Part shown: positions 1-64,000 of the stretch, one piece after another | Numbering within the stretch: position 1 is the stretch's first letter | Layout of the letters: each line of letters starts with the position of its first letter | DNA from: a virus | Taxonomy: Duplodnaviria; Caudoviricetes | Virus record (IMG/VR): IMGVR_UViG_3300028833_000066 | Reading direction: 5' to 3' (one strand) | DNA: 64,000 nucleotides | The notes under the pieces: generated by a model | Told to the model about the DNA's origin: nothing | The model's input: the letters and a program-made list of their open reading frames with translations, nothing else | Databases searched by the model: none | Position numbers and translations under genes: made by a program

Positions 1-2
1 TA

Positions 3-581
3 GCTATTGCGAAAGCCAATGGCTTCAACGCAATTGAGCTACATTCGCTTAACAATAGAGATAAGCCAATGACAGACGAATAGATGCGGGTATATAACAC
101 TATCGTCACTACGGGGATGGTGCCTTTGGAATACAATTTTATTGTCGTTAATAAAGCTATGGAACGCGGCATAACTATAATAGATAAACGCTTTGATAAT
201 GTAATCATTGATAGCTATGACGCGGCTGAACGTGAACAAGCAGCTCGTTAGACTTTTACTTATTAGCGGCATTTAAAAGCTTTTGCTCCTGAGGTCCCGT
301 CAGAATTTCTTGGCGTGTGGCTACCTGTAGATAAGTGTAGAGAATTAGCTGAGTATATGGCGGTGCCTGAATTAGATAAGACTAATAAAAACAGCAATCG
401 TATCATGACTTGGAATAAGTTAAAAGATTGTCTGCCTATGATTGGCTATACGGTTGAAGGTAAGCGAAAAAGTTTAAATGGTAAGGTATAGCAATGCTAT
501 TTTATAACTGGTGAATGGCATGATGTTGAATTAAAAGATAATAATTTCCTCGCACTTGTAGATGCATAGATGAATAAATAA
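3..581 (+). CDS. C-terminal part of a probable SF2 helicase-like protein (TAG=Gln, 5' truncated by the window edge)
   Basis: Frame 3 is open to TAA at 579-581 if TAGs at 81, 249, 264, 489 and 567 are read through. NKAMERGITI resembles helicase motif V. Confidence 0.5.
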
Positions 582-582
582 A

Positions 583-641
583 AAGTATAGATTTTTGATT
601 TTTTAAGGAGGTAGTCAAAAATCTATACTTCTTTTTTTTAA
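583..641 (+). terminator. Intrinsic terminator
   Basis: AAGTATAGATTTTTGA ... TCAAAAATCTATACTT inverted repeat followed by a T-run. Confidence 0.75.
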
Positions 642-710
642 AAAAAATACTTTCCCATTATATTATAAAATAAATTTAATTATTTGTCAATAATTAAATA
701 AATGGAAAAA

Positions 711-815
711 TTTTCCAGCTTCTCCACCTTTGCATCCCAGCTCCTCCACGTTGGTAAAATTTTCCAGCTCCACCCAGCTCCCATAAGCCCAGCTCCCAGC
801 TTCTGACCCAGCTCC
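711..815 (+). repeat. CCAGCT/TTCCAG short-repeat cluster at the left border of the early block
   Basis: About 8 copies of CCAGCT within about 100 bp. Confidence 0.85.
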
Positions 816-954
816 TGCGGGCTGGCTCCGCCTGGAAAATTTTTATAAATTTGTAAAAATTTGGCTGCCGGCAAATATTTGACTTGTGTCAAACACTTGA
901 CAAAAATAGTTAGTTAGTCATAACTAACTCCTAAAAAATTTTTTTATTTGGGGC

Positions 955-983
955 TTGACAACTTGACACGAATGTGATATAAT
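955..983 (+). promoter_or_regulatory. Consensus sigma-A promoter with no downstream gene
   Basis: TTGACA(955)-17 bp-TATAAT(978). It points into a convergent terminator and minus-strand genes. Confidence 0.75.
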
Positions 984-1076
984 GGTAGAGGTGGGAGAGT
1001 ATCTGGCGGCGCCGGCAGAATTTTGTGCCGGCATGATTTTTATGTCGGCAAAGAAAAAAAGGGTAGTTTCCTACCC

Positions 1077-1316
1077 TTATTCGCGATAGTCATCATAGAT
1101 TTCAATACTGTAAGGAATAGCCACAACTTCATGTGCGTCTACATCATGAGCACAACATCCTTGAGTAATTTCAATGTCTTCATTGAAAGCAAAGTTTCTT
1201 CCAATAATCAAGGGATGCTTTTGCTTGTGCATAAAATTTACCAATTCTTCAACGGTAGAGAAATTCTTTATTCCCATGTAGTAATCAGAAGAGGTGCGAG
1301 TGAGAACAAATTTCAT
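1077..1316 (-). CDS. Hypothetical early protein
   Basis: Own TTGACA/TATAAT promoter (about 1390), GAAAGGA RBS, terminator right after the stop. Confidence 0.8.
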   Translation of the reverse strand: MKFVLTRTSSDYYMGIKNFSTVEELVNFMHKQKHPLIIGRNFAFNEDIEITQGCCAHDVDAHEVVAIPYSIEIYDDYRE

Positions 1317-1478
1317 AATGAATCCTTTCTGGTTTTAAGGACTGTCCTTGTCCTCTTTCATCTTTTATTATATTCATTTTATTTTATTTGTCAATACCTT
1401 TTTGAAAAAATTTTATGCCGGCACGAAAAAAGGGTAGTTTCCTACCCTTATGGTTCAACTTCAATATCATAGGCACTA

Positions 1479-1733
1479 TTAACAAATCTCTTTTTCATTT
1501 TTATACCATTTGTTTGTATCTGCGTAAGAAGGAAGTTTGTCAATATGGGTTATACGATTACAGGCGAGAGGAGGACATTCCATCATTTCATGAGCACGCC
1601 ATTCTGTGATTCGTGTGCCTTGAATGATAGGAGTATCATTTTTGAAATAGATAGTACCTACGCCTGTAACGGTTACGCGAACATAAGAGGGATGTTTTTC
1701 GTAGGCTTCAATTTGCTTGCGGATTTTATTCAT
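1479..1733 (-). CDS. Hypothetical early protein
   Basis: Promoter at about 1805, AAAGGAG RBS. Confidence 0.7.
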   Translation of the reverse strand: MNKIRKQIEAYEKHPSYVRVTVTGVGTIYFKNDTPIIQGTRITEWRAHEMMECPPLACNRITHIDKLPSYADTNKWYKNEKEIC

Positions 1734-1857
1734 ATGATTGCTCCTTTCGGTTTGTGAGGTTTCCTTCCTCTTTCATCTTCTATTATACTCACTTTATTTT
1801 ATTTGTCAATACCTTTTTTGAAATTTTTGCCGGCGTAAAAAGGGCAGTTTTCTACCC

Positions 1858-2010
1858 TTACAGAATCACCATTTCACCATTCTGGTCTTTAACGCACTGG
1901 ATAAAGGCACCCGCCATGATGAGTTCATTCTGACGCTTGCGTGCTTCTTCAATGGTTGCGGCACGAGCAAAGTCCATGCGGTTATTGAGAATATAATAGA
2001 TTGTGTACAT
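1858..2010 (-). CDS. Small hypothetical protein (50 aa, MYTIYYILNNRMDF...)
   Basis: AAAGGAGA RBS; stop abuts the GGGTAG-CTGCCC terminator. Below the ORF-track size cutoff. Confidence 0.7.
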   Translation of the reverse strand: MYTIYYILNNRMDFARAATIEEARKRQNELIMAGAFIQCVKDQNGEMVIL

Positions 2011-2037
2011 TTTTTATTTCTCCTTTCTAACAACTGA

Positions 2038-2247
2038 TTAGAAACCTAAGATAAATGAAAGTTTTAAGGGAAAAGAAGTATTACAATCTGGACACTTGAT
2101 ATAATAATCAATATGATTGCGTGTATCTTTTTTCCAATGAATTTGCGGATCATCTGCGGTAAATTCAAAGACACACCCACACGCACATTTGATTGTGCAA
2201 ATTTTGACAAGATTATTTTGTTTTTTACCATGCTGAAGGATTTTCAT
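2038..2247 (-). CDS. Zn-ribbon protein
   Basis: CACGC...CPDC; AAAGGAGA RBS. Confidence 0.75.
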   Translation of the reverse strand: MKILQHGKKQNNLVKICTIKCACGCVFEFTADDPQIHWKKDTRNHIDYYIKCPDCNTSFPLKLSFILGF

Positions 2248-2270
2248 TTTATTTCTCCTTTCTGATTAGG

Positions 2271-2489
2271 TTAATCGCCAACGATTGCTTCTGTCAAATC
2301 CATCCAATCATCATAACGTTCAAGAATCTTAACGTCTGTGGGTTCAAATACGCCTCCGCAACAACCACAAATTACGTTCGTGATAGTTTCACCATCGCCA
2401 CCAATGATAGCAATGCCACCGAAGATGTTGGTTTCACCTTCATTGATGAAGTCAGGATTGATGACTTCAAATTTTACTTGCTGATACAT
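2271..2489 (-). CDS. Small acidic Cys-containing protein
   Basis: ICGCCGGVFE; RBS and promoter (about 2563). Confidence 0.75.
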   Translation of the reverse strand: MYQQVKFEVINPDFINEGETNIFGGIAIIGGDGETITNVICGCCGGVFEPTDVKILERYDDWMDLTEAIVGD

Positions 2490-2622
2490 ATGTACATTCC
2501 TTTCTGGTTTAGAGTTTTCCTTCTCTTGATTACAATTAGATTATACCATAAATTTTAAGAATGTCAAGTGTTTTTTTGAAAAATGTGCCGGCCAAAGAGT
2601 TAGATAAATCTAACTCTTTTTA

Positions 2623-2904
2623 TTATAGCAATGCGGCAATAGCATTATCTACCGCTTCTTTATATCTTTCACCCAGACGAGCCGCTACAGCCTTGATAAG
2701 TTTGAGCGAAGTTGCGGGGTCGCTGAGAAAAGTTTCAATGGCATAGTCATCGCTATAATATACATGAAGATCTTCATGAAGATTACGCAAGAATTTACTG
2801 TCCCACGGGTTATAAATATCATTCTGTTCAAGCAAGTTCTCAACAATAGTGTCAATGTCGTCAGGCGTGATGGTCAGGGTGACAGTCTTGGTGATATTTT
2901 CCAT
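2623..2904 (-). CDS. Hypothetical early protein
   Basis: Promoter at about 2978, GAAAGGA RBS. Confidence 0.75.
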   Translation of the reverse strand: MENITKTVTLTITPDDIDTIVENLLEQNDIYNPWDSKFLRNLHEDLHVYYSDDYAIETFLSDPATSLKLIKAVAARLGERYKEAVDNAIAALL

Positions 2905-3077
2905 TGTTTTGTCCTTTCTGGTGTTAAGGATTTTCCTTTCCTTTTTACAAGTAAATTATACCACAGATTAGAAAAAAGTCAAGAGTTTTTTGAGTTAGCG
3001 GCAACTAAATTTTATGCCGGCCAAGTTAGTCATAACTAACTTGCGGCAAAAAGAAAAGAGGGCCGAAGCCCTCTGCC

Positions 3078-3413
3078 TCACGCGAGGCGGTAGGTGTTGG
3101 GCTTGCCCTCAATCTTGACGATGCGATCAGCCCAGTTGTGGGTCAGACCGTACTGGATCTTACCCTTGGTGAAACCCTCAGGCAGATTAGCCTCAACCTG
3201 CTCGAAGATCTCCGCCACGGTCAGCGGGGCAGTCGTGAGGGCGAAGACACCGCGGACGATGTCCCACGCGGTCTCATAGCCCGCGTCCTTCTCGGCCTTG
3301 GCGACTGCACCCTTATTCAGTTCGGCTTCGAGTTCGGTCTTGATTTCGTCAATATTGGTCACGGTCTCACCATTGAGGAAGGAAACGAGAGACTTGATGG
3401 TGGCAATACGCAT
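3078..3413 (-). CDS. Winged-helix-like protein, family A (copy 1 of 4)
   Basis: LTVAEIFE...FTKGKIQYGLTHNW...KIEGKPNTYR, shared with 7520, 10609 and 12895. Confidence 0.75.
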   Translation of the reverse strand: MRIATIKSLVSFLNGETVTNIDEIKTELEAELNKGAVAKAEKDAGYETAWDIVRGVFALTTAPLTVAEIFEQVEANLPEGFTKGKIQYGLTHNWADRIVKIEGKPNTYRLA

Positions 3414-3631
3414 AGTAGATACCCTTTCTGGTTTTTGAGACTGTCCTTGTCTTTTCATTTATATTCTACCACATTTCGTGGAGAATGTCAAGCATTTTTT
3501 AGGAAGTTGCGGAAGGTTTAACAGTCCCAATTACGCATTACCGCCCAACTAATGCCACCGCTTACATCCTTATTATAGCACAGGATTTGCTGTTTGTCAA
3601 GGGCTTTTTGAAGATTTTTTGTTTCAAGGTT

Positions 3632-3692
3632 TGCTACTTGTGGGCTCGAACTACTCTTACGCCATTTCCAATTACCAACCGAAGGAGTAGCA
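3632..3692 (-). ncRNA. Degenerate tRNA-like element in a non-coding transcript
   Basis: Acceptor-like TGCTACT/AGTAGCA stem and GTAG-TTCGAGC-CCAC T-arm, downstream of a promoter at about 3804. Confidence 0.4.
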
Positions 3693-3883
3693 GAGAGAGG
3701 AGAACCAAGTTGAACGGTATTGTAGGTTTGACTGGGCGTCACCATCACCAGATGGAGCACTCTCTCCCTTGGAACAATTATATTATATCATAATTTGCCA
3801 GAAAGTCAATTACAAAAGTGTTAAGATTTTATTACAATTATATTAACAGGCCGGCTCAGTTAGATACAACTAACATAAGAGCA

Positions 3884-3991
3884 AAGAGAAGGGGAGGAAT
3901 CGAACCTCCCTTGGTTTACCACAACCTACGGCGAATCGAACGCCCTACGACACCTTTCGGGTATCTGCTGTTACCAGTGAGCCACTTCTCT
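3884..3991 (-). ncRNA. tRNA-like RNA (GAA anticodon-like loop) with an extra T-loop and D-loop-like hairpin pair
   Basis: AGAGAAG/CTTCTCT acceptor, U8, GCT-CACTGGTAAC-AGC D-arm, GATAC-CCGAAAG-GTGTC arm, extra GGCG-TTCGATT-CGCC and GGTT-GTGGTA-AACC hairpins, GGGAGG-TTCGATT-CCTCCC T-arm. No encoded CCA. Confidence 0.65.
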
Positions 3992-4238
3992 TTTAATTGT
4001 GAAGAATTTTGGCTGTCCCTCGGGTGCCTTGTATCATTCTTCACAGTTCCGTATAGGGACTTGCAAGTGAGGTTGTCTGTGAGGATGCCTTACCCCGAAT
4101 GACTTATCAGGGGCCTCGTTCCGTTTTCCTCTCCCCTTGGAACAATTACATTATACCGCAATTTTGAGAATTGTCAAGTGGTTTTGAAAAAAAAGATTGC
4201 TAAGTTTTTAACAACCCGTGACCGGCAAAAAAGTTAGA

Positions 4239-4454
4239 TTACTCTAACTCTTCTTCTTCCTCTTTATAATATTTTTGATTGTCCTCAAAGCACTCTTTTG
4301 CGAAAAAGCAAATACCATGATGGTTGAGATAACAATGGGCACAATGATGATTATTTTGGATACATTTAGCAAGGTATTCATTTAATACTTTTATTGTTAA
4401 TTCCTCTTTATATATGGCTTCGATTTGTCGCTGTAACTGTTTTTCATTCATCAT
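4239..4454 (-). CDS. Cys/His-rich small protein
   Basis: CIQNNHHCAHCYLNHHGIC; overlaps the upstream gene. The track's longer start is a shadow extension. Confidence 0.65.
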   Translation of the reverse strand: MMNEKQLQRQIEAIYKEELTIKVLNEYLAKCIQNNHHCAHCYLNHHGICFFAKECFEDNQKYYKEEEEELE

Positions 4455-4728
4455 CACTATTATCCTCCATCGTATCTTCATATCCGTATACATCGCCTGC
4501 CCACCGAATTTCATCTTCTGCAAAATCCGTAGGGGCATCGGGGTCAACATCATCTGCGGCGAGCCAATCTTCCCAACTCTCCCAGAATGCACCCCAGTCA
4601 TCGCAATCTTCCATCGGGTCATCAATGTGACAAATACCCATCTGGTCGCAGTAGGGGCAATCGCCATAGGCATTCACGGGGCAGTAGGTATAGTCGCCAT
4701 TGTAGGTTCCCTTTTTCACATCACGCAT
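4444..4728 (-). CDS. Highly acidic Cys-rich protein (DNA-mimic candidate)
   Basis: CPVNAYGDCPYC motif followed by a D/E- and W-rich tail; GGAGG RBS. Confidence 0.75.
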   Translation of the reverse strand: MRDVKKGTYNGDYTYCPVNAYGDCPYCDQMGICHIDDPMEDCDDWGAFWESWEDWLAADDVDPDAPTDFAEDEIRWAGDVYGYEDTMEDNSDDE

Positions 4729-4903
4729 TTTTCTTTTCCTCCATTTTCATTTTATGATTTCTCCAAATTTTAGCATAGAAGACTACTTTTTCAGGATATT
4801 GTATTTTTGAAAAACCTTCACAAACCTGATAGAAAGTATCAACATAGATAGCATGGCAATGCTTACAGAGAAACTTGATGATCGTATTTATAATGGTGGT
4901 CAT
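4721..4903 (-). CDS. Hypothetical protein
   Basis: AAGGAGG RBS; translationally coupled to its neighbours. Confidence 0.6.
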   Translation of the reverse strand: MTTIINTIIKFLCKHCHAIYVDTFYQVCEGFSKIQYPEKVVFYAKIWRNHKMKMEEKKNA

Positions 4904-5094
4904 TGTTCTTCCTCCTTTACGCTCTCATTATAGCATTGTTTATACCATTTGTCAAGAGTTTTTCTTGCGGTTTTACGAAGTTTTTTCTTTAAGCGACGAC
5001 GTGCGGGAGTGCTTTGATCTATCCATTGACGACACCCTGTATTCAAATCCCAAGCTGCAAGTTCATCATGATATTTATGCTCGTTCTTACGCAT
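4900..5094 (-). CDS. Small basic protein
   Basis: RRRLKKKLRK; AAGGAGG RBS; carries an internal promoter at about 4930-4955. Confidence 0.65.
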   Translation of the reverse strand: MRKNEHKYHDELAAWDLNTGCRQWIDQSTPARRRLKKKLRKTARKTLDKWYKQCYNESVKEEEQ

Positions 5095-5168
5095 TTATTA
5101 TCCCTCCTTACATGCCTATTATAGCATACATAGGAAAGTTAGTCAAGCCTAATTTTTTCGCCGGCACC

Positions 5169-5444
5169 TTAACGGCTATAATTAAGGATGTCACGACCTT
5201 CCTTAAAGTCATAGATAGAAATCATAGTGCAGTCTTTGTCATATAGATAGATAGCGGCGGCTTGAAGTAAAGCAATAATATCGTCACCGCATTCACTCTT
5301 ACCGTTCTGGCCGTATACCGTAATCATTTGATACCGATGCTTCTTATCACGAAGCTGCTGACGCAAAGAATCATTTTCAAGACGTAACTGGTCAAGTTCC
5401 TCTTCCAATTCGCTAATACGCAGGCTCATTTCAAATTCATCCAT
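5169..5444 (-). CDS. Hypothetical protein with N-terminal coiled coil
   Basis: Promoter at about 5504, AAGGAGG RBS. Confidence 0.75.
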   Translation of the reverse strand: MDEFEMSLRISELEEELDQLRLENDSLRQQLRDKKHRYQMITVYGQNGKSECGDDIIALLQAAAIYLYDKDCTMISIYDFKEGRDILNYSR

Positions 5445-5542
5445 CGTGATTCCTCCTTAGTTATTTCTTCTTACAGTTTGATTATATCATAAAGTAGACA
5501 GTTAGTCAAGACTAATTTTCTTGCCGGCGGCAAATGGGAACA

Positions 5543-5746
5543 TTAGTTCCCATTCGCACGACTGACAGAAAGGTCTACCAGTTCATAAGAACGCTCAATA
5601 TCAAACCGACAGCCGCATTTATCACAACGACATGACCACCACTGTGCGGCACCATCCAGTCCGCTAAAATCATCACCGTAATCTTCAATGGTATAATCTT
5701 CCGAACCACACACGGGGCAAGCCTCTTTGTCAAAATTTTTACGCAT
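5543..5746 (-). CDS. Zn-ribbon protein
   Basis: CPVCG...CRCDKCGC. Likely start MRKNF overlaps the end of the upstream gene. Confidence 0.75.
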   Translation of the reverse strand: MRKNFDKEACPVCGSEDYTIEDYGDDFSGLDGAAQWWSCRCDKCGCRFDIERSYELVDLSVSRANGN

Positions 5747-6131
5747 TTTCCTGTGCCTCCTTTTCCTTTTCCTTGGCTTCACGCTTAGCCTTGTCGCGGG
5801 CGATCTTCTCTTCCTTTGCCTTGACCTTTTCGGCTTTCTCAGCCTGCTTGGTGTTGTAAGCATTGATTTCGTTCTGCATCAGTTCGCGGGCAGTCATGTC
5901 TTCGCGTTCCTCTGCTACGATGACGCCTACGCGGCAATAGCGTTCGACGCCATTTTTATCGGTCAGAATGCAACCCCACTGTCTATCATTGATTCTGCGA
6001 TACTCTGCATTATCTGTCCAAAAGGCATTGGGTTTAACACCATTAACAGAAGCAGAGTCCAGGTCAAAAATTTCAGTGAAGATACGGTCACGGAGGTCAG
6101 CATCAACAACAGTCTTCGCAATCTTCGCCAT
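5739..6131 (-). CDS. Family B protein with K/E/A-rich tail (paralogue of 12245)
   Basis: KT...LR...F start and EKAEK.K..EEK tail are shared with 12245. Confidence 0.75.
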   Translation of the reverse strand: MAKIAKTVVDADLRDRIFTEIFDLDSASVNGVKPNAFWTDNAEYRRINDRQWGCILTDKNGVERYCRVGVIVAEEREDMTARELMQNEINAYNTKQAEKAEKVKAKEEKIARDKAKREAKEKEKEAQENA

Positions 6132-6435
6132 AGAGATTCTCCTTTCGGTTTGTAGGGTGTCCTTCCCTTGATTACAGTTAGATTATATCACACATTTTGA
6201 TTATTGTCAAGAGATTTTTCAGAAGTTTCTGAAAATTTTTGTGTCCTCTCCGCATAAGCCAACCCTCTGGGGTGCTTATGCACGTGCGTTTCTTTACCGC
6301 CCCACCGAAGATTTCTTCGGGATGGTCGTCACATCCTCTTGACATTATTGATTATACCTGATGCCAAGACTTTTGTCAAGTAGTTTGTGCGATTTTCTTT
6401 TGTTAAGTTTTTCACAAGCGGGGCCGGCATAATAG

Positions 6436-6888
6436 TTAGTTATGACTAAACAACTGTGCTTCAAAGTCACGGGCAAGTTTGCGGTGTTCATAGGTGGCAA
6501 GCCAATTAATAGCCCATTCAGTGGCTATATATTCAGAAGGAATGTCAAAGTATACACTGAAAGCCGCGTCACGCTTAATCTCGTCATCCTCAATCCAATC
6601 AATTTCTTTGCGGGTTGCCCAATGTCCTAACTCGTGGAGGATAGCAAGAGTAATGTCAGAGAAATTATTTGCGAGAGGACAACGATTGACAAAATCTTCA
6701 CGAAATGCAACGTCCTCTTCTTCGGGTATGTAATTAATAACAGAGGGCACAAGCAAACGCGGGTTTGGCTTGTTATTAATATCCATTCCCCAATTATTGC
6801 TCATTCGCTTGCGTGCGATTGTTACGCGGTCGCCAATGGCCTTGCTTGCAAACTCGCGGATTAATTGAATCTGCATCATCTTTATCAC
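6436..6888 (-). CDS. Zincin-type metallopeptidase-like protein
   Basis: ILHELGH (HExxH) motif with a downstream Glu. Confidence 0.65.
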   Translation of the reverse strand: MIKMMQIQLIREFASKAIGDRVTIARKRMSNNWGMDINNKPNPRLLVPSVINYIPEEEDVAFREDFVNRCPLANNFSDITLAILHELGHWATRKEIDWIEDDEIKRDAAFSVYFDIPSEYIATEWAINWLATYEHRKLARDFEAQLFSHN

Positions 6889-6953
6889 TCCTTACACCCG
6901 TATTATATCACGCACAATAGAGTTAGTCAAGTATAACTTTGCCGGCGGCTGTC

Positions 6954-7205
6954 TCAACCCGCATAGAGTTGAGACAGAAAGTAGAGGTTGAGGACAATGC
7001 TGGAAAAATGAAGCAAGAAGTCATTTACATGGCGGTTCTGGTTAGTAAAGTCCTTAAAGATACCAATAAGAGCAATGCCAAGGCCGAACCAAGCAGAGCC
7101 GAAACCGCAAGTGATGATGAGAACAACATTGAGAACCATGCCCGCAGCACGCAAGTCCTGCCATTCAAGTTTATAAGGGGCATAAAGATTAAAGAACTTA
7201 CGCAT
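6954..7205 (-). CDS. Small membrane protein
   Basis: Hydrophobic segments; own promoter at about 7260. Confidence 0.7.
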   Translation of the reverse strand: MRKFFNLYAPYKLEWQDLRAAGMVLNVVLIITCGFGSAWFGLGIALIGIFKDFTNQNRHVNDFLLHFSSIVLNLYFLSQLYAG

Positions 7206-7519
7206 CTGGATTTCCCCTTCCCTTTTGTTCATCTATATTATATACTAATTTTTGATTTTTGTCAAGAGTCAATTTTGAAGTCCGCCACTCAATCGGGGCT
7301 ACCCGCTCATCCTCTTGCAGTGGGGTTCTCTTCCTCTTGACATCTTGATTATAGCATATAATGTGAGGTTAGTCAAGCCTAATTTTTATGCCGGCGACAG
7401 TTAGTTATGACTAAATAACTATTATGATAAAAAAAGAAAACCACCCCGAAGGGTGGCAAGGATGGGTTATTTCTCACCAATTACGCGACGCCAGAGATAG
7501 TGGCAACCTTGCGGGAGGC

Positions 7520-7852
7520 TTACGCCTTCCGATAGGCGTTGACCTTACCCTCAACCTTGACGACCTCGCCCGCCCACTGGTGGGTCAGAGCGTAGGACAG
7601 CTTGGACTTGGTGAAGTCCTCGGGAACCTCACCCTCGATGGCTTCCCACAGTTCAGCCACAGTCAGCGGAGCCTCAGTCAGCCCAAACTGAGCGAACACG
7701 ATGGGCTTAGCGGCTTCGTAGATTGCGGCCTTAGCAACCTTTACCGCATCGCCGCGATGAATTTCGCGGTTCAGTTCGTCCATAACCTCGGCGTTGTCGT
7801 AGTTGTAGTTGGTCAGAGCAGTGTAGATGGCATTCAGAGTAGCATTCTTCAT
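7520..7852 (-). CDS. Winged-helix-like protein, family A (copy 2)
   Basis: PLTVAELWE...FTKSKLSYALTHQW...VEGKVNAYR. Confidence 0.8.
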   Translation of the reverse strand: MKNATLNAIYTALTNYNYDNAEVMDELNREIHRGDAVKVAKAAIYEAAKPIVFAQFGLTEAPLTVAELWEAIEGEVPEDFTKSKLSYALTHQWAGEVVKVEGKVNAYRKA

Positions 7853-8197
7853 AGGGCAATTTCCTTTCTGGTTTTTAAGTGTTTTCCTTCACTTGATGTC
7901 TTTATTATATCATGGATTTGGGAGTTTGTCAAGGGGTTTCGCAAACTTTTTTCGCCCATTATGTTTGCTGGTGGCCAAATGTTTCTGTTTCCATGCGTTT
8001 TGTCTCTGTTGACTTTCGGCAACCACCTTGACTTGTCAGTGTGACTCCCTCACCTGACAATATTAATTATACTCTAATTTTGATTTTTGTCAAGCATTTT
8101 TTGAAAATTTCTTTGATAAATTTTTGACAATTGATGGTTATGTAGTCATAACTAACCGCCGCGCCGGCACGAAAAAAGGGTAATTAGATACCCTTCT

Positions 8198-8338
8198 TTA
8201 CAGAATCCTACACCAGAAAGCCGCGAGAAGAAGCCCCAAAAAGTAGTGAAGAATTATAGGTTTATCATCTTTGCGGCAAGCATTAGCGGTATATACTATC
8301 CAGACAAGAGTAAGCACGATGGCAATTGCAATTTTCAT
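8198..8338 (-). CDS. Small two-TM membrane protein (MKIAIAIVLTLVW...)
   Basis: ATGA overlap with the upstream gene; AGGAG RBS. Confidence 0.6.
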   Translation of the reverse strand: MKIAIAIVLTLVWIVYTANACRKDDKPIILHYFLGLLLAAFWCRIL

Positions 8339-8769
8339 TTTATTACTCCTTTCAGTACGCGGATGATTTCGTTAGGGGTGAAAGCGCCATCGCCCCATGC
8401 CTTGCGGTTCGGTTCCTCATCATCGAATAGGATGCCACCACCGCAAGCGGTGCGCTTGTCAGTACCATAGCGGACAATCTTGATTTCGTCCCATTCCACA
8501 GAAGGCAGATGCTTATGAAGCCATACCATTTTAGCAAGGGCAATCTCGCCATTGTAGAGATCAGAGCCACCACGGGAAGTCCACGAGATGATACCGATTT
8601 CATAACCATTCGCCTGTACCCTGTGAAGAAGCCGAGCGAGATATGCCATATTCACAAGGGGCTTCGCGATGTCGTAGGGACGAGTATCTTCATTGATAAG
8701 ATTTTCAAGCCACCCTTCCACGCCGTAGAGGTCAGCAATCGTTCCGTCCATGTCGAACCAAATAGTCAT
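8335..8769 (-). CDS. HAD-family phosphatase, 5'(3')-deoxyribonucleotidase-like (paralogue of 16774)
   Basis: FDMDGTIAD motif I and ILFDD motif IV. Confidence 0.85.
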   Translation of the reverse strand: MTIWFDMDGTIADLYGVEGWLENLINEDTRPYDIAKPLVNMAYLARLLHRVQANGYEIGIISWTSRGGSDLYNGEIALAKMVWLHKHLPSVEWDEIKIVRYGTDKRTACGGGILFDDEEPNRKAWGDGAFTPNEIIRVLKGVIK

Positions 8770-8834
8770 TTCTGACACCTTCCTTTCTTGGTGTAATTAT
8801 ATTATACTCTATTTTTAGATTTTGTCAAGGGGTT

Positions 8835-8972
8835 TTAAGAAAGAATTTTGATTACGCATCTTTCTTCTTTCCGAACGTGGGCAATTTGATAAAGCCAAAT
8901 GCGAATAATTTGACTCAATTTCAGTTCGCGGATTGTCTGCTGTCCTTTGCAATTACGGAGATAAACTTTCAT
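8835..8972 (-). CDS. Small hypothetical protein (MKVYLRNCKG...)
   Basis: Promoter at about 9020, GGAAGG RBS. Confidence 0.5.
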   Translation of the reverse strand: MKVYLRNCKGQQTIRELKLSQIIRIWLYQIAHVRKEERCVIKILS

Positions 8973-9059
8973 TCTTGGCACCTTCCTTTCATCCTTATTA
9001 TATCATATTGGTAGTAGTTAGTCAAGCCTAACTTTTCTGCCGGCGCCGAGGCGGCAGGC

Positions 9060-9776
9060 TCAAAGAGCCCACCGCTGTTCGATGTCATCGGGTTCAAGTT
9101 CTGCTTCGCGTTCCATTGCCTTGTGCATCCGCACGCACGCCGCGAAAATTTGTGCTTCAATCTGTACATCTTCAAGACCAGTGTGTGATTCAGTGAAGTT
9201 ATTGTCGCCAGTGAGGAATCGCCACAGAATTTCGGCGGTCTTGCGAACCTGCGGGACCTTATGCTTGGTCATATAACCATTTTCCTTGCAGAAAGCCACA
9301 TAATCAGCACGCTTGCAAATGGTATCCGTGGCCATCTTCATAGTGTCCCACACAGGCAAACCATAGGGGAAGAAGTACCGCCGCTTGCTCTTGGTCTGAT
9401 ACCGCATAGTGGTGTTCATTGTCCGCACATCAAACCGTGCATTGTGGGCAAGGATAGCCTTAACTTTGTAGTCTTCACAATCTTGCCGAAGCTGACGCCA
9501 AATGCCCCAAGTGTTGCGGACAATACGCTTGCCCTCGCGGATGTCCTGCTTGTACTGCGGGATTTTATCAGCAAAGAATGCTTCATTCATAGCCTGCGGC
9601 ATTTCGTAGAACACATCGCTATTCACGAACGAACGTTCGCAATATACCTTTCCTTCATTATCTACGATAGCCCAACCGCTATCATACACTTGACCGCTCG
9701 TGAGGTCAAGCTGACCCTTCTCATCCTTGGGAGTGTTGCAAGTCTCGCCATCAAACACAAGATACAGTTCCTTCAT
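9060..9776 (-). CDS. DEDDh 3'-5' exonuclease (paralogue of 11451)
   Basis: FDGET, AHNARFD and HTGLED motifs. Confidence 0.9.
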   Translation of the reverse strand: MKELYLVFDGETCNTPKDEKGQLDLTSGQVYDSGWAIVDNEGKVYCERSFVNSDVFYEMPQAMNEAFFADKIPQYKQDIREGKRIVRNTWGIWRQLRQDCEDYKVKAILAHNARFDVRTMNTTMRYQTKSKRRYFFPYGLPVWDTMKMATDTICKRADYVAFCKENGYMTKHKVPQVRKTAEILWRFLTGDNNFTESHTGLEDVQIEAQIFAACVRMHKAMEREAELEPDDIEQRWAL

Positions 9777-9887
9777 TTCGTCTTACCCCTTTCATTCGGT
9801 ACAGTCTTATTATACATTAGGGGAGGGGCTTTGTCAAGAGTTTTTTCAAACTTTTTTCAAATTTTCGGCCGGCGAAAAATGCGAAAA

Positions 9888-10412
9888 TTACATTTCCGCA
9901 TCCCACCCGTAGTCAATCACTACGGGCTTGCCCTTGTAATAGCCCACATTGAACTCGTGGAGGTCGCAAATGTTCTCCGTGAGCCAGTCATATTCTTCAT
10001 CGGTCACATAATCGCCCCAATACCGCCATTCGTCACCAACGCCATTGATACGCGGCATAATGGACACGATGCGGCCACCGATCGCCATCACGGTAGTTTT
10101 GGCGAGCAGATAGGCATAACCCGCATCAACCGCACGGGCATAGACTTCCTGCTCGGTAGAGTTATCACCCGCACGGCAACCACCGAAATCATCAAGCCAA
10201 TCTTCCGCGGGAGTAAGGTCAAACTTGATGACATAATCTGCACGCATAATGGCAATACGGGACACGCCGTGAGCATAGTTAAGCGGACGACTATGGGTAG
10301 AATTGTAATCTTTAATAGCTTCTTCAAAATCAGCAAGGGTAGAGCATGCAGAGAACAGGCGGACGAGCAGAGCGGCGAATTTAGCGGCACGAACTTCGTA
10401 AGTGTTCTTCAT
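9888..10412 (-). CDS. Minimal protein-kinase-like protein
   Basis: GVSRIA (Gly loop), VIKFD (Lys), EQEVY (helix C Glu), DLHEFNVG (catalytic loop), VIDYG (DFG-like). Confidence 0.75.
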   Translation of the reverse strand: MKNTYEVRAAKFAALLVRLFSACSTLADFEEAIKDYNSTHSRPLNYAHGVSRIAIMRADYVIKFDLTPAEDWLDDFGGCRAGDNSTEQEVYARAVDAGYAYLLAKTTVMAIGGRIVSIMPRINGVGDEWRYWGDYVTDEEYDWLTENICDLHEFNVGYYKGKPVVIDYGWDAEM

Positions 10413-10608
10413 CTTGATGTCCCCTTTCATTCGGTACATCTTGATTATACAATAACGGGGTACAAATGTCAAGGGGTTTTTGAAAAAAAGAGCAAGAAAT
10501 TTTCGTGCCGGCACGATTTTAAAATGCCGGCAGGTTAGTCATAACTAACTAACTATTATGAAAACAAAATAAAATGCCACCCGATAGGGGTGGCATTTCA
10601 GGTGAGCC

Positions 10609-10947
10609 TTACACCTTGAGGGTGTAGGTGTTCACCTTGCCAGTGGTCTTAATCACGCGGTCAGCCCACTGGTGACCGAGGGCATAGGTCAGCTTGCCCT
10701 TGGTGAAGTCAGAACCGACCTTGCCATCAAGGCTGTCAAAGATTTCGGCAACGGTGGCGCCTTCGGTCGCAGTAGCGAGAACCTCACGAACCGCGTTCCA
10801 GTTGTCCGCGTAAACCTGAGCCTTCGCGGCCTTTGCGGCATCACCGCGATGGAGTTCGGCGTTAACCTCAGCGAGAATGGCATCCTTGTTTTCGAAGTCA
10901 ACAGTGGACAGGACAGAAGCGATGGTGGACAGAGTGATGTTCTTCAT
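10609..10947 (-). CDS. Winged-helix-like protein, family A (copy 3)
   Basis: ATVAEIFD...FTKGKLTYALGHQW...GKVNTY. Confidence 0.8.
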   Translation of the reverse strand: MKNITLSTIASVLSTVDFENKDAILAEVNAELHRGDAAKAAKAQVYADNWNAVREVLATATEGATVAEIFDSLDGKVGSDFTKGKLTYALGHQWADRVIKTTGKVNTYTLKV

Positions 10948-11206
10948 ATAGAACCTTCCTTTCTCGTTTGTTTACGCGGTGTCGTTCCGCAATCTTTTTT
11001 TTGTGTTCCTCTTGGAACATCTTTATTGTATCACACCTTGCGGTGTTTGTCAAGAGGTTTTTCAAACTTTTTTTGGGGTGGGCATCCTGCCCTCGGCTTG
11101 CTTTCCCCTCCTGACATATTCTATTATACTCAGATTTTAAATTGTGTCAAGCATTTAAGAGCAAAAAGATTGACAACTTTTTAACAAGCCGCCGGCATAA
11201 TTGGCG

Positions 11207-11359
11207 TCAGTCATCATACTGACGCCCTTTGTGCTTTGGGGGCTTCCGCCGTTTATCGGGGATAATTTTAGTCACAGGGGAAATGGAACCCCAGTCACCG
11301 CGGATAGAGCGGACAATTTCAAATTGGGATTTAACCTGAGCCTTACGCTTCATTTTCAT
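11207..11359 (-). CDS. Small basic protein (MKMKRKAQ...KPPKHK)
   Basis: AAGGAGG RBS, promoter at about 11406. Confidence 0.65.
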   Translation of the reverse strand: MKMKRKAQVKSQFEIVRSIRGDWGSISPVTKIIPDKRRKPPKHKGRQYDD

Positions 11360-11450
11360 TGCCTCCTTCTTGGTACATTTTGATTATATCATAGTCAAAG
11401 CATTTTGTCAAGAGGAAATTTTCGGCTGGCCAAAAAGGATGCGTAATTTT

Positions 11451-12104
11451 TTACGCATCCCAGTTGAGACAAGTGGCATAAATGCGGGCTTCAATTTCAG
11501 TATCGCCAACGCCAGTATGCTCCTCCTCAAAATCAGTATTTTGAGTAAGGAATCTCCAAATTGCTTCCGCTGTTGCTCGCGGTCTCGGGATGGCGTGGTT
11601 GGTCATCAAACCATTTTCTTTACAAAAGGTTATATATTCATCAGTTTTACAAATGGTATTTCGTGCCAGTTTCATGGTATCAATTACAGGCATATTGTAC
11701 GGGATGAAATAACGTTTTTTGCTTTTAGTTTGATAACGCATAGTAGCATTGAGTACTCGAATATCGAAAGACGCATTGTGAGCGATGATAGCTTCAACAT
11801 GCCACTTGTCGCACAAGTCTCGGAAAATCTTATACATTCCCCAACTATCCGTGACTGTATATTTTTTGTCCCAAATGTCCCGCCAATACTGCGGAATCTT
11901 ATCCGCAAAATAAGCATCTTTCATCGTCTCGGGCATAGAGATGAAAACATCACGATTGATCACGGGCACAACTTCAAGGGTCTTGCCCTCGTCATTAATG
12001 ACGCGGAAGCAAGCGTCATAAACCTGCCCATCATCTGAAAATAGTTTACCATTAATTTTATAAGTGTTTGCGGTTTCAGTGTCCACGACCATTTTATTGC
12101 CCAT
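11451..12104 (-). CDS. DEDDh 3'-5' exonuclease
   Basis: VDTET, AHNASFD and HTGVGD motifs; shares MRYQTKSK.RYF with 9060. Confidence 0.9.
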   Translation of the reverse strand: MGNKMVVDTETANTYKINGKLFSDDGQVYDACFRVINDEGKTLEVVPVINRDVFISMPETMKDAYFADKIPQYWRDIWDKKYTVTDSWGMYKIFRDLCDKWHVEAIIAHNASFDIRVLNATMRYQTKSKKRYFIPYNMPVIDTMKLARNTICKTDEYITFCKENGLMTNHAIPRPRATAEAIWRFLTQNTDFEEEHTGVGDTEIEARIYATCLNWDA

Positions 12105-12244
12105 TTTAGAAAGCCTTTCTGGTTTGGGAGGTGTCCTTCCTCTTTTCAATGATGATTGTATCATATTTGTGCGAGTTTGTCAAGCCTAACTTTTTGGCCG
12201 GCGAGGTTAGTTATGACTAACTATTATATATAAAAAAATGGGGA

Positions 12245-12619
12245 TTACTCCCCATCCTTTTCGGCCTTCTTCGCGGCCTTTTCGGCACGCCGCTTGGCGT
12301 CAGCCGCGATCTTCGCGGCTTTCTTTTCCTCGGCGACCTTGTGCTTCTCGGCCTTTTCGGCACATTCGCGAGCGTAGCCATCCGCGGCGGCGTAGCCATC
12401 GTAGGCATTGTAGCCACCTTTACCGTTTCGAGTACCGCGAGGAGTAGAAACTTTTACCACAATCCACGCATCATCGCCCTCAGCGTCAACGCAAGGCAGG
12501 GCAATTTCATTGGAACTCACGCGGAGGACTTCTTCATCAGACAGAAGCCCGATGAACTTGTCAAGGAAGGAAGCACGGAGAGCGGATTCGATAGCAGTCT
12601 TAGTCATAGCCATAAGCAT
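12245..12619 (-). CDS. Family B protein with K/A-rich tail
   Basis: Similar to 5739; GAAAGGA RBS. Confidence 0.75.
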   Translation of the reverse strand: MLMAMTKTAIESALRASFLDKFIGLLSDEEVLRVSSNEIALPCVDAEGDDAWIVVKVSTPRGTRNGKGGYNAYDGYAAADGYARECAEKAEKHKVAEEKKAAKIAADAKRRAEKAAKKAEKDGE

Positions 12620-12781
12620 TTCCTTTCTGGTTTTTAAGAGTTTCCTTCTCTTATGTCTTGATTATACTACAGAGTGGAGGTTTTGTCAAGAGGAATTTTT
12701 TATCATCGTGAGGAGGTGTCCCTCATCCTCTTGACAATTATTATTATACTCAAAATTTGATTTTTGTCAAGTATTTTTTTC

Positions 12782-12818
12782 TATGAATATTTATAAATTT
12801 TTTGTATAATTATGCACT
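12782..12818. promoter_or_regulatory. Tandem ARG-box-like site
   Basis: TGAATATTTATAAA and TGTATAATTATGCA match TGNAT-W4-ATNCA with 1 and 0 mismatches. Confidence 0.5.
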
Positions 12819-12894
12819 GCCGGCACGAAAGTTAGTAATGACTAAATAACTATTGTATGCGTCAAAAGAAAAAAGACCCCGAAGGGTCTTTTAC

Positions 12895-13227
12895 TCACCG
12901 CAGGCGATACACATTACCGCCCTTGGTCTGCTCAACGCTCACAGCATCGTTCCAGTAGTGCAGGAGAGCATACTGTACCTTACCCTTGGTCATGCCATTG
13001 GGCAGAGTATCGCCACAGCTCTCCATCAGCTCCGACAGCGTAGCTCCATCAGTAGCCAGCTTCAGCTGTCCAAGCACCAGCTCGCGGGCCGATTCATACA
13101 GCTCCCGATTCGCAGCAGCCTTCTCGGCATTGCGATTCAGCTCCCGCATCAGCTCCGCACGGGCATCCGCCATCTCAGGCACGTTCTCAAGGAAGGAAAC
13201 AAGGGACTGCATAGTGGTCTTCTTCAT
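12895..13227 (-). CDS. Winged-helix-like protein, family A (copy 4)
   Basis: ATLSELME...MTKGKVQYALLHYW...NVYR. Confidence 0.8.
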   Translation of the reverse strand: MKKTTMQSLVSFLENVPEMADARAELMRELNRNAEKAAANRELYESARELVLGQLKLATDGATLSELMESCGDTLPNGMTKGKVQYALLHYWNDAVSVEQTKGGNVYRLR

Positions 13228-13620
13228 AGTGATATCCTTTCTGGTTTTTAGGACTTTTCCTTGTCCTCTTTACATCTTGATTATACCACAGTTTTGAGGT
13301 CTTGTCAAGTGTTTTTTGAAACTTTTTTTTCGTTTGCGGCAAGATTTCCGTGGCCTTTGGAATCTTGGGAGAGCAGTCCATCTTGCCGCATTCTTTCGGG
13401 TGGTGCCCCTCTGTCCTCCCGACACTTTATATTATACTCGGATTTAGGTTTCTGTCAAGTGTTTTTCGCAAAAAGTTTTGTAAAGTTTTTAACAATGTTG
13501 TTAGTTAGTTATAGCTAACTCGGCCGCCGGCAAAAGAGTTAGTTTCAGCTAACTCTCGTAATTATGCCGGCAGAAAAGTTAGTCGCAGCTAACTTTGCCG
13601 ATAAAAAAACTGACAGCGGC

Positions 13621-14070
13621 TTACGCCACCGCCAGCCCCGCCAGCGTCTTTTCGTTGGTCAGTTCAGCTCCGTCAAACTTGATTTGGAGCTCCCGCCCGT
13701 TCAGGCTCAGGTCTCCGGCCACCCAGAAGGGAACGCTATCCTTGACCCAGTGCTGACCAGCCAGCTCGGTGATGATCCGCTCAAAGTTCTCGCCCTTGTT
13801 GTGGTGGGTGTCAGCTTCCAGATCCTCGGCCTTGCCGATGATCTTGGCCAGCCCCTTGGCAATCAGGGCCAGCTTGTCAGCTTTCGCGACGCGGATGCGA
13901 ATCTTGGCCATGCCGCCCCGCTTGCTGGAAGCGTGGTCCAGCTTCAGCACGGCGTCAGGCAGCTCGGGCAGCTCGGCGGCGAACAGTTCGCCGTGGTGGA
14001 CAAAGCCGAGGACATAAGCATCAGCGGCAGAATGGGCTTCGTAGGTGTTCAGCATCTCTTCGCGGGTCAT
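13621..14070 (-). CDS. PD-(D/E)xK nuclease-like protein (paralogue of 18257)
   Basis: NKGENFE...PFWVAGD...QIKF pattern. Confidence 0.6.
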   Translation of the reverse strand: MTREEMLNTYEAHSAADAYVLGFVHHGELFAAELPELPDAVLKLDHASSKRGGMAKIRIRVAKADKLALIAKGLAKIIGKAEDLEADTHHNKGENFERIITELAGQHWVKDSVPFWVAGDLSLNGRELQIKFDGAELTNEKTLAGLAVA

Positions 14071-14154
14071 CGTGGTGGCCTCCCTTGCTTTCATCTTACA
14101 AGTAGATTATACAGTGCCGGACCGATTTTGTCAAGAGGTTTTTTGAAAAAAGTT

Positions 14155-14400
14155 ATTACATTTCTGTTAAGATTTTATAGACTTTTCGTAATACTTTTGT
14201 AATAGTTTCGTGCTTTAACGTGTTAAAGCGGAGATACCTCGGCAGGTGAGGTATCCCACGGTGGAGGTACTTCGGCAGGTGAGGTATTGCCGGCAAAGTA
14301 GTTAGTGACAACTAATCTGGTTAGTCATAACTAACTCTTATAATACTTATTTAGTCATAACTAACTCCGCGAAAATAGTTAGTTAGTTATAACTAACTTA
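14155..14400. promoter_or_regulatory. Operator cluster at the divergence point of the early block
   Basis: TGTAAT-type 11-bp repeats, CTTTAA-N4-TTAAAG (14211), two TACCTC-GGCAGGT-GAGGTA-type units, GCCGGC, and four AGTTAG-N6-CTAACT. Confidence 0.75.
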
Positions 14401-14595
14401 AAAAATCGCACCCTCGCCGTGGGTCCGACCGGTTCTCCGCTCCTCTGGTTATAGTATAGCACACTATGGAAAAATGTCAAGAGGTTTTCAAAAATTTTTT
14501 GAAAAAATTTTGCCGGCAAGATTTTGAAAAAAGTGCTTGACAAGTCCGGACAAGTATGTTATAATCAAGATGTAAAGAGAAGCAAGGAGGAAGAA

Positions 14596-14760
14596 ATGAT
14601 GAAGAGTTTCGAGGTTGAAATTAGCTGGGTAGAGGCTCATGGTTTCCGTTATGTGGTGAAGGATGGCAAGCTGTATTGGCAGACCGCGATTCAGACCGCG
14701 GAGATGGACGAGGATGGTCATATTGTATGGCATGAAAAAGAATATTTTAATCTTCTGTAA
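14596..14760 (+). CDS. Small hypothetical protein
   Basis: Promoter at 14537, AAGGAGG RBS. Confidence 0.7.
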   Translation: MMKSFEVEISWVEAHGFRYVVKDGKLYWQTAIQTAEMDEDGHIVWHEKEYFNLL

Positions 14761-14832
14761 AACCTCTTGACAAAACATTGACCGTCTGTTATAATCAAGA
14801 TGTACCAAAGAGATAGAAAGGAAGTAGGAACA

Positions 14833-15048
14833 ATGTACAAAACTACTTGGATTATCAGTGATGAAAGTGACGAGGGTATCTATCAGACAGAATTGACCTT
14901 GTATCATTTCGGAAAAACTCCCAAATTTCCCAGTTGGTACATGGAAGAAAATCACTCTTACGTGATTGAAATGGTTTGGAATTTCAAATTGATTGTTCGT
15001 CCTTCAATCTTCTTTAAGTGCCTGACCCATCAATACATTATCAAGTAA
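14833..15048 (+). CDS. Hypothetical protein
   Basis: Promoter at 14767, RBS. Confidence 0.65.
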   Translation: MYKTTWIISDESDEGIYQTELTLYHFGKTPKFPSWYMEENHSYVIEMVWNFKLIVRPSIFFKCLTHQYIIK

Positions 15049-15124
15049 AAAAGTACTTGACAAATCCGGCAACCTGTGCTATACTTAGATCGTACCAAGG
15101 GAAGAACAAAAGGAGGATCACAAA

Positions 15125-15433
15125 ATGATCACCATGCGTCATCTGCTGACCCTGAAAGAAAACGACGGCATGACCCTGAAAAACGGCGAGATGATCACTT
15201 ATAAAAGCGGCTGGCAAGTAGCCACCGAAGGCGTGGAATGTGTAAGTCCGAAGGATGCCATGCGTGCGATTAAGCAGTATAACGGCACTTGCGGCGTGTG
15301 GTACGCTGGCGGTATCTACTACATTGACAAAAGCCACCGCGTGAGCACGAAACGTGAGGCCATGGAGATCGGCCGCAAGTGCAAGCAGATTTCCGTCCTG
15401 CGCTGGCATGATATGGGACTTGTCTACTGCTGA
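15125..15433 (+). CDS. Hypothetical protein
   Basis: Promoter at 15057, AAGGAGG RBS. Confidence 0.8.
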   Translation: MITMRHLLTLKENDGMTLKNGEMITYKSGWQVATEGVECVSPKDAMRAIKQYNGTCGVWYAGGIYYIDKSHRVSTKREAMEIGRKCKQISVLRWHDMGLVYC

Positions 15434-15551
15434 GCAGTAGGCCGGAAAAATTTCTTTGAAAAAGTTTTGAAAAAGTGCTTGACAAATAATCGGGAATATG
15501 TTAATATATAGTCACCGGGAGGGACCCCGGAAGATAAAGGAGGAAACGAAA

Positions 15552-15719
15552 ATGACTCACATCAACAACCTGCCCCACACCTTCCGCGCTTGGATTGTCG
15601 CCCGTGAGGTTGATGGCGAGCTGTGGTTCTGGGGGTCTTGGGACTCCCGCGAGGCCGCGCAGGCCGCGGCGTGGGATATCGGCGGCGTGGTCGTGTCCCG
15701 CGACTGGGTGGAGGCCTGA
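15552..15719 (+). CDS. Family C small protein (paralogue of 16095)
   Basis: WIVAREVDGELWFWGSWD. Confidence 0.75.
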   Translation: MTHINNLPHTFRAWIVAREVDGELWFWGSWDSREAAQAAAWDIGGVVVSRDWVEA

Positions 15720-15914
15720 GCCTCCACCCCGGCACCGGATCCACCGGCGCCGTTTTTTATGCCGGCACAAAAGTTAGTTATGACTAACTGATTCGGATCG
15801 GCGGTTAGTTATAACTAACCGGAGTATGTTGCCCTGGCGCTCGGCTGAAAAAAGTTTTTAAAAAACTTTCAAAAACCTCTTGACAAACCCGCGAAAGTGT
15901 GGTAAGATTAAGAT

Positions 15915-16022
15915 GTACCAAGGGAAGAGAGAAGAAGAAAACAACCTCTCCCAAGCGCATAACTTGGTGAAGTAAAATCAAAACTCTCTACCAAACAGAC
16001 GAAACTTTCTTCCCTTGGTACA
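15915..16022 (+). ncRNA. Closed-stem small RNA candidate
   Basis: After promoter 15880; 5' TGTACCAAGGGAAGA pairs with 3' TCTTCCCTTGGTACA; no credible ORF. Confidence 0.55.
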
Positions 16023-16094
16023 CAAAAACCTCTTGACAAACCGGCCGCAATGCGCTATAATAAGACTGTAAAGAGAAGCAAGGAGGAAACACAA

Positions 16095-16271
16095 ATGCTG
16101 AACACCGAAGAAATCCGCAACGTCCCGACCTACGCCTACGGCCATCCCTATTGGGTGGTGCGCGAGGCGGACGGCGAGTACTGGTTCTATGGCGCGTATG
16201 ACACGCTCGCCCGCGCTCGCGAGGTGGCCGCGATGGTGGACGGCCTCCCCGTGGAGAACCCCGCGGCCTGA
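16095..16271 (+). CDS. Family C small protein
   Basis: YWVVREADGEYWFYGAYD. Confidence 0.75.
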   Translation: MLNTEEIRNVPTYAYGHPYWVVREADGEYWFYGAYDTLARAREVAAMVDGLPVENPAA

Positions 16272-16529
16272 CCCGCCGCGGGTCTTTTTTTGCCCGGATC
16301 GCCGGCATGAAAAAAGTTTGGAAAAATTGCAAAAAGGGCTTGACAGACTTGACATATCATGCTATAATAAGGATGGTGGAGGAGGGCCCAACTATATAAG
16401 TTAGTCATAACTAACTAAATTGCCGGCGAAAAAGTTTGCGGAAAATGAAAAAACCTCTTGACAATTCCGGCAAGATATGCTAATATATAGTCACAGGGAG
16501 GAACCCTGGAAGATAAGGAGGAACGCAAG

Positions 16530-16691
16530 ATGCTGACTGAAAATTCTGGAAAGTACGAAATCCTTGGTTATCTCGTGGAAAATGGCTTTGACCTCGGTGA
16601 CATGACAATGGATGAATGGGCTACGGCCTACACCATGGAGGAACTGTGGGGCATCGTCCAGTATATGCTCGGGCAGGTGGAGGACTGGTAA
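16530..16691 (+). CDS. Small acidic protein (MLTENSGKYEILG...)
   Basis: Promoter at 16458, AAGGAGG RBS. Confidence 0.7.
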   Translation: MLTENSGKYEILGYLVENGFDLGDMTMDEWATAYTMEELWGIVQYMLGQVEDW

Positions 16692-16773
16692 GTCCTTCGC
16701 AATCTCGAAAAAAAGTACTTGACAAAATACACCTTATCCTGTATAATTAAGATGTAGAAAGGAAGTGCTCACA

Positions 16774-17202
16774 ATGACGATCTGGTTCGACATGGATGGC
16801 ACAATCGCTGACCTGTATGGTGTGAACAACTGGCTTGACTATCTGCTTGCCCACGATGCTACACCTTACAAGGTTGCAAAGCCTCTTGTCAATATGAACG
16901 TGCTTGCTCGCAAGCTGAACGCTTTACGTAAGCAAGGTTACAAGGTTGGTATCATCTCTTGGCTGAGCAAAAACAGCACTGCCGAATATGACAACGCCGT
17001 GACCTTGGCAAAGCGTGCTTGGCTGGCTGAGCACTTGGCAAGCGTGGCCTTTGATGAGATCCGCATCGTCTCCTATGGTGTGAATAAATGGCAAGCCTGC
17101 GGTGAAGGAATCTTATTCGACGATGAAGAGAAAAACCGCAAGGATTGGAAAAACGACGCCTTTGAACCTTGCCACATTATGGAAGTCTTGAAGAGCCTGT
17201 GA
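16774..17202 (+). CDS. HAD-family phosphatase (nucleotidase-like)
   Basis: FDMDGTIAD and ILFDD; paralogue of 8335. Confidence 0.85.
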   Translation: MTIWFDMDGTIADLYGVNNWLDYLLAHDATPYKVAKPLVNMNVLARKLNALRKQGYKVGIISWLSKNSTAEYDNAVTLAKRAWLAEHLASVAFDEIRIVSYGVNKWQACGEGILFDDEEKNRKDWKNDAFEPCHIMEVLKSL

Positions 17203-17282
17203 CAAGGTTCTTTTTTTATAATAGTACGGTTAGTCATAACTAACTCGCTTGCCGGCATTAAAAAAGAGTAACCACTACATGG

Positions 17283-17432
17283 TTACTCTTTTGCCTTGTC
17301 ATTGGCAAGGGCAAGGGCAAACGCCTGCATGATGAAGCCGATCACAACACCTATAAGCCACCAATCACACCGAGACAGATAGCACATAAGCCCGCAAATA
17401 GTGCTGAGGAAGACGCCGAGATAGCCCATCAT
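17283..17432 (-). CDS. Small two-TM membrane protein, the only inverted cassette in the right arm
   Basis: MMGYLGVFLSTICG...; own TTGACT/TATAAT promoter (about 17465-17492) and terminator. Confidence 0.65.
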   Translation of the reverse strand: MMGYLGVFLSTICGLMCYLSRCDWWLIGVVIGFIMQAFALALANDKAKE

Positions 17433-17791
17433 TTTAGCCCCTTCTTTCCTTTGGTTTCACCTATATTATATCAGAAATTTTGTAAAAGTCAAGTAATAAT
17501 TTTGTAATAGGTGGAGGATTCTGCTCCGAAAAGTCTACCGGCAAATAATAAGAAAAAAGGGCTTGACAAAATCGCCGGCATAATGTATAATAAAGATGCA
17601 CCGGAACGGAGAGACAGGGGAGAGTGAAGACATGAGTTAGTTATAACTAATTACCTTTTCGGCACTGGTGGAGGCTCAAAAAAAATTTTTGAAAAATGAA
17701 AAAGTGCTTGACAAGTCCGGCATTGTGTGCTATACTTTAATCACGGTGGAGGGAGACCGAAGCCGAATAGAAAGAAAAGGGGACTTCAAAA

Positions 17792-18010
17792 ATGACTATC
17801 CGCGAATACTTCGACACTATCTATGCCACCGAGGATTTTGAGGACGCCGCCGACTATGAGCGGACTATCTACCACTGCATGGAAGAGGACTTCGACGACT
17901 TCACTATGTGGGCAGTGGAAAACGGCATTGACCTGACCGCCACCACTGAAATCATGGGCGAAACCGTGCCCGTGTTGCTCGCGTGGGCGTGGGATATGTG
18001 CGAAGAGTGA
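17792..18010 (+). CDS. Very acidic small protein (DNA-mimic candidate)
   Basis: D/E- and aromatic-rich; promoter at 17708. Confidence 0.75.
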   Translation: MTIREYFDTIYATEDFEDAADYERTIYHCMEEDFDDFTMWAVENGIDLTATTEIMGETVPVLLAWAWDMCEE

Positions 18011-18256
18011 AAACCCTTCGCCTTTTCTTTTTTTGTAAAAAGTGCTTGACAAGTCTGCCGGTCTGTGCTATACTATCATCAGAGGAAGGGAAAACGCTTC
18101 GGACCAACGGCGGACCTGCCCATTTTTATTTTTGACTATCTTTGATCTTTGTGGACTATGGGCAAAAACTTTTTTCGTAAAAATGCAAAAAAGGGCTTGA
18201 CAAGTTTACCGGCAAGGTGTATAATCAGGGTGAAGATAAGGAAAGGGGACATCACC

Positions 18257-18709
18257 ATGATGAACACTCTGCTGACCGCCTACAACAAGCTGACTGCCGC
18301 CACCATCTACTTTATCGGCTTCGTCCTCTCCGGCACCGTCTACGGTGGCTATTTCACCGAAATTCCCACCGCCGCCCTGAAACTTGACCACGAAAGCACC
18401 GCCCGCGGCGGCGCGGCGAAAATCCGCATTCGCTTTAATAAGGACTTAAAGCTTGCCCTCAAGGCACAAGGCAAAGTCAAAGCCCTTGCCACCATCGAAG
18501 CACTTGCCGCCGACCCCCGTTATAACAAAGGCGACAACTTTGAGAAGCTGATTGCTGAACTGAACGGCATTCAGTGGGCGAAAAACTCTGACCCCTTTTG
18601 GGTCGCTGGAGACCTTGAAATCAACGGCGAACAGGTACAAGTCAAGTTTGACGGTGCGGAACTGGTGAATGAAAAATCCCTCCGCAAAGCCCTGACGGTT
18701 GCCGCCTGA
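18257..18709 (+). CDS. PD-(D/E)xK nuclease-like protein
   Basis: NKGDNFE...PFWVAGD...QVKF; paralogue of 13621. Confidence 0.6.
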   Translation: MMNTLLTAYNKLTAATIYFIGFVLSGTVYGGYFTEIPTAALKLDHESTARGGAAKIRIRFNKDLKLALKAQGKVKALATIEALAADPRYNKGDNFEKLIAELNGIQWAKNSDPFWVAGDLEINGEQVQVKFDGAELVNEKSLRKALTVAA

Positions 18710-18739
18710 GTGGCAACCTTCTTTTTTTATTTTTTCATA

Positions 18740-19385
18740 ATAGTTACTTAGTTATCACTAACTCGCTCGACTTTAATGCTTTAATGCAATGAAGTGGAGG
18801 AAAACTATTCGCGTCAATTTACACGCTTTAATGCGTTAAAGAGTTGTTAAATTTTTAACAATCGCCCCACCCTCATGTTTTCTTCAATACTTTAATGCAT
18901 TAAAGTGGGTCTGCGGCAGAATACTTATTTAGTTATAACTAACTCGCTCGATGCTATATTGTTAAATTTTTAACAAGCGGCCCACCTTTATGGTTTAGCA
19001 CTTTAATGTGTTAAAGTGGAGGCACCTGTAACACTTTTGTAACAAATTAAAATCCTGCTTAGTCGGCCGGTATCGTTATAAATCCATAATATTTGAAAGG
19101 TGGAGGGTGGTTCTTGTTCGCGTTTTATTTTTCAAAATAAGCATACCCCCGCCCGCGGAAAAGGATTTATAATTGTTACACCCCACAGTGAAATTTTGTA
19201 ACATTTTTGTAACAAATTCGGACCTACCCTAGCTTCCAGGTGCTAGCTTCCAGCATTTTCCAGACCCCGGGGGCTAGCTTTCGGGATTTTTTGAAAAGTT
19301 AGTCTAGACTAACTAGGGGCGTGCCCAAATTCCACCAACTTTTTTAAAAAATAACTTAAACCACCAACTTTTAAAAATAACCTTC
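18740..19385. promoter_or_regulatory. Gene-free operator and repeat cluster at the right border of the early block
   Basis: Four CTTTAA-N4-TTAAAG-type sites, two TTGTTAA-N4-TTAACAA, two TGTAAC-N5-TGTAAC, three AGTTAG-N6-CTAACT, TAGCTTCCAG repeats and a CCACCAACTTTT repeat. Confidence 0.85.
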
Positions 19386-19463
19386 AAAACTAATACTCAA
19401 ACACTTGACAATGCCAAGCCCGATATGTTATAATTTAATCAAGGCAAAGAGGTGTTGAAACAA

Positions 19464-20792
19464 ATGAAAAAAGCTTATTCCCTTGATTATTCAATAGAAC
19501 GCGATACAGACCGTACCGCCGCTATCTATGATATACTTGATCGTTTGGACAAAGTGCCAAGTAATACAGAACTTGAACAAATGGCCAACTACATACTTTA
19601 TGGTAAAGATGAAAATGATTAGAATACGGTACAAAGAAAAGAAATAACTGACTCCAACAAGAGATACGGCTCCTTTAAAACTATGGATGACAAACTTCTT
19701 TCATTGGATGAAATATTAGATAATCCAATGGCAGATCATCAAATTTTGGAGCAAAGATATAAACCCTCAGTTTACAAAAAGCCAAAGCCGCATATTGATA
19801 TGCCGAAATATGATAAAAAGACGGGGGCCCTAATAGACCCTGGCGATTCCGACATTCCGTACATGAAAGAACTATGGGACTCTATTAATAGAATGGAACA
19901 TACCGTTGCGGTAAATGAGGGGAAAATTGCGGCCGACGATACTACTCCCATTCTTAAAGATGATTATCGCCTTTATTAGTTAAAGCATTGGCTAATTGAC
20001 TTACGGCGCCACCAATATTATTTGAAGGATGTATATAAACCTGAATTACACTTTTTAGGTATGGATCATCCAAAGCCCCAATTTTACGATTGGACCTCTG
20101 ATGCATTTTACTGGATTTCACGTGACGAGTGGCAAAAAAAGGTTGACAATTCATTAGTACATTATATTTCCAAAAACATTGATGACTATGAGAAACGCAT
20201 TAATCCTTATACTGGAAAAGAAGAAATTAAGTGGGTTGTACGCGAACACCATTTTGATTGGGAAAACCCCGCACATGTAAAGGCTTTAATAAATTGGTAT
20301 GAACCATTGTATGATTAGCTATATGAAAAATTAGATACTTATGGCCGCACCTTAATATGGGACTTTGAACGCTATCGTAAAATGGCCAATTTTTCAGAAG
20401 TAAGAAATTTTATTTTAGAACTAAAAATTCATCGCACTCCTTATAGTGAAATAGTTGAGTTATTACAAAAAACTTATGGACTAAAATATACTGAAAATTA
20501 TTTATGCACAATTTTATCAAAAGAAATACCAGAAAAAATAGCACAAACAGCATAGAAATGGCGCCTTATTGTTGAGACACCCGAAGACGAGTTAAAAGAA
20601 TGTTATACGTGCGGCCGCAAGCTACCACGACACAAACTCTTCTTTGTGTGTAATAAAAACAGAAAGGATGGTTTCTCATCTAATTGTAAAGAATGTGAGA
20701 AATTACATCGTATTGAAAGAGGAGGTCAAAGTGTAGATGACTAGCGAAATAAAGAAACGCAAGTGCTTAAAATGCAAATAGGAAAAACCTGA
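19464..20792 (+). CDS. Hypothetical protein with C-terminal Zn finger, possible regulator (TAG=Gln)
   Basis: Promoter at 19405. Track fragments 19683 and 20022 share the frame. CYTCG...NCKEC; ends at TGA. Confidence 0.75.
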
Positions 20793-21669
20793 ACATGCGT
20801 TTTAGCCTACTAAATCTCCATTCTTTCCGGGCCATCGTTCTCTTATTTGTACAAGCTGTTTGGAAACGTTAATACATTAGGATAATTTAAATGAAGTTGA
20901 TGCGCTTTGCCGCTATTTAGACTTGCCGCTGGATCTTAATAAATGGACTTAGCTGTATGATATACATAAAGATCATACATTATCAGCTTATTTTAATACA
21001 TTGCTTGATGATAGGTATGCGGCCATAAGCTGGGCCGATGAAAATGAGCGCTGGCGGCTAGCCCGTGAAGAAGGCACTATAGATGATGAAATAGATAAAA
21101 TTTCTGAATCTAAGTTGAAGAGACTAAAAAAAGATTGGTCTCCATCATATACTAAAGATGAACTATTATTTTTAGAAGATTATTATAATTAGATTATTGC
21201 CACTTAGAATGTTTCAACTCCAATCTTAAAATCACGTGCCCGTGATCTTTGTGAATTAACATTGCGTGCGAAAAAAGCTATGCGCGAAGGCTTAGATGTA
21301 AAAAAGGATATGGACGCTATCGCGGCTATAATTAAGGATTGTAAGTTTGAGGCTAATAATGCTAAAAATGCGGCCGACTTTGAATCCGTTGGAGAACTTA
21401 TGGTTTATTATGGAAAAAAGGGCTGGCATCCAAAATGGCACACAGAACCGCAAGATTCAATGGATTTTATGATGTAGAATATTTAGAACTACTTAAAGCG
21501 GCTAGTTATAAATGAAGGTAATTTTGCTGAACAAGTAGAAGATAAAAAAGCTCGTTATAATATGACTGAGCGTCTAGAAGAAATTGAAAATGAAGCAGTT
21601 GAATTTGATGATACTGCTGATATAGAATATGAGGGCGAAGATGAACTCGTCGGTGATTTAAATGAATGA
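20737..21669 (+). CDS. Zn-finger protein, possible terminase small subunit (TAG=Gln)
   Basis: CLKC...CTSC N-terminus; directly upstream of and overlapping terL. Confidence 0.6.
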
Positions 21670-23449
21670 GAATACTGATGTTTGTTATAGAGATGGTATT
21701 CCAATTGAGAAAGGCGTAGTTCTTACTCGTGAATTTTTAGACGCTAATTAGGAACTTTTTACTAATTATCTAAATTATTGGTTACTTTATCCAGATTTAT
21801 TTTTAGATGCTATATAGGATTCAGATGATGCTAAACACTTTCATTTACTGCCTTTTTAGCGTATTTCACTTCGTGCTTCAATGCGTTATCGTTATCATTT
21901 CTGGACCGCGACACGTGCTACTTCTAAATCTTTTACAGCATATTTAAGTGCGGTTGTGCGCGCAGTGTTATTACCTAATTCAACTATAATGATTGCTTCT
22001 GATGTAAAAGGAACAGTTATTAAAATTGCTTAGGCTAAGTTTGAAGAAATATTCAAACATTGGCCTTTATTGCGTAAAGAATTAACTGTTAGAGCTGAGG
22101 ATGGTAAAACAGGTCAAAAGGCTAGCGGCAACTACTATGAATTGTGGTTTAAGAATGGTTCAATGATTTCTGTTGTATCCAAAGACACTTCTCGTGGTTT
22201 AAGAGCTACTGCTGCGATTCTTGAAGAAGCCGCTCTTATTGAAGAAGTCCCATATAATGAAGTTCTACTACCGCAAATGAATATTAAAAGAAGAGAAGTT
22301 GATGGCACTTTAAATCCAGAAGAACCATCTGCGGCTCAAATATTTATTACTACTAGTGCCGAACGTACAGTATTTATGTATTAGAAACTTATAGAAATAA
22401 CCATTAATGCTGTCTTGCGGCCAGATGAGTATTTTTCTTGGGGCCTATCATATGAGGTCCCCTTACATTATGGGCTTTTAGATAAAGCAACCTTATTAGA
22501 CCAGCGTTATTCTTCTACGGTGAGTGAAGAATCATTTTCTCGTGAAAATTTATCAATTTGGACTGGTAATAATAAAGATGCGTGGTTGGATTCTCGCAGA
22601 CTTAATAAGCGTCGTACTTTATTAAAATGTGAACGTAAAGCATAGGAGAATCCGCCTAACCCCAATACTTTTTATATAATAGGGGTTGACGTAGCTAGAT
22701 ATTCCGCGAATACGGCTATTATGGTTTTTAAAGTTTTGCCGCAATCTGAAGGCTTTAAGAAAAACTTAATTTATACCGAAGTAATACACGGCGCTAACTA
22801 TATAACTGATTAGGCACCCCGTCTTAAAAAATTAATTTCTCTATTTTAGCCAAGAGAAATTGTTATCGACGGTAATGGCCCTGGTATTGGTTTATTAGAT
22901 GCTATGGTTGTTCCGTCATTTGATGCTAAAACAGGAGAACAATTCCCCGCATATTATGTTTTTAATAACGATCATCATTTGCCACCAGAAATGAAAGTAG
23001 AATCAGAAGAACCCAAACCAGAGTATAGAGCCATTATTTATGACATTAAGGCTGGTTCATCTAATGATGACTTAATTCATTCTAATTTCTTTTCACAAAT
23101 TAATAATGGTACAGTATCATTATTAGCAAATGAACGTATTGTAAAAGATAAATTAGTCTAGACTAAAAAAGGCTAGCGTATGTCATTGTATGATAGACGA
23201 GTTTATTTAATGCCATATGAAATGACTTCGCGGCTAGTAGATGAATGTAATAATTTGCGGTTGAAGCCTACTGGTATTTAGAATCAATTTAAAGTAGAAC
23301 GCATTTCTAAGTCTATTGAAAAGGACCGTTTTTCCGCGATGGAGTATGGACTTTACAGAATAAAGTATTATGAAGATAAAGCGGCAAAGCGAAAAATGCG
23401 GAAACATATATCAGATTTTACTTTCTTTACTTCACATAAGAGGGGGTGA
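21662..23449 (+). CDS. terL: Terminase large subunit (TAG=Gln)
   Basis: LLPF(TAG=Q)R adenine-binding motif, ATRATSKS Walker A, RGLRA..ILEE Walker B, IGVDVA and KDRFSA nuclease motifs. Confidence 0.9.
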
Positions 23450-24996
23450 GTAATTTGGGCGATGAAAAAAGGAACTTTAAGTCCTATAAAAAATTAATAG
23501 CAGAAAGAGCGCCATTAAATGAGCGTTCGTATTCTAGAGGTTGGTATAAAAATGCAGAATCAGTATCAAGAGACTTCAATATTGAAGAAATTGAAGAAAT
23601 TATTTGTTCAGGTGATACGATACATTTGCGTGAGCTCTCTCGTTTTTATTATAGAACTAATAGTAGTTATAGAAATAACATTGATTTCCTAGCTCATTTA
23701 CCATTATATGATACTGCCGTAATTCCAGTATATTAGCCTGGCAAGGGCTCTGAAACATAGATGATGAAGGCATTCTATAATGCTTGCGAATTTGTAGAAA
23801 ATTTAGATTTACCTAATGCTCTTTCTCATATTACTACTGAATGGTTAATTAATGGCGTATATTATGGGATATTAAGAACTTCAAAAGATAAAGTAACAAT
23901 TTAGGATTTACCGCTACAATATTGCCGCACTCGGTTTAAGGATTTCAATAATTTAAATATACTAGAATTTAATTTAAATTATTTTATGAAATTTACCGAT
24001 GAGAAAACCAGAAATGAAGTAGTTTCTACTTTCCCAGAGGTCGTTTAGACAGCTTGGAAACAATGGAATCGCGGAAAGAAACAAACCGATCCTTGGGTAA
24101 TGATAGAAGCTGGCGGCGGAGGGGTATGTTTCAGTTTTACAACAGATGGCGTGCCTCCTTTAATTGGTAGTATTCCAGAACTAAAAAAACTTGCCGATGC
24201 TATTAAACGCGAAGAAAAGCGTGATGAAAATGAATTACATAAATTATTAATTCAAGAAATGCCAATTGATAGTAATGGTCAATTAGTATTTGAATTAGAA
24301 GAAGTAGCAGATATACATTCATCTGTTGCTTCTATGTTAGAGGATTTAGATACTGTTGATGTATTAACTACATTTGGAGAAGCAAAACTTGAAAGTGTCC
24401 AAGACAGTTCGGCTGCTACATAGTCTGCGGATAGAATTGAAAAATATAAAAATAATGCTTGGGATGCTCTTGGTCGTAGTCATATTTTATTTAATCCAGA
24501 TGGCAGTGCTGCATTAGATTATGCTATTAAAAAAGATGAGAGTCTTATGAATGGATATTTAAATTAGTATGAAACTTGGATTAAATTTCATATTAATGAT
24601 AAATTTGCACGTACCAATCTTACGTTTGACTTTGAAATTTTACCAATTACAGTATTTAATCGAGAAGAAATGCAAGGTGTATATTTCCGTGGAGCCCAAT
24701 ATGGCTATTCAAAGATGCTTGCGGGTGTAGCTATGGGTGTAAAGCAGCGTGATCAATTAAGCTTAATGCACTTTGAGAATGATATTCTTGAAATGTCTAT
24801 TAAAATGATTCCTTTACAATCTTCTTACACTACATCTGGTATTCCTGGTCAATAGACAGGAAATTCTTCTTCATCAGCACAAAATACTATAACATAGAAG
24901 TCAAGTGACAACACTAATAATACAGGTGGTCGCCCTGAACTTCCTGACGATAAAAAATCAGAAAAAACTCAGGCAAATATTGCGGCCGCTGGATAA
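23446..24996 (+). CDS. Portal protein (TAG=Gln)
   Basis: Follows terL; about 515 aa; three track fragments in one frame; C-terminal GGRP. Confidence 0.8.
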
Positions 24997-25007
24997 GAGG
25001 GATAATT

Positions 25008-26291
25008 ATGGATAGAAAAATACCAGTTTATTTTGATGTCTAGGTTATGAACTCACCAATAACCGCGATTTCCAGTACTGAACCTAATTTAGGGCGATTG
25101 AAGGTTGCTGTGTTCACTAAATACGCTAACCGCAATGGATCATATATTACTGATGCTGTTGCTGAATAGCTTATTGCGAGTGCCACTCGCGGCAACACTC
25201 CTGTTGTAGGTTTCTTTGATCCAGAAACACAAAGTTGGGCTAGTCATACTGGTCCTACTTTAGCTAATGGATATGGTTATGTTGAAGAGTTTCTTGGGTG
25301 GGAACCTTTAACAGATACCGATGGTGTAACTCGTGATTATGCAATCTTTTCTGTAGTTTTATTTACAGAATATTTTGCAGAGGCACAAAAAATTTTGGGA
25401 CAACATCAATCAATGGAACTTGATCCTAATAGTATTACTGGAGATTGGGGAGAAATATCCGGTGAATATTATTATATATATAAAACCGCCAAGATGTTAG
25501 GTTTTTGTATAATTGGTGAGCACGAACCTTGTTTTTCTGTATCTTCATTCTTTTCTAAAAATGATGAAGCATACGCGAATCAATTTGATAAGTTTTCTTC
25601 ACTTTTGTCATCTTTAAAGGAACGAGTTGAAGAGGCTGATAATAATGCAAAAGGAGGAGAACAAATTATGGATCCAACTTTAGAAAATCAAGAAGTTGAA
25701 GTTGAAGTTGTAGAAGAAAATGTTGAAACTCCTGCGGAAGAACCCGTAGTTGAATTTGAAAACAATGAAGAAGAAGTTGTTGAGCCCGTGGAAGAGCCCG
25801 TTGCAGAGGTTGAGGAAACTCCCGCTGAAGACGAAGAAGAGCCTGCGGCTGAGCCTACTGAATTTGAAGCACTACAATCTCAATTTAATCAGCTTCAAGA
25901 GCAATTTAATGAGTTAAATACCAATTATGAAGCCGCACAAAATCGGGTAACAGAATTAGAAACTGCGCATGCGGCCGAAATTGAAACTTTAAATAACACT
26001 ATCGCGAATTTACAGGCATCTTTATCTAACTATCAAGCACAGGCAATTGCCTCTGAAAATGCTCGTAAAAATGCTTTAGTAGAAAAATATGAAAAAATTA
26101 TCGGAGAGGAAGAAATTAGTGAAATTAAGAACAAGACTAATGACTTCTCCTATGATGAATTGGAAAGTAAGTTGGCAATTACATTTGCTAACAAACAGCT
26201 CAATAGTGTGGAAGAAAGCCCGGTGGTTCCACTCTTAGAGCCAGAAGAATCTCAATTCGCCTTACTTATGAAGAAATATCGTAAAAATTAA
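25008..26291 (+). CDS. Prohead protease/scaffold fusion (TAG=Gln)
   Basis: NRNGSYI...GFCIIG.HEPCF N-domain, then an acidic coiled-coil scaffold; lies between portal and capsid. Confidence 0.75.
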
Positions 26292-26305
26292 GGAGGGAAT
26301 AAGTT

Positions 26306-26887
26306 ATGGCTGATTACAATAGATTTCCTGTTGAACAGTATGCCACTCTTGAGCTAAATCAGGTAGCTTTCCCAAAGACTGGCATGGTAGTTTCTCAGAC
26401 TCCACTTGGCACTGCTTTCACCAAGGATGCTCCTTGCGAGAATGGTATGTGGGTTGTAGCTGACAAGGCTGCTGGTGCTATTAATGCTCCTGCCGCTGCT
26501 ACTGACAAGCCAATTGGTATTGTATATACTGCTGAGAAAGAATATGACATTTTCCATTATGGTCTAAAGACCTTCGGCCGCAAGATTGCTGGCGATTATC
26601 CTCGTGTAGGTATTTTAGGTATTGGTGATACTGTAACTACTAATTGCTTACAATATAGTACTTCTGTATTTGCTGATGATGCTGCTCTAGATACATATCT
26701 AAAGGGCGATTTAACTACTGCTCCTGCTTATGTAATTATTGATGTTACAACTGGTGCAAAAGCTGCTGTTCCTACACTTGTAAAGGCTCTACCACAGAAT
26801 TATGCTGGTGCTTATGGCAGAGTCGTAAAATATTACACTGTACCTAACGGCGAAAAGGGCGTTAAGTATCAGATGGTAAGAGTATAA
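26306..26887 (+). CDS. Head decoration/minor capsid protein
   Basis: Synteny before the MCP; strong RBS; no TAG. Confidence 0.6.
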   Translation: MADYNRFPVEQYATLELNQVAFPKTGMVVSQTPLGTAFTKDAPCENGMWVVADKAAGAINAPAAATDKPIGIVYTAEKEYDIFHYGLKTFGRKIAGDYPRVGILGIGDTVTTNCLQYSTSVFADDAALDTYLKGDLTTAPAYVIIDVTTGAKAAVPTLVKALPQNYAGAYGRVVKYYTVPNGEKGVKYQMVRV

Positions 26888-26893
26888 TGGGAG

Positions 26894-28021
26894 GTGCGAA
26901 CTATGAATAATCTACAAATTTTAATGAATGGTGTATTCGGCCGCAAGGTTCCTGCTGAGTTCGCTGCCGCCGACTATGATTATGAAGCTGCTCTACATGA
27001 TGAGCTAGTAAAGCTTCTTTGTGACGATAAGGGCAAGTTTAGCCGTTCTAAGTATCGTCGTAATAAGGTTGAACTATTTGAACTTCTAGAACAGAATCTA
27101 GAAGAAGTACTCCCACGCAGCGTTGGTTCTGCCCTAGATATGTTCTGCGAGATTATTCACGTAGGACAGGGCGATCGTCTTGAGTTCCGTGTAACCAAGG
27201 GCAAGCAGCGTGGTCGCCAGTTCGTAACTCGTGCTACCGAGTCTGGCAACTATGAGACTTTCCGTCTTGATCGTGATCGTTTCGACATCTGGACCCAGGC
27301 TATTGGTGGTGCCGGATATGTTGATTTCGAGCGTTATCTTGATGGCGTTGAAAATATGTCTGATATTTATGAAGTAATTCAACAGGGTATTGTTGACCGT
27401 ATCTTTGAAATGGTTCAGGAAGCTCTACTACAGACTTGGAATCTAGCTGGCCGTCCTGCCGCTAACAAGGTTGTTGCTACTAACTTTGACCCAGCCGCTA
27501 TGGTAAAGCTTTGCAATACCGTTGCTGCTTATGGTGCTCCAGTTATCTATTGCACTCCTGAGTTCGCTGCTGAAATGACCAATGCTATCGTATATGCTAG
27601 CTCCAATCCTTCTGCTGTTGGCGTAAAGATTTCTGATGTCGATATGCAGGAAGTTCGTGATCGCGGCTACATCGGCAAGTTCCGTGGCGTACCAGTAGTT
27701 GTACTACCACAGTCCTTCACTGATGAATTTAATACCAAGACTGTTATGAATCCTTCTTTCGCTTATGTTATGCCTACTGGCCAAAACAATAAGATAGTAA
27801 AGCTAGGTTTTGAAGGTTCTCCTTACTTCCGTGAATGGGATGACCATGAAGGCGACAATAGCATTGACCTACAGGGTTATGTAAAGTGCGGCGTTGCTGT
27901 AGTTGGTACTCCTAACTATTGGGGAATTTATTACAATGCTGCTATTGATGCTGGTGAGTGGGAAGCTTATAATATGAGCCTACTTTCTGCCGCTGAAAAG
28001 ACTGCTGCTGGTAAGAACTAA
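26894..28021 (+). CDS. Major capsid protein
   Basis: 375 aa, synteny, highly biased codons, no TAG, terminator at about 28036-28060. Confidence 0.85.
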   Translation: MRTMNNLQILMNGVFGRKVPAEFAAADYDYEAALHDELVKLLCDDKGKFSRSKYRRNKVELFELLEQNLEEVLPRSVGSALDMFCEIIHVGQGDRLEFRVTKGKQRGRQFVTRATESGNYETFRLDRDRFDIWTQAIGGAGYVDFERYLDGVENMSDIYEVIQQGIVDRIFEMVQEALLQTWNLAGRPAANKVVATNFDPAAMVKLCNTVAAYGAPVIYCTPEFAAEMTNAIVYASSNPSAVGVKISDVDMQEVRDRGYIGKFRGVPVVVLPQSFTDEFNTKTVMNPSFAYVMPTGQNNKIVKLGFEGSPYFREWDDHEGDNSIDLQGYVKCGVAVVGTPNYWGIYYNAAIDAGEWEAYNMSLLSAAEKTAAGKN

Positions 28022-28088
28022 TAATAATTATATAATCGGGCGGGATTAATTCCCGCCCGAGCTTTGAGTTAAAAGGAGGAATATTATT

Positions 28089-28532
28089 ATGGATAAAATT
28101 ACACTTAAGAACGTAAGTTCTGCAACAGTAGTTGTGAGCTTACCTGATATTCGTTTTAATCGCACTTTAGCACCCGGGCGCATCGTAACGGTAGAAAAAG
28201 ACATTTATGAAGAAATGATGTTTGATACCGGTATTCAAAATTTACTTCATGCTGGATATATCCGTTTTGATGGTGTTCCAGAAGATGAAGAAACTGTAGT
28301 TGTTGACGACGTGCTAGAGTATAAAGAAATTGAAAAAATGATTGATGATCGTGATATTACAGCATTTGCTAAGTTTATTCCTAATGCTACAATGGCAGAA
28401 AAAGAAACTGTAGTAAAGTATGCTGTAGATAGTAATGTAACTGATAATGCTTTTACCGCTCTAATTAAGAAATATTGCGGCGTAGATGTTATCAACGCAA
28501 TTGCGATTAAGCATCAAGCTGAAGAGAAGTAA
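28089..28532 (+). CDS. Virion-associated hypothetical protein
   Basis: AAGGAGG RBS, synteny. Confidence 0.7.
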   Translation: MDKITLKNVSSATVVVSLPDIRFNRTLAPGRIVTVEKDIYEEMMFDTGIQNLLHAGYIRFDGVPEDEETVVVDDVLEYKEIEKMIDDRDITAFAKFIPNATMAEKETVVKYAVDSNVTDNAFTALIKKYCGVDVINAIAIKHQAEEK

Positions 28533-28535
28533 TAA

Positions 28536-29018
28536 ATGGCTACTCCCTTTTTGAAAATATATGATGCCTTTTTGGCTAGTATTACAGCTGATGAATGGAC
28601 ACTGGAAGAGGAGTTAGCAATTGTAGAGCGGGATTGGCAAGAGCTCCTAAATAAGGCAGTGTTCCGTTTTAAATATCCTCGTGTTGATTTAACAATTGAA
28701 GAAGTTGGAGAATCTACAGAGGAAGGATTACCACCACCCAAGCAATTTAAAGGCGATTTAGGCAATGATGAAATTCAACTTTTAGCTTTATATATGAAGC
28801 ATGAGTGGGTTAAGCGTTGTGTCGCTAGTTGGGAAAATATTCGTCAGTTATATGCCGATAAAGATTTTTCACAAGCAAATCATTTAGATAAATTAAATAA
28901 ATTAGAAGCAGCCATTGCGTTAGAGATTCATAAAGCCGAAGGTATTTATGACCGCTCTCGTAATAAACGGCCAGCTGATTTATTTAAGAAGTTGGCGGGT
29001 AAAAAGAATGTCGTATGA
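28536..29018 (+). CDS. Head-tail adaptor-like protein
   Basis: Synteny; DFSQANHL motif. Confidence 0.6.
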   Translation: MATPFLKIYDAFLASITADEWTLEEELAIVERDWQELLNKAVFRFKYPRVDLTIEEVGESTEEGLPPPKQFKGDLGNDEIQLLALYMKHEWVKRCVASWENIRQLYADKDFSQANHLDKLNKLEAAIALEIHKAEGIYDRSRNKRPADLFKKLAGKKNVV

Positions 29019-29289
29019 TGTAACATTTCAGGGCTATAAGGATAAACTTAAAGGAAGACTTTATGGATTGCTTTGTGAAAAAGAAAAAGATGGAGAGTGG
29101 GAAAAATTTCTTGATTCAATTATTATTGAACTAGAAGGGCTTGGCCCAAATTCCATCAATTATTGGGCTTTAATCGGCAAGTTAAATTCATTACATCATT
29201 TATCTTATGATTACTTTCGTAAGACTATATTTGAATGTATGAATTTAATTGGCGGGCTTGAGCAGACAAGGAATCTTGAAGATGAGTAA
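29008..29289 (+). CDS. Hypothetical protein
   Basis: Start MSYDV overlaps the upstream gene end. Confidence 0.7.
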   Translation: MSYDVTFQGYKDKLKGRLYGLLCEKEKDGEWEKFLDSIIIELEGLGPNSINYWALIGKLNSLHHLSYDYFRKTIFECMNLIGGLEQTRNLEDE

Positions 29290-30508
29290 TTATTATAGCG
29301 TTTATTAGTCTAGAATAAATCATCTTGGAGAATCTACTGCTGAACGAATACGTAATGGTGGTATTAGATCATTTAATAAATGGATGGCGGAATCTCCACA
29401 TACAGTAAGGAACTTATCAGTTGAACGCGGCATTTATTTTGACGGTATTATTTTAACTAATAAGGATAAAGAATACGAAAAAATAATGTTCTTAAATGTA
29501 GCTAATGATATTCCACTCAAAGTTGGAGATATTATGAACTGGACTCTTGATGACAAGTCTATTGAAAAATGGATTATTGTACAAGAGGAGAAAAAAGTAA
29601 ATGGAACGTATAGAACGTTCTGGATAATTAGATGCAATTATCTATTAAAATGGATTGATAATAGTGGTCATTTATTACAATCTTGGGCTTATGTTGTAAG
29701 TTCTGTTGATAGTAAAATTAAAGGTAATTATAGAACTTGGAATGCTATGATAACACCATAGCCAAATAAGTATGCGGAAATTTTAATGCCTTATTATCCA
29801 ATAGACCGTGCTACTAATTTTATAGTATAGGATGAGTCTTGGCATACTATTGAATGTGATTTTACAAGTGTTCCAGGAACTATTTATATATCATTGACTG
29901 AAAACAAAGTCAATTTAATTTATGATGATTTGGATAATGATATTGCTGATGTTGATAAGCGTGCAGTATATCAAGTCGTAACGCCGCCAATTGTAGAAAA
30001 GTTTGCTATTGGTAGCCCAATTAATCCTACCTTGACCATTATAAAAAATGGTCAGCCGCTGGTATTAGATAATCTTAATTATGAATTAAGAAGCAAAAAT
30101 AATGCAGTTGCTAAAGTGATTAATGGAACATTAATGGCGATAAGCGAAGGTGAAGCAGAAATTTATATTTATTTCCCTGACTTGCCTGAAACTGAAGAAT
30201 AGAAAAATTCTTTAACTTTTACAATTGAGGTATCCGCTGAAGAGGAAGTTGTTTCGTATTATATTGAAGGCCCAGATAAAATTAGACTTAATCGTAAGGC
30301 TACATATATATTGAAGTCTTCAAGTGAAAGTGAAGCAACAAATGTAATATTTTCACTTAATAATGATTTAGCTGAAATTATTTCTAGCACTGCTAATGAA
30401 TGTATTATTGAAGCAAATGAAAGAAATGTTTTAGGTGAGTGTATACTAACAGCTAATATTAATGAATAGCAATATACAAAATCAATTCAAATCATTCCAA
30501 TATGGTAA
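29282..30508 (+). CDS. Head-closure/neck protein with Ig-like C-terminus (TAG=Gln)
   Basis: Fragments 29384 and 29894 share the frame; ends at TAA. Confidence 0.65.
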
Positions 30509-30518
30509 GGTGATATAT

Positions 30519-31046
30519 ATGGCTGAACCTTATGTTGCTGGATAGCGTCGTTTCGCTGTAATGGGGCTTAATACTTTTAAGATTGCTAATAAATTAATGA
30601 CTAATTAGCGTATTTGTCGTCTTTTAAAATATCAAACACGCAATCCATTTGTTGATATAGATCCTGTTACAAAAAAGCCGCAACCAGATGTAGACGGTGC
30701 GGACTTAATTAATAGACAATTATTAATTGTTCCTAAAATATATGATGATAGTGTAGAAAAAATGTCGTATATTGTTTCTGTATTTGATGACTTTGTAGTT
30801 AATCAATTAAATCCAGAATTTAAAACTTCAACTGTTCGTTTTGATATTGCTTGTCCATATGATGAATGGATGTTAGATGATAAGTCTTTGCGTCCATATT
30901 TAATTATGCAAGAAATTGATATTTTATTTAATGAACAGCAATTAGCGGGAATAGGCACTCTTCAATTTTGGAGAGCTGATACTTTAACATTATCACCTTG
31001 GATTGGTGGTTATTCAATGAGGTATAAAATTAATGAATTTAACTGA
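30519..31046 (+). CDS. Tail completion/terminator-like protein (TAG=Gln)
   Basis: AAGGTGA RBS; includes fragment 30762; synteny. Confidence 0.6.
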
Positions 31047-31806
31047 TAATGAAATCTTAAAGTTTCAACGCGGAACTCCTATATTTCTTGAAGATATATG
31101 TGCTATTTATCCTGCTAAACTTGGAGAAATAATAGATATTGGATATGATGAATTTTAGAAATATTTAGGAATAATAATTGCAGAAAAGCCTACTGCGAAA
31201 GGTGATAATCAAGAAATGGCTTCTTTATTAGAAAATATTACAGATTTTTAGTATTTACTTTTAATGTCATCTTTAGACAAAACAACAAATACTTTATTAA
31301 AGTCAGCTTTTAGATTTTTTACTCATGAAGAAGCAACTTTTATATTAGACCCGCCGCAAATCATAGTAGGACCAATAGAAGAAAAACACATATTAACTGA
31401 AGAAAAATTTTCTGATTTTTAGCGTATTATTAGGAGAATGTACTTCATAGAACAAGAAGGCGAAGAGATTATTATTAATCAAAACGATTCTCCCGCTACT
31501 AAAAAATTAAAGATGTAGATGCGTGCTAATAGAGAAAAAGTACGTCAGGCCAAGGCACGTAAAGCTGCACGAGAAAAATCAGATTTAAAATTTTCAGATT
31601 TACTTGGTAGTGTAACTATCAATAATTGCGGCTTAAATATGGATAATATTTGGAATATTACCTATTATGCTTTTCACGATCAACTTAAACGAATGGGTTG
31701 GCGTGATTAGTTTGATATTAATAATAGAGCCGCAATGGCCGGCGCCAAAATTAAAAAGGAGCAATTGAAGCACTGGATGCGTTCAATTGCATCAAATGAT
31801 AAATAA
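31033..31806 (+). CDS. Tail-associated protein, chaperone-like (TAG=Gln)
   Basis: Includes fragment 31519; IWNITYYAF motif. Confidence 0.6.
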
Positions 31807-31826
31807 TTATAAAGGGGGTAACTCAT

Positions 31827-32768
31827 ATGGCTGTAAATATTTTTGATAAGTATGGCATAAAAGAAGTTGCTAACGTATATTTTGAAGCTCTAGACGACGA
31901 TCCTGCCGCTGGCGTATATGCTGGTGATATCGTTCTATTCCTAGACACTTTAAAGGTTTCTACCATTGAGACAACCGCTGAGACCACTGATGCTACTGGT
32001 GGTTGGGGCAATCCTAAGCTAATTTCTTGGGACTATGGTAAGGAAATTACCGTTACCCTAGAAGATGCTCTTATGTCTCTTGAATCTCTTCGTTTCATGC
32101 TTGGTGGCGCTATTCGTCGTTCTGATAAGGATGAAACTGTTGTAGTTCGTCATACTGAGGAAGTTGTAGCTGGCAATGGCGGCGTAGTACCAAAGCCAAA
32201 GGACCATCTAACTGATAAGGAATTAACTCCTACTTATTCTCAAGGACATCCAATTCGTCTTATCAATTTAACCACTGGTGCTCGTACTCAGCTAAATAAT
32301 ACTGGCGACAAAATTGATGGCACTAAGGTTATTACTTTCCACAATCCTGCTATGATTGGTGAAACCGATGTTGATTCTAAGAAAGGCGATCACATTCGTA
32401 TTTTCTGGGAAGAGGAAGTTAAGCAGGCTACTGATGGCGAAACCGCTATTGAAGTAACTATTTCTCCTTCTACCTTCCCTGGCACCTATCGTGTAGTTGG
32501 CGATACCTTCATGCGTTCTGAGAAGACTGGTAAGGACGAGCCATTCCAGTTTGTAATTGGTAAGGCTAAGGTTCAGTCTGAGGTTACTATCACTCTAGAG
32601 GCTGAGGGCGATCCTTCTACCTTTGAAATGACTCTAACTGTATTACGTTCTACTAATGATCAGGGCCAGAATGAGATGATGAAGCTAGTCCGCTATGCTT
32701 TTGAAGATTCTGAATCTGGCGAGAGCGAAGATGACGTAGGCTCTGTCAAGACTGGTAGTGGCGGCTAA
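31827..32768 (+). CDS. Major tail (tube) protein
   Basis: GGWGNPKLISWD and EGDPSTF; no TAG; terminator at about 32785-32815. Confidence 0.8.
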   Translation: MAVNIFDKYGIKEVANVYFEALDDDPAAGVYAGDIVLFLDTLKVSTIETTAETTDATGGWGNPKLISWDYGKEITVTLEDALMSLESLRFMLGGAIRRSDKDETVVVRHTEEVVAGNGGVVPKPKDHLTDKELTPTYSQGHPIRLINLTTGARTQLNNTGDKIDGTKVITFHNPAMIGETDVDSKKGDHIRIFWEEEVKQATDGETAIEVTISPSTFPGTYRVVGDTFMRSEKTGKDEPFQFVIGKAKVQSEVTITLEAEGDPSTFEMTLTVLRSTNDQGQNEMMKLVRYAFEDSESGESEDDVGSVKTGSGG

Positions 32769-32822
32769 TATAATAGCTAATTAATTAGGGGAGCAGCAAT
32801 GCTCCCCAATTTTTTTGTATAG

Positions 32823-33728
32823 GTGATGTGTATGATGGATCAATATTTTGGCGTAAAAGAACTTTATGAAGTTGTATTGCGTGCGAAAACACCTATGAAA
32901 TTTGGCGAACGTAATATTGAAGCAGACGAACCAGTATTATATTTTGAAAATGTAACTATGTCTGTTTTAAACGAAGATAGCCGACCCATTATGGCTCGCG
33001 GCGGTTGGTCTAACTTGCCGCATGTTATATGGGAAGATAGAAATGATGTAACTTTTTAGTTACAAGAAGGTATACTTTCTAATTTAAGTATGGGTATACT
33101 TTTTAATGCTAAAGTATGCTAGCCAGAAGAAAATTAGAAATTATATGTTAATAAAAGAGAAGGGCCATTAGAAGTAGAATATCATCCGCAAACTTTAGAA
33201 GAAATTGAAAATGATATTCAGCCGCAAGCCTTTATTAGATTAGAAAAATTACCAATTTTGTATCCTGAGAAAAAAGCTTTTATTTTTGACTGGGATAGAA
33301 ATATGCCGCAAAGAAAATTATATGGTCAATTATAGCAAGAACAAGATAGTCTTGGTAATTATATAGTTGATTTATATGAAGATAAAGAACATAATCATCC
33401 GGCACAACAAGCCAAACAATGTTTAGTGGATTACTACTATGAATATGAGAATGACGCACTGATCTATTTAATATAGAAAGAGCGTTTTAATGGATTATTC
33501 ACTCTTGAGGGTAAATTTTACTCCAAGGATGAAAACGAAGGCAAAAATTATACTAATATAATTTATATGCCAAAAGTAAGAGTTGTGAGTGATATTAACT
33601 TACGCTTGGGAGAAAGGGCTAATCCAACTATGTCCGTATTCAACATTATTGGTATGCCAGAGAATATGGGCGGGAATAAGAAAGGATTAATTTTACAAAT
33701 CACTAGATTGGATAGTGATATTGAGTAA
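32823..33728 (+). CDS. Second tail-tube-like protein (TAG=Gln)
   Basis: FGVKE...ARGGWSN...IW and ANPTMSVF parallel the major tail protein. Confidence 0.65.
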
Positions 33729-33729
33729 T

Positions 33730-33770
33730 GCCGTTTCCTAAGCAATTAGGAAACGGCTCTTTTTTTATTT
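33730..33770 (+). terminator. Intrinsic terminator before the tape measure gene
   Basis: GCCGTTTCCTAA-GCAA-TTAGGAAACGGC followed by a T-run. Confidence 0.8.
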
Positions 33771-33794
33771 GGCGATAAAGGAGAGGTGAAATAT

Positions 33795-36700
33795 ATGGCG
33801 AATAATAGTTAGACTGGCGTGGTCATTGATGTTACTGCACGGATAAAAGGATATGAGGCTGATTTAAATAAGTTTAAAGCGGCAGTATAGAAAGTAGATC
33901 CTGGCAGTTCAATGGGTAAATCATTAATCAAAATGATTGATGATTATGAACGCCGCATTAATGCTATTGGGAAAAATGTATAGCCAAGATTTTTTTCAGA
34001 TAAGTAGATAGATAACTTTTTTGAAAAATTAGAAAATGTTGATAAATTAGCTGTTAATATTGGTAATAATTTAGCTAATATAAAAGTAGGAGATTTAAAT
34101 TTCTCTACAATGGAGGGCAATATATAGACAGTTATTAAGTCTATATAGGAAGCAAATGCTTAGTTAGATTTATTATCAAAAACAAATTTATAGAATATTC
34201 TTAAAGATGCTCCAGAACTCGCGGATACATTAAGTAAATTAGGTATTAATATTGATACTGCTAATTTTAAAGATGTTGAACGTATATTAACAAATGGTAT
34301 GGCTAAAGCTACTGCTTAGGCTGATGAATATAAAAATAAGATTGCAGAAGCAGAAAGTACTTTAGAGCATCTTGGAAAATAGCAAGAAGAAAGATAGAAA
34401 AATGCTCCTGATTTTCTAATAGATGATAAAGCTTATACAAAACAATTAGAAAAAATTTCGTCTATTAAAATGCCAGAAAATGTTTTTAATCCAGAAAGAG
34501 CTAAAGAGTTAATTAATTAGTTTAATAATAATTTAGCTGTGGCTTTAAAAAATTCTAGTAAAGATGGACATGTAAATGAAGCATTAAAGAGTACAGTTGA
34601 AAATTTATAGAAATAGATTACTGAAGCTTTTTCTGAAAAAAACTTTAATCCTGAGTAGTTTAGAGAAAGATTTCAACAAATTTTTGATGTTATTAGAAAT
34701 ACTAAAGGTCTAACTAAGTCTGGCGTCTTAGGAGAAGGATTTAATAGAAATACTTCTATTCGTTAGATATTAGAATAGTTTTTTGATACAAATGCTATAA
34801 ATGATGCTAAAGAAAAAGCAATGAATTTAGCAACAGAATTAAGCTAGTATTTATCTCCTGAAATGTTTATGCAAATTGGAGAGAAAATTGAGAATGGCGA
34901 TTTTGGTAAAATTGGAGAAATTATTGCTAAAGGATTAAAAGCAGCACGAGAAGCATTTGAAAAAGAAGGAAAACAAATAGAAACAAGTAAGCAAAAGACA
35001 GAACAAACACTTATTGAAAGTAAGAAAAAATTAGAAGTAGTAGAGAGTAAAAGAGCTGGCATAACCACTGCAAGCTAGCAATATGCAAGTGTTATGGAAA
35101 GTTTTCGTAACTAGATTAAATAGTTACAAGATAGAATTGCTGCTTTGGAAAAAGAACGTGATGAATAGGCTAAAGGAACGCATGACGAGGTAACTTCTGC
35201 TGGAGCTAGTGGACTTGAGCATGCTCAAGATAATTTTTAGACTGCATCTTCTGCAGCAGAAAATTATCACAAAGAATTAAATAAAATTGCTTCTGCTGAA
35301 TAGGCTTTAGGAAGCTTATAGAGTCTTTTAACTCGTTGGTTTAGTCTTTATGGCGCCATTAGAATGGTTCGTCAAGCAATTAAATCAATGGTTGCAGATA
35401 TTACTTAGTTAGATCATACAATTAATCAAATTTCTATTGTTACTAATATGAGTATGGATGAACTATGGAATTAGATTCCATAGTATACTGCAATGGCTAA
35501 ATAGTATGGTGTAGCAATTTCTGGTGTATATGAAGTTTCACAATTGTATTATCAATAGGGTTTATAGACAGTAGAAGTAACTGGACTAACGGCAGAAACA
35601 TTAAAATTAGCTAAAATTTCTGGATTAGATTATAGTACTGCTACTAACTATATGACAAATGCAGTGCGTTCATTTAAGATGGAATTAAGTGATGCAAATG
35701 TAGTTACCGATGCTTATGCAGCATTGGCGGCGGCATCTGCTTCTAGCGTAGAAGAATTAGCAACTGCTATGAGTAAAACAGCATCTTCAGCACAGGCTGT
35801 AGGTTCTACAATGCAAGAAACTGCGGCTATGATGGCTGTTATGATTGAAGCTACTCGTGAAGCTCCTGAGAATATTGGTTCTGCTATGAAGTCAATCATT
35901 TCTCGTTATGGTGAAATGAAAGCTGATCCAACGGCAATGGTCGATTCTGAAGGACAAGAAATGAGTTTGAATAAGGTTGATAAAGCCTTATAGTCTGTTG
36001 GTATTTCATTACAAGATGAACAAGGACAATTTAGATCATTCACTGAAGTTATTAATGAATTAGCCGGTGTATGGGATACTTTAAGTAATAATACACAACG
36101 TTATATTGCTACTGTTATGGCTGGTAATAGATAGCAGTCTCGTTTCTTAGCATTAGTTAGTAGCGGCGAGCGTCTATAGCAATTAACTGAAATAGCAAAT
36201 GATTCAGAAGGAACTGGACAATTATAGACTTTAAAAACATTAGATAGTATTGAAAGTAAGGCATAGCAAGCTAAAACAGCTATGCAAGAAATTTATAATT
36301 CTTAGGGATTGCAGGATATAATTAAAGGTTGGTATGATTTTGAAGCGGCTATAGGTAAATTTTATGCACGTATGAGCCAAGTTAGTAGTTTTAATTTTGC
36401 TGCGAATATTATATTGCAATTTACTTCAATTGCAACTGCTCTGTCTTCAATTTATAGAGTTATAAGAGCAGTTGTAATAAATCATTCTAGATAGGCATAG
36501 GTATAGATGACCACTGACGCTTTAGCAGAGGCTGAAAAACGAAAGGCTGGTGCAACTGATGAAGCAAATTAGAATATAGCAGAGGCATAGCGTGCTGCTA
36601 CAGGATATGGATAGGCATAGCGATAGAAAAGTACTAGCTTTTTTCTTGTGAAAGGTAGCAGTGCTGATGGAAGAAAGCTTAAAACAGGTTGGGGCTGGGG

Positions 36701-39700
36701 AAATTCTAAAGGCGCAGCAATTACAAGAACAGTAGGTGCTCTTGCAGGAGCTGGATTATCAATTGCAGGCACCGCTGTTAGTGCAAACGCGGCGAAAATG
36801 AGTGAAGATTCATAGGATGAACGAAATAAAAAAGCTTCATCAATTAGAACTGGTAGTACTTTAAGTGGAATAGGCACAGGACTTTCTATGGGCTCAGCAT
36901 TCGGTCCTTATGGGATGGCAGCTGGTGCTATTATCGGTGGATTAGTTGGATTTGCGACTTCTATAAGTAATTCTGCAGAAACTATTTTTGAAAGTACTGT
37001 CGAACGTTTAAATAAATTAAAGACAAAATATGAAGAAGCCAATAATAAAGCATTAGAGTCTAAAAGTGAATTAAATGATTTAAAGAAATTAAAATAGTCA
37101 TATGATGATTTGAAAAAGAGTCGTAATACTAATAATGAATCAATGTTAAAATATCAGGAATTATGTAATCAAATTGCATAGACACATTCCGAATTAGTTG
37201 AAGGATATACTTCTGAAGGTAATGCAATAATAAATATGACTACTGCTTATGATACATTATATGAATCTAAGCGTAGAATGTATTTATTAGATGAAAAAGA
37301 AGCTCTCGCCGCAGAATTAGCATTTACTACTGATCCTGGTAGTGTAGCTGAATCTATGAATATTAAAAAAATAGAAGCTCCTGCTTGGAGTGGATCTCTT
37401 TTAGATAGTGCAGAAAGCGATCGTAAATATGTATTAGGATAGGCGTATGAGTCTTTAATAAGAGGGATCGGAGAGGGATATACTGGTTCAGAATTAGCAA
37501 AAATAATGATAGGAAGCACTGCTCATGCATTAAAAGACGCCGTAGGACTAAAGCCAAATGAAGAAATTAATACATAGTATGCTTAGATTTTATTTGGGCA
37601 GGATATGGCGAATGAAATGTTTATTAGAGATGCTAACAATAAGGTAGTCGTTAATGATCAAGCAGCTTGGGAAGCGACAGAATTATTAGCAAAAGAAATT
37701 TAGACTTATGGAATTGAAGTAACTGCAGAAAATATAAAAGCACGAGCTAAAGACAGCAAAATATTTAATTGGGATGCATATTGGGTTGATGAAGATTTTC
37801 TTAGCAATTTTTTTGGTGCATATAATTCAAAATTAGATTCTTAGGAAATTGTTGAAAAACGCACTAATAATTAGATTGAAACTTATATCCGCGATGTTTA
37901 CGCTGATAATGACGAATATTCTGGTATTGAATTATCTATTTATTCAGAACTGTTAAAAAAACAAGCAAAAGATAAAATTGAAAATGAAAATATTGATCCT
38001 TCTATATTATTTAAGTAGATAGCAGATGGAATTTATTATGATACAGATGTATATGGTATCAGTTCTGTATTAGCAGATAGTGCAATTAAAACATTATCTA
38101 AGTCTAAAAAAGCTAATTTAACCGAATTGTGGAATAGTATTTCACAATATAATGAAGAAGAATATCAAATTATTTTAGATACATTAGGGATAGAAGATCA
38201 AGAATTATTGAATCTTATTCAAGAGCATCGTCAAAATATTATTAAGGATATTTATACGCGTTTTAAAGATGCTATGTCAGAAAATGCAATTTTAAATAAA
38301 GACTAGATTAATATTTGGAAAGACGGTTTTACTCCTGAATAGCTTAATAATATTACAGCTGAATATACTGATTTAGAAAATAATGCAGCATTGTCAGCTA
38401 AGGATAAAGTAGATTATTTGAATGCTTGGAATACTTTATATGATAATTTTATAAATACTAATTTTGCTTCAAGTAAATAGAAAGAATAGATTGCTAATAT
38501 TTTAACTTCAACTGATAAAACAAGTTTTTCTGATATTACTAATGCAATCGAAGAACTTTAGAAAATAGGTGCTCCTGAAGCTTTACCAATAATTTAGGAT
38601 TTATCATATATACAAAGTCATTTAAATATTAATATTCCATCAGAAGTAAACACTTATTTTTCTACTTTAAGTGAAAAAATTAAAACATTAGAAAGTACTT
38701 TAAAGACAGCCTTAGATGGTATGAATTTAAATGAAATATTGTCTTAGGCATAGCAATTAGATATAGATTTTACAAATGATAATATTGAGTTTAAAGATGG
38801 TAAATACTATTTTAAAGATTATAATATTGTATTAAAGAGTATTCAAGACTCTATATATAAAGATATTGATTTTATTTTTAAAGGTGCTGATAAGGCTTTA
38901 GAATTATTAAAAAGTAATGGTAATGGATTATTATCACTTAATAGTGATTTTATGTATAATGGCTTTAATTTACAAGAAACGATTAAACATTATGCACCAG
39001 AAATAAGTGAAGGTAATAGTTGGAAAGATATTTTAGGAGCATAGAATGAAGAACTTGGTTAGTCATTAGATTATCTTTAGAATTTTTATGATAATATTAA
39101 AGATAAAAGTGATATTGGATCTTTTTATACCTGGATTAATGATTCTGAAAAAATGTGGAATAGCATTTTTTCTAATGTTGATATAGATGCATAGACTGAT
39201 GCAGTTGCCGCGATGTTTGGTTTACCTAATAAAGATGAGGCGACACAATTACGCGATGATTTAAATACTTTATATGTTGAATATACTAATGCTAAAACAA
39301 AAGAAGGTTTTAATGATTAGGGATTTATTGAATATGCCAAAATAGCATTAGCAAGTTATTCTGAATAGTGGGATTGGATTTAGAATGAAATAGATAAATA
39401 TACTGCGGGAATGTTTATTACTGCAAATAAGTTAGAAGAATGGTGGGATAATAATACATTCTTAAAAGATATAGAAATGGGAGATACCAGAGCCGGTATT
39501 CTAAAAGCTTTACGTTTAGGAGATTTCCAAAGAGTAAAAGAGATGTTAGAAAGTTCTGGTGATGAAGAAATTTATGAAGAATTACTTAAATATGTTGACT
39601 ATTTTTATGAAAATTCTTAGAATTTACTTAAAGAATCTACTTCTCTATTCGCCGCAGCGATTACTGATGGAAAACAGAAAATAAAAATTAATGAATGGAA

Positions 39701-42700
39701 TCGTGATATTTTAACTGGTTTTGCAAAAACTTTGTCAGGAGAAGATATTACAGAAGCAACCGCTGAAGCATATTTAGATTTAACAGAAGCTAGTGAAGAA
39801 GAGCTACAAAAATTTTTAGAAAGAGTACAGTCTTCTAATTTAAAAGGAAAAGAACGTATAGATACTATTGTAGCAGTTTAGAAAGCTATTAGTGAAAGAA
39901 GTCTTGCCAATGTTTTAAATAATGTTGTGGATAATTATGAATCTTTAACTTATGAAGTTGTTGTTTCTTTAGCAAAAGGTTTTAATACCACTATTGAAGC
40001 TTTAGAAGAAGCGGGGAATATTACTTATGATATTGCTCTTGGCACTTATAAAGTTAATGCTGAATGGTTACGTAGTTAGATTACTAATAAAGATCCATTA
40101 AAATACTAGAAGCAATTAGCTAAATTAGATGAACATACTCAAGAATTGTCATTAACTAATATAGTTGGAGATATAATAAAAAATTATTAGTCAATTACCG
40201 CAGAAATAATGGCAAGGTTAGGAGAATAGACTGGACAGAACTATGAAGCATTAGCAGAAACTTTTAATATTGAAAAAAATGATGACGGTACATTTAAAGC
40301 TTCATTAAAAGAATTACAAAATTTAATTAAATTTAGTTATGATGCTATAAGAAAAGAAGTACCTCTATCTATTTAGAAAAAATTAAATGAACTTTATGAT
40401 AATATTATTTCAGAAGTTACTAATCTTCCAGGATCTTTTACTAATGGTTTTACTAAAACAACTGATATGTAGAGATATGTAGATATGCTTAATGATAGTG
40501 GCTTATTTAATACGGTTTTTACCATGTTTGGTGAAAATGGAATATTTAAATGGTCAGAAAGTTTAAATGCTTATATATATTCTACTACTGGTTTATTAGC
40601 ATAGGTTAGCTATTTTTATGAAAATTTGAAAAATATGTCTGAAGATCAAAAAATTGCGGCTTAGTAGCTATTATAGAATAGTGTAAAAACCTTTGCTGAA
40701 AATGTAGATATTATTGAATATTTATCTTCGGATAGAACTGAATTAGATTGGGAAAAGTTAAATACTGCTTATGATAGTTATATAGAATATATTGGAGCTT
40801 TAAATACAGCAATTAATGATTAGATTAATGATTTAAAAGATGAAATAACGAATGTTGATTATTATGCTAAAGTTGAAAATAAACGTATTAATGTCGCAGA
40901 TAATTTACAAAAAATACAACAATTAGAGTCACAATTAATTAATATTCCTAATTATACAGCTGAATAGTTAAAAACGTTAATAGAAGATGGTAATACAGCG
41001 GCAGTATTATTAGTTTCAAATTTATATAAAACTGCGGGTAAAAATTTATCTCTTGCTGACATGAAAGCGGTTTATCGTTCCGGCATAACTCATCTTACTG
41101 AATCAGTTTCTGAATAGCTTACTGCTACTGTTAATGATTTAGTTGATGAATAGACTTATAATATATTAAAAAATATTGAAGGATATTCATTTGATAAGAC
41201 TTTAGCCGATGAGGGCATTTATCTTATTACTTAGATGGGCAAGGTCGCCGATGCGTATAAGGCATATTATGAAAAATTAATTAATTCTGGAGAAGCTACA
41301 TTAAAAGAAATTAATGAAGCTGCTGTTAAAGTTTTAGAAAATAGTGATCAATGGGGTCGTGGAGAACAGGCTGCGATTGATATACTATCTAAAGCTACTG
41401 GCATTACTTATTAGGAACTTGCTGAATTCTTTACATCTATAGGATGGGAATTTAGTGAAGCTACTATGGAGACTCTTAAAGAAGCGGGTATATTGAAAGC
41501 TATAGGTGGCAATAAAATTGCTATTACTAATTGGAAAGAGTTTGCAAAAATAGCTGGATATGATTTTGGATCATCTGAATATGTTGCTGGATTGAGTGCT
41601 TATAATGATGCTTTAATTTAGATGAATGAAGCGACTAAAAATGCTGTTGATAATGAACTTAAAAATTTAATAGAAATTAAACCTGGAAAATAGTTAAATT
41701 TAACATATCTTTTAAGTAATATTATTAATGAAGAAAAAATAAAAAATGATTTATATGAACGGTATTCATCTTTTAGCGAAGAAGCAATTGAAGCTATGGC
41801 TGATAATACTAAAAATAAAGCTTTTAAGTTATTAGAAGAAGAATTATTAAAATATGGAGCATATTTACAAGACGGTATATTAAATATTACCGACAATGCT
41901 AATATTTATGGTATAATTTAGACTATTACTATCACTGCTTAGCAATATGAAAGTATTTTGCCAGAACAGTTAGCTGAATTGCAAGATGCATTAGTATCTA
42001 TTTTAAGCAATTATACAGATTTAATTAAAAAAGGTATTTCTGGTAGTTTATCTAATGTAGATAAATTAAATTTAGCCGAGTTTGCTAAATCTTTTGGTTT
42101 TAAAGGTACATTATAGTTTATGCCTACTTCTGAAGGGGCATAGCTAACTGAACAATCATTATATTAGATTTATAAAACAGTACAAAATGTAAATGCTTTA
42201 GCGGCAAAAACTATATTTGATGAATGGGCTAAGAATATTTAGAGTGCTAATAGTGAAATGAAAACTATGGCTGGCGTATTGCAAAAAATACGTGAACTAG
42301 AAAATAGTAAAGTTGAAGCTATAAAAGAACAAGCGGAATTATATAAAGAAATGGCTCGCTATATGCAATTAAATTAGCCTGAATCATATAAAATGTTTGA
42401 GTCGGGTAATGCATATAGTGGAGTACAAGGATTTACTAATTTTATTAGTTAGTTTGGGCCTCTTAATAAAACTTTAAATGAGGCTGGCAAAAATGGATAC
42501 ATGGAATGGACCGATTTTGAAACTTGGGCTCGTGGTATGACCGAGATGGCAAAATCAGTAGGACATGATATAGTATCTTGTGGTATTACATTTGATGAAG
42601 CTGGATAGACATATGCTGATTTAATGGAAAAGGCTTCAATTTCATTTACTGAAGATGGAAAAACAATTGTTGATATTTCTGCTAATAGTGGAATTCAATT

Positions 42701-45700
42701 TGATGTTTCTGCTGCATTAGCTCAATATGGGGATAATGAAGCTGCTATTAAAGAATATGCCTAGAAACAAGTGGATATGCTTGATTCTATTATTGCTGTT
42801 TTAGAAGTTATGGCATAGATGGAAAAACTTGCTGATTTAGATGTTAATGGTAATGAAACTTTAGATTTAAGTGAAGTCTTTAAGGTGAAAGGCGATGTAG
42901 CCACTGATGAGTATAATGAAGATATTCAAAAACTTATGCAAGGAACTCAAGAGGCTGCTGAAAAAGATAAAGAATTAAAAAAAGGTTTAGAAGAATTTTA
43001 GATTGGTAAAACTAATTTATTTGAAATAATTAAAAGTATTGCTGATGGCGGTGAATGGACTGAATTACAGAACCTTCTTGGAAAAGATATAACATAGAAG
43101 GAAGCATTAGCTATTATAGATTGGTTAAGTAAGTCATCATCATTAAATTGGGAAGACCCAATGTCAGCTCTATAGCAACTTTTACAATTATATGCAGATA
43201 ATCAAATAGAAGGATTAGCAGTTAAATTAAATGTTGATGGAATTACATATGTTGTGGATAGTAATGGTATTGCTACTGTAGATATGGATTCTGTAGAAGA
43301 AGCTGCACGTCTTACTGATAAAGAAGTAGATGAAATTTTAAGTGCTCTTACTAAAACTTAGGAAGAAGTTTCTAAAGATCCTATTCAATATACATATTGG
43401 TTACATGAAAAGAAATTAATTGATTTAAAAGATGATGGCACATATGCCATTATGATTAATGGTCAATAGGTTGCTGAATGGAATCCTAAAACAGGCAAGG
43501 AGCCTGATAGTGATTTTATTAGAGCTTAGGCCGCGGTCGGTTTATTAACTAATTTTACTAAAAATAAAACAACAGATGAAATTTAGATTGATGGTAAAGA
43601 TTATTATGTTAATGCTGAAGTTGGAACTAACAATTGGCAATATCAAGTTAGATTAGATAAAGATAATAATATTGAATATACTTCTGGAAATTTAACTGCA
43701 TCATCATTAGATGAACTTTTATAGAAAAAATGGGAACAAGGATGGTCTTTAAGTAAGACTCCTACAGCTAAATCGTTCAAATTTGATCGTGCATGGCAAT
43801 AGGAATTAGGTATAGATGAATTATATAGTGTAGAATTAAATCAATCTAATGTTAATGCGGCAAGTAATAATTTAAGAGAACAATTATATAAATTGTGGAT
43901 AGACGGTTCTGACAAAGCTTTATAGAGTGCTAAAGACAAATTAAAAAAATATGATTTTACAATTTCAGATGATTTTAATTTTAATGATCTTGCAGTTGCT
44001 TTAAATTTCTCTATGGAAAATAAGGAAATTTCTGTTTCATATAAAGATAATGAAGAAACTGCAGAAAAATTAACAATTGTAAAGTTATAGTAGCCTGATG
44101 GCGGAATGGTTGAGGTAGGATATAATGAAGAAGGCAAACCATTGACACTTACTTTATATTAGAATGGAACAGAAGATCCAACCATTGGAGTAAGATATAA
44201 TGAAGATGGTTAGAGTTTAATTATTCAAGATTATCCAAATGGATAGGAGCATAGTATTCCTATTAATTATGGACCAGACGCTGAAAATCCTCCATCAAAT
44301 CTTTTAGAAGTTTTATAGTATTTAAATTCTACCGACCCTAATAAAGGAGATTTAGGAATAAACCTTAATGGGTTATCACCAGAGGTTTTGGCTGCATTAT
44401 CTTATCTAGAAGCAATTTTATCTGGTGATACTAGTAAAACAATAGATGTATCAGCTACTGTTGTTCCTTCTGTTGATGGATTAATTACAGCATTATAGGA
44501 ATTAACTATTGCAATTAATAAAAACACTCCTCCTACTACTATTAATAATAATAGTAGTAATAATAATGCTGATAATACCAATACTGAATTAGAAGATGAA
44601 ATCCCGCTTACTATAGATTTTGATACAATTAATGAAGTTGTTGATCTTGATGATTAGGAAACTCAAGATGCAATTACCGAGGCAGAACGTTAGGCTGCGG
44701 AAGTAGAGCTTAAAAATAAACAAATAGCATTTGAAAAGGAATAGGCATTAAAGAAAAAGTATTAGGAAGTTGTAGATAAAGGTATATTATCATCAGAAAA
44801 TGATGATTTATTAGACTTAATTTAGGATACTGGCGGTAATGTTGGTGAATACGCATAGAACATTTTAAATGAAAAAGATATTATATATAATGGAGTCACA
44901 TGGACTAAATATAATGGTCAATGGATGACTAAAAAATAGGCTCAGGAATTCAAAAATAAAGAGAACACTGATACAAGAAATACTATCGAAGAAAATTAGT
45001 CAACTGTAGAAGATTTACAGGAAGAGCCAAATAATATTAATAAGTTTCCAATTCTATCTTTAGATTTAACTAAAGTTGGTTTAACTGGTCCTATAGGATT
45101 TGAAATGAATAATTCTATCAATAAAATCGCACAAGATGAGGGTTTAGATCCTAATTCTGTAGAAGCTAGAAAAAAATTAGCTGAAAAGATTTTAAAAATA
45201 GATGATTTAAGTAAAATTGATTTAATTCCAGACTCAACCGAAAACGAAAAGGGCACCCAAGTTCCTTATGGTAATCATTTAGAAGATAAATATATAGGTC
45301 ATATGGCCACTTATGATGCTTATACTTTAGCTTAGTATGCTGCTGGTAGAAATTTAAATTATAGTGATGTATTACATACATTATTAACTCAAACTGGATA
45401 TAATTCAGAAGGTATTGGTCTTAATGATGAAATTTTTGAGCCAGAATTAGAATCATGGGATGCTATTTTTAGTAGATGGCTTTTAAAAAATGATGATATT
45501 GATATTAAAGAATAGGCTCAAGAATTTAAAGCTGGTAATTATGCTCCCGATGTTGCTCGGGATATGGTACGACAGTGGTTTGCATCATTAGATACGAATA
45601 CATTGTCTTTTATGAATACGGACCGTACAGTAGAATTTTTTGAAGCTTTAACTGAAGCATTCCCTGATGAGCAGTGGTTTAGTGATACATTAACAGATTT

Positions 45701-48653
45701 AAAATTAATGCAGTCAGCAACTGAAGTTAATATTACTCCATAGAAAGAAGATTTAGATAGTAATATATCTAGTATTACTGAAGTTAAGGATGCTTTATCA
45801 CAATTAGCTGCGGCAAAGACTCCAGAAAGTTAGTTGACAGCATTAATGAATTTACAATCTGCAATTCAAGAATTGTCTCTTGAAAATATAGAAGAAGTAC
45901 CTAAAGTAATTAATACTGCTTTAGCTAATATAGATCCATCCGTCGCGATCTAGGCTCTTGAAAAATTAAATAAAAAATTTATTTCTATTCCTTCAGTTAA
46001 AAATACAACAGTGTATGTTAGATTTGAATCAGCTTCTGAAAATGCAGAAGTAACTGGTAATAGTCAATTAACAATGAGTATGGCTAAAGGTAATGCTTTA
46101 GCTGCGGGTCAAGGAACTCTTATGGGCGAACTTGGTCCAGAAATGGTTGTATCTGGCGGCCGGTATTTCATAGCAGGTCAAAATGGTGCTGAATTTGTTA
46201 ATCTTGATCCTGATGCTATTGTATTTAATCATTTACAAACTCAACGTTTATTAAATAGCGGTCGTGGTGGCCGCGGAGTTCCAATTACTAATGAACGAAA
46301 AGCTACCTCATTTGCTAAAGGTAATGTTTCTGGTCCAGCATTAGCAAGTCCTTCTAATGCTTTATCTACTCTTAAAGCATTACGTAATATGTGGAAGAAC
46401 TTAGCAGAAAATGGATTGTCAGAACTTGCACAGCAAGCTGGAGGTGGCGGAGGCGGCGGCGATAAAAATAATGCCGGCTATATCGCTGATCTTGAACGTT
46501 GGTACACATTACTTCGTTAGATAAGTACTCTTGAAAAAGAAATTACACATCAAGAAACTTTACGTAAAAAATTGGAAGCCGACCGCATCATTGATGGTAG
46601 AGCTTATTATAATAGTCAAAAAGAATCTATTAAATTATTGGAAGATGAAATATCTAAAAAGCATGAGTTAGTAAATCTTCAAAAGAGTTATTATGATGCT
46701 CGTCGTCAAGACTTAAAAGATTCTGAATATTCATAGTTCTTTACTTTTGATGAAAAAGGAACTATGATTTATAACGATGAAGCTATTTTAGGTAAGGGAA
46801 CTAAATATGAATCAGCTGGCGGCTTACGTGGTCTTGCTAAACTTAATGCTCAAAATGCTGATAAATCACCTGTATATACGGCAAAAGAATAGTATGAAAT
46901 GCTAAAAGCTTGGGGCTTTGCCGCAGACTTAAAATATGATTCTTCTGGTAAAGAAATTGATATGTCAAAGGATGAAGGATACGCTAGTGCTGTTCAAGCA
47001 TTCTGGGATAAAGTTGATGGATGGAAGGAAGAATTGGATGATTTGTATGACGGTTTCCAAGATTATTAGAAAGACATACTTGATTTAGAGATTTAGTATA
47101 ATGAACTCTTACAATAGATGGTAGATAATTAGATTTCTCTAGAAAATCGTATAGAAAAAGCTATTGAAGATGCTCGTTAGCGTGAAATTGATAATGCTAA
47201 AGATGAAAAAGATGTTATCCAAGAATCTGCTGAAAAATTCCTTGATGGGTTGAATGATTCACTTGATAAAGAACGTAAAATGTATGAAACTAGTTAGGGT
47301 GATAATGAGCTTAATAGAATGCGTCGTTAGTTAGCAATATTACAGCGTTCTGGCGGTTCTGCTTCATAGATTCGTTCATTACAACAAGATATTGCCGCAC
47401 GAGAATAGGATAGTTATTTTGAAGCTCAATAGAATCAAATTGATGCTATTCAAGCTGCTTCTGATGCTGAAATGGAACGTTTAGATCATTAGATTTCTAT
47501 AATGGAAGAATAGTTAGCTTATGAAAAAGAACATGGTTTATTATGGAATCAAGTTTATGAAGTAATGGCTATGACTCCGGAAGAAATTGAAAACTTTATA
47601 TTAGTAAATTCTAAAGATTTTGAAAGTAAATCAACACTTTAGATAGCGGAAGATTTAAGAACCGTAAAGTCTGAAATTGAACAATGGGTGTCTCGTAGAG
47701 ATGACAGCGAAGATGTTGTTGGAAATGAACCATAGCATAACTGGAATACTTATTATGAAGCAGCTTCTAATCTTTATCATTTAGATGAAGAGAAAGATGC
47801 GGGAATAATTAGTGAAGCTAAATAGGCTTATGAAGCTAAATATGCTGAAACTGGTGATGAAAATTATGCGGCGAGAGCGGCTGATGAAGTATTTGAAAAA
47901 TATAGAGGCCCAAGACCTGGAACATAGGCATTTGATAGTACAGCAAATCCTGCAACATCAAATAATCAATCTGGTGGTAGTAATGGTGCAGGAGTTGGTA
48001 CAAAGGCTACTGGTAATTTAAAAGTACATTATAGATATGGAAATACAGAAATTGCGAGAGTCGATACCTATACTAAATTGCCAGCTGGACAAAAAGTATA
48101 TGGCAGTAATTATGTTAAAAATATTTCTGGTTATGTCTATTCTAAAACTGAAAACGATGGTGCAAAAATTATTGCTGGAAAAACAACTCATTTATTCTTA
48201 ATATATAATAAACCTGTAATTATAACTAATGAATAGCCTAAACAAGAGACAAAAGCTGAATATCTATTAAGAACAAAACAGATAGTAGCTGGTTATTCGT
48301 CTGGCGGTCTTGCTAATTACACTGGTCTCGCAATGGTTCACGGATCAAAGCAAGATCCTGAAGCATTCTTAAATGCTGAAGAAACTCATATGTGGCGTGA
48401 TAAGATACTTAGCGGCAATAGCGGTTCTCTCACTTCAATGCTACTTGATTTCTAGAATATGGTTTCTGGAATGGTTAATTCTGAAAGCTATTCTAGCATT
48501 GGCACTGGTGAAGGAATTAATATTGAAAACGCAGTAGTAAATATGAATGCTACAATATCCAATGACTACGATGCTCGTCGTGCGGCGGACAACGTAATGG
48601 ATGAAATGGTGCGTATTGCACGCAAAACAACCGCACAACAAGCAAGGAGGTAA
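33795..48653 (+). CDS. Giant tape measure protein, about 4,950 aa (TAG=Gln)
   Basis: Ten + strand track fragments (34863 to 48459) share the frame of ATG 33795. TP901-type core at 35.4-36.2 kb (YYQQGL, AMSKTAS, AGNRQQSRF) and a C-terminal GGL..YTG..VHGS..PE motif. Spot-checked, not every codon read. Confidence 0.85.
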
Positions 48654-48659
48654 TGGAGT

Positions 48660-50294
48660 ATGAGTGAATATTATTAGAGATTATTGGGACAAGAAGTTCC
48701 TTCTAATGCCAAACCTCGCACTCAAGTTTACCTAGCAACTCATGATGGGGCAGACAAACGTCTGCCCCACCGTGAGCGTTCTTTTATTAGTTTTACTTAT
48801 GGTAAAGATAATACTGGAAAGCGTGTTAATATTGAAGATTTCAATTTAATAGCTACCATAAGTGGTAATATGATGGAACGTTCATTGTATGGTGAATTTA
48901 GTGATAATACATCTACTTATGATGTATTAGATGGGCAATTTTATTGGGGGACTCATTTTGTTAATAATAAATTAAATTTATAGTTATCTACCGATGAGAT
49001 GACTGAATAGCAATTATAGGATTTTAAAGCTTGGTTTAAACCTGGGCCAGCTAAAGAATTGGTTTTATCAGAAAATCCTAATCGTGCTATTATGGCACGT
49101 ATTGGCAGCACGCCACAATATCATATGCTGCCTTTTGAAAAACGTGTCACTAAAATGTTTGCGGGAATGCCTTATGAAGTAAGCACTACTGTATATCGCG
49201 GCAATATTGATATTGAATTTATAATGGATGATCCATTCTGGTATTCTATTTATAATGTGCTACCCTCCTATGGCCAAGATGGTGCTGAAGATTGGTTTAG
49301 AACGCTTGGTGTAGATGGAAGTGATAGCTAGGACGCGGCCGCTAATTCATTATTGTCAAATAAAGATTATCTTAAAATTATTTTAGAAGATGGCGTGCCA
49401 ACAAGAGAAATGATTGATGGTAATATTATTACTGGTAATGAAAAATATAATAGTGAGACATTACGAGTTTATGGCACAGTTGATGATAATTTAGGTAATG
49501 CTAAAGTAGGAATGCGGATTGGAAGTGCGAGTCTTTCTATTAGTTCTAATGGATCGGCATACTTGTATTATACTGGTTCTGCTCCTGCTCCAACAGTATT
49601 AACATTTAGTTTAACTCCCGAGCTTACTGATCATTATATTAGCACTCCATTAAATAAAATTTATAATGAGATTTAGAATACTGGAAACAACAATTATAAT
49701 AAAATAATTGTTGGCCGTCAAGAATTTAAATTTACTACTCCAAGTATTTATACTGGATATAATCAGGCATTAAAAATTATTAGTCATTGTGAGCTAGGGG
49801 AATCATTAGTGGATATTAAAATTAAATTAATTGAAGGCGTAAATGAATATTATAGTAGAGCTTTTGCTTTAGGCACTTTAAATTATTTATAGAAGCAAGC
49901 GACAAATATAAATAGTAATGCCAATATTCAAGAAGGTTTTTCAACTTCATTTGCGACATAGATGTAGAAGTTTTTAACTGGCGAAGATAAATAGACTCCT
50001 AACGCCGCAACATTTAGTTTTAATTCAAAAACTGGTGAGGCTATTGGAACATTTACAATTTATCAATATGTTGAAAATAAAGAAAATGACACAATAACGA
50101 TAGGTTTAAGTGATGGAATCCTAGTTAAAGAAAATGTTGGAGATATGGTATATAATAAATACTTATATTTAGACGAAAAAAATATCTATAATGATGAAGG
50201 TAGAATAACAGAGAATGAATGTACTCCAATCACTACTGATTATCCAACTACATTATAGAATTTTGATATTTAGTATAAACATATGTATTTATAA
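48660..50294 (+). CDS. Distal tail (Dit)-like protein (TAG=Gln)
   Basis: Follows the tape measure; FIMDDPFWYS; three fragments in one frame. Confidence 0.7.
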
Positions 50295-50318
50295 TGAGTA
50301 AAAGGAGGAGACTAAATA

Positions 50319-53300
50319 ATGAGAATTATACGTGATTATGAAGTCTCTATATGGACGCTTCAGGACAGTTTTATAACTGTCCTGAAGCCCTATGGTATAG
50401 AGCTAAAAGGTTAGTTGCAAGAGCCTGATTTAAAGATAGTAGATGATGGCACAATTGAATTTACCTTCAATTTACCAATGTATTATACTTTAAATGGTGA
50501 GCGGCTAAAAAATCCATTATGGAATAATGTAATCAATGGAATAATTGTCGCCAATATGAGAAAGATCAAAATTATTTTTAAGAAGCATTAGCAAGGTGAA
50601 AAAGTAATTGAATTAATGATTACTAAAGTAACTGAATCACATGATAAAGATTAGCTTATGTGTGAAGTTTCTTGTGAAGGATTAGCCTTTCATGAGCTTG
50701 GGAAGCTTGGTTATAAAATTGCTCTTGAAACTGATGATTTGATTGAAGAAAATTATTAGTGGTTTAAAGGTCAATTAGAATGGCCGAATGATGGAGAAGA
50801 AACTGAAACTTTAACTAATGCTTGGAAGGCATATTACACTGCCGCTAAAAATGCACATATATTAGATGATTAGCAAGATTTATATATTATACAAGAAGCT
50901 AAGCATTTTTATAAATTGAAGTTTATTGAAACTGGTGATGAGAATTTAGCGGCTAAAGCGGCAGAGGCTATTTTTATTAATTATGATAAAAATTATGAAT
51001 ATCAATTTTTACCTATTGGTGTTCATGGAGAAGATGGTAAATTATATCCAATTGATCAGCCTCGTGGCACTTTACAATATTGGAATGATAAGGTATTTAA
51101 ATTAGCTAGCGGCGATTGGAAATGGAATTGGACATATGAAGTTTAGATGGATTATAATAATAATCCTGGTAAAAATTTAGATAGTAGTAAAGTATATGAA
51201 GATGCTTATGTTTCATCTTGGGATTATGATTCTAAGAGTGAGATGGTAGTAGCACAAGCATATGTTGATAATGCCGAAAAAGAGCGTGTTGTAGATTTAA
51301 AAGAAAGTAATGTTTATAATTTAACACAAGATTTAGCAAAGACGTTCGGCGTATTTTGCCGTTATGAATATGAGCATGATGAAAATTATCATATATGCGG
51401 TCGCAAGGTAATATATTATAATAATTTCTTGCTTGAATCACTCGGAGCATTAGACATCACTTATCCATATGATACTAGTGTTATTAGCCGCACTAGTGAT
51501 AGTACTGATTTAGTTACTAAATTATATGTTCAAACTGATGGCAGCAATAATGATGGTGAGCCTATTACTATCACTAATTCTTCCGCTAATAAAACAAGAG
51601 AAGATTATATATTAAATTTTGATTATTTATGGCGTACTGGTGCTATTACACAAGAGTAGTATGCGGCCGCAAGGTAGTTTGAAATTGATATATATCGTAT
51701 TAATAATGAGTTGATTCCAATTTAGAATTAGATTATTGCTTTAGAAGCGGAAAAACCCGAATTAGAAGCAAAAGTAACAATTCGTAAAAATTCCATTACA
51801 TTAGATTAGGAACGTATGTCCGCGGCGGATGATTTGCTAAATGCCTTAACAGATAATACTGGTATATTAGAAGTTACTAATTTGAACCCTAAAACAGGAA
51901 TAATTATTACTTCTAAAAAGACGGATGGTTCTAAAGAAACTTATGCTAATATTACTGAATTGGGCATTGATATTAAAACTTTAAAAGTATATAAAAATTA
52001 TAATTCTGGCACTCATGAATTAAGCGATGATTATTCATTTACTCCTGTATTTGATGAATTTTAGAACCTAGTCCAATTAAAGGACTTTAAATTAAAGGAC
52101 TCTAACCTACCATTAGAAGAAAATGATTCGCCTCGTATTTATATGACTTATCAATATACACCAGATTTGTATTATGAAAGAGTAATACAAATATGGCAGC
52201 AACGAATGAAAAATGATACTATAGAGTTATAGAATGCTGAGGATCGTTTGAAAGAAATTGATCATTTATTAAATGGTTATAAAGATGATGAAGAAGTATA
52301 TCATAAAGGATATTATGAAAAACGAGATGCTTTAATTGAAGAAAAAAATTTAGCTATTTCTCGCTTAGAGAGAGTTATGGGTGCTGCTTTACGTGAAGGT
52401 TACTGGCAGCCAGAAGATTATAATGATTATGGCGATAAGCATTTAGATCAATATACTATTAGTAATACTGCTATTGCTTATATTGACGCTAATAATAATA
52501 AACATGGATATTTAAATGATTTAAAAGATGCTAAAGTAGAATCTAAATTTATCTATGATACTGTTCCTTTTGATGAGGAACAAAAAGGCTACATGGATTC
52601 ATTTACCATTGATAATTAGGATACTACTATTAATTATCCTTGTATAAAAATAGAAAACGAGATAGCCACTTTTATTTAGGAGCATCCAGATGATTTTAGC
52701 TTTATATTTTATGATGTAACAGATTTAGATCCTAATCATAGAACAAATAAATATAGAAAAATATATCATATTGGCTCACAATGCTAGTACGCTTTTATGA
52801 AGAATAATGGCACTATAATTCCTGTTATTATGATTACTGGGGCTATTAATGATTATTTAACTAGCCGCATATTAAAAGCTATGATTGGCCGGCCGGAAGG
52901 CAATGATGATGCTGAACCATGTTTAGCTATAATTGATCCTATTACAGCTGAAATAACAGGGGCAACATAGGCTGTTACAGAAAATGACTGGTTAAATCCT
53001 GGAACTGAGCCTAATTATGATTAGTTTGGAGAAACCGTTATGGCTTACCCTCGTATTCAAATCACTAGTCTTAATATTAGAACAGATAATGATGAAATAT
53101 TAGTAAAGTATAATGGGCATAATTTAGAGAATTATGAAGATTATCAATTATTAATTCGTGATAATAGCTATTATATCAATTTAAAGTCAGAAATTTTTGC
53201 TCGTTATGGTTTTTCTGGGAGCGGCTAGATTTAGTATATTGTATCTAATGCTAATACTATGATATACTTAGATGCCCTTCAAGTCAGTAAAGAAAATTCT

Positions 53301-55865
53301 TAGCCAAAAGTTGAATATAGTGTTACAGTAAATGCTATAAATAAAGATTTCATTGAAGAGGATTATAATTATTTAGGATATATAGCTCATATTAATGATA
53401 CTGATTTAAAGTTTGAAAATGTATAGGGCTATGTGTCTGAACTTCATTTAAAGTTAGATAAGGCTTGGGAAGATGAAGTAACAATTAAAAATTATAAAAC
53501 CAAATTTGAAGATTTATTTACTTCTATTGTTGCTCAAACTGAACAAATGTAGAAAAATTCTACTACGATTGGTAATGTTGGAGCATTATTTGATGCCAAA
53601 GGTGATTTAATCCCTAGCTCAATTGAGAAAGGAATTAATAAATTAGATTTAAGTGAGGCGTTCAATAAAGGCACGCTTACTTGGAATGACGCAGAAGGCT
53701 TGTGGGCTAGTAGTGATAGTGGTGTTGTAGCTATTCGCGGCGGCGGTATTTTTTCCGCGACCCAGAAAAATCCGGATGGAAGTTGGCATTGGAATACCGG
53801 TTTTACTCCTGAAGGAATTAATGCTGACTTGATTACTACTGGACAATTAGATACTAATAGAATTAAAGTATATGCTGGCGATGAGTTAAGATTATAGCTC
53901 AATGCAGATGGATTGTTTGCTTATAAGACAGGATGGGACGGCGAAGTTAAAACTGATGATATAGTGGATTATAAGCAATATGTGGTACATGATGCTAGCG
54001 GTTTATTCTTAATTGCTGAAAATGGTGCTCAATATAAAGATAATGAATTTTTGAACACCGCCGAAATAGATGAGGAAGAGAAGCCAACAACTTATGCGGG
54101 TAATGTAGGATTACATAATCATAAAGATGGCTCATTAGAGCGTGTTGCCATTAGTTGGGATGGCTTGACTTTAAGAAATTGGGCGGGCCAACGAGTATTT
54201 TATGCCAATCCAGACACTGGCGATTTAGTGCTTATAGGCGATATTACCGCTAATAATGGTACGTTTAATGGCACTGTAAATGCTACTAATGGCAATATTG
54301 GCGGCTGGACCATTGGAACAAACTAGCTATATTCTGGGGATAATAATAGCTATGTAGCCTTAAATAGTGATAGTACAAATACGTATGCTATTTGGGCAGG
54401 AGCTACTAATGCTGAAACAACTGATAATAACAATACTACATATGCTCCTTTTAGCGTTAGTAAAGCAGGCCAATTAAGAGCCAGTGACGCAATTATTAGC
54501 GGTGCAATTACTGCTACTAGTTTAACTATTGGTAATTAGTCTGCTGATGATTGGCTCAATGCTAGTATTAACGATGAAGCAATTTGGTTAGGAGTAAAAA
54601 ATTATACTAATACAAATGCTACTAGTATTAAATTAACTGATAGTAGTGTAGAAATTTCATCTACTGGAGCTTTAAATGTAAATACTAATAATGTGATAAT
54701 TAATACTAATGCCGATAGCGAACAATCTATTTTTAAATTAACTGATGGAGCCGCAGTTAATCCAATTAATTATATTAATATTGCTAAAAATACAAATAAT
54801 GAATTATTTGCTTAGATATCTGGATGGTTATTAACAGAACATTAGCTTTCTAGTGGTAATAGTACTAATTCAGTTGTTTTAGATAGCGGTACTAATAATG
54901 AAAATTATGCTATTTGGGCAGGTAATTCAGCTAGTAATAGTGCTCCATTTAGAGTTAAACGTAATGGTAGTGTTTATTTAAATTCTTTAATGGTACTAGA
55001 TAGTCGTTCAAGAAATAGTACTACAGAAAACTGGCCTAGTTGGCCTATTACTGGAACACATTCGGATATTATTACATCTAATGATGGTTTAACACAAACT
55101 GCTTATGTAGATGTAGATTTTTCAGATTCTTTTTCTAATGCCGTTTCATGCACAAGTGGCCGTTGGAACGGCAATACATTTGTCGCCACATTATCTTTAT
55201 TTGGAAAATAGACTAGTAAAACTCTATCATTAAATACTTCTATTAGTCTAGAACGAGCTGTTATTGAAACTCCTGTTCCGCAGGGAAATGGTGGAGATTC
55301 TGTTAGTGGAGTAACCGCGACCGTATATGTAGCGTAGTATATTAAAGGTGTTTATTCTGATTGGACTAAAATGGAAAATGTACCTATTGGATGTACGGAT
55401 GCTTATCAGACTTGGTATGAGGAAGGTTATGATGATGCAACACCAAAATCAATAAGTGTTGGTAGTAAGAATACTAATACTAATTATAATTTTACTATCA
55501 CTTCAAATGATAATTTAACGACCACACTTTCTTGTGGTGTAGGTACAATTTATACTGATGGGCATACAAATGGAATTAATGAAGAAAAGCCAGCTAGTCT
55601 TACTGTTAAAAGTAAAAATAGTAATACTCAATATCTTTTTACCATAACTCCTACAAATGGTAATTTAGCTGATACTACATTGTCGTGTGACGTAACTGAC
55701 ATTTATACCAATGGATATAATGTTGGACGAAGTAGCGTTGACTCTGCGAGCAGCACGTCTTTTTCAATTTTACGCAATGGTAGTAATTCTGGTATTCTAA
55801 CTTATACGGTTAATCTTGAAAATGGTAAATCAATTAGCGGTAGTACTACAATTTCTTGGTCATAA
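50319..55865 (+). CDS. Tail tip/central fibre (Tal, host specificity) protein, about 1,850 aa (TAG=Gln)
   Basis: Nine fragments in one frame; GINADLITTGQLD motif; C-terminal internal repeats. Confidence 0.75.
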
Positions 55866-55905
55866 AAAAATAAGCCCCTCCCATTACGGGAGGGGCCTTA
55901 TTTTT
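55865..55905. terminator. Bidirectional terminator between convergent blocks
   Basis: A-run, GCCCCTCCC-ATTAC-GGGAGGGGC, T-run. Confidence 0.85.
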
Positions 55906-56302
55906 ATTCCTCTAGGAAAGCACTAAAGCTAAGCATTTGCTGAGGTGTGAATGTTTCATCGCCTAAATCATCTAGGTTTAGCTTATCGCCATTAATTGTA
56001 ATTTTGTTATTAAGTAAATCAGTTAGCTCACTATTGAACTCAGCAACATGCTCCTGTTCAATATAAGTATTTCCATTTTCATCAGCCTTTAGTTCGCCAT
56101 TTTCATCCTTGGCACCATAAAGCTTCACTAGATTAATACGTGCAGTCTCAAAAGTCTCGCTTTCAGCTTGAACTTCACGAAGTAGTCTTGCGACTCTAAA
56201 AGCTACCTTACTCTTTAGCTGCTTATTAGATAATTCTCTCAAAGTAGGAATGCTATCAATCATTTCCTGAACAGTTAATTCAATCATATATCTTCTCCCC
56301 AT
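55904..56302 (-). CDS. Hypothetical protein
   Basis: Clean ORF; the real start may be 56287. Confidence 0.7.
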   Translation of the reverse strand: MGRRYMIELTVQEMIDSIPTLRELSNKQLKSKVAFRVARLLREVQAESETFETARINLVKLYGAKDENGELKADENGNTYIEQEHVAEFNSELTDLLNNKITINGDKLNLDDLGDETFTPQQMLSFSAFLEE

Positions 56303-57030
56303 TTTAACTTATTATTTTTTATTTTACCACACCAGTATTTCCCAATGCATATCGCATCAGCCTCATCTTGTGTACATTTTTCACCATACCATAACATAAC
56401 TTTATCCTATGCGGCTTTTTTCTTATTTTCACGATGTGAATCGCCGCCACTAATGCCGCAATATTTACGCCATTCGCTGGGATAGACTAAATCGCCATCA
56501 ATACTTTTTTCAAATAATGTATCCATTATCACGCCTTGTAAATTAGCAAGCACGCGATAAGTTTCAACTTGAAATGCAGAATTACCGCCATAAGATTGAA
56601 GCTAAATGTGTTCAACGCCAACGAAGTCTGGTTCCCACTAGTCGATAGCGGCTAAAAGCCAATGTTTTACTTCGTTAATACGACTTGTGGCATTATCTTC
56701 GGCTTCGGTTTTAAAAGTACCATAACTTACTAACACTTTATTATCATAGATAGCATAGCCAGTAATATTAGTTGCGGCGTCTAATGCTAATATTCTTTGC
56801 GTGTTCGCTTGTTTAGCGGGCACTTTATTTTTTTTACCCTTGAAGGGATCTCCCGCAAGGCACTATTCGCATAGCATATGCTTTCGCCAGTTAGCGTAGG
56901 TTTGAAACTAACGATGACCTTGCGGGCAAATCATTTCAAGTTCTGTATTAAGATTCTTGTATGTATTCGATACTAAAACCCAATGTTCTGATTCTAAATG
57001 ATTTTTTACTGTATAAATATTTATTGGCAT
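56284..57030 (-). CDS. Zn-ribbon + RuvC-like Holliday junction resolvase (TAG=Gln)
   Basis: CPQGH...CEQC, ILALDAAT..TGYA, VEHIQ, DEADAICIG. Confidence 0.8.
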
Positions 57031-57824
57031 TACTTACCAGTGCTCCCAAAGCCGCCTTCTCCGCGGTCAGATGGGCCAAGAATATCAACCTGAACAGGTT
57101 TAAATTGATGTACAGGAGCAATAATCATTTGTGCGATACGATCGCCCTTATGAATGACATATTCAGAATCAGAATGATTATCATACATTACGCCAATTTC
57201 GCCGCGATAGCCACTATCAATTACGCCAACACTATTGCTTAGTCGCAAACCAGTCTTCATTCCTATACTAGAACGAGGTAGAATATAAGCTACCCAGCGT
57301 TCAGGTAAAGCAATTCTCAAACCTGTGCGAACAACGTTTGATAGTGAATGGGGCGGTAATGTCGTATCTTCTAGAGCATAAACATCCGCAGCCGCATCTG
57401 TATCATGAGCATATGATGGCTCTTTAGCATCTTCATCAAGCTTGATCGGTAATTCAAAATCATAGCTATGATATTTATCTAGTGCTTCTTCAAAGATACC
57501 ACAGAAGATTTCTATTAATTTATCTAGCAATAATTTCTTTCCAGCACTAGGCTGTAAATCTTCTACATATGCTTCCAAATCTTCACGATTTTTTTCAACA
57601 ATTGATTGAACAAAATCGCGAGTATAATTTTGGGCCTCAAATGTGTCAATTATATCTTTAATTGACTTTGCTCTTATATTATTAGTAATTGAACCTTCAA
57701 TCATACCACTTAATGATTCAACGATATCCTCTGTTAAACCATCATCAGGTAATTCCATTACCTAAGTGAATAGGTCAGAAATAGGACTGTCAATATCAAA
57801 TGGTGGATTTCTTACTTCACTCAT
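57030..57824 (-). CDS. dut: Trimeric dUTPase with a long acidic N-terminal extension
   Basis: AADVYA, PRSSIG, GVIDSGYRGE, RIAQ and RGEGGFGSTG motifs. Start extended through one TAG to ATG 57824. Confidence 0.9.
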
Positions 57825-57834
57825 TTTTATCGCC

Positions 57835-58038
57835 TCACTCAAAAGTTTTTTCTACAGTTACAACGGCCCAGCTGTCAATGATTTCGCCCTTCTGTTTCTT
57901 AGTTTTTAGAACGTATCCAGACTTTGTAAGCGTGTAACCTTCAGCATTCTGGCTGCTCTTGAAATCATCAATCAGCCGCATAGCTTCATCTTCATCATTT
58001 ACTCTATAAACATCAGTTGTCTTCATCAGCATCTTCAT
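57835..58038 (-). CDS. Hypothetical protein (MKMLMKTTDVYRV...)
   Basis: ORF with RBS. Confidence 0.7.
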   Translation of the reverse strand: MKMLMKTTDVYRVNDEDEAMRLIDDFKSSQNAEGYTLTKSGYVLKTKKQKGEIIDSWAVVTVEKTFE

Positions 58039-58294
58039 AATTTTCTTTCTCCTTTTTCTCATTTAATATTCTTAACTTTTCAATTAAATCAATATAATTT
58101 AGTTTCTTTGCTGTATCTGTTATTGAATCAAGTTGCTGGCGGCCTTTCTTACCGCCCTTTTTAGCTAGCTTTCGCCGCGAGGCTCTATTTAGTTTAATGC
58201 CAATTTTTTCTCCAAGAAAATCTTTTAAATTATCAATGGCGTTTTTATCATCTACTATTGCTTCATCCATTAGTAGTTCATTTTCTTCTGCCAT
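58013..58294 (-). CDS. Hypothetical protein
   Basis: LNRASRRK motif; start MAEENE follows a GGTGG RBS. Confidence 0.65.
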   Translation of the reverse strand: MAEENELLMDEAIVDDKNAIDNLKDFLGEKIGIKLNRASRRKLAKKGGKKGRQQLDSITDTAKKLNYIDLIEKLRILNEKKEKENYEDADEDN

Positions 58295-58295
58295 T

Positions 58296-59291
58296 TTAAC
58301 CACCTTCCTTGCGATTATATCCAAATTCTTGTGTCTTAAAGAAGTCTATATAATATTTCTCTAAATCACTCAAATCATCTTTATCGCAATATGTAATATA
58401 TTCAATAGACCAATTCCAGAAACCAGTGCGTAATATTTCGTGATGAACATACTAATCAGCTATTGATTTGATGCCAACACTTGATTTGAAGTGGTCTTGA
58501 ATACGTTTCTTAATATCTGTGCTTTTTCCTATATATGCTTTTCCGCTATCTATATTTGTCAATTTATAGATGCCAGGTTCAGCCTTGATACCAACTCGCT
58601 TAATTGTTTCATCTAAATATGGCTTAACATATTCAGCCCAAACTAATTTGCTAATAATGTCTGGATGCTAAACCTTTTTAGCAACTGTATTAAGCAAGAA
58701 ATCAATATCCTCTCTAAATTCTTCTGGAAGATAAATTGTATAGAATAGTTTCTACTATTTATCTTTTTCATACTATTTTAGTGGTTCTAACAATGCTTCA
58801 TATTTTTGCTACTCATATGCGGCCGCATTTTCACAAGATTTTATTTTATCTTGTAATTCTTTTACAACTTCTGCGGTAGCATTTTTAGCCTACTCTGTTT
58901 GTTCTTCACAATTCTTTAATATCTCTTGTAAAGTTTTCTCATAGACTTCTTTTTTATTATTCATTTCATGTTCTAAAGCATCTAGCCGTGTAGTACGCTA
59001 TTCTTCAATATAATTAGATATTTCAATTGTGCTTTGATATAGAGCTTCACGATACGCATCCTATGCGGCGGCAGTATCAGTTTGAAGTTTTTGTAATGCG
59101 TTTCGCCGCGAAACTTCTTCCTACTCTAATTTATTACACTATAGTTTAGCACTATATAAATGTGTATTTAATTCTTCTAATTCTTTGCGTTCTTGTTCTA
59201 TATTAAATCTATCACTCTTAACCTTGCGGCTAAGCTTAATAATTAAAACAATTATGATAACACACAGTGCTCCAATTATACCATACAGCAC
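58296..59291 (-). CDS. Membrane-anchored coiled-coil GIY-YIG nuclease (TAG=Gln; absent from the track)
   Basis: N-terminal YGIIGALCVIIIVLII, then GIYKLTN...AYIGKS...R...E...GYN. Own promoter at about 59325-59353. Confidence 0.8.
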
Positions 59292-59373
59292 TACACATTC
59301 GCCACCTCTTTTCTTTTATACTTTATTATAACATAAAGTTTCAGAAAAGTCAAATGTTGGGTAGGATAATTTC

Positions 59374-59850
59374 TTATCCTACCCATTCAGCGTATTGATT
59401 ATCAGAAGCTAAATTAACTCCTAATACTTCATCATAATGTGGCTCTTGCCCCATAATATAGCGACCATATTTAATTATGATATTTTTATATTCTTGAATA
59501 ATATCCAAACATTCGATTTCATCTTTATTATAACCAGTATAAATAACTATCACATCATCGCAGTTCATGCCAGCACGAATAAAATCAATAAAATTAAGAA
59601 GTGTCGGCTCTGAATCAAATGGTTCTAATCCTTGTAGGCAAAAACCCTTGGTTAATGGATTAGCTTTATACATATCCCAAATAGTATATTCACTAACATC
59701 AATATCAGGTTCGGCCGCTAGTTTGCTGTTCTAGCAAACTTGGCAACCATTAAGTTTATCACATTTAAAATCGCAAGTGGGAAATTCTAGTGTCATTACT
59801 GGCTCTTTGTAGTTAGTGAAATCACAATCTATAATACCTTTAAGTTTCAT
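59374..59850 (-). CDS. nrdG: Anaerobic RNR activating protein (TAG=Gln)
   Basis: CDFKCDKLNGCQVCQN, GLEP, YTGY and ASDNQ; next to nrdD. Confidence 0.8.
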
Positions 59851-60163
59851 ATTTTTTCTCCATATGTTCAAGACATATTTTTACTTGATTTTTCCATTGC
59901 TCTTCTTTTTCTTTTTTTATTGGATAATTAGAACACTAAGTCCTCCAGCAAGTTTCAAAAGGTGCACCCAACATGCATTCGTTACAACTTTTTCTTACTT
60001 CTATTAAAGGACACCAATCTGGACGTTTATGGTCATTAATAGTGTCACTTAATTCCCAAGCTTTTGCTTCTAAATGCCCATGGCAATAATCGAACTCATC
60101 ATCAATTAATGGGCAAGCATAGCAATCTTTAGGTAATCCTATATTGTATTCAATTCTTATCAT
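59840..60163 (-). CDS. Cys-rich protein (read through TAG at 59936)
   Basis: CYACP...RPDWCPL...CNEC; the extended frame ends overlapping the nrdG start. Confidence 0.65.
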
Positions 60164-62072
60164 TCAAATGCTCCCATTGTCTCATTTTAAATTCAGCCTT
60201 GCGTTCTTTACTCCAGGTCTTAATCGGCGTATAAAAGCCTACAATTCGCGTATATTCAGTTACTACATCGCCACCACAAATCGGGCACTTAGTTCCATAA
60301 AAAGCATGGTTATGCTCGCAAGCTTGAATCTTTGTATTAAAAGCAAAATAAGTAAGCCCTTGGTCAGCTATATAATTTACTGCTTCCCAAGCTTTTTCAA
60401 AACTATCAAATGGTGCATCAATATTTAAATGGGCAATGCTGCCACCATTGCAATAGCTATCAAATAGAGAAGCAATACGAATGCGTTCAGCCATTGTAGT
60501 TTTAATACCAAGTGGGATAAACTGATTGCCATATAGCGGCAAGTCTTTTACTACTGTTTCAGGGAATAAAAACTCATCAGCTAATTGCATCTTAGCGGCC
60601 GCAGATTCTCCCGGAATTTGCTCTACATTAATTTTATAATCTTTATCAGCAGCAAACTCATCCTTTACTCTATGTAAGGTTTGGAAGATTCTTTTTCCGA
60701 AAGCATCAGCGCGCTCAGTATAATAGACATTGCCTAATTCATCTTCGCGTGTATAGCCAAAAGTTTTCATAGTTTCATAAATACCAATAATACCTACTGT
60801 ATTATATAGATGTTCAAAATCAACTATGCCCTTCGAGAAATTTGGCAGTAAGCCTTTCTCTACATTACGACGAATGATATGGCGAACACAATCCAAAGCT
60901 TTACAATCTAGTTCTACAAGGTCTCGCAATCTAATTAAATAATCTTCTTCATTTTCTGCTTCTAATGCGATTCGTGCGAGATTAACGGTAGAAACTTTCA
61001 CAGAGCCTACTTTGAGAGCCGTTCCGCCTATACTATTAAAATACCCCAAGTCTTCAATATTACTTTTTAAGCGGCAACAATTACTTAATGAATTAACACT
61101 ATCATCAATAAAGAGATTACTATCACTCCATATACGATTATGCTCAATTCCCCAGCGGGCGAAAGCTTCATCCGCGAATTTACCATTCTTGCGAAGAAGG
61201 CTAATTGTTAATACAGGGAAAGTAAACATATTATGTTGTCTAATTTCAGCAATTGTTTCCATAAAGACCTTTTGGAAATCTTGAATACCTTGTAATTCAT
61301 CAATCATAAAGGTTTCATCTGGGAACATTGAACCTCCAAATAAAGCTTCAAGATAAGCCATATCAAATACAGAACAGTTTGTGAAAGCACTTTGCATACC
61401 ATCCCTTACATATGGTTGATTAACAGCATATACAAAACGCTGGATTTGCTGGCGAGCGTAATATTCAGGAGACTTTGTGGCGTATCCATTCTCACAATCT
61501 TTCTTCCAGAAATAATACATATATGGAATAAGATTGGGCAAGCCGACAGCACCGGAGCTACGATTGGCCGCAAAGCTAATAAATTCTTTTACAAAATCTA
61601 CAAAGGTAGATAAGTGCTTTGGAGGCTCGGCGTTGAAATTATTTAGGAAGAATAGGCCCTTCTCTGCCACATCCTTTAAATCATAAGCAAAGCAATAATG
61701 AATATATGTCGAAGTATCAGCATCGTGCATATATAAAGCTTTAGTCCACTCCTTCTCAAGCCATTCATTCGCGGCTTGGAAACCATAGCGTTTATTCATT
61801 TCATAATAAATTTTATTGAAAGCTAGTAGCTTACGATGTGGTTTTGGCATTTCATTCATCAGCGTCCGCATGTCTTTATTGCCAACATTTGAGTTACCAT
61901 CAACAGAAACATCAGCGACTGTATCTTTATCAATAAAGTTATCAATAAAGTCAGTATATGATAACTGCTTATCACCAAAACCATTTAGATAAGCCATTTC
62001 TTCTCCATACTTTTCGCTCATTCGGTTATAAGCAGTCTGGAAATTCTTATTTAATCTAACCTTAATATCCAT
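60150..62072 (-). CDS. nrdD: Class III (anaerobic) ribonucleotide reductase
   Basis: SNCCRL, NGGSI, CPICG and TRIVGFY glycyl-radical loop. Confidence 0.92.
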   Translation of the reverse strand: MDIKVRLNKNFQTAYNRMSEKYGEEMAYLNGFGDKQLSYTDFIDNFIDKDTVADVSVDGNSNVGNKDMRTLMNEMPKPHRKLLAFNKIYYEMNKRYGFQAANEWLEKEWTKALYMHDADTSTYIHYCFAYDLKDVAEKGLFFLNNFNAEPPKHLSTFVDFVKEFISFAANRSSGAVGLPNLIPYMYYFWKKDCENGYATKSPEYYARQQIQRFVYAVNQPYVRDGMQSAFTNCSVFDMAYLEALFGGSMFPDETFMIDELQGIQDFQKVFMETIAEIRQHNMFTFPVLTISLLRKNGKFADEAFARWGIEHNRIWSDSNLFIDDSVNSLSNCCRLKSNIEDLGYFNSIGGTALKVGSVKVSTVNLARIALEAENEEDYLIRLRDLVELDCKALDCVRHIIRRNVEKGLLPNFSKGIVDFEHLYNTVGIIGIYETMKTFGYTREDELGNVYYTERADAFGKRIFQTLHRVKDEFAADKDYKINVEQIPGESAAAKMQLADEFLFPETVVKDLPLYGNQFIPLGIKTTMAERIRIASLFDSYCNGGSIAHLNIDAPFDSFEKAWEAVNYIADQGLTYFAFNTKIQACEHNHAFYGTKCPICGGDVVTEYTRIVGFYTPIKTWSKERKAEFKMRQWEHLNDKN

Positions 62073-62074
62073 AT

Positions 62075-62290
62075 TTATCCCTCCGGCTGTGCTTTAATCC
62101 ATTCATTCATTTCAGTCGGAGAAGTGAACATTGTGCCATCTTCTAATTGCATTACTGGAAGACGTTGAATATTTTTTTCAATTAGCGGCTGAATGTCATG
62201 TGTTTCACTAAACTTAATATTCTTTTTATTAAGCTTCATTTTAATCATTTTACAGATACCACAAGTAGGGCTCGTATATAATTGTATCAT
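62075..62290 (-). CDS. Glutaredoxin/NrdH-like protein
   Basis: YTSPTCGICK...LPV. Confidence 0.8.
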   Translation of the reverse strand: MIQLYTSPTCGICKMIKMKLNKKNIKFSETHDIQPLIEKNIQRLPVMQLEDGTMFTSPTEMNEWIKAQPEG

Positions 62291-62296
62291 ATAATA

Positions 62297-62503
62297 TCAC
62301 TCCAAATTCTTTCCACAATATGGACATTTACTATCTACCATTACAAAATTATGTTTAGCACTAAAATGCGGGCATTGCTCTTGTAATTCTTTTAATTCAT
62401 TGAAGATATTTTTTACATCTTCATTTAAAACCATATTAGCAGCAGCAATTTTTAGCCGCTAGTTTAGGTTCTCGTGTTTTAAAATAATTTCATCCATCGT
62501 CAT
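62297..62503 (-). CDS. Small Zn-binding protein (TAG=Gln)
   Basis: LQEQCPH...CPYCG. Confidence 0.65.
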
Positions 62504-63561
62504 GCTCTCCACACTCCTCTTTTTGATAAATCATTATAAGTTTGTGTAAATAAATCAGCGGCAGAAGGGTGAAATTTCAGTAGTATTTTCTTTTCTTCTA
62601 TTACCGCCATTTTACGTAGTAATCTATCGTTTATGCTAATTCCGGGATTATTTAGTTGACTCCAAGTAGCTATAAGTTTTAATAAATTTATAATATTACT
62701 TGTTATTCCAATTTTAGAAGGTATGTATTTTAATTTAATCGGTATTTTATAAGACCAGAATGAATATAAAATATTTAATTTATAAATTAGATCCTTATAA
62801 TACTGTAAATTAGTTTGAAAAGTTCCACCAATAGGAATATAAACCGCAGTATTTTTAGTAATATCTGCTAAAAACATATTTTGATATTTTTTTAGCATAT
62901 AGTTCACTTCGTTTAATGGTACTTCGGTATCTAATAAAATATCATTAGAACGAGTAATTTTAGGGTAGGTTCTTAATTTAAAATATTGTGATAGTGTTTT
63001 ACAAACAATAGGATGAATACTATGAATACCTCTTACTTTTCTATCTATTGCCTCTTGTATTGTATCTTCCCAATCATAAGAAAAAAAATCAGTATCATAT
63101 AGATATAAAAGTTTATTTGATTTGATAGAAGGCATCGGTAATTTTTCTTCACCTGCATATCGGCGATAATATGTATTATCTAATAATTGATTTATAATAT
63201 TTGTTTTAATGCCTTCATCATATTTTTCTTTTAAGAAGTTTTTATAAATCCAAGTTTTAGGTAATGTAAAGTCAATAATTGAATTTTGAAATGGAATATA
63301 TTCACCATTTGTAAATCCTGTGCCACCATAAATAATATTAGATTGACGTTTTAATATATCAGGAATTACTGGATCAAATGTTTCACTAAAACAATATATT
63401 ATATCATAACCTTCCATTATTGTATCTTTTAAAGAGACAAGATTACAGAACAGATTTTCTTCTGTTCTGTAATAACTTGCCAATTTCATTATTTCTACAT
63501 TAGGAGGGCATAGACTTGTAGATTTTGTGGTCTATAAATCTAAATCTACCAAACCTATCAT
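62500..63561 (-). CDS. Degenerate radical-SAM-family-like protein (TAG=Gln)
   Basis: MIGLVDLD...PNVEIMKLASYY...YGGTG N-terminus; no CxxxCxxC. Confidence 0.5.
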
Positions 63562-63562
63562 A

Positions 63563-64000
63563 TCATCCCTCCTTACGGTCAAACTGGAATTTTAATTGCC
63601 CATCTTTAGAAACTTCTGTAATCTTTGAGATTACTGGAAATGAAGATGAACGATATTTTTTCGGAATAAAGTCTGCTCCACGTCTAATGCCTTGAATCAT
63701 TAATAATGTACCGCGTGAAAACCAACTTTTTTCAATAACGTGTTTTTTACCATCTTCTCCAATTTGAGAAATTTGCTTGTCATATAAAGCAAATTGATTT
63801 TTATATACTTTAACACTAACAACACCAGTTGGAGTTAAAAGCGTTACTGTATTCTTCATCTTACTCTTATCAATTACAGTTCCAATAATACATGCTAATT
63901 TATAAGTTTTAATTTCATCACCAGTTTTGCTTGTGAAAATATTATCAATCTCTGGTTCCTCTGGAAGTTCAAAGAAATCATCATAATATTTACTGGCGGC
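63563..64000 (-). CDS. DNA polymerase III alpha-like C-terminus (partial)
   Basis: IIGTVIDK.K.KNTVTLLTP.G...SWFSRG...GIRR OB-fold region; the frame runs to the window edge. Confidence 0.7.
   Translation of the reverse strand, partial: AASKYYDDFFELPEEPEIDNIFTSKTGDEIKTYKLACIIGTVIDKSKMKNTVTLLTPTGVVSVKVYKNQFALYDKQISQIGEDGKKHVIEKSWFSRGTLLMIQGIRRGADFIPKKYRSSSFPVISKITEVSKDGQLKFQFDRKEG

Follow-up and report, generated by a model that had tools for sequence, protein, structure and literature searches.

The tox promoter of corynephage beta contains a DtxR operator, and stx1 is under Fur control; in both cases a phage-borne promoter has an operator for a host metal-dependent repressor, and DtxR belongs to the family to which sites of the phage described here are assigned, but each case concerns a lone operator that governs a single toxin gene (a moron) in a temperate phage and not a genome-scale early set. 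Clustered high-affinity sites with no gene under their control, as in the Fur titration assay (FURTA) and in the DnaA-box cluster datA of E. coli, lower the amount of a free DNA-binding protein, and this lowering of the pool changes expression or initiation elsewhere; however, FURTA is an artefact that arises in the laboratory when operators are cloned, and datA belongs to the chromosome and titrates the initiator of the cell itself. The literature searched describes no phage DNA that acts naturally as a sponge for host transcription factors. Hyperplastic early regions are known as the PeSL cassettes of T4-type phages and the host-takeover module of SPO1, which share with the present region an abundance of small genes that are individually equipped with a strong host-type promoter and a terminator, and repeated spacers that are likely drivers of shuffling; to our knowledge, those spacers are not known as host-regulator operators.

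In the Bacillus phages phi29 and Nf, a host regulator acting at Spo0A boxes brings about repression of early promoters and couples the development of the phage to the physiology of its host (PMC2731898). The likeness lies in a lytic phage genome with several sites for a host-encoded regulator, which in the present case are predicted; in phi29 a single regulator has a few sites, none of them away from promoters or origins (PMC2731898), in contrast to about 40 sites of three or more regulator classes, many of these sites far from promoters, in the present phage and to tandem arrays without genes, reaching about 29 boxes, in its relatives.

Organisation of the early region

The 19-kb block at 700–19400 of the window, that is, the whole 64,000-nucleotide stretch of phage DNA that was analysed, is the early region of the phage; it uses the standard code in a phage that reads TAG as glutamine, and its GC content is 41–49% versus about 32% elsewhere. 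A promoter scan of the block gave about 46–50 near-consensus TTGACA-N16–18-TATAAT promoters in two divergent arms, each promoter yielding one tiny gene or short RNA. The left arm (690–14480, minus strand) has about 34 near-consensus promoters of the sigma-70/SigA type, based on the scan and on aligned cassettes, and the right arm (14537–18709, plus strand) about 12–15 promoter cassettes of the same kind, the last being a family D gene (18257–18709). In a cassette the promoter has an A/T-rich tract upstream and is accompanied by a short leader, a Shine-Dalgarno site, either a small standard-code gene or an RNA without an ORF, and a GC-rich terminator, the small genes being gene calls with Shine-Dalgarno sites. 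Beyond the block, a consensus promoter (19405–19434, plus strand) precedes the gene of a sigma-factor-like protein (19452–20792, plus strand), the first TAG-recoded gene.

The first-pass annotation had left the picture of a promoter-poor block, which was not borne out, the promoter density of the block being the highest in the whole window; nor is its reading as first-entering or leader DNA supported, as in the records of complete relatives the block is internal, at about 53–157 kb, although record ends may not be physical ends. The sites said to be stacked with no promoter or gene nearby are indeed so placed in two gene-free hubs, but most AGTTAG sites have a near-consensus promoter within about 130 bp. 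Hub 1 (about 14140–14400), where the two arms diverge, contains a WalR-like repeat (14187), a HisR box (14213–14228), a GCCGGC (14289), and five stacked DtxR-type boxes (14300, 14319, 14349, and 14377/14381). Hub 2 (18710–19404), free of genes and promoters, extends from the last early gene to the promoter of the sigma-like gene and holds DtxR-type boxes (18746, 18927, and 19297), HisR boxes, two perfect Rex boxes, and WalR-like direct repeats; its motif set is found at the equivalent place in relatives L001, L002, L005, and L006.

DtxR/MntR-type palindromes

The roughly 30 copies of AGTTAG-N6-CTAACT reported at first were recovered as 30 matches with at most one mismatch (28 distinct sites), all at 908–19314, and as 32 in the window with at most two mismatches. 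Their chance expectation is 0.18 and none of 100 shuffles reached 30; the multi-copy motifs are real and far above chance, and the other 45 kb lacks the longer motifs, as had been stated, except for a HisR-like match with one mismatch at 33097. In the left-arm spacers (908–13594), the motif scan placed palindromes of the AGTTAGTYATRACTAACT family at starts 908/912, 2598, 2993, 3024, 3858, 4232, and 6434 in the first half and 7399, 10533, 12205, 12830, 13503, 13537, and 13577 in the second, with the usual order of previous terminator, DtxR-type box, GCCGGC, and next promoter. In the right arm (15772–17652) the starts are 15772, 15803, 16399, 17228, and 17635, the boxes at 16399 and 17635 lying 30–40 nt downstream of ORF-less promoters. 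The claim of about 30 GCCGGC also stands, with 33 copies in the window and 30 within the block (867–17579, often as TGCCGGCA), 4.7 being expected; a copy typically lies 2–8 bp on the promoter side of a DtxR-type box or 25–45 bp upstream of a -35 hexamer. GCCGGC is without a host counterpart and, among relatives, is enriched only in those also carrying AGTTAG sites.

As a rule, a site is found in the interval from a terminator to the following promoter and forms part of a longer conserved spacer (ATAATAGTT plus palindrome plus GCCGGC), and the paralogue-rich block suggests cassette duplication. Both features would suit roadblocks or insulators that keep very strong tandem promoters apart, or recombination boundaries shuffling cassettes like the PeSL elements of T4-type phages, with the identity of the regulators being unimportant; such a structural role is quite improbable, as it leaves unexplained the gene-free arrays and the identity of the repeats with operators of three specific host regulators. 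That the palindromes work at the RNA level, forming hairpins for termination or processing at the 3' termini of early transcripts, is hardly credible: a few sites (2598, 4232) directly follow a stop codon, with an A-tract before and a T-run after, but most come after a GC-rich terminator that is distinct from them and has a T-run, which places them outside transcripts, some overlap -35 hexamers, and in bacteria this sequence is found as a DNA site close to promoters.

In particular, the box at 5137–5154 (minus strand) contains at its centre the -35 hexamer TTGACT of promoter P5146, the centre being +0.5 bp from the first base of the hexamer, and further -35-embedded boxes occur at 5500–5517, 6921–6938, 7367–7384, 9016–9033, and 12174–12191. 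Altogether 5–6 DtxR-type boxes cover a -35 hexamer, a variant kept in relatives G001, G002, and G006. This is the classic position of a repressor and counts against a sponge; it favors a possible, though on balance doubtful, sensor or gate through which host DtxR-family, HisR, Rex, and WalR proteins would report metal, amino-acid, redox, and growth state to the phage, switching some of the early promoters, as well as the DNA upstream of the sigma gene, on or off, with depletion of the regulator pool being incidental. The position of hub 2 directly upstream of the sigma-like gene, in the window and in the four relatives sharing its motif set, is in agreement with such a gate, for which Spo0A repression of early promoters and replication in phi29 and Nf is a precedent (PMC2731898). 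On the other hand, most sites do not overlap core promoter elements, and whole-cassette duplication, rather than selection, can yield a constant geometry.

Conservation was checked in related phages, where motif sets, -35-embedded boxes, and arrays recur. In complete relatives, exact AGTTAG sites are confined to one block of 17–22 kb (18 in G007, 22 in G008, and 12 in G009), a control pattern giving 0 in all three. A gene-free array of G008 comprises about 29 DtxR-type boxes in 1.6 kb and 2 Rex boxes, and one of G002 nine HisR boxes in 450 bp with Rex, DtxR-type, and WalR-like sites; arrays of 9–29 boxes without promoters or genes far exceed the needs of a switch. The sister lineage G003 has 37 copies of another palindrome, ATTTAGGTGT..ACACCTAAAT, not found as a host operator in 151 Clostridia genomes; 27 of the 37 lie at a constant distance immediately upstream of the -35 hexamer, which looks like promoter regulation and not like a sponge and speaks for the gate.

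The proposed likeness to DtxR/MntR-family operators is corroborated by Bacillota genomes, in which the identical palindrome occurs at feoA, ZIP, and DtxR-family promoters. The exact 18-mer AGTTAGTYATRACTAACT is present in at least 120 bacterial contigs, about three quarters of them Bacillota among the titles listed; 113 of 121 sites are intergenic and 75 of 121 have a TATAAT-like -10 within 22 nt. The flanking genes encode FeoA, ZIP, DUF3793, DUF2325, ABC exporters, and also two-domain DtxR-family repressors (PF01325+PF02742), and at least one of FeoA, DtxR, ZIP, DUF3793, and DUF2325 lies within 8 kb at 56 of 120 loci. Five host-type genomes carry 2–16 AGTTAG-type sites each, versus about 30 in the phage block, the count being similar to that of a control pattern in four of the five. 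The assignment of the AGTTAG palindromes as operator-type sites of a Bacillota DtxR/MntR-family metal repressor is supported by these sequence comparisons.

HisR, Rex, and the remaining motifs

HisR is a histidine repressor and Rex an NADH/NAD sensor. The five or so YACTTTA-N6-TAAAGTR loci first noted correspond to four CTTTAA-N4-TTAAAG cores (14213, 18826, 18890, and 19001) and a degenerate copy near 18766, strict matches in the block being only 2. Boxes of the form CACTTTA-N6-TAAAGTG match the published Firmicutes HisR consensus cacTTTAnnnnnnTAAAgtg, for whose regulator histidine is the co-repressor (PMC9413887). In Clostridia the core motif is located upstream of hisZ-type, SBP_bac_3 (histidine-transporter binding protein), and Trp_repressor-family genes.

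Seven TTGTTAA-N4-TTAACAA copies had been claimed, of which the scan gave five with at most one mismatch (two of them perfect), where 0.08 were expected, and a sixth with two mismatches. The motif is identical to the published clostridial Rex consensus (PMC9600882). The perfect boxes are in hub 2 (18844 and 18959); a box with one mismatch (4197–4214) has its centre about 29 bp upstream of a -35 hexamer, with sister copies at 6400–6417 and 13478–13495 and the two-mismatch copy at 11170–11187. The nearest promoter is 90–650 bp from the HisR, perfect Rex, and WalR-like boxes, a distance that argues against the gate.

The other two motif claims fared less well. Instead of five TGTWAH-N5-TGTWAH loci there are two exact ones (19027 and 19197) and a one-mismatch copy at 14187, so that the WalR likeness, conserved in relatives for the two exact loci, is weakened by too few repeats; the tandem TGNAT-W4-ATNCA is a single imperfect locus at 12803, which does not support an ArgR reading. 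The general claim of operator-type sites for several host regulators is supported by independent evidence for three motifs (DtxR/MntR, HisR, and Rex), and the predicted operators are about 30 DtxR/MntR-type, about 5 HisR, 2 perfect and 3–4 near-perfect Rex, and 2 WalR-like. They share site sequence and symmetry with the bacterial DtxR/MntR, HisR, and Rex regulons (PMC9413887, PMC9600882), which have 1–16 sites per genome at feoA, ZIP, his, and redox gene promoters; in contrast, the phage sites are unlinked to genes of those pathways, far denser per kilobase, and partly tandem.

Candidate binders and proposed repressor sequestration

Homologues of DtxR, TrpR-family, and Rex proteins (PF01325, PF01371, and PF06971) are absent above cut-off from four complete relatives; host DtxR/MntR-type, HisR, and Rex proteins are therefore the likely binders of the early-block sites. 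The phage also encodes candidates of its own. Family A comprises four paralogues of about 110 aa (3078–3413, 7520–7852, 10609–10947, and 12895–13227, minus strand) with a helical N-terminal part and a C-terminal domain predicted as winged-helix (pLDDT 88; Z 8–9.7 over 60–75 residues to winged-helix domains), and family D, of about 150 aa (13621–14070, minus strand; paralogue 18257–18709, plus strand), matches no known fold. Both were rejected as DtxR relatives, with a profile comparison probability below 1%.

These proteins could bind some sites, a point against the sponge, and it is conceivable, if unlikely, that family A, family D, or a virion protein is the real binder, in which case the likeness to host operators would be due to mimicry, to competition for shared sites, or to a common origin of the specificities. 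The confident winged-helix domain would fit such a role, as would the restriction of family D and GCCGGC to lineages with AGTTAG sites and a palindrome that differs among sister lineages, as expected from protein-site co-evolution. However, family A is also present in G003 and G004, both without these motifs, and there are three unrelated motif classes, each identical with the consensus of a different host regulator, which makes phage proteins of one family unlikely.

The preferred reading, to which a probability of roughly 45% is given, is that early spacers and hubs carry host operators whose main effect would be repressor sequestration, alongside which a small number of early promoters would be gated. 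The DtxR-family, HisR, and Rex repressors bind DNA when they themselves are in the replete state, i.e., metal-loaded, histidine-loaded, and NAD+-rich, respectively. One phage genome would offer as many high-affinity sites as the host regulon or more; these are few compared with cellular repressor numbers, so a single infecting genome would not suffice and titration would occur only after replication, when the multiplied sites could draw repressors off host operators. We infer from such binding and titration a derepression of metal uptake (feoAB, ZIP), histidine synthesis and uptake, and redox genes. As a second effect, binding at the 5–6 promoters with the -35 inside a DtxR-type box would tie their genes to host metal status. 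Sequestration by itself does not require siting in the early block, which counts against it. Host-sensor docking sites by the dozen in one phage early region represent a scale not described before, and the DNA of this large phage, of gut or rumen type, probably captures the metal, histidine, and redox sensors of its host or listens in on them.

The early block and its transcription units

The standard code gives few long frames in the window; with TAG read as glutamine, frames open from 19452 to the end, which rules out a standard-code reading of the whole window, the early block (700-19400) being itself in standard code. The sigma-like gene and the late and structural genes (19452-64000) require this recoding, and its products include the sigma-like protein (19452-20792), the terminase, the portal, an anaerobic ribonucleotide reductase and a 4955-aa protein whose frame (33786-48653) contains 152 in-frame TAG codons. 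A suppressor tRNA is absent from the 64-kb window. The genes of DNA metabolism include, close to NrdD (60150-62072), a GIY-YIG homing-endonuclease-like ORF (58296-59291, minus strand).

The block is characterized by a GC content of 41-49%, against about 32% elsewhere, and by small genes only; in megablast it matches no GenBank phage, and ARAGORN and Rfam, the latter in gathering and E-value modes, call nothing in it. With at most one mismatch, TTGACA-N16-18-TATAAT identifies 46 promoters within the first 19.4 kb and five in the remaining 44.6 kb; about 34 are located on the minus strand (690-14480), and the plus strand (14537-19405) has about 12. When aligned, these promoters share an A/T-rich upstream tract, a TGn extended -10 and a short leader with a Shine-Dalgarno site, and are followed by a small gene or no ORF and then by a GC-rich terminator; this shared cassette architecture indicates that the block consists of monocistronic early units, arranged as a battery that diverges from about 14300.

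Pfam and PHROGs searches of about 30 early proteins yield NT5C-like, exonuclease-like and unknown families only, and no classical HTH repressor. The paralogue families consist of four proteins, each about 110 aa long and with a confidently assigned winged-helix domain at the C terminus (family A), two of about 150 aa without known fold (family D; 13621-14070, minus, and 18257-18709, plus), two NT5C-like and two DEDDh-exonuclease-like proteins. Family D has no sequence match in the PDB and no meaningful match in a fold search (Foldseek PDB, VIA wide; best Z 2.4). The paralogous NT5C-like 5'-nucleotidase genes (8335-8769, minus, and 16774-17202, plus) are kept in all AGTTAG-type relatives and are not found in the examined parts of the related loci L003 and L004; the pair may have a bearing on nucleotide pool or DNA-modification biology.

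Consensus promoters also lead into short ORF-less units (15880-16030, 18046-18160, 12770-12690, 11150-11060, 13458-13310, 16340-16400 and 17563-17650), and the short ORF-less units of the block are probably small RNAs. Long-range pairing of GTACCAAGGGAAG with CTTCCCTTGGTAC is present in the ORF-less unit 15907-16020, and the ORF-less transcript of promoter P4177 (3870-4150, minus) ends in a tRNA-like element with two T-loop-like hairpins (GTTCGATTC), which neither ARAGORN nor Rfam calls. Related short repeats occupy the left edge of the block (700-830; CCAGCT seven times and TTTTCCAG) and runs of GCTAGCTTCCAG-type short repeats the right edge (19225-19290); both could be boundary or recombination sequences. 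A direct repeat, CCACCAACTTTT, occurs twice at 19336-19375, 30-70 bp upstream of the -35 of the sigma-gene promoter. GTGGAGG is found 15 times, always in the block (743-19100), often directly after a -10 hexamer or a palindrome; 13 of the 15 copies are on the plus strand irrespective of the direction of transcription.

Operator-like sites and their placement

The first-pass annotation described AGTTAG-N6-CTAACT as a multi-copy motif confined to the early block, and this is borne out by 30 matches with at most one mismatch, all at 908-19314, against 0.18 expected; in its perfect form, present in many copies, the DtxR-type site is the 18-bp palindrome AGTTAGTYA/TRACTAACT. The HisR core CTTTAA-N4-TTAAAG has four matches and a degenerate copy; the boxes at 18888-18907 and 18999-19018 match the 20-bp consensus cacTTTAnnnnnnTAAAgtg fully, and those at 14213 and 18826 the core only. 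The Rex-like motif has five matches in the window, perfect at 18844 and 18959 and with one mismatch at 4197, 6400 and 13478. TGTWAH-N5-TGTWAH is the consensus in use for WalR/VicR; the first pass likened the repeats to it, and of the five loci claimed only 19027 and 19197 are exact (0.14 expected), and these direct repeats are putative WalR boxes. The ArgR-type tandem TGNAT-W4-ATNCA is reduced to one locus, 12803 (TGTATAATTATGCA), and the ArgR/AhrC ARG box (core TGAAT-W4-ATTCA, in a tandem 18-bp pair) was rejected since this locus has no tandem partner. As regards GCCGGC, 30 of its 33 matches fall in the block (4.7 expected); these copies (867-17579), often as TGCCGGCA, hold a stereotyped spot in the promoter spacers.

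Most AGTTAG sites are located 30-130 bp upstream of a promoter, flanked by the terminator of the preceding unit on one side and by GCCGGC on the other. The divergence point has a stack of five, and the 700 bp without genes that lead up to the sigma gene contain three. A host-regulator-type site overlaps the core of an early promoter, as the gating known from Spo0A and phi29 would require, at five or six of about 32 DtxR-type boxes, which are centred on the -35 hexamer (AGTTAGgcTTGACTAACT), and another box is just upstream of a -35. None of the HisR, Rex and WalR-like boxes is centred on a -35 hexamer. Most of the sites are not positioned for promoter repression, and this holds for every HisR, every perfect Rex and every WalR-like box. 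Two hubs, 14140-14400 and 18710-19404, are clusters of sites without a gene to regulate in cis, as a repressor sponge would have them. Intrinsic termination was considered for the palindromes and rejected, their stems being AT-rich and most sites lying downstream of separate GC-rich terminators; for the same symmetric sequences, a role as RNA hairpins is less likely than one as operators, and so is a roadblock or recombination role of the sites in their intergenic positions.

Bacterial counterparts and candidate binders

A scan for the 18-mer finds AGTTAGTYATRACTAACT in at least 120 bacterial contigs, mostly of Bacillota and with one site per contig. Among the matches listed, the taxa are Lachnospiraceae, Oscillospiraceae, Erysipelotrichaceae, Anaeroplasma and Clostridium; 113 of 121 sites are intergenic, 75 of 121 adjoin a TATAAT-like -10 hexamer, and the flanking genes encode FeoA, ZIP transporters, two-domain DtxR-family repressors (PF01325 and PF02742), DUF3793, DUF2325 and ABC exporters, at least one of FeoA, DtxR, ZIP, DUF3793 and DUF2325 being within 8 kb at 56 of 120 of these listed loci. 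Judged by gene content, this context is the signature of a predicted DtxR/MntR-family metal regulon, and the occurrence of the same palindrome at bacterial promoters of metal genes and of DtxR-family repressors upholds the DtxR/MntR-family reading proposed earlier. Such an AGTTAG-N6-CTAACT regulon of Bacillota two-domain DtxR-family repressors (bacterial loci L117-L236) is apparently undescribed in the open literature searched. GCCGGC does not adjoin the bacterial operators.

The HisR and clostridial Rex readings of the first pass agree with published motifs. In Firmicutes, HisR recognizes cacTTTAnnnnnnTAAAgtg with histidine as co-repressor (PMC9413887, where R. gnavus HisR was purified), the consensus to which the phage boxes conform. 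Of 301 Clostridia genomes, 29 contain its core, compared with about 11 for the control, and in Clostridia the sites precede tRNA-synt_His (hisZ-type), SBP_bac_3 (ABC amino-acid-binding protein) and Trp_repressor-family genes. The clostridial Rex consensus is TTGTTAANNNNTTAACAA (PMC9600882), and it is from this literature consensus only that the two perfect and three one-mismatch boxes are assigned.

The initial idea, one global repressor encoded by the phage and comparable to KorB, was downgraded on finding the same palindrome at bacterial feoA, ZIP and DtxR promoters. A phage-encoded binder of the palindromes in general is less likely than a host one: six-frame searches of four complete relatives detect no DNA-binding domain of DtxR, the TrpR family or Rex that scores above the Pfam cut-offs, and neither family A nor family D is related to DtxR, so that host proteins would be the most economical binders of the predicted operators. 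A winged-helix protein of about 120 aa, whose tail is Lys/Ala-rich and histone-like, is encoded by relatives (L237:1297-1653:-, L238:1288-1653:-) and is absent from the window and from the relatives' early blocks examined; it was discarded as a DtxR homologue since PF01325 scores are sub-threshold only. Similar Lys/Ala-rich tails terminate the window early proteins 12245-12613 and 5739-6131.

Conservation and possible use of the sites

With the sigma-like protein as query, eight related IMG/VR loci were recovered. Relatives with a sigma protein 98%, 83% and about 51% identical to that of the window share the AGTTAG palindrome, the GCCGGC copies, the battery of promoters and the higher GC content, and the hub before their sigma gene has the same kinds of motif. 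About 65 viral contigs, many of 130-182 kb, carry the exact 18-mer, in 88 stretches in all, and in three complete genomes all exact sites (18, 22 and 12) fall within one block of 17-22 kb, against none for the control pattern. This block is internal in the complete relatives' records, whose ends may not be physical ends, and the suggestion that it is first-entering DNA is not supported. GCCGGC recurs only in relatives with AGTTAG sites, and family D has the same lineage distribution; the WalR-like repeats are conserved in the related loci L001, L002 and L005.

In some relatives a hub has grown into an array: that of genome G008 consists of about 29 DtxR-type boxes, located in two promoter-free stretches within 1.6 kb, and two Rex boxes, and that of G002, promoter-free, has nine HisR boxes in 450 bp together with Rex, DtxR-type and WalR-like sites. 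A complete sister phage of 181 kb, G003, is devoid of AGTTAG, GCCGGC, HisR, Rex and WalR-like motifs and carries 37 copies of another palindrome, ATTTAGGTGT-N1-3-ACACCTAAAT (L025/L026, G003:53000-73000), 27 of which have their centre 18.5-19 bp upstream of a -35 hexamer. The outer half-sites of this palindrome resemble the classical DtxR box; as TTAGGT-N6/7-ACCTAA they show no enrichment among 151 Clostridia genomes, with 14 genomes against about 65 for the control, and no host operator of this type was detected there, although the phage host may belong to another group.

DtxR-family repressors, HisR and Rex bind DNA in replete cells. The predicted operators on the phage DNA would sequester these host repressors, replication would multiply the roughly 30 phage sites, and the resulting de-repression would extend to metal uptake, histidine supply and redox genes; gating would be a second function, at the five or six promoters whose -35 lies within a DtxR-type box. 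By comparison, five Bacillota genomes contain 2-16 AGTTAG-type sites each (at most one mismatch), four of the five near the control, and the actual host may differ from all of them. We tentatively propose, at a probability of about 0.4, that these TAG-recoded Bacillota phages of about 170-180 kb use their own DNA as an effector, in which expandable arrays of consensus operators soak up host metal (DtxR/MntR-type), histidine (HisR) and redox (Rex) repressors during replication and switch the host to nutrient acquisition without a phage protein, the same sites gating a few early promoters. The chief alternative is that the sites serve purely as a sensor, like the Spo0A boxes of phi29 and Nf (PMC2731898), a reading to which the -35-embedded boxes, the position of hub 18710-19404 before the sigma gene and the fixed palindrome geometry in G003 would all be suited; sequestration of host repressors is favoured because most sites are not placed to repress a promoter and the relatives' arrays are promoter-free.

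If the sites are decoys, they would represent a DNA-level mechanism of host takeover, invisible to annotation pipelines because no gene is involved; if they are sensors, a lytic phage would integrate information on metals, amino acids and redox state before it commits itself to the recoded late programme. Phages are known to rewire their hosts via proteins and small RNAs, and some are known to read one host regulator via a few sites, as Spo0A in phi29, LexA in GIL01 and DtxR at tox. In contrast to these cases of a single regulator, a whole lineage here carries tens of predicted host-regulator sites for at least three types of metabolite-sensing regulator, partly in gene-free tandem arrays. Decoys or sensors alike, the sites indicate the host clade, namely Bacillota with this DtxR-type operator.

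What the first reader, a model, noticed from the sequence alone, without database searches (positions are those of the whole stretch)
3884..4140. tRNA-like RNA with a duplicated elbow
A cloverleaf with a GAA-centred 7-nt loop (C33 instead of U33, 6-bp T-stem, no CCA). Its variable region holds an extra TTCGATT T-loop hairpin and a GTGGTA D-loop-like hairpin. It is the 3' part of a structured transcript of about 260 nt from a promoter with a Rex-like box. It is unlikely to be a normal tRNA. It may be a decoy for anticodon nucleases or T-box/RNase P-type elbow binders, or a new ncRNA class.
Basis: partly seen in the sequence, partly recalled or inferred. Interest (0 to 1): 0.72.

Follow-up and report, generated by a model that had tools for sequence, protein, structure and literature searches.

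The report
Phage tRNA-like RNA with two elbows
A rumen phage that reads TAG as an amino acid encodes, on the minus strand, a 111-base RNA built on a phenylalanine-tRNA scaffold with a second T-arm and a second D-like hairpin; it cannot be an ordinary tRNA, and it belongs to a phage-enriched class of double-T-arm tRNA look-alikes that I found in no database or paper I could search.

Summary
On the minus strand, 3993-3883 folds into a five-way junction. It has a 9-bp closing (acceptor) helix, a D arm, an anticodon-type arm (loop CCGAAAG), an extra T-arm hairpin, an extra GUGGUA hairpin and a 6-bp T arm. No CCA is encoded.

- **Detection:** ARAGORN and Rfam do not call it. Deleting either extra hairpin in silico makes ARAGORN call tRNA-Phe(GAA).
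- **Copies:** four near-identical copies (at least 96%) lie in rumen metagenome contigs with unrelated flanks. Conservation stops exactly at the ends of the closing helix.
- **Anticodon loop:** positions 33 and 34 vary among the copies.
- **Expression hint:** three sheep-rumen RNA libraries hold the element.
- **The 5' 85 nt:** this is a separate, widespread phage ncRNA module that usually lacks the tRNA-like part.
- **Wider class:** about 29 structural "twins" (closing stem, T arm, GG-loop hairpin, T arm) occur in unrelated phage contigs. Thirteen lie inside tRNA arrays and several carry a tetraloop where the anticodon would be. None matches Rfam.

My best reading (about 0.4) is a non-decoding tRNA mimic made early in infection that occupies a host tRNA-binding factor. 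That function is inferred, not shown. The scan had noted this stretch once more on the same genome, but not on other DNA.

The parts
4150..4177 (-). Promoter P1: -35 TTGACA (4177-4172), 16-nt spacer, -10 TATAAT (4155-4150)
   Evidence: 12/12 consensus match. It is followed by the motif TAATTGTTCCAAGGG, which directly follows the -10 box of most of the more than 100 IMG/VR contigs in which it was found.
4197..4214 (-). Rex-like inverted repeat TTGTTAA-AAAC-TTAGCAA upstream of P1
   Evidence: Read from the sequence. It is not present in the upstream sequence shown for the four other copies of the element, so it is probably not part of the unit.
4056..4143 (-). 5' module 'ncRNA-1': conserved ends (GGGGAGAGGAAAA ... 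AACCUCACUUGCAAGUCCC) around a variable hairpin
   Evidence: Homologues in about 15 IMG/VR contigs, mostly followed directly by the next promoter. A 92-nt contig from RNA run X6, depth 428, covers 4056-4129 and then runs into Illumina adapter.
3999..4044 (-). Linker hairpin (GUGAAGAAU ... AUUCUUCAC)
   Evidence: Present in the window, L267, L271 and L166. Absent in L268 and L269, where the tRNA-like core follows ncRNA-1 through a different linker.
3883..3993 (-). tRNA-like core: 9-bp closing helix, D arm, anticodon-type arm, extra T arm, extra GG-loop hairpin, 6-bp T arm
   Evidence: Fold z = -3.4. Five copies at least 96% identical, with conservation ending exactly at the helix ends. ARAGORN calls tRNA-Phe(GAA) once either extra hairpin is removed in silico.
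3949..3965 (-). Anticodon-type arm, loop CCGAAAG (C33, GAA)
   Evidence: The loop reads CCGAAAG in three copies, CCAAAAG in L267 and CUGAAAG in L268. One stem pair is U.G in the window and C-G elsewhere.
3930..3944 (-). Extra T-arm hairpin T1 (GGCG-UUCGAUU-CGCC)
   Evidence: Invariant in five copies. It aligns with the true T arm of phage tRNA-Phe genes in the covariance-model search.
3913..3926 (-). Extra D-loop-like hairpin D2 (GGUU-GUGGUA-AACC)
   Evidence: Invariant in five copies. The equivalent hairpin, with other stem sequences and a UGG loop, is present in the twins: helix 5 is 90% paired, with compensatory changes at all 4 of its pairs.
3892..3910 (-). T arm T2 (GGGAGG-UUCGAUU-CCUCCC), directly abutting the 3' strand of the closing helix
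   Evidence: L267 has G to A at one stem position, model pair 102-112, the pair next to the loop-closing pair.
3854..3882 (-). 3' flanking hairpin containing the AGTTAG-N6-CTAACT-type palindrome; no U tract follows
   Evidence: It is not conserved with the element: the other copies have other palindromes here.
3782..3809 (-). Next promoter P2 (TTGACT-16-TATAAT), which drives two further tRNA-like modules

Best explanation
The element is a non-decoding tRNA mimic derived from a tRNA-Phe(GAA) gene.

Shown:
- It keeps the acceptor helix, U8, the D arm with GG, the anticodon-type arm and the T arm.
- It carries a second T arm and a second GG-loop hairpin between the anticodon-type arm and the T arm. 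The RNA therefore offers two T-loop/GG-loop pairs ('elbows') on one closing helix.
- It lies in the early, standard-code region of a TAG-recoded rumen phage, behind a consensus sigma-70-type promoter, as the 3' module after an unrelated conserved ncRNA.

Inferred:
- It is cut out of the precursor by the host tRNA-end enzymes (RNase P at the 5' side, RNase Z-type at the 3' side, since no CCA is encoded).
- It accumulates as a stable RNA of about 110 nt.
- It acts in trans by occupying a host factor that recognises the top half or elbow of tRNA. The most plausible target is a tRNA-targeting defence or tRNA-processing protein.
- It does not deliver an amino acid to the ribosome.

It is one member of a phage-enriched architectural class (closing stem, T arm, GG-loop hairpin, T arm) found in many unrelated phages, often inside tRNA arrays.
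For: Identity and structure:
- The fold and its z-score.
- ARAGORN calls tRNA-Phe(GAA) after in-silico removal of either extra hairpin.
- Model R1's best foreign hits are phage tRNA-Phe genes at 30-36 bits.

Non-decoding features:
- C33 in 4 of 5 copies, and position 34 is G or A.
- A 13-bp acceptor/T stack and a 38-nt variable region; no tRNA model matches.
- In the twins L103/L304, L031/L287 and L317 the anticodon arm is replaced by a short tetraloop or triloop hairpin; L286 has a 6-nt loop.

A selected unit:
- Five copies are at least 96% identical inside mosaic flanks, with conservation stopping exactly at the ends of the closing helix.

Class-level structure:
- About 29 twins, with every helix different in sequence.
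- On the model-fitted alignment 94.5% of cells are paired, against 42-47% when partners are slid.

Phage enrichment:
- The same pattern gives 61 loci in IMG/VR against 6 in 596 Gb of species genomes.

Processing context:
- Thirteen twins lie on the same strand inside tRNA arrays, and 5 of them are within 11 nt of a same-strand tRNA.

A host target rather than a phage partner:
- No neighbouring protein family is shared by more than 4 of 42 twin loci.

Early or anti-defence setting:
- Eight near-consensus promoters lie in 3 kb.
- A nearby ORF has a weak Lar-like restriction-alleviation hit.
- Further tRNA-like modules follow directly downstream.

Presence in RNA libraries:
- Contig 3561-4085 has depth 28/69/130, against 11/21/22 for the adjacent contig 4081-6000.
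Against: - No binding, processing or stability was measured.
- Contig depths in RNA libraries can include DNA and can sum related phages that share the module.
- The five direct copies give no covariation. The class alignment is fitted to my model, and the twins were retrieved with a pattern that already demanded two T-loops and a TGG.
- In this copy the anticodon arm is still tRNA-Phe-like, and L268 even has U33, so decoding is not excluded.
- L267 has a mismatch in the T2 stem, which could mean decay.
- An RNA without a proper anticodon loop would be a poor decoy for anticodon nucleases, so the target class is open.
Confidence: 0.4

Rival explanations
1. RNA-processing or stability module. 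The tRNA-like fold serves only as an RNase P/RNase Z cleavage signal that defines the 3' end of the upstream ncRNA-1 and separates it from downstream transcripts, or as a 3' cap against exonucleases. This would resemble the tRNA-like mascRNA at the 3' end of MALAT1.
For: It sits directly 3' of ncRNA-1 with no terminator between them. In L190, L261 and L153 the same slot holds a 93-nt RNA that ARAGORN calls tRNA-Ser. The phage group's cassettes lack classical terminators.
Against: Most ncRNA-1 copies have no tRNA-like part. Twins inside tRNA arrays are flanked by real tRNAs that already provide cleavage sites. A plain T arm plus acceptor would be enough for that job, so the conserved second T arm and GG hairpin are left unexplained.
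Confidence: 0.2
2. A working but odd tRNA-Phe. It is matured, given CCA, charged by host PheRS and used for UUY codons. The extra hairpins would serve as protection or as a recognition add-on.
For: The cloverleaf core has a GAA anticodon and is called tRNA-Phe once trimmed. L268 has U33, and L267 has anticodon AAA; by standard pairing that would read UUU, which should be frequent in the AT-rich late genes (my inference). Other odd phage tRNAs with extra arms were noted elsewhere in this scan.
Against: C33 is present in 4 of 5 copies. The acceptor/T stack is 13 bp; that length acts as an EF-Tu antideterminant in tRNA-Sec (from my own knowledge). The discriminator is U rather than the A73 of bacterial tRNA-Phe identity (from my own knowledge). 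The 9-bp closing helix is conserved beyond position 73. The structural twins lack an anticodon loop altogether.
Confidence: 0.1
3. An elbow binder rather than an elbow mimic. The two T-loops interdigitate, as in T-box stem I, RNase P and the L1 stalk, and dock onto the elbow of host tRNAs (or compete with those RNAs). This would sequester or chaperone particular tRNAs.
For: Two T-loops in one RNA are the known tRNA-elbow docking motif (PMC3664808, found). Minimal twins (L277, L011, L095, L312) are four-way junctions whose 'D-arm' position is occupied by a T arm.
Against: Both loops here are canonical tRNA-type UUCGAUU loops, each with a GG-loop partner available in cis (D1 and D2). That favours two ordinary elbows. 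No 3D information is available.
Confidence: 0.1
4. A decaying tRNA-Phe pseudogene or recombination scar with no function of its own.
For: Changes at 33/34 and a mismatch in the T2 stem of L267. There is no covariation among the copies. tRNA arrays are prone to rearrangement.
Against: The 111 nt are kept nearly unchanged while both flanks are swapped. Conservation ends exactly at the helix ends. The same five-way layout recurs with unrelated stem sequences in other phages. It sits behind a 12/12 promoter.
Confidence: 0.1
5. The conserved block is the core of a plus-strand protein-coding ORF (3818-4102, 94 aa).
For: One antisense frame is open across the element in all five copies.
Against: All 6 substitutions are non-synonymous in that frame. 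The flanking parts of the frame are unrelated between copies, and three copies have a stop one codon upstream with no start codon. The whole region is transcribed from minus-strand promoters.
Confidence: 0.01

Closest known systems
Bacterial and phage tRNA-Phe(GAA) (Rfam RF00005)
   Same: 7-bp acceptor, U8, D arm with GG, 5-bp anticodon stem with a GAA-centred 7-nt loop, and a UUCGAUU T-loop. Model R1 aligns it to phage tRNA-Phe genes at 30-36 bits.
   Different: 38-nt variable region with two hairpins, C33, a 6-bp T stem (13-bp stack), U73 and a closing helix extended to 9 bp. It is not detected by RF00005 or ARAGORN.
Phage T4 species 1 and species 2 RNAs (rnaC, rnaD)
   Same: Small stable phage RNAs encoded in or next to the tRNA cluster. 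rnaC ends in a canonical T arm plus an acceptor-like stem. Their function is still unknown, as far as I know (annotation and folds).
   Different: rnaC has one T arm and a large unrelated 5' domain. I did not test sequence similarity. T4 is not TAG-recoded.
Bacterial Y RNAs of the YrlA type (PMC4201824)
   Same: Non-decoding tRNA mimics with T and D arms. They are also found in phages, carry tRNA modifications, and at least one is cut by RNase P and receives CCA.
   Different: In YrlA the arm order is V, T, AS, D inside an Rsr(Ro60)-binding stem, there is one T arm, and a TROVE gene lies next door. Here the order is acceptor, D, AC, T, D, T. None of the ten larger window ORFs scanned had a TROVE hit.
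Double T-loop tRNA-elbow docking motif of T-box stem I, RNase P and the L1 stalk (PMC3664808)
   Same: Two T-loops in one RNA, and a link to recognition of the tRNA elbow.
   Different: There the two T-loops interdigitate within one compact module and bind a tRNA. Here they cap two separate tRNA-type arms, each with its own GG-loop partner. There is no T-box or RNase P match in Rfam.
tRNA-Sec (RF01852)
   Same: 13-bp acceptor/T stack and a long extra region. It is the only Rfam model that gives any score on the element (20.4 bits).
   Different: The score is far below the cut-off of 47, the anticodon is not UCA, and the split is 7/6 rather than 8/5.

Membership tests
Canonical tRNA (RF00005 / ARAGORN) | Recognised by tRNA covariance or heuristic models | tested here: not met
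   ARAGORN finds 0 genes. Rfam shows no tRNA hit even at E up to 10.
Canonical tRNA (RF00005 / ARAGORN) | Cloverleaf core: 7-bp acceptor, U8, D loop with G18 G19, 5-bp anticodon stem with a 7-nt loop, T-loop UUCRAUU | tested here: met
   Read from the sequence. ARAGORN calls tRNA-Phe(GAA) after in-silico removal of either extra hairpin.
Canonical tRNA (RF00005 / ARAGORN) | U33 and a stable anticodon | tested here: not met
   C33 in 4 of 5 copies. Position 34 is G in four copies and A in one.
Canonical tRNA (RF00005 / ARAGORN) | Variable region of 4-5 nt, or one arm of up to about 24 nt; 12-bp acceptor/T stack | tested here: not met
   38 nt with two hairpins. The stack is 7-bp acceptor plus 6-bp T stem.
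Canonical tRNA (RF00005 / ARAGORN) | CCA end and aminoacylation | not testable with these tools
   CCA is not encoded. Whether it is added or the RNA is charged needs experiments.
tRNA-Sec (RF01852) | Score above the gathering cut-off; UCA anticodon | tested here: not met
   20.4 bits against 47; the loop is CCGAAAG.
tmRNA | tRNA-like domain plus tag reading frame, found by ARAGORN | tested here: not met
   (tRNA and tmRNA search): none.
YrlA-type bacterial Y RNA | Arm order V-T-AS-D inside an Rsr-binding stem; adjacent Ro60/TROVE gene | tested here: not met
   The arm order differs. No TROVE hit in the ten larger ORFs tested. The rest of the genome is not held.
T-box / RNase P / L1-stalk double T-loop module | Two interdigitated T-loops forming a flat docking surface | not testable with these tools
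   This needs a 3D structure. No Rfam T-box or RNase P match.
Phage double-T-arm tRNA-like class (defined here) | One closing stem enclosing T arm, hairpin with a UGG-containing loop, and T arm, with the second T arm abutting the 3' strand | tested here: met
   The window element and about 29 twins, among them L103/L304 at 46.4 bits, L286/L301 at 46 bits and L031/L287 at 31 bits.
Phage double-T-arm tRNA-like class (defined here) | Location in a phage, commonly within a tRNA array | tested here: inconclusive
   The window is phage-like (TAG-recoded late genes), but the element sits in an early promoter-cassette region with no ARAGORN-called tRNA in 64 kb. Thirteen twins are in arrays.

The most novel reading that the evidence does not exclude
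The element is one example of a phage-wide, so far undescribed class of 'double-elbow' RNAs: a closing stem around T arm, GG hairpin, T arm. These evolved from tRNAs, lost decoding, and act on the host's tRNA-elbow recognition machinery. They would either act as a bivalent decoy for a tRNA-targeting defence or processing enzyme, or dock onto host tRNA elbows through paired T-loops.
Probability: 0.3. Interest if true: 0.85.

Novelty: new variant of a known kind. Interest (0 to 1): 0.62.

Why it matters
Phage tRNAs are now seen as counter-measures to host tRNA-cleaving defences. Non-decoding tRNA mimics such as T4 species 1/2 RNAs and the Y RNAs have stayed largely unexplained.

A tRNA-shaped RNA with two elbows, made from a strong early promoter and recurring in many unrelated phages, would be a new kind of RNA mimic in the phage-host conflict. 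The architecture also escapes standard tRNA and Rfam annotation, or is mis-called tRNA-Ser.

This gives a concrete, testable set of sequences. One can ask which host protein or RNA reads the tRNA elbow during infection. It would also justify a new covariance model for genome annotation.

Tried and rejected
- **Phage GenBank collection:** blastn of the 1-kb region found no match.
- **Whole genome:** none is held for this window, so the suppressor tRNA for TAG and any partner genes outside the 64 kb could not be sought.
It included tmRNA ends, complete tRNAs followed by a tRNA 3' fragment, a large 'T arm, 4-bp hairpin, UUGGUA, T arm' family next to tRNAs, and the true twins. Only those with a closing stem were kept.
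- **TGGTA pattern**: it found no direct homologue in IMG/VR. Direct homologues came only from the metagenome scan.
- **Covariation within the five copies:** none, as they are too similar.
- **Adjacency of twins to tRNA-Phe:** 2 of 13 arrays, which is what chance gives.
- **Shared neighbouring protein among 42 twin loci:** none beyond generic replication genes.
- **Antisense ORF:** rejected.
- **Literature searches** for two T arms or tRNA-like decoys in phages gave no description of this architecture.
- **RNA-run contigs:** their ends at 4085 and at 3561-3602 coincide with points where related phages diverge, so I do not read them as RNA ends. No loose end with CCA was listed at 3883. This says nothing either way.
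- **Run X19** (size-fractionated RNA, small share): it holds a 152-nt contig joining a different ncRNA-1 variant to the first 27 nt of the core (to 3967). This is only a hint of co-transcription.

Full report
**What is there**

The feature lies on the minus strand. A consensus promoter sits at 4177-4150: TTGACA, 16 nt, TATAAT, 12 of 12 matches. It is followed by about 260 nt without a credible ORF, and then by the next consensus promoter at 3809-3782.

The 3' 111 nt (3993-3883) form the tRNA-like core. Its arms are (coordinates):
- a 9-bp closing helix (AAAGAGAAG with CUUCUCUUU)
- U8-G9
- a D arm with loop ACUGGUAA
- A26
- a 5-bp stem with loop CCGAAAG
- a hairpin GGCG-UUCGAUU-CGCC (T1)
- a hairpin GGUU-GUGGUA-AACC (D2)
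- a 6-bp T arm GGGAGG-UUCGAUU-CCUCCC (T2), which abuts the 3' strand of the closing helix

The unconstrained minimum-free-energy fold gives this five-way junction, with z = -3.4 against shuffles. No CCA is encoded.

**Standard detectors**

- ARAGORN finds no tRNA or tmRNA in the whole 64 kb.
- Rfam finds nothing at gathering thresholds.
- At E up to 10, the only Rfam match on the element is a sub-threshold tRNA-Sec hit: 20.4 bits against a cut-off of 47.
- When I removed either extra hairpin, or most of the 38-nt insert, in silico, ARAGORN called tRNA-Phe(GAA) in every variant that kept at least four variable-loop bases.
- A covariance model built from the element (R1) finds ordinary phage tRNA-Phe(GAA) genes as its best foreign hits, at 30-36 bits. 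In those alignments the model's T1 matches their T arm, and D2 plus T2 are deleted.

The scaffold is thus derived from tRNA-Phe. The extra material can be read as D2 plus T2 inserted between the original T arm and the 3' acceptor strand.

**Genome setting**

The window is phage-like and uses TAG as a sense codon in its late genes. With TAG=Q, a 4955-codon frame (33786-48653) opens with 152 in-frame TAGs, and a block of plus-strand frames from 19452 to 55865 becomes continuous. The region 3-19 kb uses the standard code and is packed with near-consensus promoters on the minus strand; the 3-kb stretch 2500-5500 that I scanned holds eight.

- Most late proteins have no Pfam match; of the ten larger ORFs scanned, only an anaerobic ribonucleotide reductase (60150-62072) and a GIY-YIG domain (58296-59291) matched above Pfam's cut-off.
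- One small early ORF has a weak Lar-like restriction-alleviation match.
- The DNA is held by sheep and bovine gut/rumen sequencing runs.

**Two modules, not one RNA family**

The 5' part (about 4143-4056) has conserved ends (GGGGAGAGGAAAA ... AACCUCACUUGCAAGUCCC) around a variable hairpin. It recurs in about 15 IMG/VR contigs of the same phage group.

- In most of these it is followed directly by an A-rich spacer and the next promoter.
- In L190, L261 and L153 it is followed by a 93-nt RNA that ARAGORN calls tRNA-Ser(UGA).
- Only in the window and four metagenome contigs is it followed by the double-T-arm element.

The Rex-like inverted repeat upstream of P1 exists (4214-4197). It is absent from the upstream sequence shown for the other four copies.

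**Direct homologues**

A pattern scan of JGI metagenomes found four copies: L267, L268, L269 and L271.

- Over the 111 nt they are at least 96% identical to the window. Both flanks are mosaic: different ncRNA-1 variants, the linker hairpin present or absent, and different downstream palindromes and genes.
- Conservation starts and stops exactly at the two ends of the closing helix.
- The six variable columns are: one D-loop base; one anticodon-stem pair (U.G or C-G); positions 33 and 34 (loops CCGAAAG, CCAAAAG, CUGAAAG); one base beside T1; and one T2-stem base in L267.
- There is no compensatory change, so these copies alone give no covariation support.
- An antisense frame is open through the element, but all six substitutions are non-synonymous in it and its flanks are unrelated. 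It is not coding.

**Presence in RNA libraries**

Three sheep-gut metatranscriptome runs hold 77-96% of the sampled words. When laid on the window, the contig covering 3561/3602-4085 has word depth 28, 69 and 130 in the three runs. This contig spans the tRNA-like core and the modules downstream. The adjacent contig over the protein genes 4081-6000 has depth 11, 21 and 22.

This fits transcription. It is not proof, because DNA can be present in such libraries and related phages share the module. A 92-nt contig of depth 428 covers 4056-4129 and then runs into Illumina adapter. That points to an abundant short fragment of ncRNA-1. No RNA ends could be read for the tRNA-like core.

**A wider class**

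Scanning IMG/VR for two UUCGAUU T-loops 20-45 nt apart returned more than 118 loci. Many are trivial: tmRNA ends, or a tRNA followed by a tRNA fragment. A subset has one closing stem that starts right after the second T arm and pairs with sequence upstream of the first. Thirteen of 126 have 9 bp or more.

Model R1 then picked out full-length structural twins:
- L103/L304 at 46.4 bits (E about 1e-9)
- L286/L301 at 46 bits
- L031/L287 and L317 at about 31 bits
- about 25 more

Their layout matches the window element: closing stem, usually a D-like arm, a short hairpin, T arm, hairpin with a UGG loop, T arm. The stem sequences are unrelated and GC content ranges from 35 to 71%. In L103/L304, L031/L287 and L317 the anticodon position is a tetraloop or triloop hairpin. 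L286 has a 6-nt loop but an encoded ACCA end.

On the model-fitted alignment 94.5% of cells pair, against 42-47% when partners are slid. The D2 helix is 90% paired with many pair types. Two caveats apply: the alignment is fitted to the model, and the loci were chosen by a pattern that already required the two loops and a TGG.

The distribution points to phages:
- The same pattern gives 61 loci in IMG/VR and only 6 in 596 Gb of species-representative prokaryotic genomes.
- Thirteen twins lie on the same strand inside phage tRNA arrays, and 5 of them are within 11 nt of a same-strand tRNA.
- None is matched by any Rfam family at gathering.
- ARAGORN mis- of 29 as tRNA-Ser.
- No neighbouring protein family is shared by more than 4 of 42 loci.

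**How it most likely works**

Shown: a tRNA-Phe-derived cloverleaf with a second T arm and a second GG hairpin; features that argue against decoding; strict conservation of the whole helix-bounded unit in mosaic contexts; a strong early promoter; recurrence of the architecture in many phages, often among tRNAs.

Inferred: the RNA is excised by RNase P and an RNase Z-type activity, as its neighbours in arrays must be, and it persists as a stable RNA. It then acts as a tRNA mimic that engages a host factor which reads the acceptor/T-arm half or the elbow.

A host target is suggested by the lack of any conserved phage-encoded partner. I rate this reading at 0.4.

The target is open. Anticodon nucleases are less likely for the class as a whole, because many members lack an anticodon loop. 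Enzymes or toxins that read the elbow or acceptor end fit better. So do RNAs that dock the elbow, such as the double T-loop module of T-box leaders, RNase P and the L1 stalk (PMC3664808).

The rivals are a pure processing or stability signal (0.2), a working odd tRNA-Phe (0.1), an elbow-binding RNA (0.1), a decaying pseudogene (0.1) and an antisense ORF (0.01).

**Comparison with known RNAs**

- It works like, and descends from, tRNA-Phe. It fails tRNA membership on U33, variable-region size, stack length and model detection.
- It resembles T4 species 1 RNA (one T arm) and YrlA-type Y RNAs (tRNA mimic with a different arm order, Ro60-linked; PMC4201824) in being a non-decoding tRNA look-alike. 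It differs from both in having two T arms on one closing helix.
- Literature searches found no description of such an RNA.

**Verdict**

I class the element as a new variant of a known kind (phage tRNA-like ncRNA), with a real chance that it marks an unrecognised class. The scan had noted this same stretch once more on the same genome. It had noted other odd phage tRNAs on other genomes, but not this architecture.

Noticed in passing
window 19452-55865 (+), e.g. 33786-48653: The late genes read TAG as a sense codon. With TAG=Q a 4955-codon frame opens with 152 in-frame TAGs, and neighbouring frames of 300-1850 codons become continuous. The early region 3-19 kb uses the standard code. ARAGORN finds no tRNA, hence no suppressor tRNA, in the 64 kb.
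   Followed up: partly
window 4128-4155 and 3760-3787 (-); L119-L237: The sequence TAATTGTTCCAAGGG directly after the -10 box is shared by most of the more than 100 IMG/VR contigs of rumen/gut type in which this 15-mer was found. Before protein genes it continues as a 5' hairpin UGUUCC-AAGG-GGAACA. Before ncRNAs it continues GGGAGAGG. This is a conserved promoter plus initial-transcribed element of a whole phage group.
   Followed up: partly
window 4056-4143 (-): ncRNA-1 is a conserved phage ncRNA of about 85 nt, with fixed ends (GGGGAGAGGAAAA ... AACCUCACUUGCAAGUCCC) and a variable, covarying hairpin. It occurs in about 15 related contigs and has no Rfam match. A sheep-rumen RNA contig of depth 428 covers 4056-4129 and then runs into adapter.
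   Followed up: partly
window 3618-3772 (-); L237:1768-1918; L217:9153-9305: The next transcript holds two more tRNA-like modules without anticodon arms. The first has a closing stem GAGAGAG/CUCUCUC (GAGAGGCG/CGCCUCUC in L217), a GGUG-UGGUGA-CGCC hairpin and a T arm. The second has an acceptor-like stem that covaries (GCUACU, GCGAUU, GCGG), a UUCG hairpin and a T arm.
   Followed up: partly
window 3505-3570 (-); L159, L166, L217: A third short promoter-driven RNA (GCGGUGGCAUUAGUUGGGCGGUAAUGCGUAAUUGGGACUGUUAAACCUUCCGC) has an acceptor-like stem and a D-like hairpin but no T arm. It is conserved in related contigs.
   Followed up: no
L122, L148, L165, L182, L259, L264: Related phages carry an RNA of about 130 nt that ARAGORN does not call. 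It starts GGGGAGCG and ends UGGAGUUCAAUUCUCCC-GCUCUCC-ACCA, i.e. acceptor, T arm and encoded CCA around a large insert that contains CACUUGCAA, the motif also conserved in ncRNA-1.
   Followed up: no
L044, L047, L069, L076, L078, L105, L112, L239, L247, L250, L252: A separate, common phage element sits next to tRNAs: T arm, 4-bp hairpin (CUCG-N5-CGAG), UUGGUA-type loop, second T arm. The order T, hairpin, D recalls YrlA Y RNAs. There is no Rfam hit at gathering.
   Followed up: no
L180, L182, L198, L201, L234; L198: Several contigs of the same phage group carry a lone tRNA-Lys(UUU) in the early region. L198 has a promoter-driven 'minihelix' made of the acceptor and T arm of that tRNA-Lys, ending in CCA.
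   Followed up: no
window 3057-3074 (-): The first strong intrinsic terminator downstream of P1 is at 3074-3057 (AGAGGGC-UUCG-GCCCUCU plus a U run), after the 126-codon ORF 3458-3078. Transcripts from P1 may therefore read through all the small RNA modules.
   Followed up: no

What the first reader, a model, noticed from the sequence alone, without database searches (positions are those of the whole stretch)
4172..13495. Rex/Crp-like box at a fixed 19-20 bp upstream of the -35 of gene-less promoters
Boxes at 4197, 6400, 8113, 11170 and 13478 start 25, 26, 25, 25 and 25 bp from the start of the -35 hexamers at 4172, 6374, 8088, 11145 and 13453. All five promoters drive short or structured non-coding segments that run into a second promoter and gene. 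The box centre is at about -63, close to a class I activator position, and TGTTA-N6-TAACA is also Crp/Fnr-like. Two other gene-less promoters carry a WalR-like (3809) or ARG-like (12782) site just upstream instead. This suggests a repeated sensor-promoter-ncRNA module.
Basis: partly seen in the sequence, partly recalled or inferred. Interest (0 to 1): 0.8.

Follow-up and report, generated by a model that had tools for sequence, protein, structure and literature searches.

The report
Rex-type box upstream of phage promoters
Five early promoters of a large stop-codon-recoded rumen/gut phage carry, at a fixed 19-20 bp upstream of their -35 element, an 18-bp palindrome identical to the DNA site of the bacterial redox sensor Rex, so the phage probably couples part of its early transcription to (or soaks up) a host regulator, although no binding has been tested.

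Summary
TTGTNAAAAANTTNNCAA occurs 7 times in the window against 0.15 expected. Five copies lie 19-20 bp upstream of consensus sigma-70 -35 hexamers on the minus strand. Two perfect copies lie in the gene-free hub at 18.8-19.0 kb.

The window is a TAG=Gln-recoded phage, and 0.9-18.7 kb is a standard-code early block with about 50 consensus promoters. In nine related genomes, 32 of the 34 promoters with a good box have it at gap 19 or 20. The box is oriented and is better conserved than its flanks.

It equals the clostridial Rex operator TTGTTAA-N4-TTAACAA. The same 18-mer sits next to ldh and adhE genes in Clostridia genomes. Five complete relatives encode no Rex homologue, and box presence does not follow phage phylogeny, which favours a host factor.

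The "gene-less" promoters are distal members of tandem promoter pairs. No terminator separates P1 from P2. Four of the five pairs feed paralogous winged-helix genes. In relatives, box promoters often drive genes directly, so the box marks a promoter class, not an ncRNA module.

The Crp and class I activator readings are weakly supported. The sign of regulation is unknown. This scan has already noted Rex-type boxes in other phages; the new points here are the fixed geometry and the tandem-promoter context.

The parts
13478..13495 (-). Box 5, TTGTTAAAAACTTTACAA
   Evidence: Gap of 19 bp to the -35. The G007 orthologue is 94% identical in the box against 58-80% in the flanks.
13431..13458 (-). 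P1 of module 5 (TTGACA, 16-bp spacer, TATAAT)
13309..13424 (-). Leader between P1 and P2. It has no credible ORF and a long hairpin.
   Evidence: z -1.8; no terminator
12898..13308 (-). P2 (-35 at 13303-13308), conserved 5'UTR and winged-helix paralogue A1-4 (12898-13227)
11170..11187 (-). Box 4, TTGTTAAAAAGTTGTCAA
   Evidence: identical in relative G001
11123..11150 (-). P1 of module 4 (16-bp spacer)
10612..11116 (-). 63-nt leader, P2 (-35 at 11048-11053), long 5'UTR and winged-helix paralogue A1-3 (10612-10947)
8113..8130 (-). Box 3, TTGTCAAAAATTTATCAA
8066..8093 (-). P1 of module 3 (16-bp spacer)
7523..8059 (-). 127-nt leader, P2 (-35 at 7927-7932) and winged-helix paralogue A1-2 (7523-7852)
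6400..6417 (-). Box 2, TTGTGAAAAACTTAACAA
   Evidence: 100% identical in G007
6351..6379 (-). P1 of module 2 (17-bp spacer, gap 20)
5742..6344 (-). 134-nt structured leader (z -3.2), P2 (-35 at 6205-6210) and a 130-aa gene with no Pfam or PHROG match (5742-6131)
4197..4214 (-). Box 1, TTGTTAAAAACTTAGCAA
4150..4177 (-). P1 of module 1 (16-bp spacer)
3081..4143 (-). Long non-coding stretch with a tRNA-like RNA, two further promoters (3809, 3600), then P2 (3491) and winged-helix paralogue A1-1 (3081-3413)
18844..18861 (-). Perfect box TTGTTAAAAATTTAACAA in the gene-free hub, with no promoter at the fixed distance
18959..18976 (-). Second perfect box in the hub, 115 bp from the first
   Evidence: the same pair is present in G001

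Best explanation
The box is an operator for a conserved host dimeric regulator, most likely the NADH/NAD+-sensing repressor Rex of a Clostridia host. The phage places it directly upstream of the A/T-rich UP-like element of a subclass of early sigma-A promoters, with the box at about -72 to -54.

In this phage those promoters are the distal members (P1) of tandem pairs. Their structured leaders read through an unregulated proximal promoter (P2) into small genes, four of which are winged-helix paralogues. Occupancy of the box would change how the RNA polymerase alpha C-terminal domains use the adjacent UP-like tract. P1 output would then follow the host redox state while P2 gives a basal level. 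By analogy with Rex, the default expectation is damping when NADH is low.

The same sites, together with the two perfect copies in the hub, would also titrate Rex as the genome replicates.

Shown here: the motif, its fixed oriented geometry, selection on it, its identity with sequences next to ldh and adhE genes, and the absence of a phage rex gene in five complete relatives. Inferred: that Rex binds, the sign of the effect, and the role of alpha-CTD.
For: 1. Motif excess. There are 7 copies against 0.15 expected.

2. Geometry.
- Among 488 consensus promoters in nine genomes scanned at every gap from 10 to 39, matches are bimodal. 34 have 2 or fewer arm mismatches, and 32 of these lie at gap 19 or 20.
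- In a scan with the near-perfect box pattern, gaps to the next promoter are 19:5, 20:22, 21:7 and 22:6. One promoter faces the opposite direction at that distance.

3. Selection. Orthologous modules of the window and G007 are 83-100% identical in the box and 58-80% in the flanks and leader. In the five-promoter alignment only the box, the -35, the -10 and the start region are conserved.

4. Identity with the Rex operator.
- The literature gives TTGTTAANNNNTTAACAA as the Clostridiaceae Rex consensus (PMC9600882). A DAP-seq Rex motif validated by EMSA matches it in C. thermocellum (PMC8457756).
- The exact 18-mer in bacterial genomes is flanked by ldh four times and adhE three times, plus thiolase and lactate permease, among 96 neighbouring genes. 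The taxa named for these loci are Christensenellaceae, Anaerocolumna, Clostridia and Bacillota.
- Box variants swap TTGTTAA with TTGTGAA and TTAACAA with TTCACAA. I recall this as the degeneracy known for Rex.

5. A host factor rather than a phage factor.
- No PF06971 (Rex DNA-binding domain) match was found in five complete relatives.
- The window shares 50-62 of 96 proteins with the box-free G002-G004 but only 15-26 with the box-bearing G006, G010 and G009.
- No phage protein has the matching phyletic pattern.
- Clearly phage-specific palindromes differ even between close relatives.
- Related phages mix Rex-type boxes with canonical Gram-positive LexA boxes.

6. Host. The phage NrdD is 70-90% identical to copies in contigs assigned to Clostridia MAGs and isolates.
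Against: - No binding data exist and the host is unknown.
- Rex is known as a repressor whose sites usually overlap the promoter or 5'UTR. In the host ldh and adhE cases the box lies 22-137 bp from the start codon. A site centred near -63, upstream of a consensus promoter, is not a classical repressor position.
- The central A-tract is oriented towards the promoter in 41 of 42 cases. A symmetric dimer does not explain this, and it hints at a DNA-shape or alpha-CTD component.
- The promoter-proximal half-site is imperfect in four of the five window boxes (6400 has a perfect TTAACAA).
- The composite box-N19-22-TTGAC is almost absent from bacterial genomes: 7 hits, at least 2 of them phage contigs. 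Hosts therefore do not use this geometry.
- A fast-evolving small phage protein could escape the tblastn phyletic test.
Confidence: 0.5

Rival explanations
1. The box is the operator of a phage-encoded or virion-delivered dimeric DNA-binding protein that happens to share, or mimics, Rex specificity. That protein switches the P1 class on or off during the early programme.
For: - Related phages have their own abundant palindromes placed near -35 elements. G002 and G004 have TTAGATGTT-N1/2-AACATCTAA at 23-31 promoters. This window has AGTTAG-N6-CTAACT. Phage-specific operator systems therefore exist in this group.
- In the G006/G010 clade almost every promoter of a 12-kb block carries the box, like a temporal class.
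- Most early proteins have no recognisable family.
Against: - No protein co-occurs with the box across the clades.
- The only winged-helix family found (A1) was found in the box-free G002-G004 and not in G006, G010 or G009.
- The motif is identical in distantly related phages, whereas the genuine house palindromes change between close relatives.
- The window's early block shows no recognisable HTH apart from A1.
Confidence: 0.2
2. The boxes are mainly decoys. They soak up host Rex and so derepress host NAD+-regenerating fermentation genes during infection, and their position next to promoters is incidental or only keeps them accessible.
For: - Two perfect copies lie in a promoter-free hub.
- Relatives carry arrays of up to nine perfect boxes in 570 bp without promoters, interleaved with LexA boxes.
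- The copy number would rise with replication.
Against: A pure decoy needs neither a fixed 19-20 bp gap nor a fixed orientation nor restriction to one promoter class. The promoter-linked copies in the window are the weaker ones, not the strongest binders.
Confidence: 0.12
3. The box is a protein-independent promoter element: a far-upstream extension of the UP element, or a phased A-tract bend, that boosts RNA polymerase binding.
For: - The box abuts a UP-like tract with consensus ...AtTTT..AAAAA... before the -35.
- The A5 run is oriented.
- A-runs recur at roughly 11-bp intervals between the box and the -35 (read from the sequences).
Against: The invariant positions are the palindromic TTGT...CAA arms, including G3 and C16, in an otherwise A/T context. 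Non-box promoters share only the proximal A-run. Perfect copies also exist away from any promoter.
Confidence: 0.08
4. A host Crp/Fnr-family activator binds TGTTA-N6-TAACA and activates P1 by a class I contact with alpha-CTD.
For: The centre lies at -62.5 to -64.5, close to -61.5. In this clade box promoters have sub-optimal 16-bp spacers in 8 of 10 cases against 15 of 99 (p=4e-5).
Against: - The core is TGTTA, not TGTGA, and the invariant outer TT/AA fit the 7-4-7 Rex geometry better.
- The gap ranges over 19-22 bp without compensation by spacer length.
- The -35 and -10 are already consensus.
- Genes next to the same 18-mer in bacteria are Rex-regulon genes.
Confidence: 0.05

Closest known systems
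Clostridial Rex operator (TTGTTAA-N4-TTAACAA) upstream of ldh, adhE and thl (Ravcheev et al. 2012 as cited in PMC9600882 and PMC8457756)
   Same: It has the same 18-bp 7-4-7 inverted repeat. Two window copies and many copies in relatives match perfectly. The same 18-mer lies next to ldh and adhE in Clostridia genomes.
   Different: Here it sits on phage DNA, centred near -63, upstream of a UP-like tract and a consensus promoter. It is oriented and at a fixed gap. It does not overlap the promoter or 5'UTR as in the host genes. Binding is untested.
Spo0A boxes on the virulent Bacillus phages phi29 and Nf (PMC2731898)
   Same: A lytic phage carries binding sites for a host global regulator at or near its early promoters, so that phage transcription follows the host's physiological state.
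   Different: The regulator and the signal differ (sporulation phosphorelay against NADH/NAD+). The Spo0A boxes overlap promoters and replication origins and have been shown to repress. Here the position is upstream, the geometry is stereotyped and the effect is unknown.
Class I activator sites (CRP at -61.5) and the upstream binding site of phage phi29 p4 at the A3 promoter, which acts through alpha-CTD (own knowledge for CRP; p4 recruitment of RNAP to A3 is named in PMC2731898)
   Same: A dimer-type palindrome lies upstream of the -35, next to where alpha-CTD binds, at a constrained distance.
   Different: The core promoters here are consensus and need no activator. The distance varies by up to 3-4 bp without helical compensation. 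The motif is not a CRP or p4 site.
Tandem early promoters of the phage SPO1 host-takeover region and the T5 pre-early region (own knowledge)
   Same: A dense block of very strong host-sigma promoters with small genes lies at one end of a large lytic phage genome.
   Different: As far as I know, no host-repressor operator at a fixed upstream position has been described for those phages.

Membership tests
Rex operator (clostridial type) | 18-bp inverted repeat TTGTTAA-N4-TTAACAA (7-4-7) | tested here: met
   The copies at 18844 and 18959 are perfect. The five promoter-linked copies have 0-1 mismatch in the 12 arm positions scored.
Rex operator (clostridial type) | The same sequence lies next to Rex-regulon genes in bacteria | tested here: met
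   Among 96 genes next to the exact 18-mer are ldh x4, adhE x3, thiolase x2 and lactate permease.
Rex operator (clostridial type) | Bound by Rex and released by NADH | not testable with these tools
   This needs EMSA or DAP-seq with host Rex.
Rex operator (clostridial type) | The host encodes Rex with this specificity | tested here: inconclusive
   The host is unknown. The phage NrdD is 70-90% identical to copies in Clostridia contigs. Five complete relatives hold no rex homologue.
Rex operator (clostridial type) | The site overlaps the promoter or 5'UTR, so that binding blocks RNAP | tested here: not met
   The box spans about -72 to -54, upstream of the UP-like tract.
Crp/Fnr class I activator site | TGTGA-N6-TCACA-type core | tested here: not met
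   The core is TGTTA/TAACA, with T, G or C at the position where CRP needs G. The loose pattern is at chance level in the window.
Crp/Fnr class I activator site | Centre on a fixed helical face near -61.5 or -71.5 | tested here: inconclusive
   The centre is at -62.5 to -64.5 here. Gaps of 19-22 bp occur in relatives, and the gap is not compensated by spacer length.
Crp/Fnr class I activator site | A weak core promoter that depends on the activator | tested here: not met
   All five have TTGACA and TATAAT. Only the 16-bp spacer is sub-optimal.
UP element | A/T-rich tract from -40 to -60 without G/C-specific positions | tested here: not met
   The 19-20-bp spacer fits a UP element, but the box itself lies upstream of it and has invariant G3 and C16 in palindromic arms.
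Phage-specific (house) operator | The motif follows phage lineage and a phage-encoded binder | tested here: not met
   The box is present in distant clades and absent from the closer relatives G002-G004. No protein co-occurs with it.

The most novel reading that the evidence does not exclude
The phage uses host Rex not as a classical repressor but as a redox-dependent architectural partner of RNA polymerase. Rex would sit at a fixed, oriented position next to the UP element and gate the distal promoter of tandem pairs. The structured leader RNAs (including a tRNA-like RNA) and extra doses of winged-helix takeover proteins would then be made only in hosts of a given NADH/NAD+ state. This would be the first case of Rex acting positively or by alpha-CTD interplay, and of redox-gated early transcription in a lytic phage.
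Probability: 0.15. Interest if true: 0.8.

Novelty: new variant of a known kind. Interest (0 to 1): 0.6.

Why it matters
Host-regulator sites on lytic phages are known for a few cases, such as Spo0A on phi29 and LexA boxes. Two full-text searches turned up no paper describing a redox-sensor operator built at a stereotyped position into a whole class of early promoters.

If Rex binds, these large uncultured rumen and gut phages read the fermentative state of their anaerobic hosts at the moment of infection, and may also derepress host NAD+-regenerating pathways by titration. That gives a testable link between gut redox metabolism and phage development. It also gives a possible new mode of action for Rex and a sequence handle for host prediction, since the operator type points to Clostridia.

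Tried and rejected
- Rfam at gathering threshold and ARAGORN found nothing in the window. The leaders belong to no curated RNA family.
- Megablast of 2000-14500 against GenBank phages found nothing.
- Box as an RNA hairpin or cruciform: positions 4/15 and 5/14 do not covary in the five window copies (read). Rejected.
- Box plus T-run as a terminator: the stem is weak and A/U-rich, many copies are followed by AGAAAA rather than a T-run, and real terminators lie upstream. Rejected as the general function.
- Leaders as protein-coding: no ORF with a credible start was found. The 40-aa ORF in the 13458 leader runs through P2 and was treated as spurious.
- The A1 winged-helix paralogues as the box binder. 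They are a winged-helix fold (pLDDT 90). However, they were found in box-free relatives and not in the box-bearing G006, G010 and G009, and they show no sequence match to Rex. Rejected on phyletic grounds.
- A phage-encoded Rex: none in five complete relatives.
- A phyletic-profile search for any phage protein matching box presence. The only early-region candidates tested were one GIY-YIG-like family and one family with no Pfam match.
- A Bacilli-type Rex box (TTGTGAA-N4-TTCACAA) at the same geometry: only 3 viral hits. No parallel system is evident for that motif.
- LexA boxes in this window: one match inside a gene, at chance level.
- RNAalifold on the P2 5'UTRs gave no consensus fold because the short stems were misaligned.


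Full report
**What the window is**

Under the standard code, the region from 20 to 56 kb has almost no long ORFs. Reading TAG as a residue opens it, including a 4974-codon frame at 33729-48653.

With TAG=Q the genes from 19.4 kb onward match these phage functions:
- a phage sigma factor
- large terminase
- portal
- anaerobic ribonucleotide reductase

The window is therefore part of a large TAG-recoded phage. The region from 0.9 to 18.7 kb differs from the rest: G+C is 41-49% instead of about 30%. It uses the standard code and has small genes in two divergent arms. It holds about 50 near-perfect TTGACA-N16-18-TATAAT promoters. This is an early, host-RNA-polymerase-dependent block.

**The observation**

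On the minus strand the 18-mers at 4197, 6400, 8113, 11170 and 13478 all read TTGTNAAAAANTTNNCAA. Each starts 37 or 38 nt before a TTGACA hexamer, which is a gap of 19 or 20 bp.

The full motif is: 7 copies against 0.15 expected. The other two copies, at 18844 and 18959, are perfect palindromes in the gene-free hub.

Aligning the five promoters shows conservation only in four places: the box (13 of 18 columns invariant), CTTGACA, GTATAAT and a TGT at the presumed start.

If +1 is the conserved G seven nt after the -10, the box spans about -71/-73 to -54/-56, with its centre at -62.5 to -64.5.

**Is the geometry more than shared ancestry?**

All five modules are syntenic in the relative G007. 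There the box is 83-100% identical, while the 40 nt upstream, the spacer and the leader are 58-80% identical.

I scanned 488 consensus promoters in nine genomes for the best arm match at every gap from 10 to 39:
- The distribution is bimodal, with a background mode at 5 mismatches.
- 34 promoters have 2 or fewer mismatches.
- 32 of those 34 lie at gap 19 or 20.

A scan of IMG/VR with the near-perfect box pattern, which sets no condition on a promoter, gave gaps to the next consensus promoter of 19 (5), 20 (22), 21 (7) and 22 (6). Only one promoter faces the other way at that distance. The element is therefore fixed to within about 2 bp and oriented, with the A5 run pointing to the promoter.

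The gap does not compensate for the 16- or 17-bp spacer. The box is therefore anchored to the -35/UP region, not to the start site.

**What the "gene-less" promoters are**

No ORF with a credible start lies between each box promoter and the next promoter. No terminator was predicted between P1 and P2 for four of the five; the 4177 leader has one weak terminator-like hit, the tRNA-like T-arm at 3892-3910. The leaders fold only moderately better than shuffles, with z from +0.5 to -3.2.

The box promoters are thus the distal promoters (P1) of tandem pairs. Their transcripts should run through the proximal promoter (P2) into the gene.

Four of the five pairs feed paralogues of one small family, 39-46% identical to each other. 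AlphaFold models this family as a helical hairpin plus a winged helix, with mean pLDDT 90. Each of these genes is closed by a strong terminator. The fifth pair feeds a 130-aa protein with no family match.

Tandem arrangement is enriched among box promoters: 13/32 against 45/456, p=1.5e-5. It is not obligatory:
- In G007 the orthologue of the 6400 box sits directly on the gene's leader.
- In the G006/G010 clade 14 of 18 box promoters drive genes directly.

In the window's clade, box promoters have 16-bp spacers in 8 of 10 cases against 15 of 99 for other promoters, p=4e-5.

**What the box is**

Its arms and spacing are those of the clostridial Rex operator, TTGTTAANNNNTTAACAA. PMC9600882 quotes this as the "typical Rex binding motif in Clostridiaceae". 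In PMC8457756 a DAP-seq motif of C. thermocellum Rex, validated by EMSA, matches it.

I tested whether the phage's exact 18-mer behaves as a Rex site in bacteria. Among 96 genes adjacent to TTGTTAAAAATTTAACAA in GTDB genomes of all phyla, the commonest families were:
- lactate dehydrogenase (4)
- bifunctional AdhE (3)

Thiolase (2) and lactate permease (1) were also present. The ldh and adhE loci with titles shown are from Christensenellaceae, Anaerocolumna and Clostridia. Another adhE case in a Bacillota MAG came from the composite scan. These are core Rex-regulon genes.

Box variants in relatives exchange TTGTTAA with TTGTGAA and TTAACAA with TTCACAA. I recall this as the degeneracy known for Rex.

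**Host factor or phage factor?**

- Five complete relatives hold no Rex DNA-binding domain.
- Box presence cuts across phage relationships. The window shares 50-62 of 96 proteins with G002-G004, which have no box. It shares only 15-26 with G006, G010 and G009, which have 3-8 boxes.
- No phage protein shows the matching presence/absence pattern. The two early-region families shared by the box-bearing clades are a GIY-YIG-like protein and a family with no Pfam match.
- The winged-helix family was found in box-free genomes and not in G006, G010 or G009.
- Palindromes that are clearly phage-specific change between close relatives. G002 has TTAGATGTT-N2-AACATCTAA and G004 has the N1 form, at 23-31 promoters each. 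This window has AGTTAG-N6-CTAACT.
- A motif that stays constant across distant phages, while house operators drift, fits a conserved host protein.
- In other relatives the same box occurs in promoter-free arrays. One has nine boxes in 570 bp, interleaved with canonical Gram-positive LexA boxes.
- The phage NrdD is 70-90% identical to copies on contigs assigned to Clostridia. This fits a host that uses this Rex motif.

**What does not fit a textbook Rex site**

- Position. The box lies upstream of a UP-like tract (consensus ...AtTTT..AAAAA..C before the -35) rather than over the promoter.
- Orientation. The central A-run is oriented towards the promoter.
- Half-site quality. The promoter-proximal half-site is imperfect in four of the five window copies.
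- Host use. The composite box-N19-22-TTGAC is almost absent from 596 Gb of bacterial genomes. There are 7 hits, and at least two are phage contigs.

The arrangement is therefore a phage invention. The most economical mechanism is that the bound dimer sits against the distal alpha-CTD site and changes UP-dependent recruitment at P1, while P2 stays constitutive. The sign of the effect cannot be read from sequence. PMC8457756 notes that activation by Rex has been suggested but never shown.

A titration role for the sites is compatible with this, and for the hub copies it is likely. It does not explain the fixed geometry.

**Comparison and novelty**

The closest documented case is the set of Spo0A boxes on phi29 and Nf early promoters (PMC2731898). 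Two full-text searches found no report of Rex sites on phage promoters.

Earlier notes of this scan describe Rex-type boxes in other phages of this group and reach the same "reads or soaks up Rex" reading. The phenomenon is therefore recurrent in this data set. This report adds:
- the unbiased geometry statistics
- the orientation bias
- the tandem-promoter context
- the phyletic argument
- the ldh/adhE check

I class it as a new variant of a known kind: a host-regulator operator on lytic-phage early promoters.

**Limits**

- The window's own genome is not held.
- The host is unknown.
- TSS positions are inferred.
- Nothing about binding or regulation has been measured.

Noticed in passing
window 13225-13273, 12611-12654, 7850-7897, 6129-6175, 3411-3456, 2902-2948, 2487-2533, 1731-1775, 1314-1360, 12102-12148 (minus strand): The proximal-promoter 5'UTRs share a stereotyped leader. 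A short 4-5-bp stem of variable sequence (GGAC/GTCC, GAG/CTC, GGG/CCC, CACTT/AAGTG) flanks a conserved loop AAGGA(A/C)A. This is followed by AAACCAGAAAGG and the start codon. It looks like a covarying hairpin next to the ribosome-binding site. RNAalifold gave no consensus because the stems were misaligned.
   Followed up: partly
window 900-18700, e.g. 4224-4229, 6426-6431, 11193-11198, 13527-13532: The hexamer GCCGGC marks almost every cassette junction, just upstream of the box or of the UP-like tract. In the G006/G010 clade the same place holds CCCGGG. Its function is unknown.
   Followed up: no
window 5146, 5509, 6930, 7376, 9025 promoters (minus strand): A second promoter class has the phage's AGTTAG-N6-CTAACT-type palindrome overlapping a TTGACT -35 (for example TTAGGCTTGACTAAC). 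Relatives G002 and G004 instead carry TTAGATGTT-N2/N1-AACATCTAA upstream of 31 and 23 promoters. These are lineage-specific operators.
   Followed up: partly
window 3884-4000 (minus strand): The leader of the 4177 box promoter contains a tRNA-like sequence with two T-arm-like hairpins (GGTTCGATTCC type). ARAGORN and Rfam do not call it. The 3809 leader has a similar T-loop-like piece near 3640-3660.
   Followed up: no
window 19405-20789 (+): The first gene after the hub is read with TAG=Q and matches a phage sigma factor (phrog_5767, E 5e-17). It is driven by a consensus sigma-70 promoter at 19405. This is the likely early-to-late switch.
   Followed up: partly
window 13624-14070 (-) and 18257-18706 (+); 9063-9776 and 11454-12104 (-); 8338-8778 (-) and 16774-17199 (+): The early block holds several pairs of look-alike genes (judged by eye from the translations, not aligned). 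One pair of 150-aa proteins without a Pfam match lies next to the two gene-free repeat regions. A second pair looks exonuclease-like (phrog_20187 for 9063-9776). A third pair of about 145 aa, MTIWFDMDGT..., looks HAD-like to me (not scanned against any library) and sits on opposite arms.
   Followed up: no
G007 29188-29205 (L214): The orthologue of the window's box 4 reads TTGACAAAAACTTGTCAA. It is a perfect palindrome with both half-sites changed symmetrically at positions 4-5 and 14-15. It may be a variant operator with altered affinity.
   Followed up: no
L111 384-954; L038 192-7037: Other IMG/VR phages carry arrays of up to nine perfect TTGTTAA-N4-TTAACAA boxes in 570 bp. They are interleaved with canonical Gram-positive LexA boxes (CGAAC-N4-GTTCG). 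They also carry boxes at the same 19-20-bp gap before promoters.
   Followed up: partly
window promoters throughout 900-18700: Nearly all promoters share TATAAT-N5-TGT. Transcripts would therefore start GU(C/U/A)..., commonly GUCAGGAGG, GUUCCAAGGG or GUAAUCAAGGG. The conserved initial transcribed sequences are shared with distant relatives.
   Followed up: no

What the first reader, a model, noticed from the sequence alone, without database searches (positions are those of the whole stretch)
18740..19320. Gene-free, promoter-free stack of about 11 operator-like sites in 580 bp
Order seen: AGTTAG-type (18746), HisR-like (18777, and 18824 directly abutting Rex-like 18844), HisR-like 18888, AGTTAG-type 18927, Rex-like 18959, HisR-like 18999, TGTAAC-N5-TGTAAC (19027, 19197), AGTTAG-type 19297. 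There is nothing here to regulate in cis, which argues for a decoy or structural role. It sits at the inferred genome end.
Basis: partly seen in the sequence, partly recalled or inferred. Interest (0 to 1): 0.85.

Follow-up and report, generated by a model that had tools for sequence, protein, structure and literature searches.

The report
Phage stack of host-repressor operator sites
A 740-base gene-free stretch of a gut-bacterium phage is packed with exact copies of the DNA docking sites of the host's own regulators (histidine, redox and envelope/phosphate sensors) mixed with a phage-specific site, and related phages carry similar arrays, so the phage probably recruits or soaks up host regulators, which has not been described before.

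Summary
The intergenic stretch 18710-19451 has no conserved ORF and no consensus promoter before 19405. It holds 12 operator-like sites of four families, all far above chance.

The labels mostly hold:
- B sites match the published Firmicute HisR consensus cacTTTA-N6-TAAAgtg.
- C sites match the Clostridiaceae Rex consensus exactly, twice.
- D sites fit the (degenerate) WalR/PhoP direct-repeat rule.
- The AGTTAG palindrome is the phage's own motif, with about 30 copies across the 18.5-kb early island and essentially none in a candidate host chromosome.

Relatives decide the reading. In 50 related phages, the 2.5 kb upstream of the same gene holds 65 HisR, 11 Rex, 16 CIRCE (HrcA) and 15 CtsR-like boxes. 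The 2.5 kb downstream holds none. Complete relatives encode no TrpR-, Rex- or OmpR-type protein. A candidate host MAG (Acutalibacteraceae) uses the same HisR box upstream of hisR.

Corrections: a perfect sigma-A promoter for the phage sigma-like gene lies 85 bp right of the stated end. The right third of the stretch is that promoter's conserved upstream module. The "genome end" has no support.

Best reading: a host-regulator operator hub, most likely a repressor sponge and/or host-state sensor. Function is untested. The scan noted a similar array in another genome (e1-5687458).

The parts
18257..18709 (+). Last ordinary early gene (150 aa from ATG 18257). It belongs to a conserved phage-only family of unknown fold, and HisR-type box clusters often lie next to its members.
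   Evidence: 23-sequence alignment A3. AF2 model pLDDT 93.9. No PDB fold match; only viral hypothetical proteins in the Atlas. In relatives, 5 of 7 family genes lie within about 250 bp of a B cluster.
18697..18727 (+). Intrinsic terminator closing the upstream gene
   Evidence: 9-bp stem with 6 GC pairs, followed by a T run
18746..18763 (.). A site 1: phage-specific palindrome ACTTAGTTATCACTAACT (AGTTAG-N6-CTAACT type). It is preceded by the cassette signature CATAATAGTTA.
   Evidence: the same terminator-TAATAG-A arrangement occurs at other early cassettes
18771..18794 (.). Two overlapping degenerate HisR-type boxes (CTTTAATGCTTTAATG / CTTTAATGCAATGAAG), followed by GTGGAGG at 18794-18800
18826..18841 (.). 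HisR-type box CTTTAATGCGTTAAAG (core perfect)
   Evidence: consensus from PMC9413887
18844..18861 (.). Rex-type box TTGTTAAATTTTTAACAA, an exact match to the Clostridiaceae Rex consensus. It lies 2 nt after the HisR-type box.
   Evidence: The same HisR-Rex abutment occurs in L019 and L009.
18888..18907 (.). HisR-type box tACTTTAATGCATTAAAGTG, a perfect 16-bp palindrome that matches 13 of the 14 specified consensus positions
18927..18944 (.). A site 2: ATTTAGTTATAACTAACT
18959..18976 (.). Rex-type box 2, identical to the first
18999..19018 (.). HisR-type box CACTTTAATGTGTTAAAGTG (all 14 specified consensus positions match), followed by GTGGAGG starting at 19016
19027..19048 (+). Direct repeat TGTAACA-N4-TGTAACA (11-bp period, OmpR-family WalR/PhoP type), copy 1
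   Evidence: conserved in L009
19174..19218 (+). Inverted half-site TGTTACA (19174) and direct-repeat copy 2 (19197-19218)
   Evidence: aligned with L009
19229..19292 (+). CTAGCTTCCAG repeats, then the conserved GC hairpin CCCGGGGGCTAGCTTTCGGG. Only in this window is the hairpin followed by a T run.
   Evidence: The element is conserved in L009, L013, L014, L019 and L052.
19297..19314 (.). A site 3: perfect palindrome AGTTAGTCTAGACTAACT, in the variable 'slot' just upstream of the promoter module
   Evidence: In relatives the same slot holds CtsR-like heptads or TGTTAAG 11-bp repeats.
19320..19385 (+). Two copies of (ATT)CCACCAACTTTT + A/T run. This is the most conserved promoter-upstream element of the clade.
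19405..19434 (+). Perfect sigma-A type promoter: TTGACA-N18-TATAAT with an extended -10 TG
   Evidence: conserved in all relatives inspected
19452..20792 (+). Sigma-factor-like protein with a C-terminal zinc ribbon (446 aa, 5 in-frame TAG read as Q). First gene of the recoded block that continues with terminase and portal.
   Evidence: phrog_5767 E 6e-17; alignment A2. The fold is not resolved.
14213..14228 (.). The only HisR-type box outside the stretch. It lies upstream of the minus-strand paralog (13621-14094) of the gene at 18257-18709.

Best explanation
The stretch is the last non-coding 'hub' of the phage's 18.5-kb early host-takeover island.

It is built from high-affinity consensus operators for host transcription factors:
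- HisR, the TrpR-family histidine repressor: 3 perfect and 2 weak boxes.
- Rex, the redox repressor: 2 perfect boxes.
- An OmpR-family WalR/PhoP-type regulator: 2 direct-repeat units.

These are interleaved with 3 copies of the phage's own early-cassette palindrome. The stretch ends in the conserved upstream module and sigma-A promoter of the phage sigma-like gene.

Proposed working (inferred, not shown): host regulators dock on these sites. The sites are consensus-perfect, arrayed and mostly away from promoters, and they multiply with every replicated phage genome. They would therefore titrate low-abundance host repressors. That would de-repress histidine supply and NADH-recycling metabolism here, and chaperones and Clp proteases in relatives that carry CIRCE or CtsR boxes. 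The sites nearest the promoter may in addition couple expression of the sigma-like gene to host state.
For: Site identity:
- B equals the published HisR consensus cacTTTAnnnnnnTAAAgtg.
- C equals the Clostridiaceae Rex consensus TTGTTAANNNNTTAACAA, twice.
- Both families are far above chance.

Conservation of the kind of element, not just the sequence:
- L009 (83% aa identity in the sigma-like protein encoded just downstream) has about 10 HisR boxes at the homologous place.
- L019 has 8 Rex boxes, 4 HisR boxes and 5 A sites.
- L052 and L069 have five HisR boxes at a 41-bp period.
- L031 has four CIRCE elements at a 49-bp period, interleaved with A sites.
- Across 50 relatives, the upstream 2.5 kb holds 65 HisR, 11 Rex, 16 CIRCE and 15 CtsR-like boxes. 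The downstream 2.5 kb holds none of any kind.

No cognate regulator in the phages: complete relatives have no Trp_repressor, Rex N-domain or Trans_reg_C match.

Candidate host uses the same box:
- Relatives' contigs are binned with Clostridia MAGs.
- An Acutalibacteraceae MAG encodes hisR and rex.
- Its only two chromosomal perfect HisR boxes lie upstream of hisR and of an amino-acid ABC transporter operon.
- It has no perfect Rex consensus and 3 CIRCE elements. One phage genome therefore carries as many or more perfect sites than the host chromosome.

The A palindrome is phage-specific.

Most sites do not overlap any promoter.
Against:
- Host assignment rests on MAG binning only.
- The WalR/PhoP rule is degenerate (0.87 matches expected by chance). 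In relative G007 such repeats sit upstream of every early promoter, so they may be plain promoter architecture.
- HisR-type clusters often adjoin genes of one phage protein family of unknown fold. That family could be the true binder.
- A strong promoter lies 85 bp away, so a purely cis-regulatory role is not excluded.
- WalR and PhoP are mainly activators, which fits a sponge less well.
Confidence: 0.4

Rival explanations
1. Host-state sensor acting in cis. The same host regulators bind, but the purpose is to gate phage transcription. The main target would be the sigma-like gene that launches the recoded late programme. Progression would then depend on histidine, redox and envelope or phosphate status, as Spo0A boxes do in phi29.
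For: - A perfect promoter lies directly to the right.
- The promoter-upstream module is conserved.
- The 'slot' next to it holds different site types in different relatives: the A palindrome, CtsR-like heptads or TGTTAAG 11-bp repeats.
- A weak extended -10 (TGCTATATT, 18952-18960) overlaps Rex box 2.
Against: - The Rex and HisR boxes lie 390-630 bp upstream of the promoter.
- Relatives carry arrays of 5-10 identical boxes, more than cis control needs.
- No consensus promoter lies inside the stretch.
Confidence: 0.24
2. Sites for phage-encoded proteins only. Unrecognised phage regulators would bind the A, B, C and D sites to form an insulator or shut-off complex between early and late transcription, for example the conserved 150-aa family encoded next to B clusters. 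The likeness to host consensus sequences would be convergent.
For: - The A motif is clearly phage-specific and interleaved with the other sites.
- B clusters adjoin genes of the 150-aa family in the window and in G007, G008, G009 and G010.
- That family has a confident but unmatched fold.
Against: - Exact matches to four or five unrelated host consensus sequences are hard to get by convergence. These include perfect 27-bp CIRCE elements in relatives.
- No TrpR, Rex or OmpR-type domains occur in complete relatives.
Confidence: 0.13
3. Replication origin. The repeated dyads would be iterons for an initiator, placed in a large non-coding region at the early/late boundary, as in several lactococcal and Bacillus phages.
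For: - The region is long and non-coding, with repeats whose copy number and spacing vary. Relatives show regular 24-, 25- and 41-bp periods.
- An adjacent strong promoter could activate an origin.
Against: - There are several unrelated site families instead of one iteron.
- The same families recur in 2-3 separate clusters per genome.
- There are no DnaA boxes and no marked AT-rich unwinding element apart from the promoter region.
- No initiator gene is recognisable nearby.
Confidence: 0.08
4. T5-like boundary element. The early island would be a long terminal repeat or first-entering segment. The repeat-rich stretch at its inner edge would bind host proteins to pause DNA entry (an injection-stop signal), or would mark the physical end or packaging site.
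For: - T5's iss is a 1.2-1.7-kb non-coding region at the inner end of the pre-early segment. It is full of repeats, palindromes and host DnaA boxes.
- This island likewise has self-contained early cassettes, two 5'-deoxyribonucleotidase-like genes and two DnaQ-like exonuclease paralogs.
- The packaging genes start 2.2 kb downstream.
Against: - There is no evidence of termini. The assemblies are contiguous and circular, with 48-127-bp overlaps.
- Contig breaks near the stretch fall at scattered positions.
- Similar hubs occur inside the island.
- There is no relation to T5.
Confidence: 0.08
5. A structured non-coding RNA gene or genes
For: - The left part folds better than shuffles (z = -4.2).
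- A conserved hairpin with G-U-compatible changes lies at 19266-19285.
- GTGGAGG motifs elsewhere follow promoters.
Against: - The z-score is what palindromic DNA sites would give on either strand.
- 19095-19295 folds no better than shuffles on either strand.
- There is no Rfam match and no internal consensus promoter.
- The central 6 nt of the dyads vary without complementarity, which fits protein half-sites.
Confidence: 0.04

Closest known systems
Phage T5 injection-stop (iss) / Repeat Region 3 in the left terminal repeat
   Same: A long gene-free region at the inner edge of the pre-early/host-takeover segment. [quoted passage not shown] The site order is conserved while neighbouring genes vary (10.1101/866236).
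   Different: No terminal repeat or two-step entry is shown here. The host boxes are for metabolic and stress repressors (HisR, Rex; CIRCE and CtsR in relatives), not DnaA. Several such hubs occur per island. The phages are unrelated.
Host-regulator boxes in virulent Firmicute phages (phi29 Spo0A boxes and parS-like sites; own knowledge)
   Same: A lytic phage carries consensus sites for a host global regulator, so that host physiology is read out on phage DNA.
   Different: phi29's boxes overlap its early promoters and act in cis. Here most boxes are far from promoters, come in arrays, and belong to several unrelated regulators.
Repressor titration by multicopy operators / chromosomal decoy loci such as datA for DnaA (own knowledge)
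   Same: Clusters of high-affinity sites that lower the free concentration of a DNA-binding protein without regulating a neighbouring gene.
   Different: These are known from bacterial chromosomes and engineered plasmids. I found no report of a phage array aimed at several host repressors.
HisR, Rex and HrcA (CIRCE) operators of Firmicutes
   Same: The sequences equal the published consensus sequences. The same HisR box stands upstream of hisR and of an amino-acid transporter operon in a candidate host MAG.
   Different: The sites are not upstream of his, redox or chaperone genes, and they are multiplied in tandem in phage non-coding DNA.
T4-type promoter-early-stem-loop (PeSL) cassettes (own knowledge)
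   Same: The surrounding island is a chain of small genes, each with its own strong early promoter and terminator and a stereotyped spacer. This suits modular shuffling.
   Different: The spacers here carry a specific 18-bp palindrome plus GCCGGC, and the hubs carry host operator arrays.

Membership tests
HisR (TrpR-family) operator | 20-bp palindrome cacTTTA-N6-TAAAgtg | tested here: met
   18999-19018 matches all 14 specified positions. 18888-19907 region: 18888-18907 matches 13 of 14. 18826-18841 is core-perfect.
HisR (TrpR-family) operator | Lies in the promoter region of histidine biosynthesis or transport genes, or of hisR | tested here: not met
   The sites lie in phage non-coding DNA between a gene of unknown function and the sigma-like gene.
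HisR (TrpR-family) operator | A HisR protein is available in the cell and uses this box | tested here: inconclusive
   The host is unknown. An Acutalibacteraceae MAG that holds a related phage contig has hisR with a perfect box about 60 nt upstream, and a second box upstream of an ABC transporter operon. The phages encode no TrpR-family protein.
Rex operator (Clostridiaceae type) | TTGTTAA-N4-TTAACAA inverted repeat | tested here: met
   Two exact copies at 18844 and 18959, with 0.08 expected at up to 1 mismatch.
Rex operator (Clostridiaceae type) | Overlaps or adjoins the promoter of a redox or fermentation gene | tested here: not met
   No consensus promoter lies nearby. Only a weak extended -10 overlaps box 2.
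WalR/PhoP-type response-regulator box | Direct hexamer repeats TGTWAH-N5-TGTWAH (the opposite strand reads as TTHACA repeats), 11-bp period | tested here: met
   Present at 19027 and 19197. The rule is degenerate, with 0.87 matches expected by chance. The 22-nt unit is conserved in L009.
Phage replication origin | One iteron family, an AT-rich unwinding element, and host DnaA boxes or an adjacent initiator gene | tested here: not met
   Four site families are present. There are no DnaA boxes, no distinct AT-rich block outside the promoter, and no initiator recognised.
T5-type injection-stop region | Non-coding repeat and palindrome cluster with host-protein boxes at the inner end of the pre-early segment | tested here: met
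T5-type injection-stop region | Lies in a long terminal repeat and stops first-step DNA transfer | not testable with these tools
The assemblies are circular, with 48-127-bp overlaps.
Known non-coding RNA family | Match to an Rfam covariance model, or a fold more stable than shuffles with covariation | tested here: not met
   No credible Rfam match in 17000-21000. 19095-19295 gives z about 0 on both strands.
cos/pac packaging site | Terminase cut site with mapped ends, next to a small-terminase gene | not testable with these tools
   No reads were available. No small terminase is recognised. The large terminase gene starts at 21662.

The most novel reading that the evidence does not exclude
A clade of large TAG-recoded Clostridia phages carries non-coding 'operator sponges'. 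These are arrays of consensus binding sites for several host repressors: HisR and Rex here, and HrcA/CIRCE and CtsR in relatives. The arrays are interleaved with a phage-specific site. As the genome replicates, they would titrate those repressors and switch on host amino-acid supply, redox metabolism and chaperones without encoding any protein for the purpose.
Probability: 0.35. Interest if true: 0.92.

Novelty: new variant of a known kind. Interest (0 to 1): 0.8.

Why it matters
Phages are known to take over hosts with proteins and small RNAs, and a few read single host regulators through operator sites at their own promoters. A non-coding DNA module that collects perfect operators of several unrelated host repressors would be a different, protein-free takeover or sensing device. 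In this clade the module's repertoire changes from phage to phage.

Why it would matter:
- It is directly testable by EMSA or ChIP, and by deleting the arrays.
- It would give a new way to infer the hosts and host physiology of uncultured gut and rumen phages from their operator repertoire.
- It would matter for annotating phage 'junk' intergenic DNA.

Tried and rejected
- No DNA match in the INPHARED phage collection.
- Rfam gave only sub-threshold chance hits.
- RNA folding of 19095-19295 gave z about 0 on both strands.
- The AF2 model of the sigma-like protein was poor (pLDDT 58.6), and Foldseek found nothing usable. No PDB sequence match for it or for the upstream protein.
- I suspected a PD-(D/E)xK nuclease in the upstream 150-aa protein, from its invariant E, GD and QxK residues. 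The confident model matched no nuclease or any solved fold (Foldseek E > 0.3, VIA best Z 2.8). I dropped the idea.
- DnaA boxes are absent from the stretch.
- I tested the island's two edges for being repeats of each other. Only the A motif is shared.
- The pile-up of IMG/VR contig ends just upstream of the sigma-like gene looked like a terminus. The break points are scattered over about 100 nt, which fits assembly breaks at a variable/conserved boundary.
- The 'direct terminal repeats' of complete relatives are 127 and 48 bp, that is, assembly overlaps.
- The phAss-1 record is too distant to transfer its PhageTerm start.
- ORFs that open under TAG=Q inside the stretch are not frame-conserved in L009.
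- C-like one-mismatch hits elsewhere in the island (4197, 6400, 13478) look like parts of promoter and A-tract sequence, not Rex boxes.

Full report
**Context**

The window belongs to a large tailed phage that reads TAG as a sense codon in its late genes. Under TAG=Q, the plus strand from 19452 to 55865 becomes one run of long genes. These include a sigma-like protein, large terminase, portal and a 4955-aa giant ORF with 152 TAG codons. Under the standard code this run is shattered.

The portal is about 29% identical to those of phAss-1, Enterococcus EF1-like phages and Lactococcus 949-like phages. phAss-1 is a described TAG-recoded gut phage (PMC10607447).

Positions about 900-19400 form a GC-richer (about 45% against 31%), TAG-free island of small genes. 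Genes lie on the minus strand up to about 14200 and on the plus strand after about 14400.

Nearly every island gene has its own near-consensus sigma-70-type promoter and terminator. The spacers between cassettes are stereotyped: terminator, TCATAATAGTTA, the 18-bp palindrome AGTTAGTyATrACTAACT ('A'), GCCGGC, an A-tract, then TTGACx-17-TATAAT.

Recognisable island products are two NT5C-type deoxyribonucleotidases and two DnaQ-like exonuclease paralogs. This is host-takeover-type content.

**The observation**

The finding lies in the 742-bp intergenic gap 18710-19451. This gap separates the last ordinary island gene (real start probably ATG 18257) from the sigma-like gene.

Against dinucleotide shuffles of the window:
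- B: 16 strand-matches against 2.3 expected.
- The Rex pattern: 5 against 0.08.
- A: 30 against 0.18.
- The degenerate WalR rule: 4 against 0.87.

No ORF is conserved in frame with the closest diverged relative. No consensus promoter lies inside 18740-19320.

Two corrections apply:
- A 12/12 promoter with an extended -10 sits at 19405-19434.
- The A sites are not peculiar to this stretch. They are the island-wide cassette motif.

**What the sites are**

B fits the published common consensus of HisR operators in Firmicutes, cacTTTAnnnnnnTAAAgtg. That consensus was validated in vitro for Ruminococcus gnavus HisR (PMC9413887). The copy at 18999-19018 matches every specified position.

C equals the Rex motif used for Clostridiaceae, TTGTTAANNNNTTAACAA, twice and exactly (PMC9600882).

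D fits TGTWAH-N5-TGTWAH, the WalR rule (papers found). On the other strand it reads as PhoP-type TTHACA repeats. This rule is loose, so only the duplication and the conservation in L009 give it weight.

A is different. In a candidate host MAG, nearly all A matches lie on the binned phage contig, and the chromosome shows no excess over the control pattern. A is therefore the phage's own site.

**Relatives**

A 99%-identical IMG/VR contig spans the stretch, so the junction is not an assembly artefact.

L009 is 83% identical in the sigma-like protein. It has a homologous 1.05-kb gap with about ten HisR-type boxes, Rex-type boxes, the D unit, the hairpin, the A palindrome, the CCACCAAC element and the promoter.

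A profile search returned 162 relatives, of which 80 were fetched. Many carry arrays at the same place:
- L052 and L069: five HisR-type boxes at a 41-bp period.
- L092 and L029: 24-25-bp periods.
- L019: eight Rex boxes, five A sites and four HisR boxes within 1.2 kb.
- Many others: TGTWAH/TGTTAAG repeats at an 11-bp period just upstream of the promoter.

Prompted by an earlier scan note on another genome, I scanned for CIRCE, the 27-bp HrcA operator. Ten of 50 full-flank relatives have it. L031 has four copies, three of them perfect, at a 49-bp period and strictly interleaved with A sites.

Summed over the 50 relatives, the 2.5 kb upstream of the sigma-like gene holds 65 HisR, 11 Rex, 16 CIRCE, 15 CtsR-like, 98 response-regulator-type and 76 A sites. 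The 2.5 kb downstream holds none of any kind.

In whole relatives the HisR-type boxes are confined to the early island, in two or three clusters. One relative inspected in detail shows a second such hub 5 kb away.

**Who could bind**

Complete relatives that carry these arrays encode no Trp_repressor, Rex N-terminal or OmpR-type winged-helix domain.

Related contigs are binned in Clostridia MAGs, mainly Acutalibacteraceae. This is weak host evidence.

One such MAG encodes hisR and rex. Its only two chromosomal perfect HisR boxes lie about 60 nt upstream of hisR and about 50 nt upstream of an amino-acid ABC transporter operon. That is the regulon the HisR paper describes. The MAG has no perfect Rex consensus and three CIRCE elements.

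A single phage genome thus carries as many or more perfect operators than the whole host chromosome.

One competing lead remains. HisR-type clusters frequently adjoin genes of the 150-aa family encoded at 18257-18709; a paralog lies at 13621-14094, next to the box at 14213. This family has a confident predicted fold that matches nothing solved.

**Anatomy of the stretch**

The left two-thirds (18746-19220) is the variable operator stack.

The right third is a conserved control module for the sigma-like gene:
- CTAGCTTCCAG repeats and a conserved GC hairpin (19229-19292).
- A variable 'slot', holding the A palindrome here and CtsR-like heptads or TGTTAAG repeats in relatives.
- The strongly conserved (ATT)CCACCAAC + T-run element.
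- The promoter.

A sigma-A promoter in front of a phage sigma-like gene at the end of the early island makes that gene the last early cassette. Its five TAG codons would tie its translation to the phage suppressor tRNA. Both points are inference.

**Mechanism**

The data show a conserved, rapidly re-shuffled array of consensus operators for host regulators, interleaved with a phage-specific site and mostly not at promoters.

I rank a repressor sponge first (0.40). The sites are perfect, arrayed and promoter-distant, they multiply with replication, and they belong mostly to repressors whose removal would plausibly help a phage: histidine supply, NADH recycling, chaperones and Clp.

A cis-acting host-state sensor for the sigma-like gene is second (0.24) and may coexist with the sponge.

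Other readings:
- Phage-only binders: 0.13.
- Replication origin: 0.08.
- T5-iss-like entry, terminus or packaging element: 0.08.
- Non-coding RNA: 0.04.

The T5 region (10.1101/866236) is the closest described object in form. None of these functions is shown here.

**Genome end**

Contigs are continuous across the stretch, and the end repeats of complete relatives are 48 and 127 bp. Contig breaks near the stretch are scattered. Reads could not be examined.

**Novelty**

Host-regulator boxes in phage DNA are known singly (phi29 Spo0A boxes, LexA boxes, the proposed DnaA boxes of T5). Multi-regulator operator arrays in non-coding hubs were not found in the literature search.

I rate the finding a new variant of a known kind. 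It would become a new kind of takeover device if titration is demonstrated.

Noticed in passing
window 19452-55865 (+), 55904-64000 (-): Late genes are readable only with TAG as a sense codon (probably Gln). They include a 4955-aa ORF (33786-48653) with 152 TAG codons and an 1848-aa ORF (50319-55865). The early island has essentially no in-frame TAG.
   Followed up: partly
window 900-19314: About 30 copies of AGTTAG-N6-CTAACT and 30 of GCCGGC are confined to the early island (GCCGGC occurs only 3 times in the other 44 kb). They sit in a fixed order between each terminator and the next consensus promoter. The palindrome is absent from a candidate host chromosome, so a phage-encoded binder is expected.
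   Followed up: partly
window 14260-19106 (+ strand): (G)GTGGAGG occurs 13 times on the + strand. Ten of these lie in the plus-strand half of the island and none lies beyond 19106. Several copies lie 5-9 nt after a -10 box, so they would fall at the 5' end of transcripts. This may be an SD-like 5' stabiliser; that is inference only.
   Followed up: partly
window 14095-14487: A second gene-free hub sits at the point where island transcription diverges. It has one HisR-type box, two near-identical hairpins (GATACCTCGGCAGGTGAGGTATC type), GGTGGAGG, GCCGGC and four to five A sites in 100 bp.
   Followed up: no
window 585-900: The left edge of the island is also non-coding and repeat-rich, with five to six CCAGCTCC units and ATTTTCCAGC repeats. 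Apart from the A motif it shares nothing alignable with the right edge.
   Followed up: partly
window 18257-18709 and 13621-14094 (-): Two paralogs of a conserved phage-only 150-aa family. The AF2 model is very confident (pLDDT 93.9) but has no solved-structure match. Invariant residues include E, GD and QxK. Relatives have up to three tandem copies (G009).
   Followed up: yes
window 8335-8778 (-), 16765-17202 (+), 9060-9776 (-), 11451-12164 (-): Two NT5C-like 5'-deoxyribonucleotidases and two DnaQ-like exonuclease paralogs (phrog_20187) lie in the early island. This recalls the dmp and host-DNA-degradation functions of T5's pre-early region.
   Followed up: partly
L031 1050-1240 (IMGVR_UViG_3300038675_000167): Four CIRCE (HrcA) operators, three of them perfect, at a 49-bp period. 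They alternate strictly with A sites and are flanked by inverted TGTAACA. The array lies between divergent early promoters.
   Followed up: yes
L019 1300-1960 (IMGVR_UViG_3300021400_000347): Eight identical Rex-consensus boxes (ATTGTTAAAAGTTTAACAATC) are interleaved with A and HisR-type boxes. The array also contains a mini-cassette: consensus promoter, GGTGGAGG, then a terminator hairpin. That cassette would give an RNA of about 35 nt.
   Followed up: partly
L098 (G007:151800-159100): In this relative every early promoter has a TTAACA-N5-TTTACA (PhoP/WalR-type) repeat about 27 nt upstream. The window has GCCGGC plus an A-tract in that position. Cassette architecture is therefore lineage-specific.
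   Followed up: partly
L028, L070, L076, L077, L082, L085, L094, L096: Eight of about 20 truncated IMG/VR contigs begin within about 100 nt upstream of the sigma-like gene, at scattered positions. This is probably assembly breakage where the variable hub meets the conserved gene.
   Followed up: partly
window 18826-18861; L019 about -1002 to -968; L009 5079-5115: A HisR-type box directly abutting a Rex-type box (0-3 nt apart) recurs in three lineages. This suggests a composite unit.
   Followed up: no

What the first reader, a model, noticed from the sequence alone, without database searches (positions are those of the whole stretch)
19464..63561. TAG is reassigned to glutamine (genetic code 15)
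Track fragments join in frame across TAG only, and the joined genes end in TAA or TGA. TAG occupies conserved Gln positions: terminase LPFQ (21857), tape measure YYQQG (35556) and AGNRQQSRF (36132), resolvase EHIQ. Stop-codon recoding is known in gut phages, but it hides whole genes here. No suppressor tRNA or release factor was seen in this window.
Basis: partly seen in the sequence, partly recalled or inferred. Interest (0 to 1): 0.7.

Follow-up and report, generated by a model that had tools for sequence, protein, structure and literature searches.

The report
Phage genes reading TAG as glutamine
This is part of a large uncultured gut or rumen phage that uses the stop codon TAG as a glutamine codon in most of its middle and late genes. 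This is a known habit of such phages, so the case is real and clear-cut but not new in kind.

Summary

**TAG is a sense codon.**
- With TAG read as sense, long-frame coverage of 19.4-56 kb rises from 0.19 to 0.99.
- 26 genes hold 268 in-frame TAG and no in-frame TAA or TGA. All 26 end in TAA or TGA.
- One frame is a 4955-aa tape measure gene with 152 TAG.

**TAG means Gln.**
- Against three standard-code relatives (Enterococcus EF1, Lactococcus 949, Bacillus Sophrita), Gln is the best assignment by 25 log units.
- In about 40 close relatives from IMG/VR, the window's TAG sites hold CAA, CAG or TAG.
- 10 of 11 near-invariant TAG columns are Gln.

**Machinery.**
- The window has no tRNA. Q-type relatives of 163-190 kb each carry one tRNA(CUA) far from this module. 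The five relatives searched have no release factor and no GlnRS/GluRS.
- The 19-kb early block has 31 perfect sigma-70 promoters and no TAG. The major capsid protein, the probable tube protein and NrdD also avoid TAG.

**Verdict.** New member of a known kind: code-15 phages such as crAss-like, Lak and the phAss-1 group.

**Context.** In the same clade some phages read TAG as Glu and some use the standard code. The Gln readers' tRNA has an odd extra arm. This scan had already noted both points on other DNA.

The parts
3..581 (+). 3' part of an unnamed gene with 5 in-frame TAG, lying upstream of the early block
   Evidence: Listed as an open-ended ORF under TAG=Q. Its pieces are 72% identical to G003 and G006. 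No Pfam or PHROG hit.
660..19434 (.). Early block of mini-genes that reads the same under both codes. Transcription diverges from about 14.3 kb: minus strand to the left, plus strand to the right.
   Evidence: 31 perfect TTGACA-N16-18-TATAAT sites; 103 promoter-like sites against 33.8 +/- 5.7 in shuffles. 14 ORFs conserved in relatives end in TGA or TAA and have no in-frame TAG. GC is 41-49%. Paralogue families and repeated palindromes are present.
19452..20792 (+). Sigma-factor-like gene with 5 TAG, preceded by a perfect sigma-70 promoter at 19405-19434
   Evidence: PHROG 5767 'sigma factor', E 6e-17; promoter; TAG count.
20644..21669 (+). Conserved unnamed gene next to the terminase, 9 TAG
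   Evidence: PHROG 3314, E 6.5e-39.
21662..23449 (+). Terminase large subunit, 11 TAG
   Evidence: PHROGs 2 and 9. 30% identical to the 949 and Sophrita terminases. TAG sites correspond to CAA/CAG in relatives.
23446..24996 (+). Portal protein, 8 TAG
   Evidence: PHROG 2739, E 1.6e-67; tblastn hits to annotated portal genes.
25008..26291 (+). Gene after the portal (scaffold-like position), 2 TAG
   Evidence: PHROG 3313; synteny with 949 gp145 and Sophrita gp221.
26306..29018 (+). Four TAG-free genes: 26306-26887, the major capsid protein 26894-28021, 28089-28532 and 28536-29018
   Evidence: The capsid model has pLDDT 74 and an HK97 fold (HK97, lambda, encapsulins; probability 1.0). The capsid gene has 0 TAG among 14 Gln-type codons, P 6e-4, and 0 TAG in 21 of 21 recoded relatives.
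29249..31806 (+). Three head-tail or virion genes with 5, 2 and 5 TAG
   Evidence: PHROGs 6123 and 4051.
31827..32768 (+). Probable major tail (tube) protein, TAG-free
   Evidence: PHROG 2729 'virion structural protein'. 36% identical to the genes at the same position in 949 and Sophrita. 0 TAG in 15 of 16 relatives. The fold model failed (pLDDT 46), so the name rests on position.
32799..33728 (+). Second PHROG 2729-like gene, 6 TAG
33786..48653 (+). Tape measure protein of 4955 aa with 152 TAG, which is 53% of its Gln-type codons
   Evidence: Pfam PF10145, 96.6 bits at residues 570-777. PHROG 4211, E 1.5e-33. One frame with no TAA or TGA. Relatives have 4347-5623 aa.
48660..55865 (+). Two large distal-tail genes of 544 aa (12 TAG) and 1848 aa (30 TAG); function not shown
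   Evidence: No family hit.
55904..64000 (-). Nucleotide-metabolism and replication module: PHROG 1401 gene (0 TAG), RuvC-like resolvase (5), dUTPase (0-1), GIY-YIG endonuclease (11), NrdG (1), unnamed 107-aa gene (1), NrdD (0), unnamed 360-aa gene (0-1), and the C-terminal end of a DNA polymerase gene
   Evidence: Pfam and PHROG hits; TAG counts. NrdD has 0 TAG among 19 Gln-type codons, P 4e-5.

Best explanation
The window holds the early block, the whole virion module and part of the replication module of a large siphophage. Relatives have genomes of 163-190 kb.

**Shown.**
- TAG is never a terminator here. It is a sense codon that stands for glutamine and makes up 41% of the Gln-type codons in the 26 genes of the recoded block.

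**Inferred from relatives.**
- TAG is read by one phage-encoded tRNA with anticodon CUA, which lies in a tRNA array outside the window.
- That tRNA is charged by host enzymes, because the relatives carry no GlnRS/GluRS and no release factor.

**Inferred model.**
- The early mini-genes have perfect host-type promoters and no TAG, so they can be translated by the unmodified host.
- Genes that carry TAG, including a sigma-like gene behind an early-type promoter, terminase, portal and tape measure, give full-length protein only once the tRNA has built up.
- The most abundant proteins (major capsid, probable tube) and NrdD avoid TAG. The likely reason is that decoding in competition with host release factor 1 is slow or leaky.
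For: **TAG is sense.**: coverage rises from 0.19 to 0.99; 268 in-frame TAG and no in-frame TAA/TGA in 14,416 codons; 26 of 26 genes end in TAA or TGA. 14 conserved early genes also end in TAA or TGA.

**TAG is Gln.**
- Q is best by 25.6 log units over K and 37 over E against three standard-code phages. 17.7% of TAG columns align with Q, against 17.1% for true CAA/CAG columns.
- Q in 120 of 120 homologous TerL proteins at three of the TAG sites.
- the same columns hold only TAG, CAA or CAG at the DNA level.
- 10 of 11 near-invariant TAG columns are Q.

**Machinery in relatives.**
- One tRNA(CUA) each in G003, G004 and G006, in G005 and in G007, G008 and G010.
- No RF-1 domain and no tRNA-synt_1c family in five relatives, while the control genomes score.

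**Gene-class pattern.**: capsid 0/14 and NrdD 0/19; the capsid gene is TAG-free in 21 of 21 recoded relatives and the tube gene in 15 of 16. One search gives the promoters.

**Published precedent.** 10.1101/2021.08.26.457843, PMC9523058, PMC10607447.
Against: - The window's own suppressor tRNA was not seen. Its genome is not held, and the two closest records (TerL 98% and 92%) are fragments without a tRNA(CUA).
- The host and its code are unknown.
- There is no protein-level evidence.
- The tRNA(CUA) of Gln-reading relatives has a long extra arm like Ser, Leu or Tyr tRNAs. On shape alone that would not predict Gln.
- The timing and gating model is inference only. About half of all genes in relatives carry TAG, replication genes included, so the switch is not simply 'late genes only'.
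Confidence: 0.9

Rival explanations
1. TAG is read as glutamate here, as in the sister phages G006, L044 and L047 of the same clade.
For: In G006, 9 of 11 near-invariant TAG columns are E. In L044, 13 of 15 are E. G006 even has TAG at the position of the E in the window resolvase's VGVEH motif. These phages share about 77% TerL identity with the window and G006 nests among Gln readers in the quick tree. One of the window's 11 near-invariant TAG columns is E.
Against: The window's TAG columns fit Q, not E: -398 against -435 versus standard-code phages. Q is the majority residue in 28 columns and E in 7, and Q holds 10 of the near-invariant columns against 1 for E. The nearest relatives, L002 and L032, are Q-type.
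Confidence: 0.03
2. TAG is read as Ser, Leu or Tyr, or ambiguously, because the clade's tRNA(CUA) has the long extra arm typical of those tRNAs.
For: The tRNA(CUA) of G003, G004 and ten other contigs is 85-90 nt long with an extra arm and G73. The G004 copy scores 34 bits on the tRNA-Sec model, below the cut-off.
Against: S, Y and L are 58, 91 and 124 log units worse than Q for the window. G003 and G004, which carry this tRNA, each have Q at 10 of their 12 near-invariant TAG columns. Invariant Gln sites would not tolerate Ser or Leu.
Confidence: 0.03
3. The host itself reads TAG as Gln, so the phage simply matches its host and there is no code switch.
For: The host is unknown. Code-matched phages exist for code-25 hosts (10.1101/2021.08.26.457843).
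Against: Relatives carry their own tRNA(CUA). The early block and the most abundant proteins avoid TAG entirely, which a code-matched phage would not need to do. Standard-code and Glu-reading phages sit in the same clade. I know of no bacterium with TAG = Gln (own knowledge).
Confidence: 0.03
4. The TAGs are damage in a decaying prophage or assembly errors, and the genes are dead.
For: Under table 11 the genes look shattered.
Against: Only one of the three stops occurs, 268 times, with no TAA or TGA in 14,416 codons. The sites are shared with or swapped for CAA/CAG in dozens of independent assemblies. Protein similarity runs across the TAGs.
Confidence: 0.01

Closest known systems
TAG-to-Gln recoded ('genetic code 15') gut phages: crAss-like, Lak and the gemstone clades (Borges et al. 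preprint 10.1101/2021.08.26.457843; proteomic proof in PMC9523058)
   Same: In-frame TAG in structural and some replication genes. TAG aligns with Gln. Early genes read the same under both codes. A phage-borne tRNA(CUA) is present. Standard-code and recoded members are mixed within one clade.
   Different: This is an unrelated siphophage lineage known from IMG/VR metagenome contigs. The relatives searched have no release factor or synthetase gene. Their suppressor tRNA has an extra arm. I could not test whether this clade is one of the named gemstone clades.
phAss-1 group (proposed Phassvirus; NCBI 'Caudoviricetes code 15 clade'; PMC10607447)
   Same: Large siphophage with TAG = Gln in terminase, portal, tape measure and some DNA enzymes. 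Own tRNA-Sup(CUA) and no synthetase. Long tape measure (3149 aa). The portal is a detectable homologue at 29%.
   Different: Only a distant relative. phAss-1 is 136 kb with three suppressor genes called Gln-type by tRNAscan-SE. Here the relatives are 163-190 kb with one suppressor, and the tape measure is 4955 aa.
Standard-code large siphophages: Lactococcus 949, Enterococcus EF1, Bacillus vB_BanS_Sophrita
   Same: Same gene order from terminase to tape measure, with 22-37% protein identity. Very long tape measures of 2675-3277 aa.
   Different: They use the standard code. Where the window has TAG they have Gln codons at the conserved sites.
Sister phages of the same clade that read TAG as Glu (IMG/VR records behind L049/G006, L044 and L047)
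   Same: About 77% TerL identity, the same module order, a giant tape measure and one tRNA(CUA).
   Different: Their TAG sits at Glu columns: 9 of 11 near-invariant columns in G006 and 13 of 15 in L044. G006's tRNA(CUA) is a 75-nt ordinary cloverleaf with G1-U72 and A73. I found no paper reporting TAG = Glu in phages.

Membership tests
Phage stop-codon recoding, TAG to Gln (NCBI table 15) | Conserved genes are broken by in-frame TAG only, and become whole when TAG is read as sense | tested here: met
   268 TAG and 0 TAA/TGA in frame; coverage 0.19 to 0.99.
Phage stop-codon recoding, TAG to Gln (NCBI table 15) | TAG aligns with Gln in homologues that use the standard code | tested here: met
   (Q best by 25.6 log units)..
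Phage stop-codon recoding, TAG to Gln (NCBI table 15) | TAG is not used to end genes | tested here: met
   26 of 26 genes in the recoded block and 14 of 14 conserved early genes end in TAA or TGA.
Phage stop-codon recoding, TAG to Gln (NCBI table 15) | The phage genome encodes a suppressor tRNA with anticodon CUA | not testable with these tools
   None in the window and the rest of this genome is not held. Present once in each of seven relatives, so it is expected.
Phage stop-codon recoding, TAG to Gln (NCBI table 15) | A set of early genes reads the same under both codes | tested here: met
   The early block 660-19434 has no in-frame TAG in conserved ORFs and has host-type promoters.
Phage stop-codon recoding, TAG to Gln (NCBI table 15) | The host uses the standard code | not testable with these tools
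   Host unknown. Cultured relatives infect Bacillota.
Phage stop-codon recoding, TAG to Gln (NCBI table 15) | Gln found at TAG positions in the proteins | not testable with these tools
   Needs proteomics.
Pyrrolysine decoding of TAG | TAG confined to a few genes, with tRNA-Pyl and pyl genes present | tested here: not met
   TAG makes up 1.9% of the codons in the 26 genes and sits at Gln columns. The pyl genes were not searched for.
TAG to Glu recoding seen in sister phages | TAG aligns with Glu in homologues | tested here: not met
   Window: Q at 10 near-invariant columns against E at 1. E is 37 log units worse than Q.

The most novel reading that the evidence does not exclude
The window may belong to a clade in which the meaning of TAG has flipped several times between stop, Gln and Glu, among phages whose terminases are 75-80% identical.

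Its Gln readers, probably including this phage, rely on an 85-90-nt tRNA(CUA) with two notable features. The acceptor end looks like that of tRNA-Gln: a weak 1-72 pair, G2-C71 and G73. The extra arm carries the heptamer CUCUGAA, which is the tRNA's own anticodon loop CUCUAAA with the Gln triplet CUG in place of CUA.

If that arm is what makes host enzymes load Gln, it would be a new way of giving a stop-codon reader an amino-acid identity. It could also explain how sister phages switch amino acid. My evidence shows the tRNA family and the Gln/Glu split. It does not show that the arm forms a loop or is recognised, or that the window's own genome carries this tRNA.
Probability: 0.3. Interest if true: 0.75.

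Novelty: new member of a known kind. Interest (0 to 1): 0.35.

Why it matters
**Annotation.** Under the standard table this 64-kb stretch yields fragments and hides a terminase, a portal and a 4955-aa tape measure. Under table 15 it is a complete virion module. Pipelines must try TAG as sense for this abundant metagenomic lineage.

**Do not assume Gln for the whole clade.** Close relatives read TAG as Glu or use it as a stop. The amino acid should be inferred genome by genome.

**Biology.** The window is a very clean example of three translation classes in one phage:
- early genes with no TAG
- abundant proteins with no TAG
- everything else, with up to half of its Gln codons written as TAG

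That makes it a good test system for the idea that recoding times or doses gene expression.

Tried and rejected
**Tools or data that were not available.**
- The whole genome is not held.
I could not follow the TerL homologues on 180-kb contigs or find this phage's own tRNA.

**Searches that found nothing.**
- Megablast of the structural module against GenBank phages: no match.
- Rfam on the window: nothing.
- PDB sequence search with the resolvase: no useful hit. I used phage homologues instead.

**Analyses that were inconclusive.**
- Other codes for the first 19 kb (TGA or TAA as sense) gave no clean frames. The region is simply packed with small standard-code genes.
- Pairwise similarity of the relatives' tRNA(CUA) to other phage tRNAs was inconclusive, with at most 71% identity and mixed best partners.
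- The fold model of the probable tube protein failed (pLDDT 46).
- The careful TerL tree did not finish in time. Only the quick tree is reported.

**Ideas tested and rejected.**
- Some clade members looked mixed Q/E in pairwise counts (L022, L024, L025). At near-invariant columns they are plain Q readers, so I dropped the idea of ambiguous decoders.
- Pyrrolysine, Ser/Leu/Tyr decoding, pseudogenes and a code-matched host were considered and rejected, as set out under the rival explanations.
Full report
**What is in the window.**
- Read with TAG as a stop, the window shows no long gene between 19.4 and 56 kb.
- Read with TAG as sense, the same stretch resolves into a tight plus-strand module. 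PHROG and Pfam name these genes:
  - a sigma-factor-like gene (19452)
  - terminase large subunit (21662)
  - portal (23446)
  - several virion proteins
  - a tape measure protein of 4955 aa (33786-48653; PF10145, 96.6 bits; PHROG 4211)
- Two large tail genes follow the tape measure gene.
- A minus-strand module follows (55904-64000). It holds a RuvC-like resolvase, dUTPase, a GIY-YIG endonuclease, NrdG, NrdD and the end of a DNA polymerase gene.
- The gene at 26894 gives a model of pLDDT 74 with an HK97 fold, so it is the major capsid protein.
- Gene order and 22-37% protein identity match the large siphophages Lactococcus 949, Enterococcus EF1 and Bacillus Sophrita.

- Stop-to-stop frames of at least 150 aa cover 19% of 19.4-56 kb under table 11.
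  - With TAG as sense they cover 99%.
  - With TGA as sense they cover 21%, and with TAA as sense 56%.
- In each 4-kb block of the tape measure gene the coding frame has 0 TAA, 0 TGA and 39-40 TAG. The other two frames carry tens to about a hundred of each stop.
- Over 26 genes and 14,416 codons there are 268 in-frame TAG and no in-frame TAA or TGA. 18 genes end in TAA, 8 in TGA and none in TAG.
- Caveat: in three genes (28915, 57030, 62500) the single TAG lies in an N-terminal extension that may not be translated. The dUTPase of relatives has no TAG.

**Which amino acid?** I masked TAG as X and compared.
- *Three standard-code phages.*
  - 147 TAG columns fit the substitution profile of Gln best: Q -398.0, K -423.6, E -435.3, S -456.2, Y -489.1, L -522.2.
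  - TAG aligns with Q in 17.7% of columns. Genuine CAA/CAG codons do so in 17.1%.
- *The 120 closest TerL proteins in the big protein collection.* Three of the window's 11 TAG sites are Q in 120 of 120.
- *DNA of 21 IMG/VR relatives.* Those columns hold only TAG, CAA or CAG (for example TAG 8, CAA 14), so the Q calls do not come from someone else's table-15 translation.
- *All genes with at least 8 non-TAG homologues.* Q is the majority residue at 28 of 59 TAG columns. Q holds 10 of the 11 columns that are at least 90% one residue.

**Pattern of use.**
- TAG supplies 41% of the Gln-type codons overall, and 53% in the tape measure gene.
- It is absent from the capsid gene (0 of 14, P 6e-4), NrdD (0 of 19, P 4e-5), the probable tube gene and four small genes.
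- This absence is conserved. The capsid gene has no TAG in 21 of 21 recoded relatives, and the tube gene has none in 15 of 16.
- TAG-free genes write Gln mostly as CAG. TAG-rich genes use almost only CAA.
- The first 19 kb is a different world:
  - GC is 41-49%.
  - It holds small paralogous genes.
  - It has 31 perfect TTGACA-N16-18-TATAAT promoters, arranged divergently around 14.3 kb.
  - Conserved ORFs have no in-frame TAG and end in TGA or TAA.
- The last perfect promoter sits just before the TAG-bearing sigma-like gene.

**Machinery.**
- The window has no tRNA. Its genome is not held.
- Relatives found through TerL are mostly 71-98% identical, with two distant members at 55-56%. They include complete 163-177-kb genomes with terminal repeats.
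- G003, G004 and G006 each carry exactly one tRNA(CUA).
- Five relatives have no RF-1 domain and no GlnRS/GluRS family gene, while the control genomes score.
- In the Gln readers G003 and G004 the tRNA is 87-90 nt long with an extra arm, G73, G2-C71 and a weak 1-72 pair.
- A pattern scan found the same family on 12 IMG/VR contigs. Three more of these are large genomes (142-190 kb) whose TerL is 75-77% identical to the window's.
- In all 12 copies the extra arm contains the Gln triplet CUG.
  - Ten copies have CUCUGAA, which is the anticodon loop CUCUAAA with one base changed.
  - Two have UUCUGAG.
- In G005 the same tRNA gene is split in the anticodon loop by a group-I-like intron of about 175 nt.
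- I infer that the window's phage carries such a tRNA outside the window. Earlier notes of this scan had already described this arm on other genomes. I confirmed the sequence feature but not that it forms a loop, and its role is unproven.

**Clade context.**
- All-against-all comparison sorts the relatives into three groups:
  - *Gln readers*: most of them, including the window and its nearest kin L002 and L032.
  - *Members with essentially no in-frame TAG*: for example L033, L045 and L048.
  - *A small group whose TAG sits at Glu columns*: G006 (the genome behind L049), L044 and L047. In G006, 9 of 11 near-invariant columns are E. In L044, 13 of 15 are E.
- G006 has TAG at the position of the E in the window resolvase's VGVEH motif.
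- G006's tRNA(CUA) is an ordinary 75-nt cloverleaf.
- A quick TerL tree nests the Glu reader and the standard-code members among Gln readers and needs at least four code changes.
- The papers I could search report Gln for TAG in phages, and code lability between 11, 15 and 4, but not Glu. Other agents in this scan reported the Glu reading on other DNA. I reached it independently.

**Verdict.**
- The finding is correct and striking in scale. It is a new member of a well-described kind, not a new kind.
- The more novel matters, the Gln/Glu split and the extra-arm suppressor, lie in relatives and outside the window. This scan has already flagged both elsewhere.

Noticed in passing
window 660-19434: Extraordinary density of perfect sigma-70 consensus promoters: 31 sites with 12 of 12 matches. 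They are on the minus strand up to 14134 and on the plus strand from 14537. Each precedes a mini-gene. There are paralogue families (3078/7520/10609/12895; 9060/11451; 8335/16765 NT5C-like; 13621/18149). GC is 41-49%, against about 32% in the late genes.
   Followed up: partly
window 902-18951 (e.g. 6423-6449, 13493-13527, 14371-14405, 18736-18770): Recurrent palindromic element of the GTTAGTTATGACTAAC type, often next to GCCGGC, between the early mini-genes. It could be an operator or a terminator. Not examined further.
   Followed up: no
window 33786-48653: The tape measure protein is 4955 aa; relatives have 4347-5623 aa. If tail length scales with it as in other siphophages (about 0.15 nm per residue, my own knowledge), the tail would be roughly 0.7 micrometres. 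Only residues 380-1600 match known tape measure families.
   Followed up: partly
window 19405-20792: A perfect early-type promoter directly precedes a sigma-factor-like gene that has 5 TAG. The gene could be transcribed early yet give full-length protein only after the suppressor tRNA appears.
   Followed up: no
window 26306-28021, 31827-32768, 55904-56302: TAG-free genes write Gln mainly as CAG (capsid 11 CAG to 3 CAA). TAG-rich genes use almost only CAA (tape measure 116 CAA to 19 CAG). So there is a separate codon dialect for abundant proteins.
   Followed up: partly
L133:729-991 (IMG/VR record G005, relative): The suppressor tRNA(CUA) gene is split in its anticodon loop by an insert of about 175 nt. 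The insert matches the group I intron model (RF00028, 36.5 bits, E 1e-7, below the family cut-off). The joined exons equal the intact tRNA of another relative (L113).
   Followed up: partly
L052:970-1096 (record G003, relative): A second interrupted tRNA-like gene (GTA anticodon region, 127 nt, Rfam tRNA 30 bits) lies between tRNA-Tyr and the suppressor tRNA.
   Followed up: no
L058:1585-2168 and L052:1-171 (relatives G004, G003): ROOL RNA (RF03087; 328 bits in G004, and an 85-bit match in G003 that is cut off by the locus end and falls below the cut-off) sits inside the phage tRNA arrays next to the suppressor tRNA.
   Followed up: no
Records G006/L049, L044, L047 (relatives): These sister phages use TAG at Glu positions, including the position of the E in the window resolvase's VGVEH motif. 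G006's tRNA(CUA) is a 75-nt cloverleaf with G1-U72 and A73.
   Followed up: yes
window 58296-59291: A GIY-YIG homing-endonuclease-like gene with 11 TAG, including an adjacent TAG-TAG pair, sits between the dUTPase and NrdG genes. A mobile gene has therefore fully adopted the phage's code.
   Followed up: no
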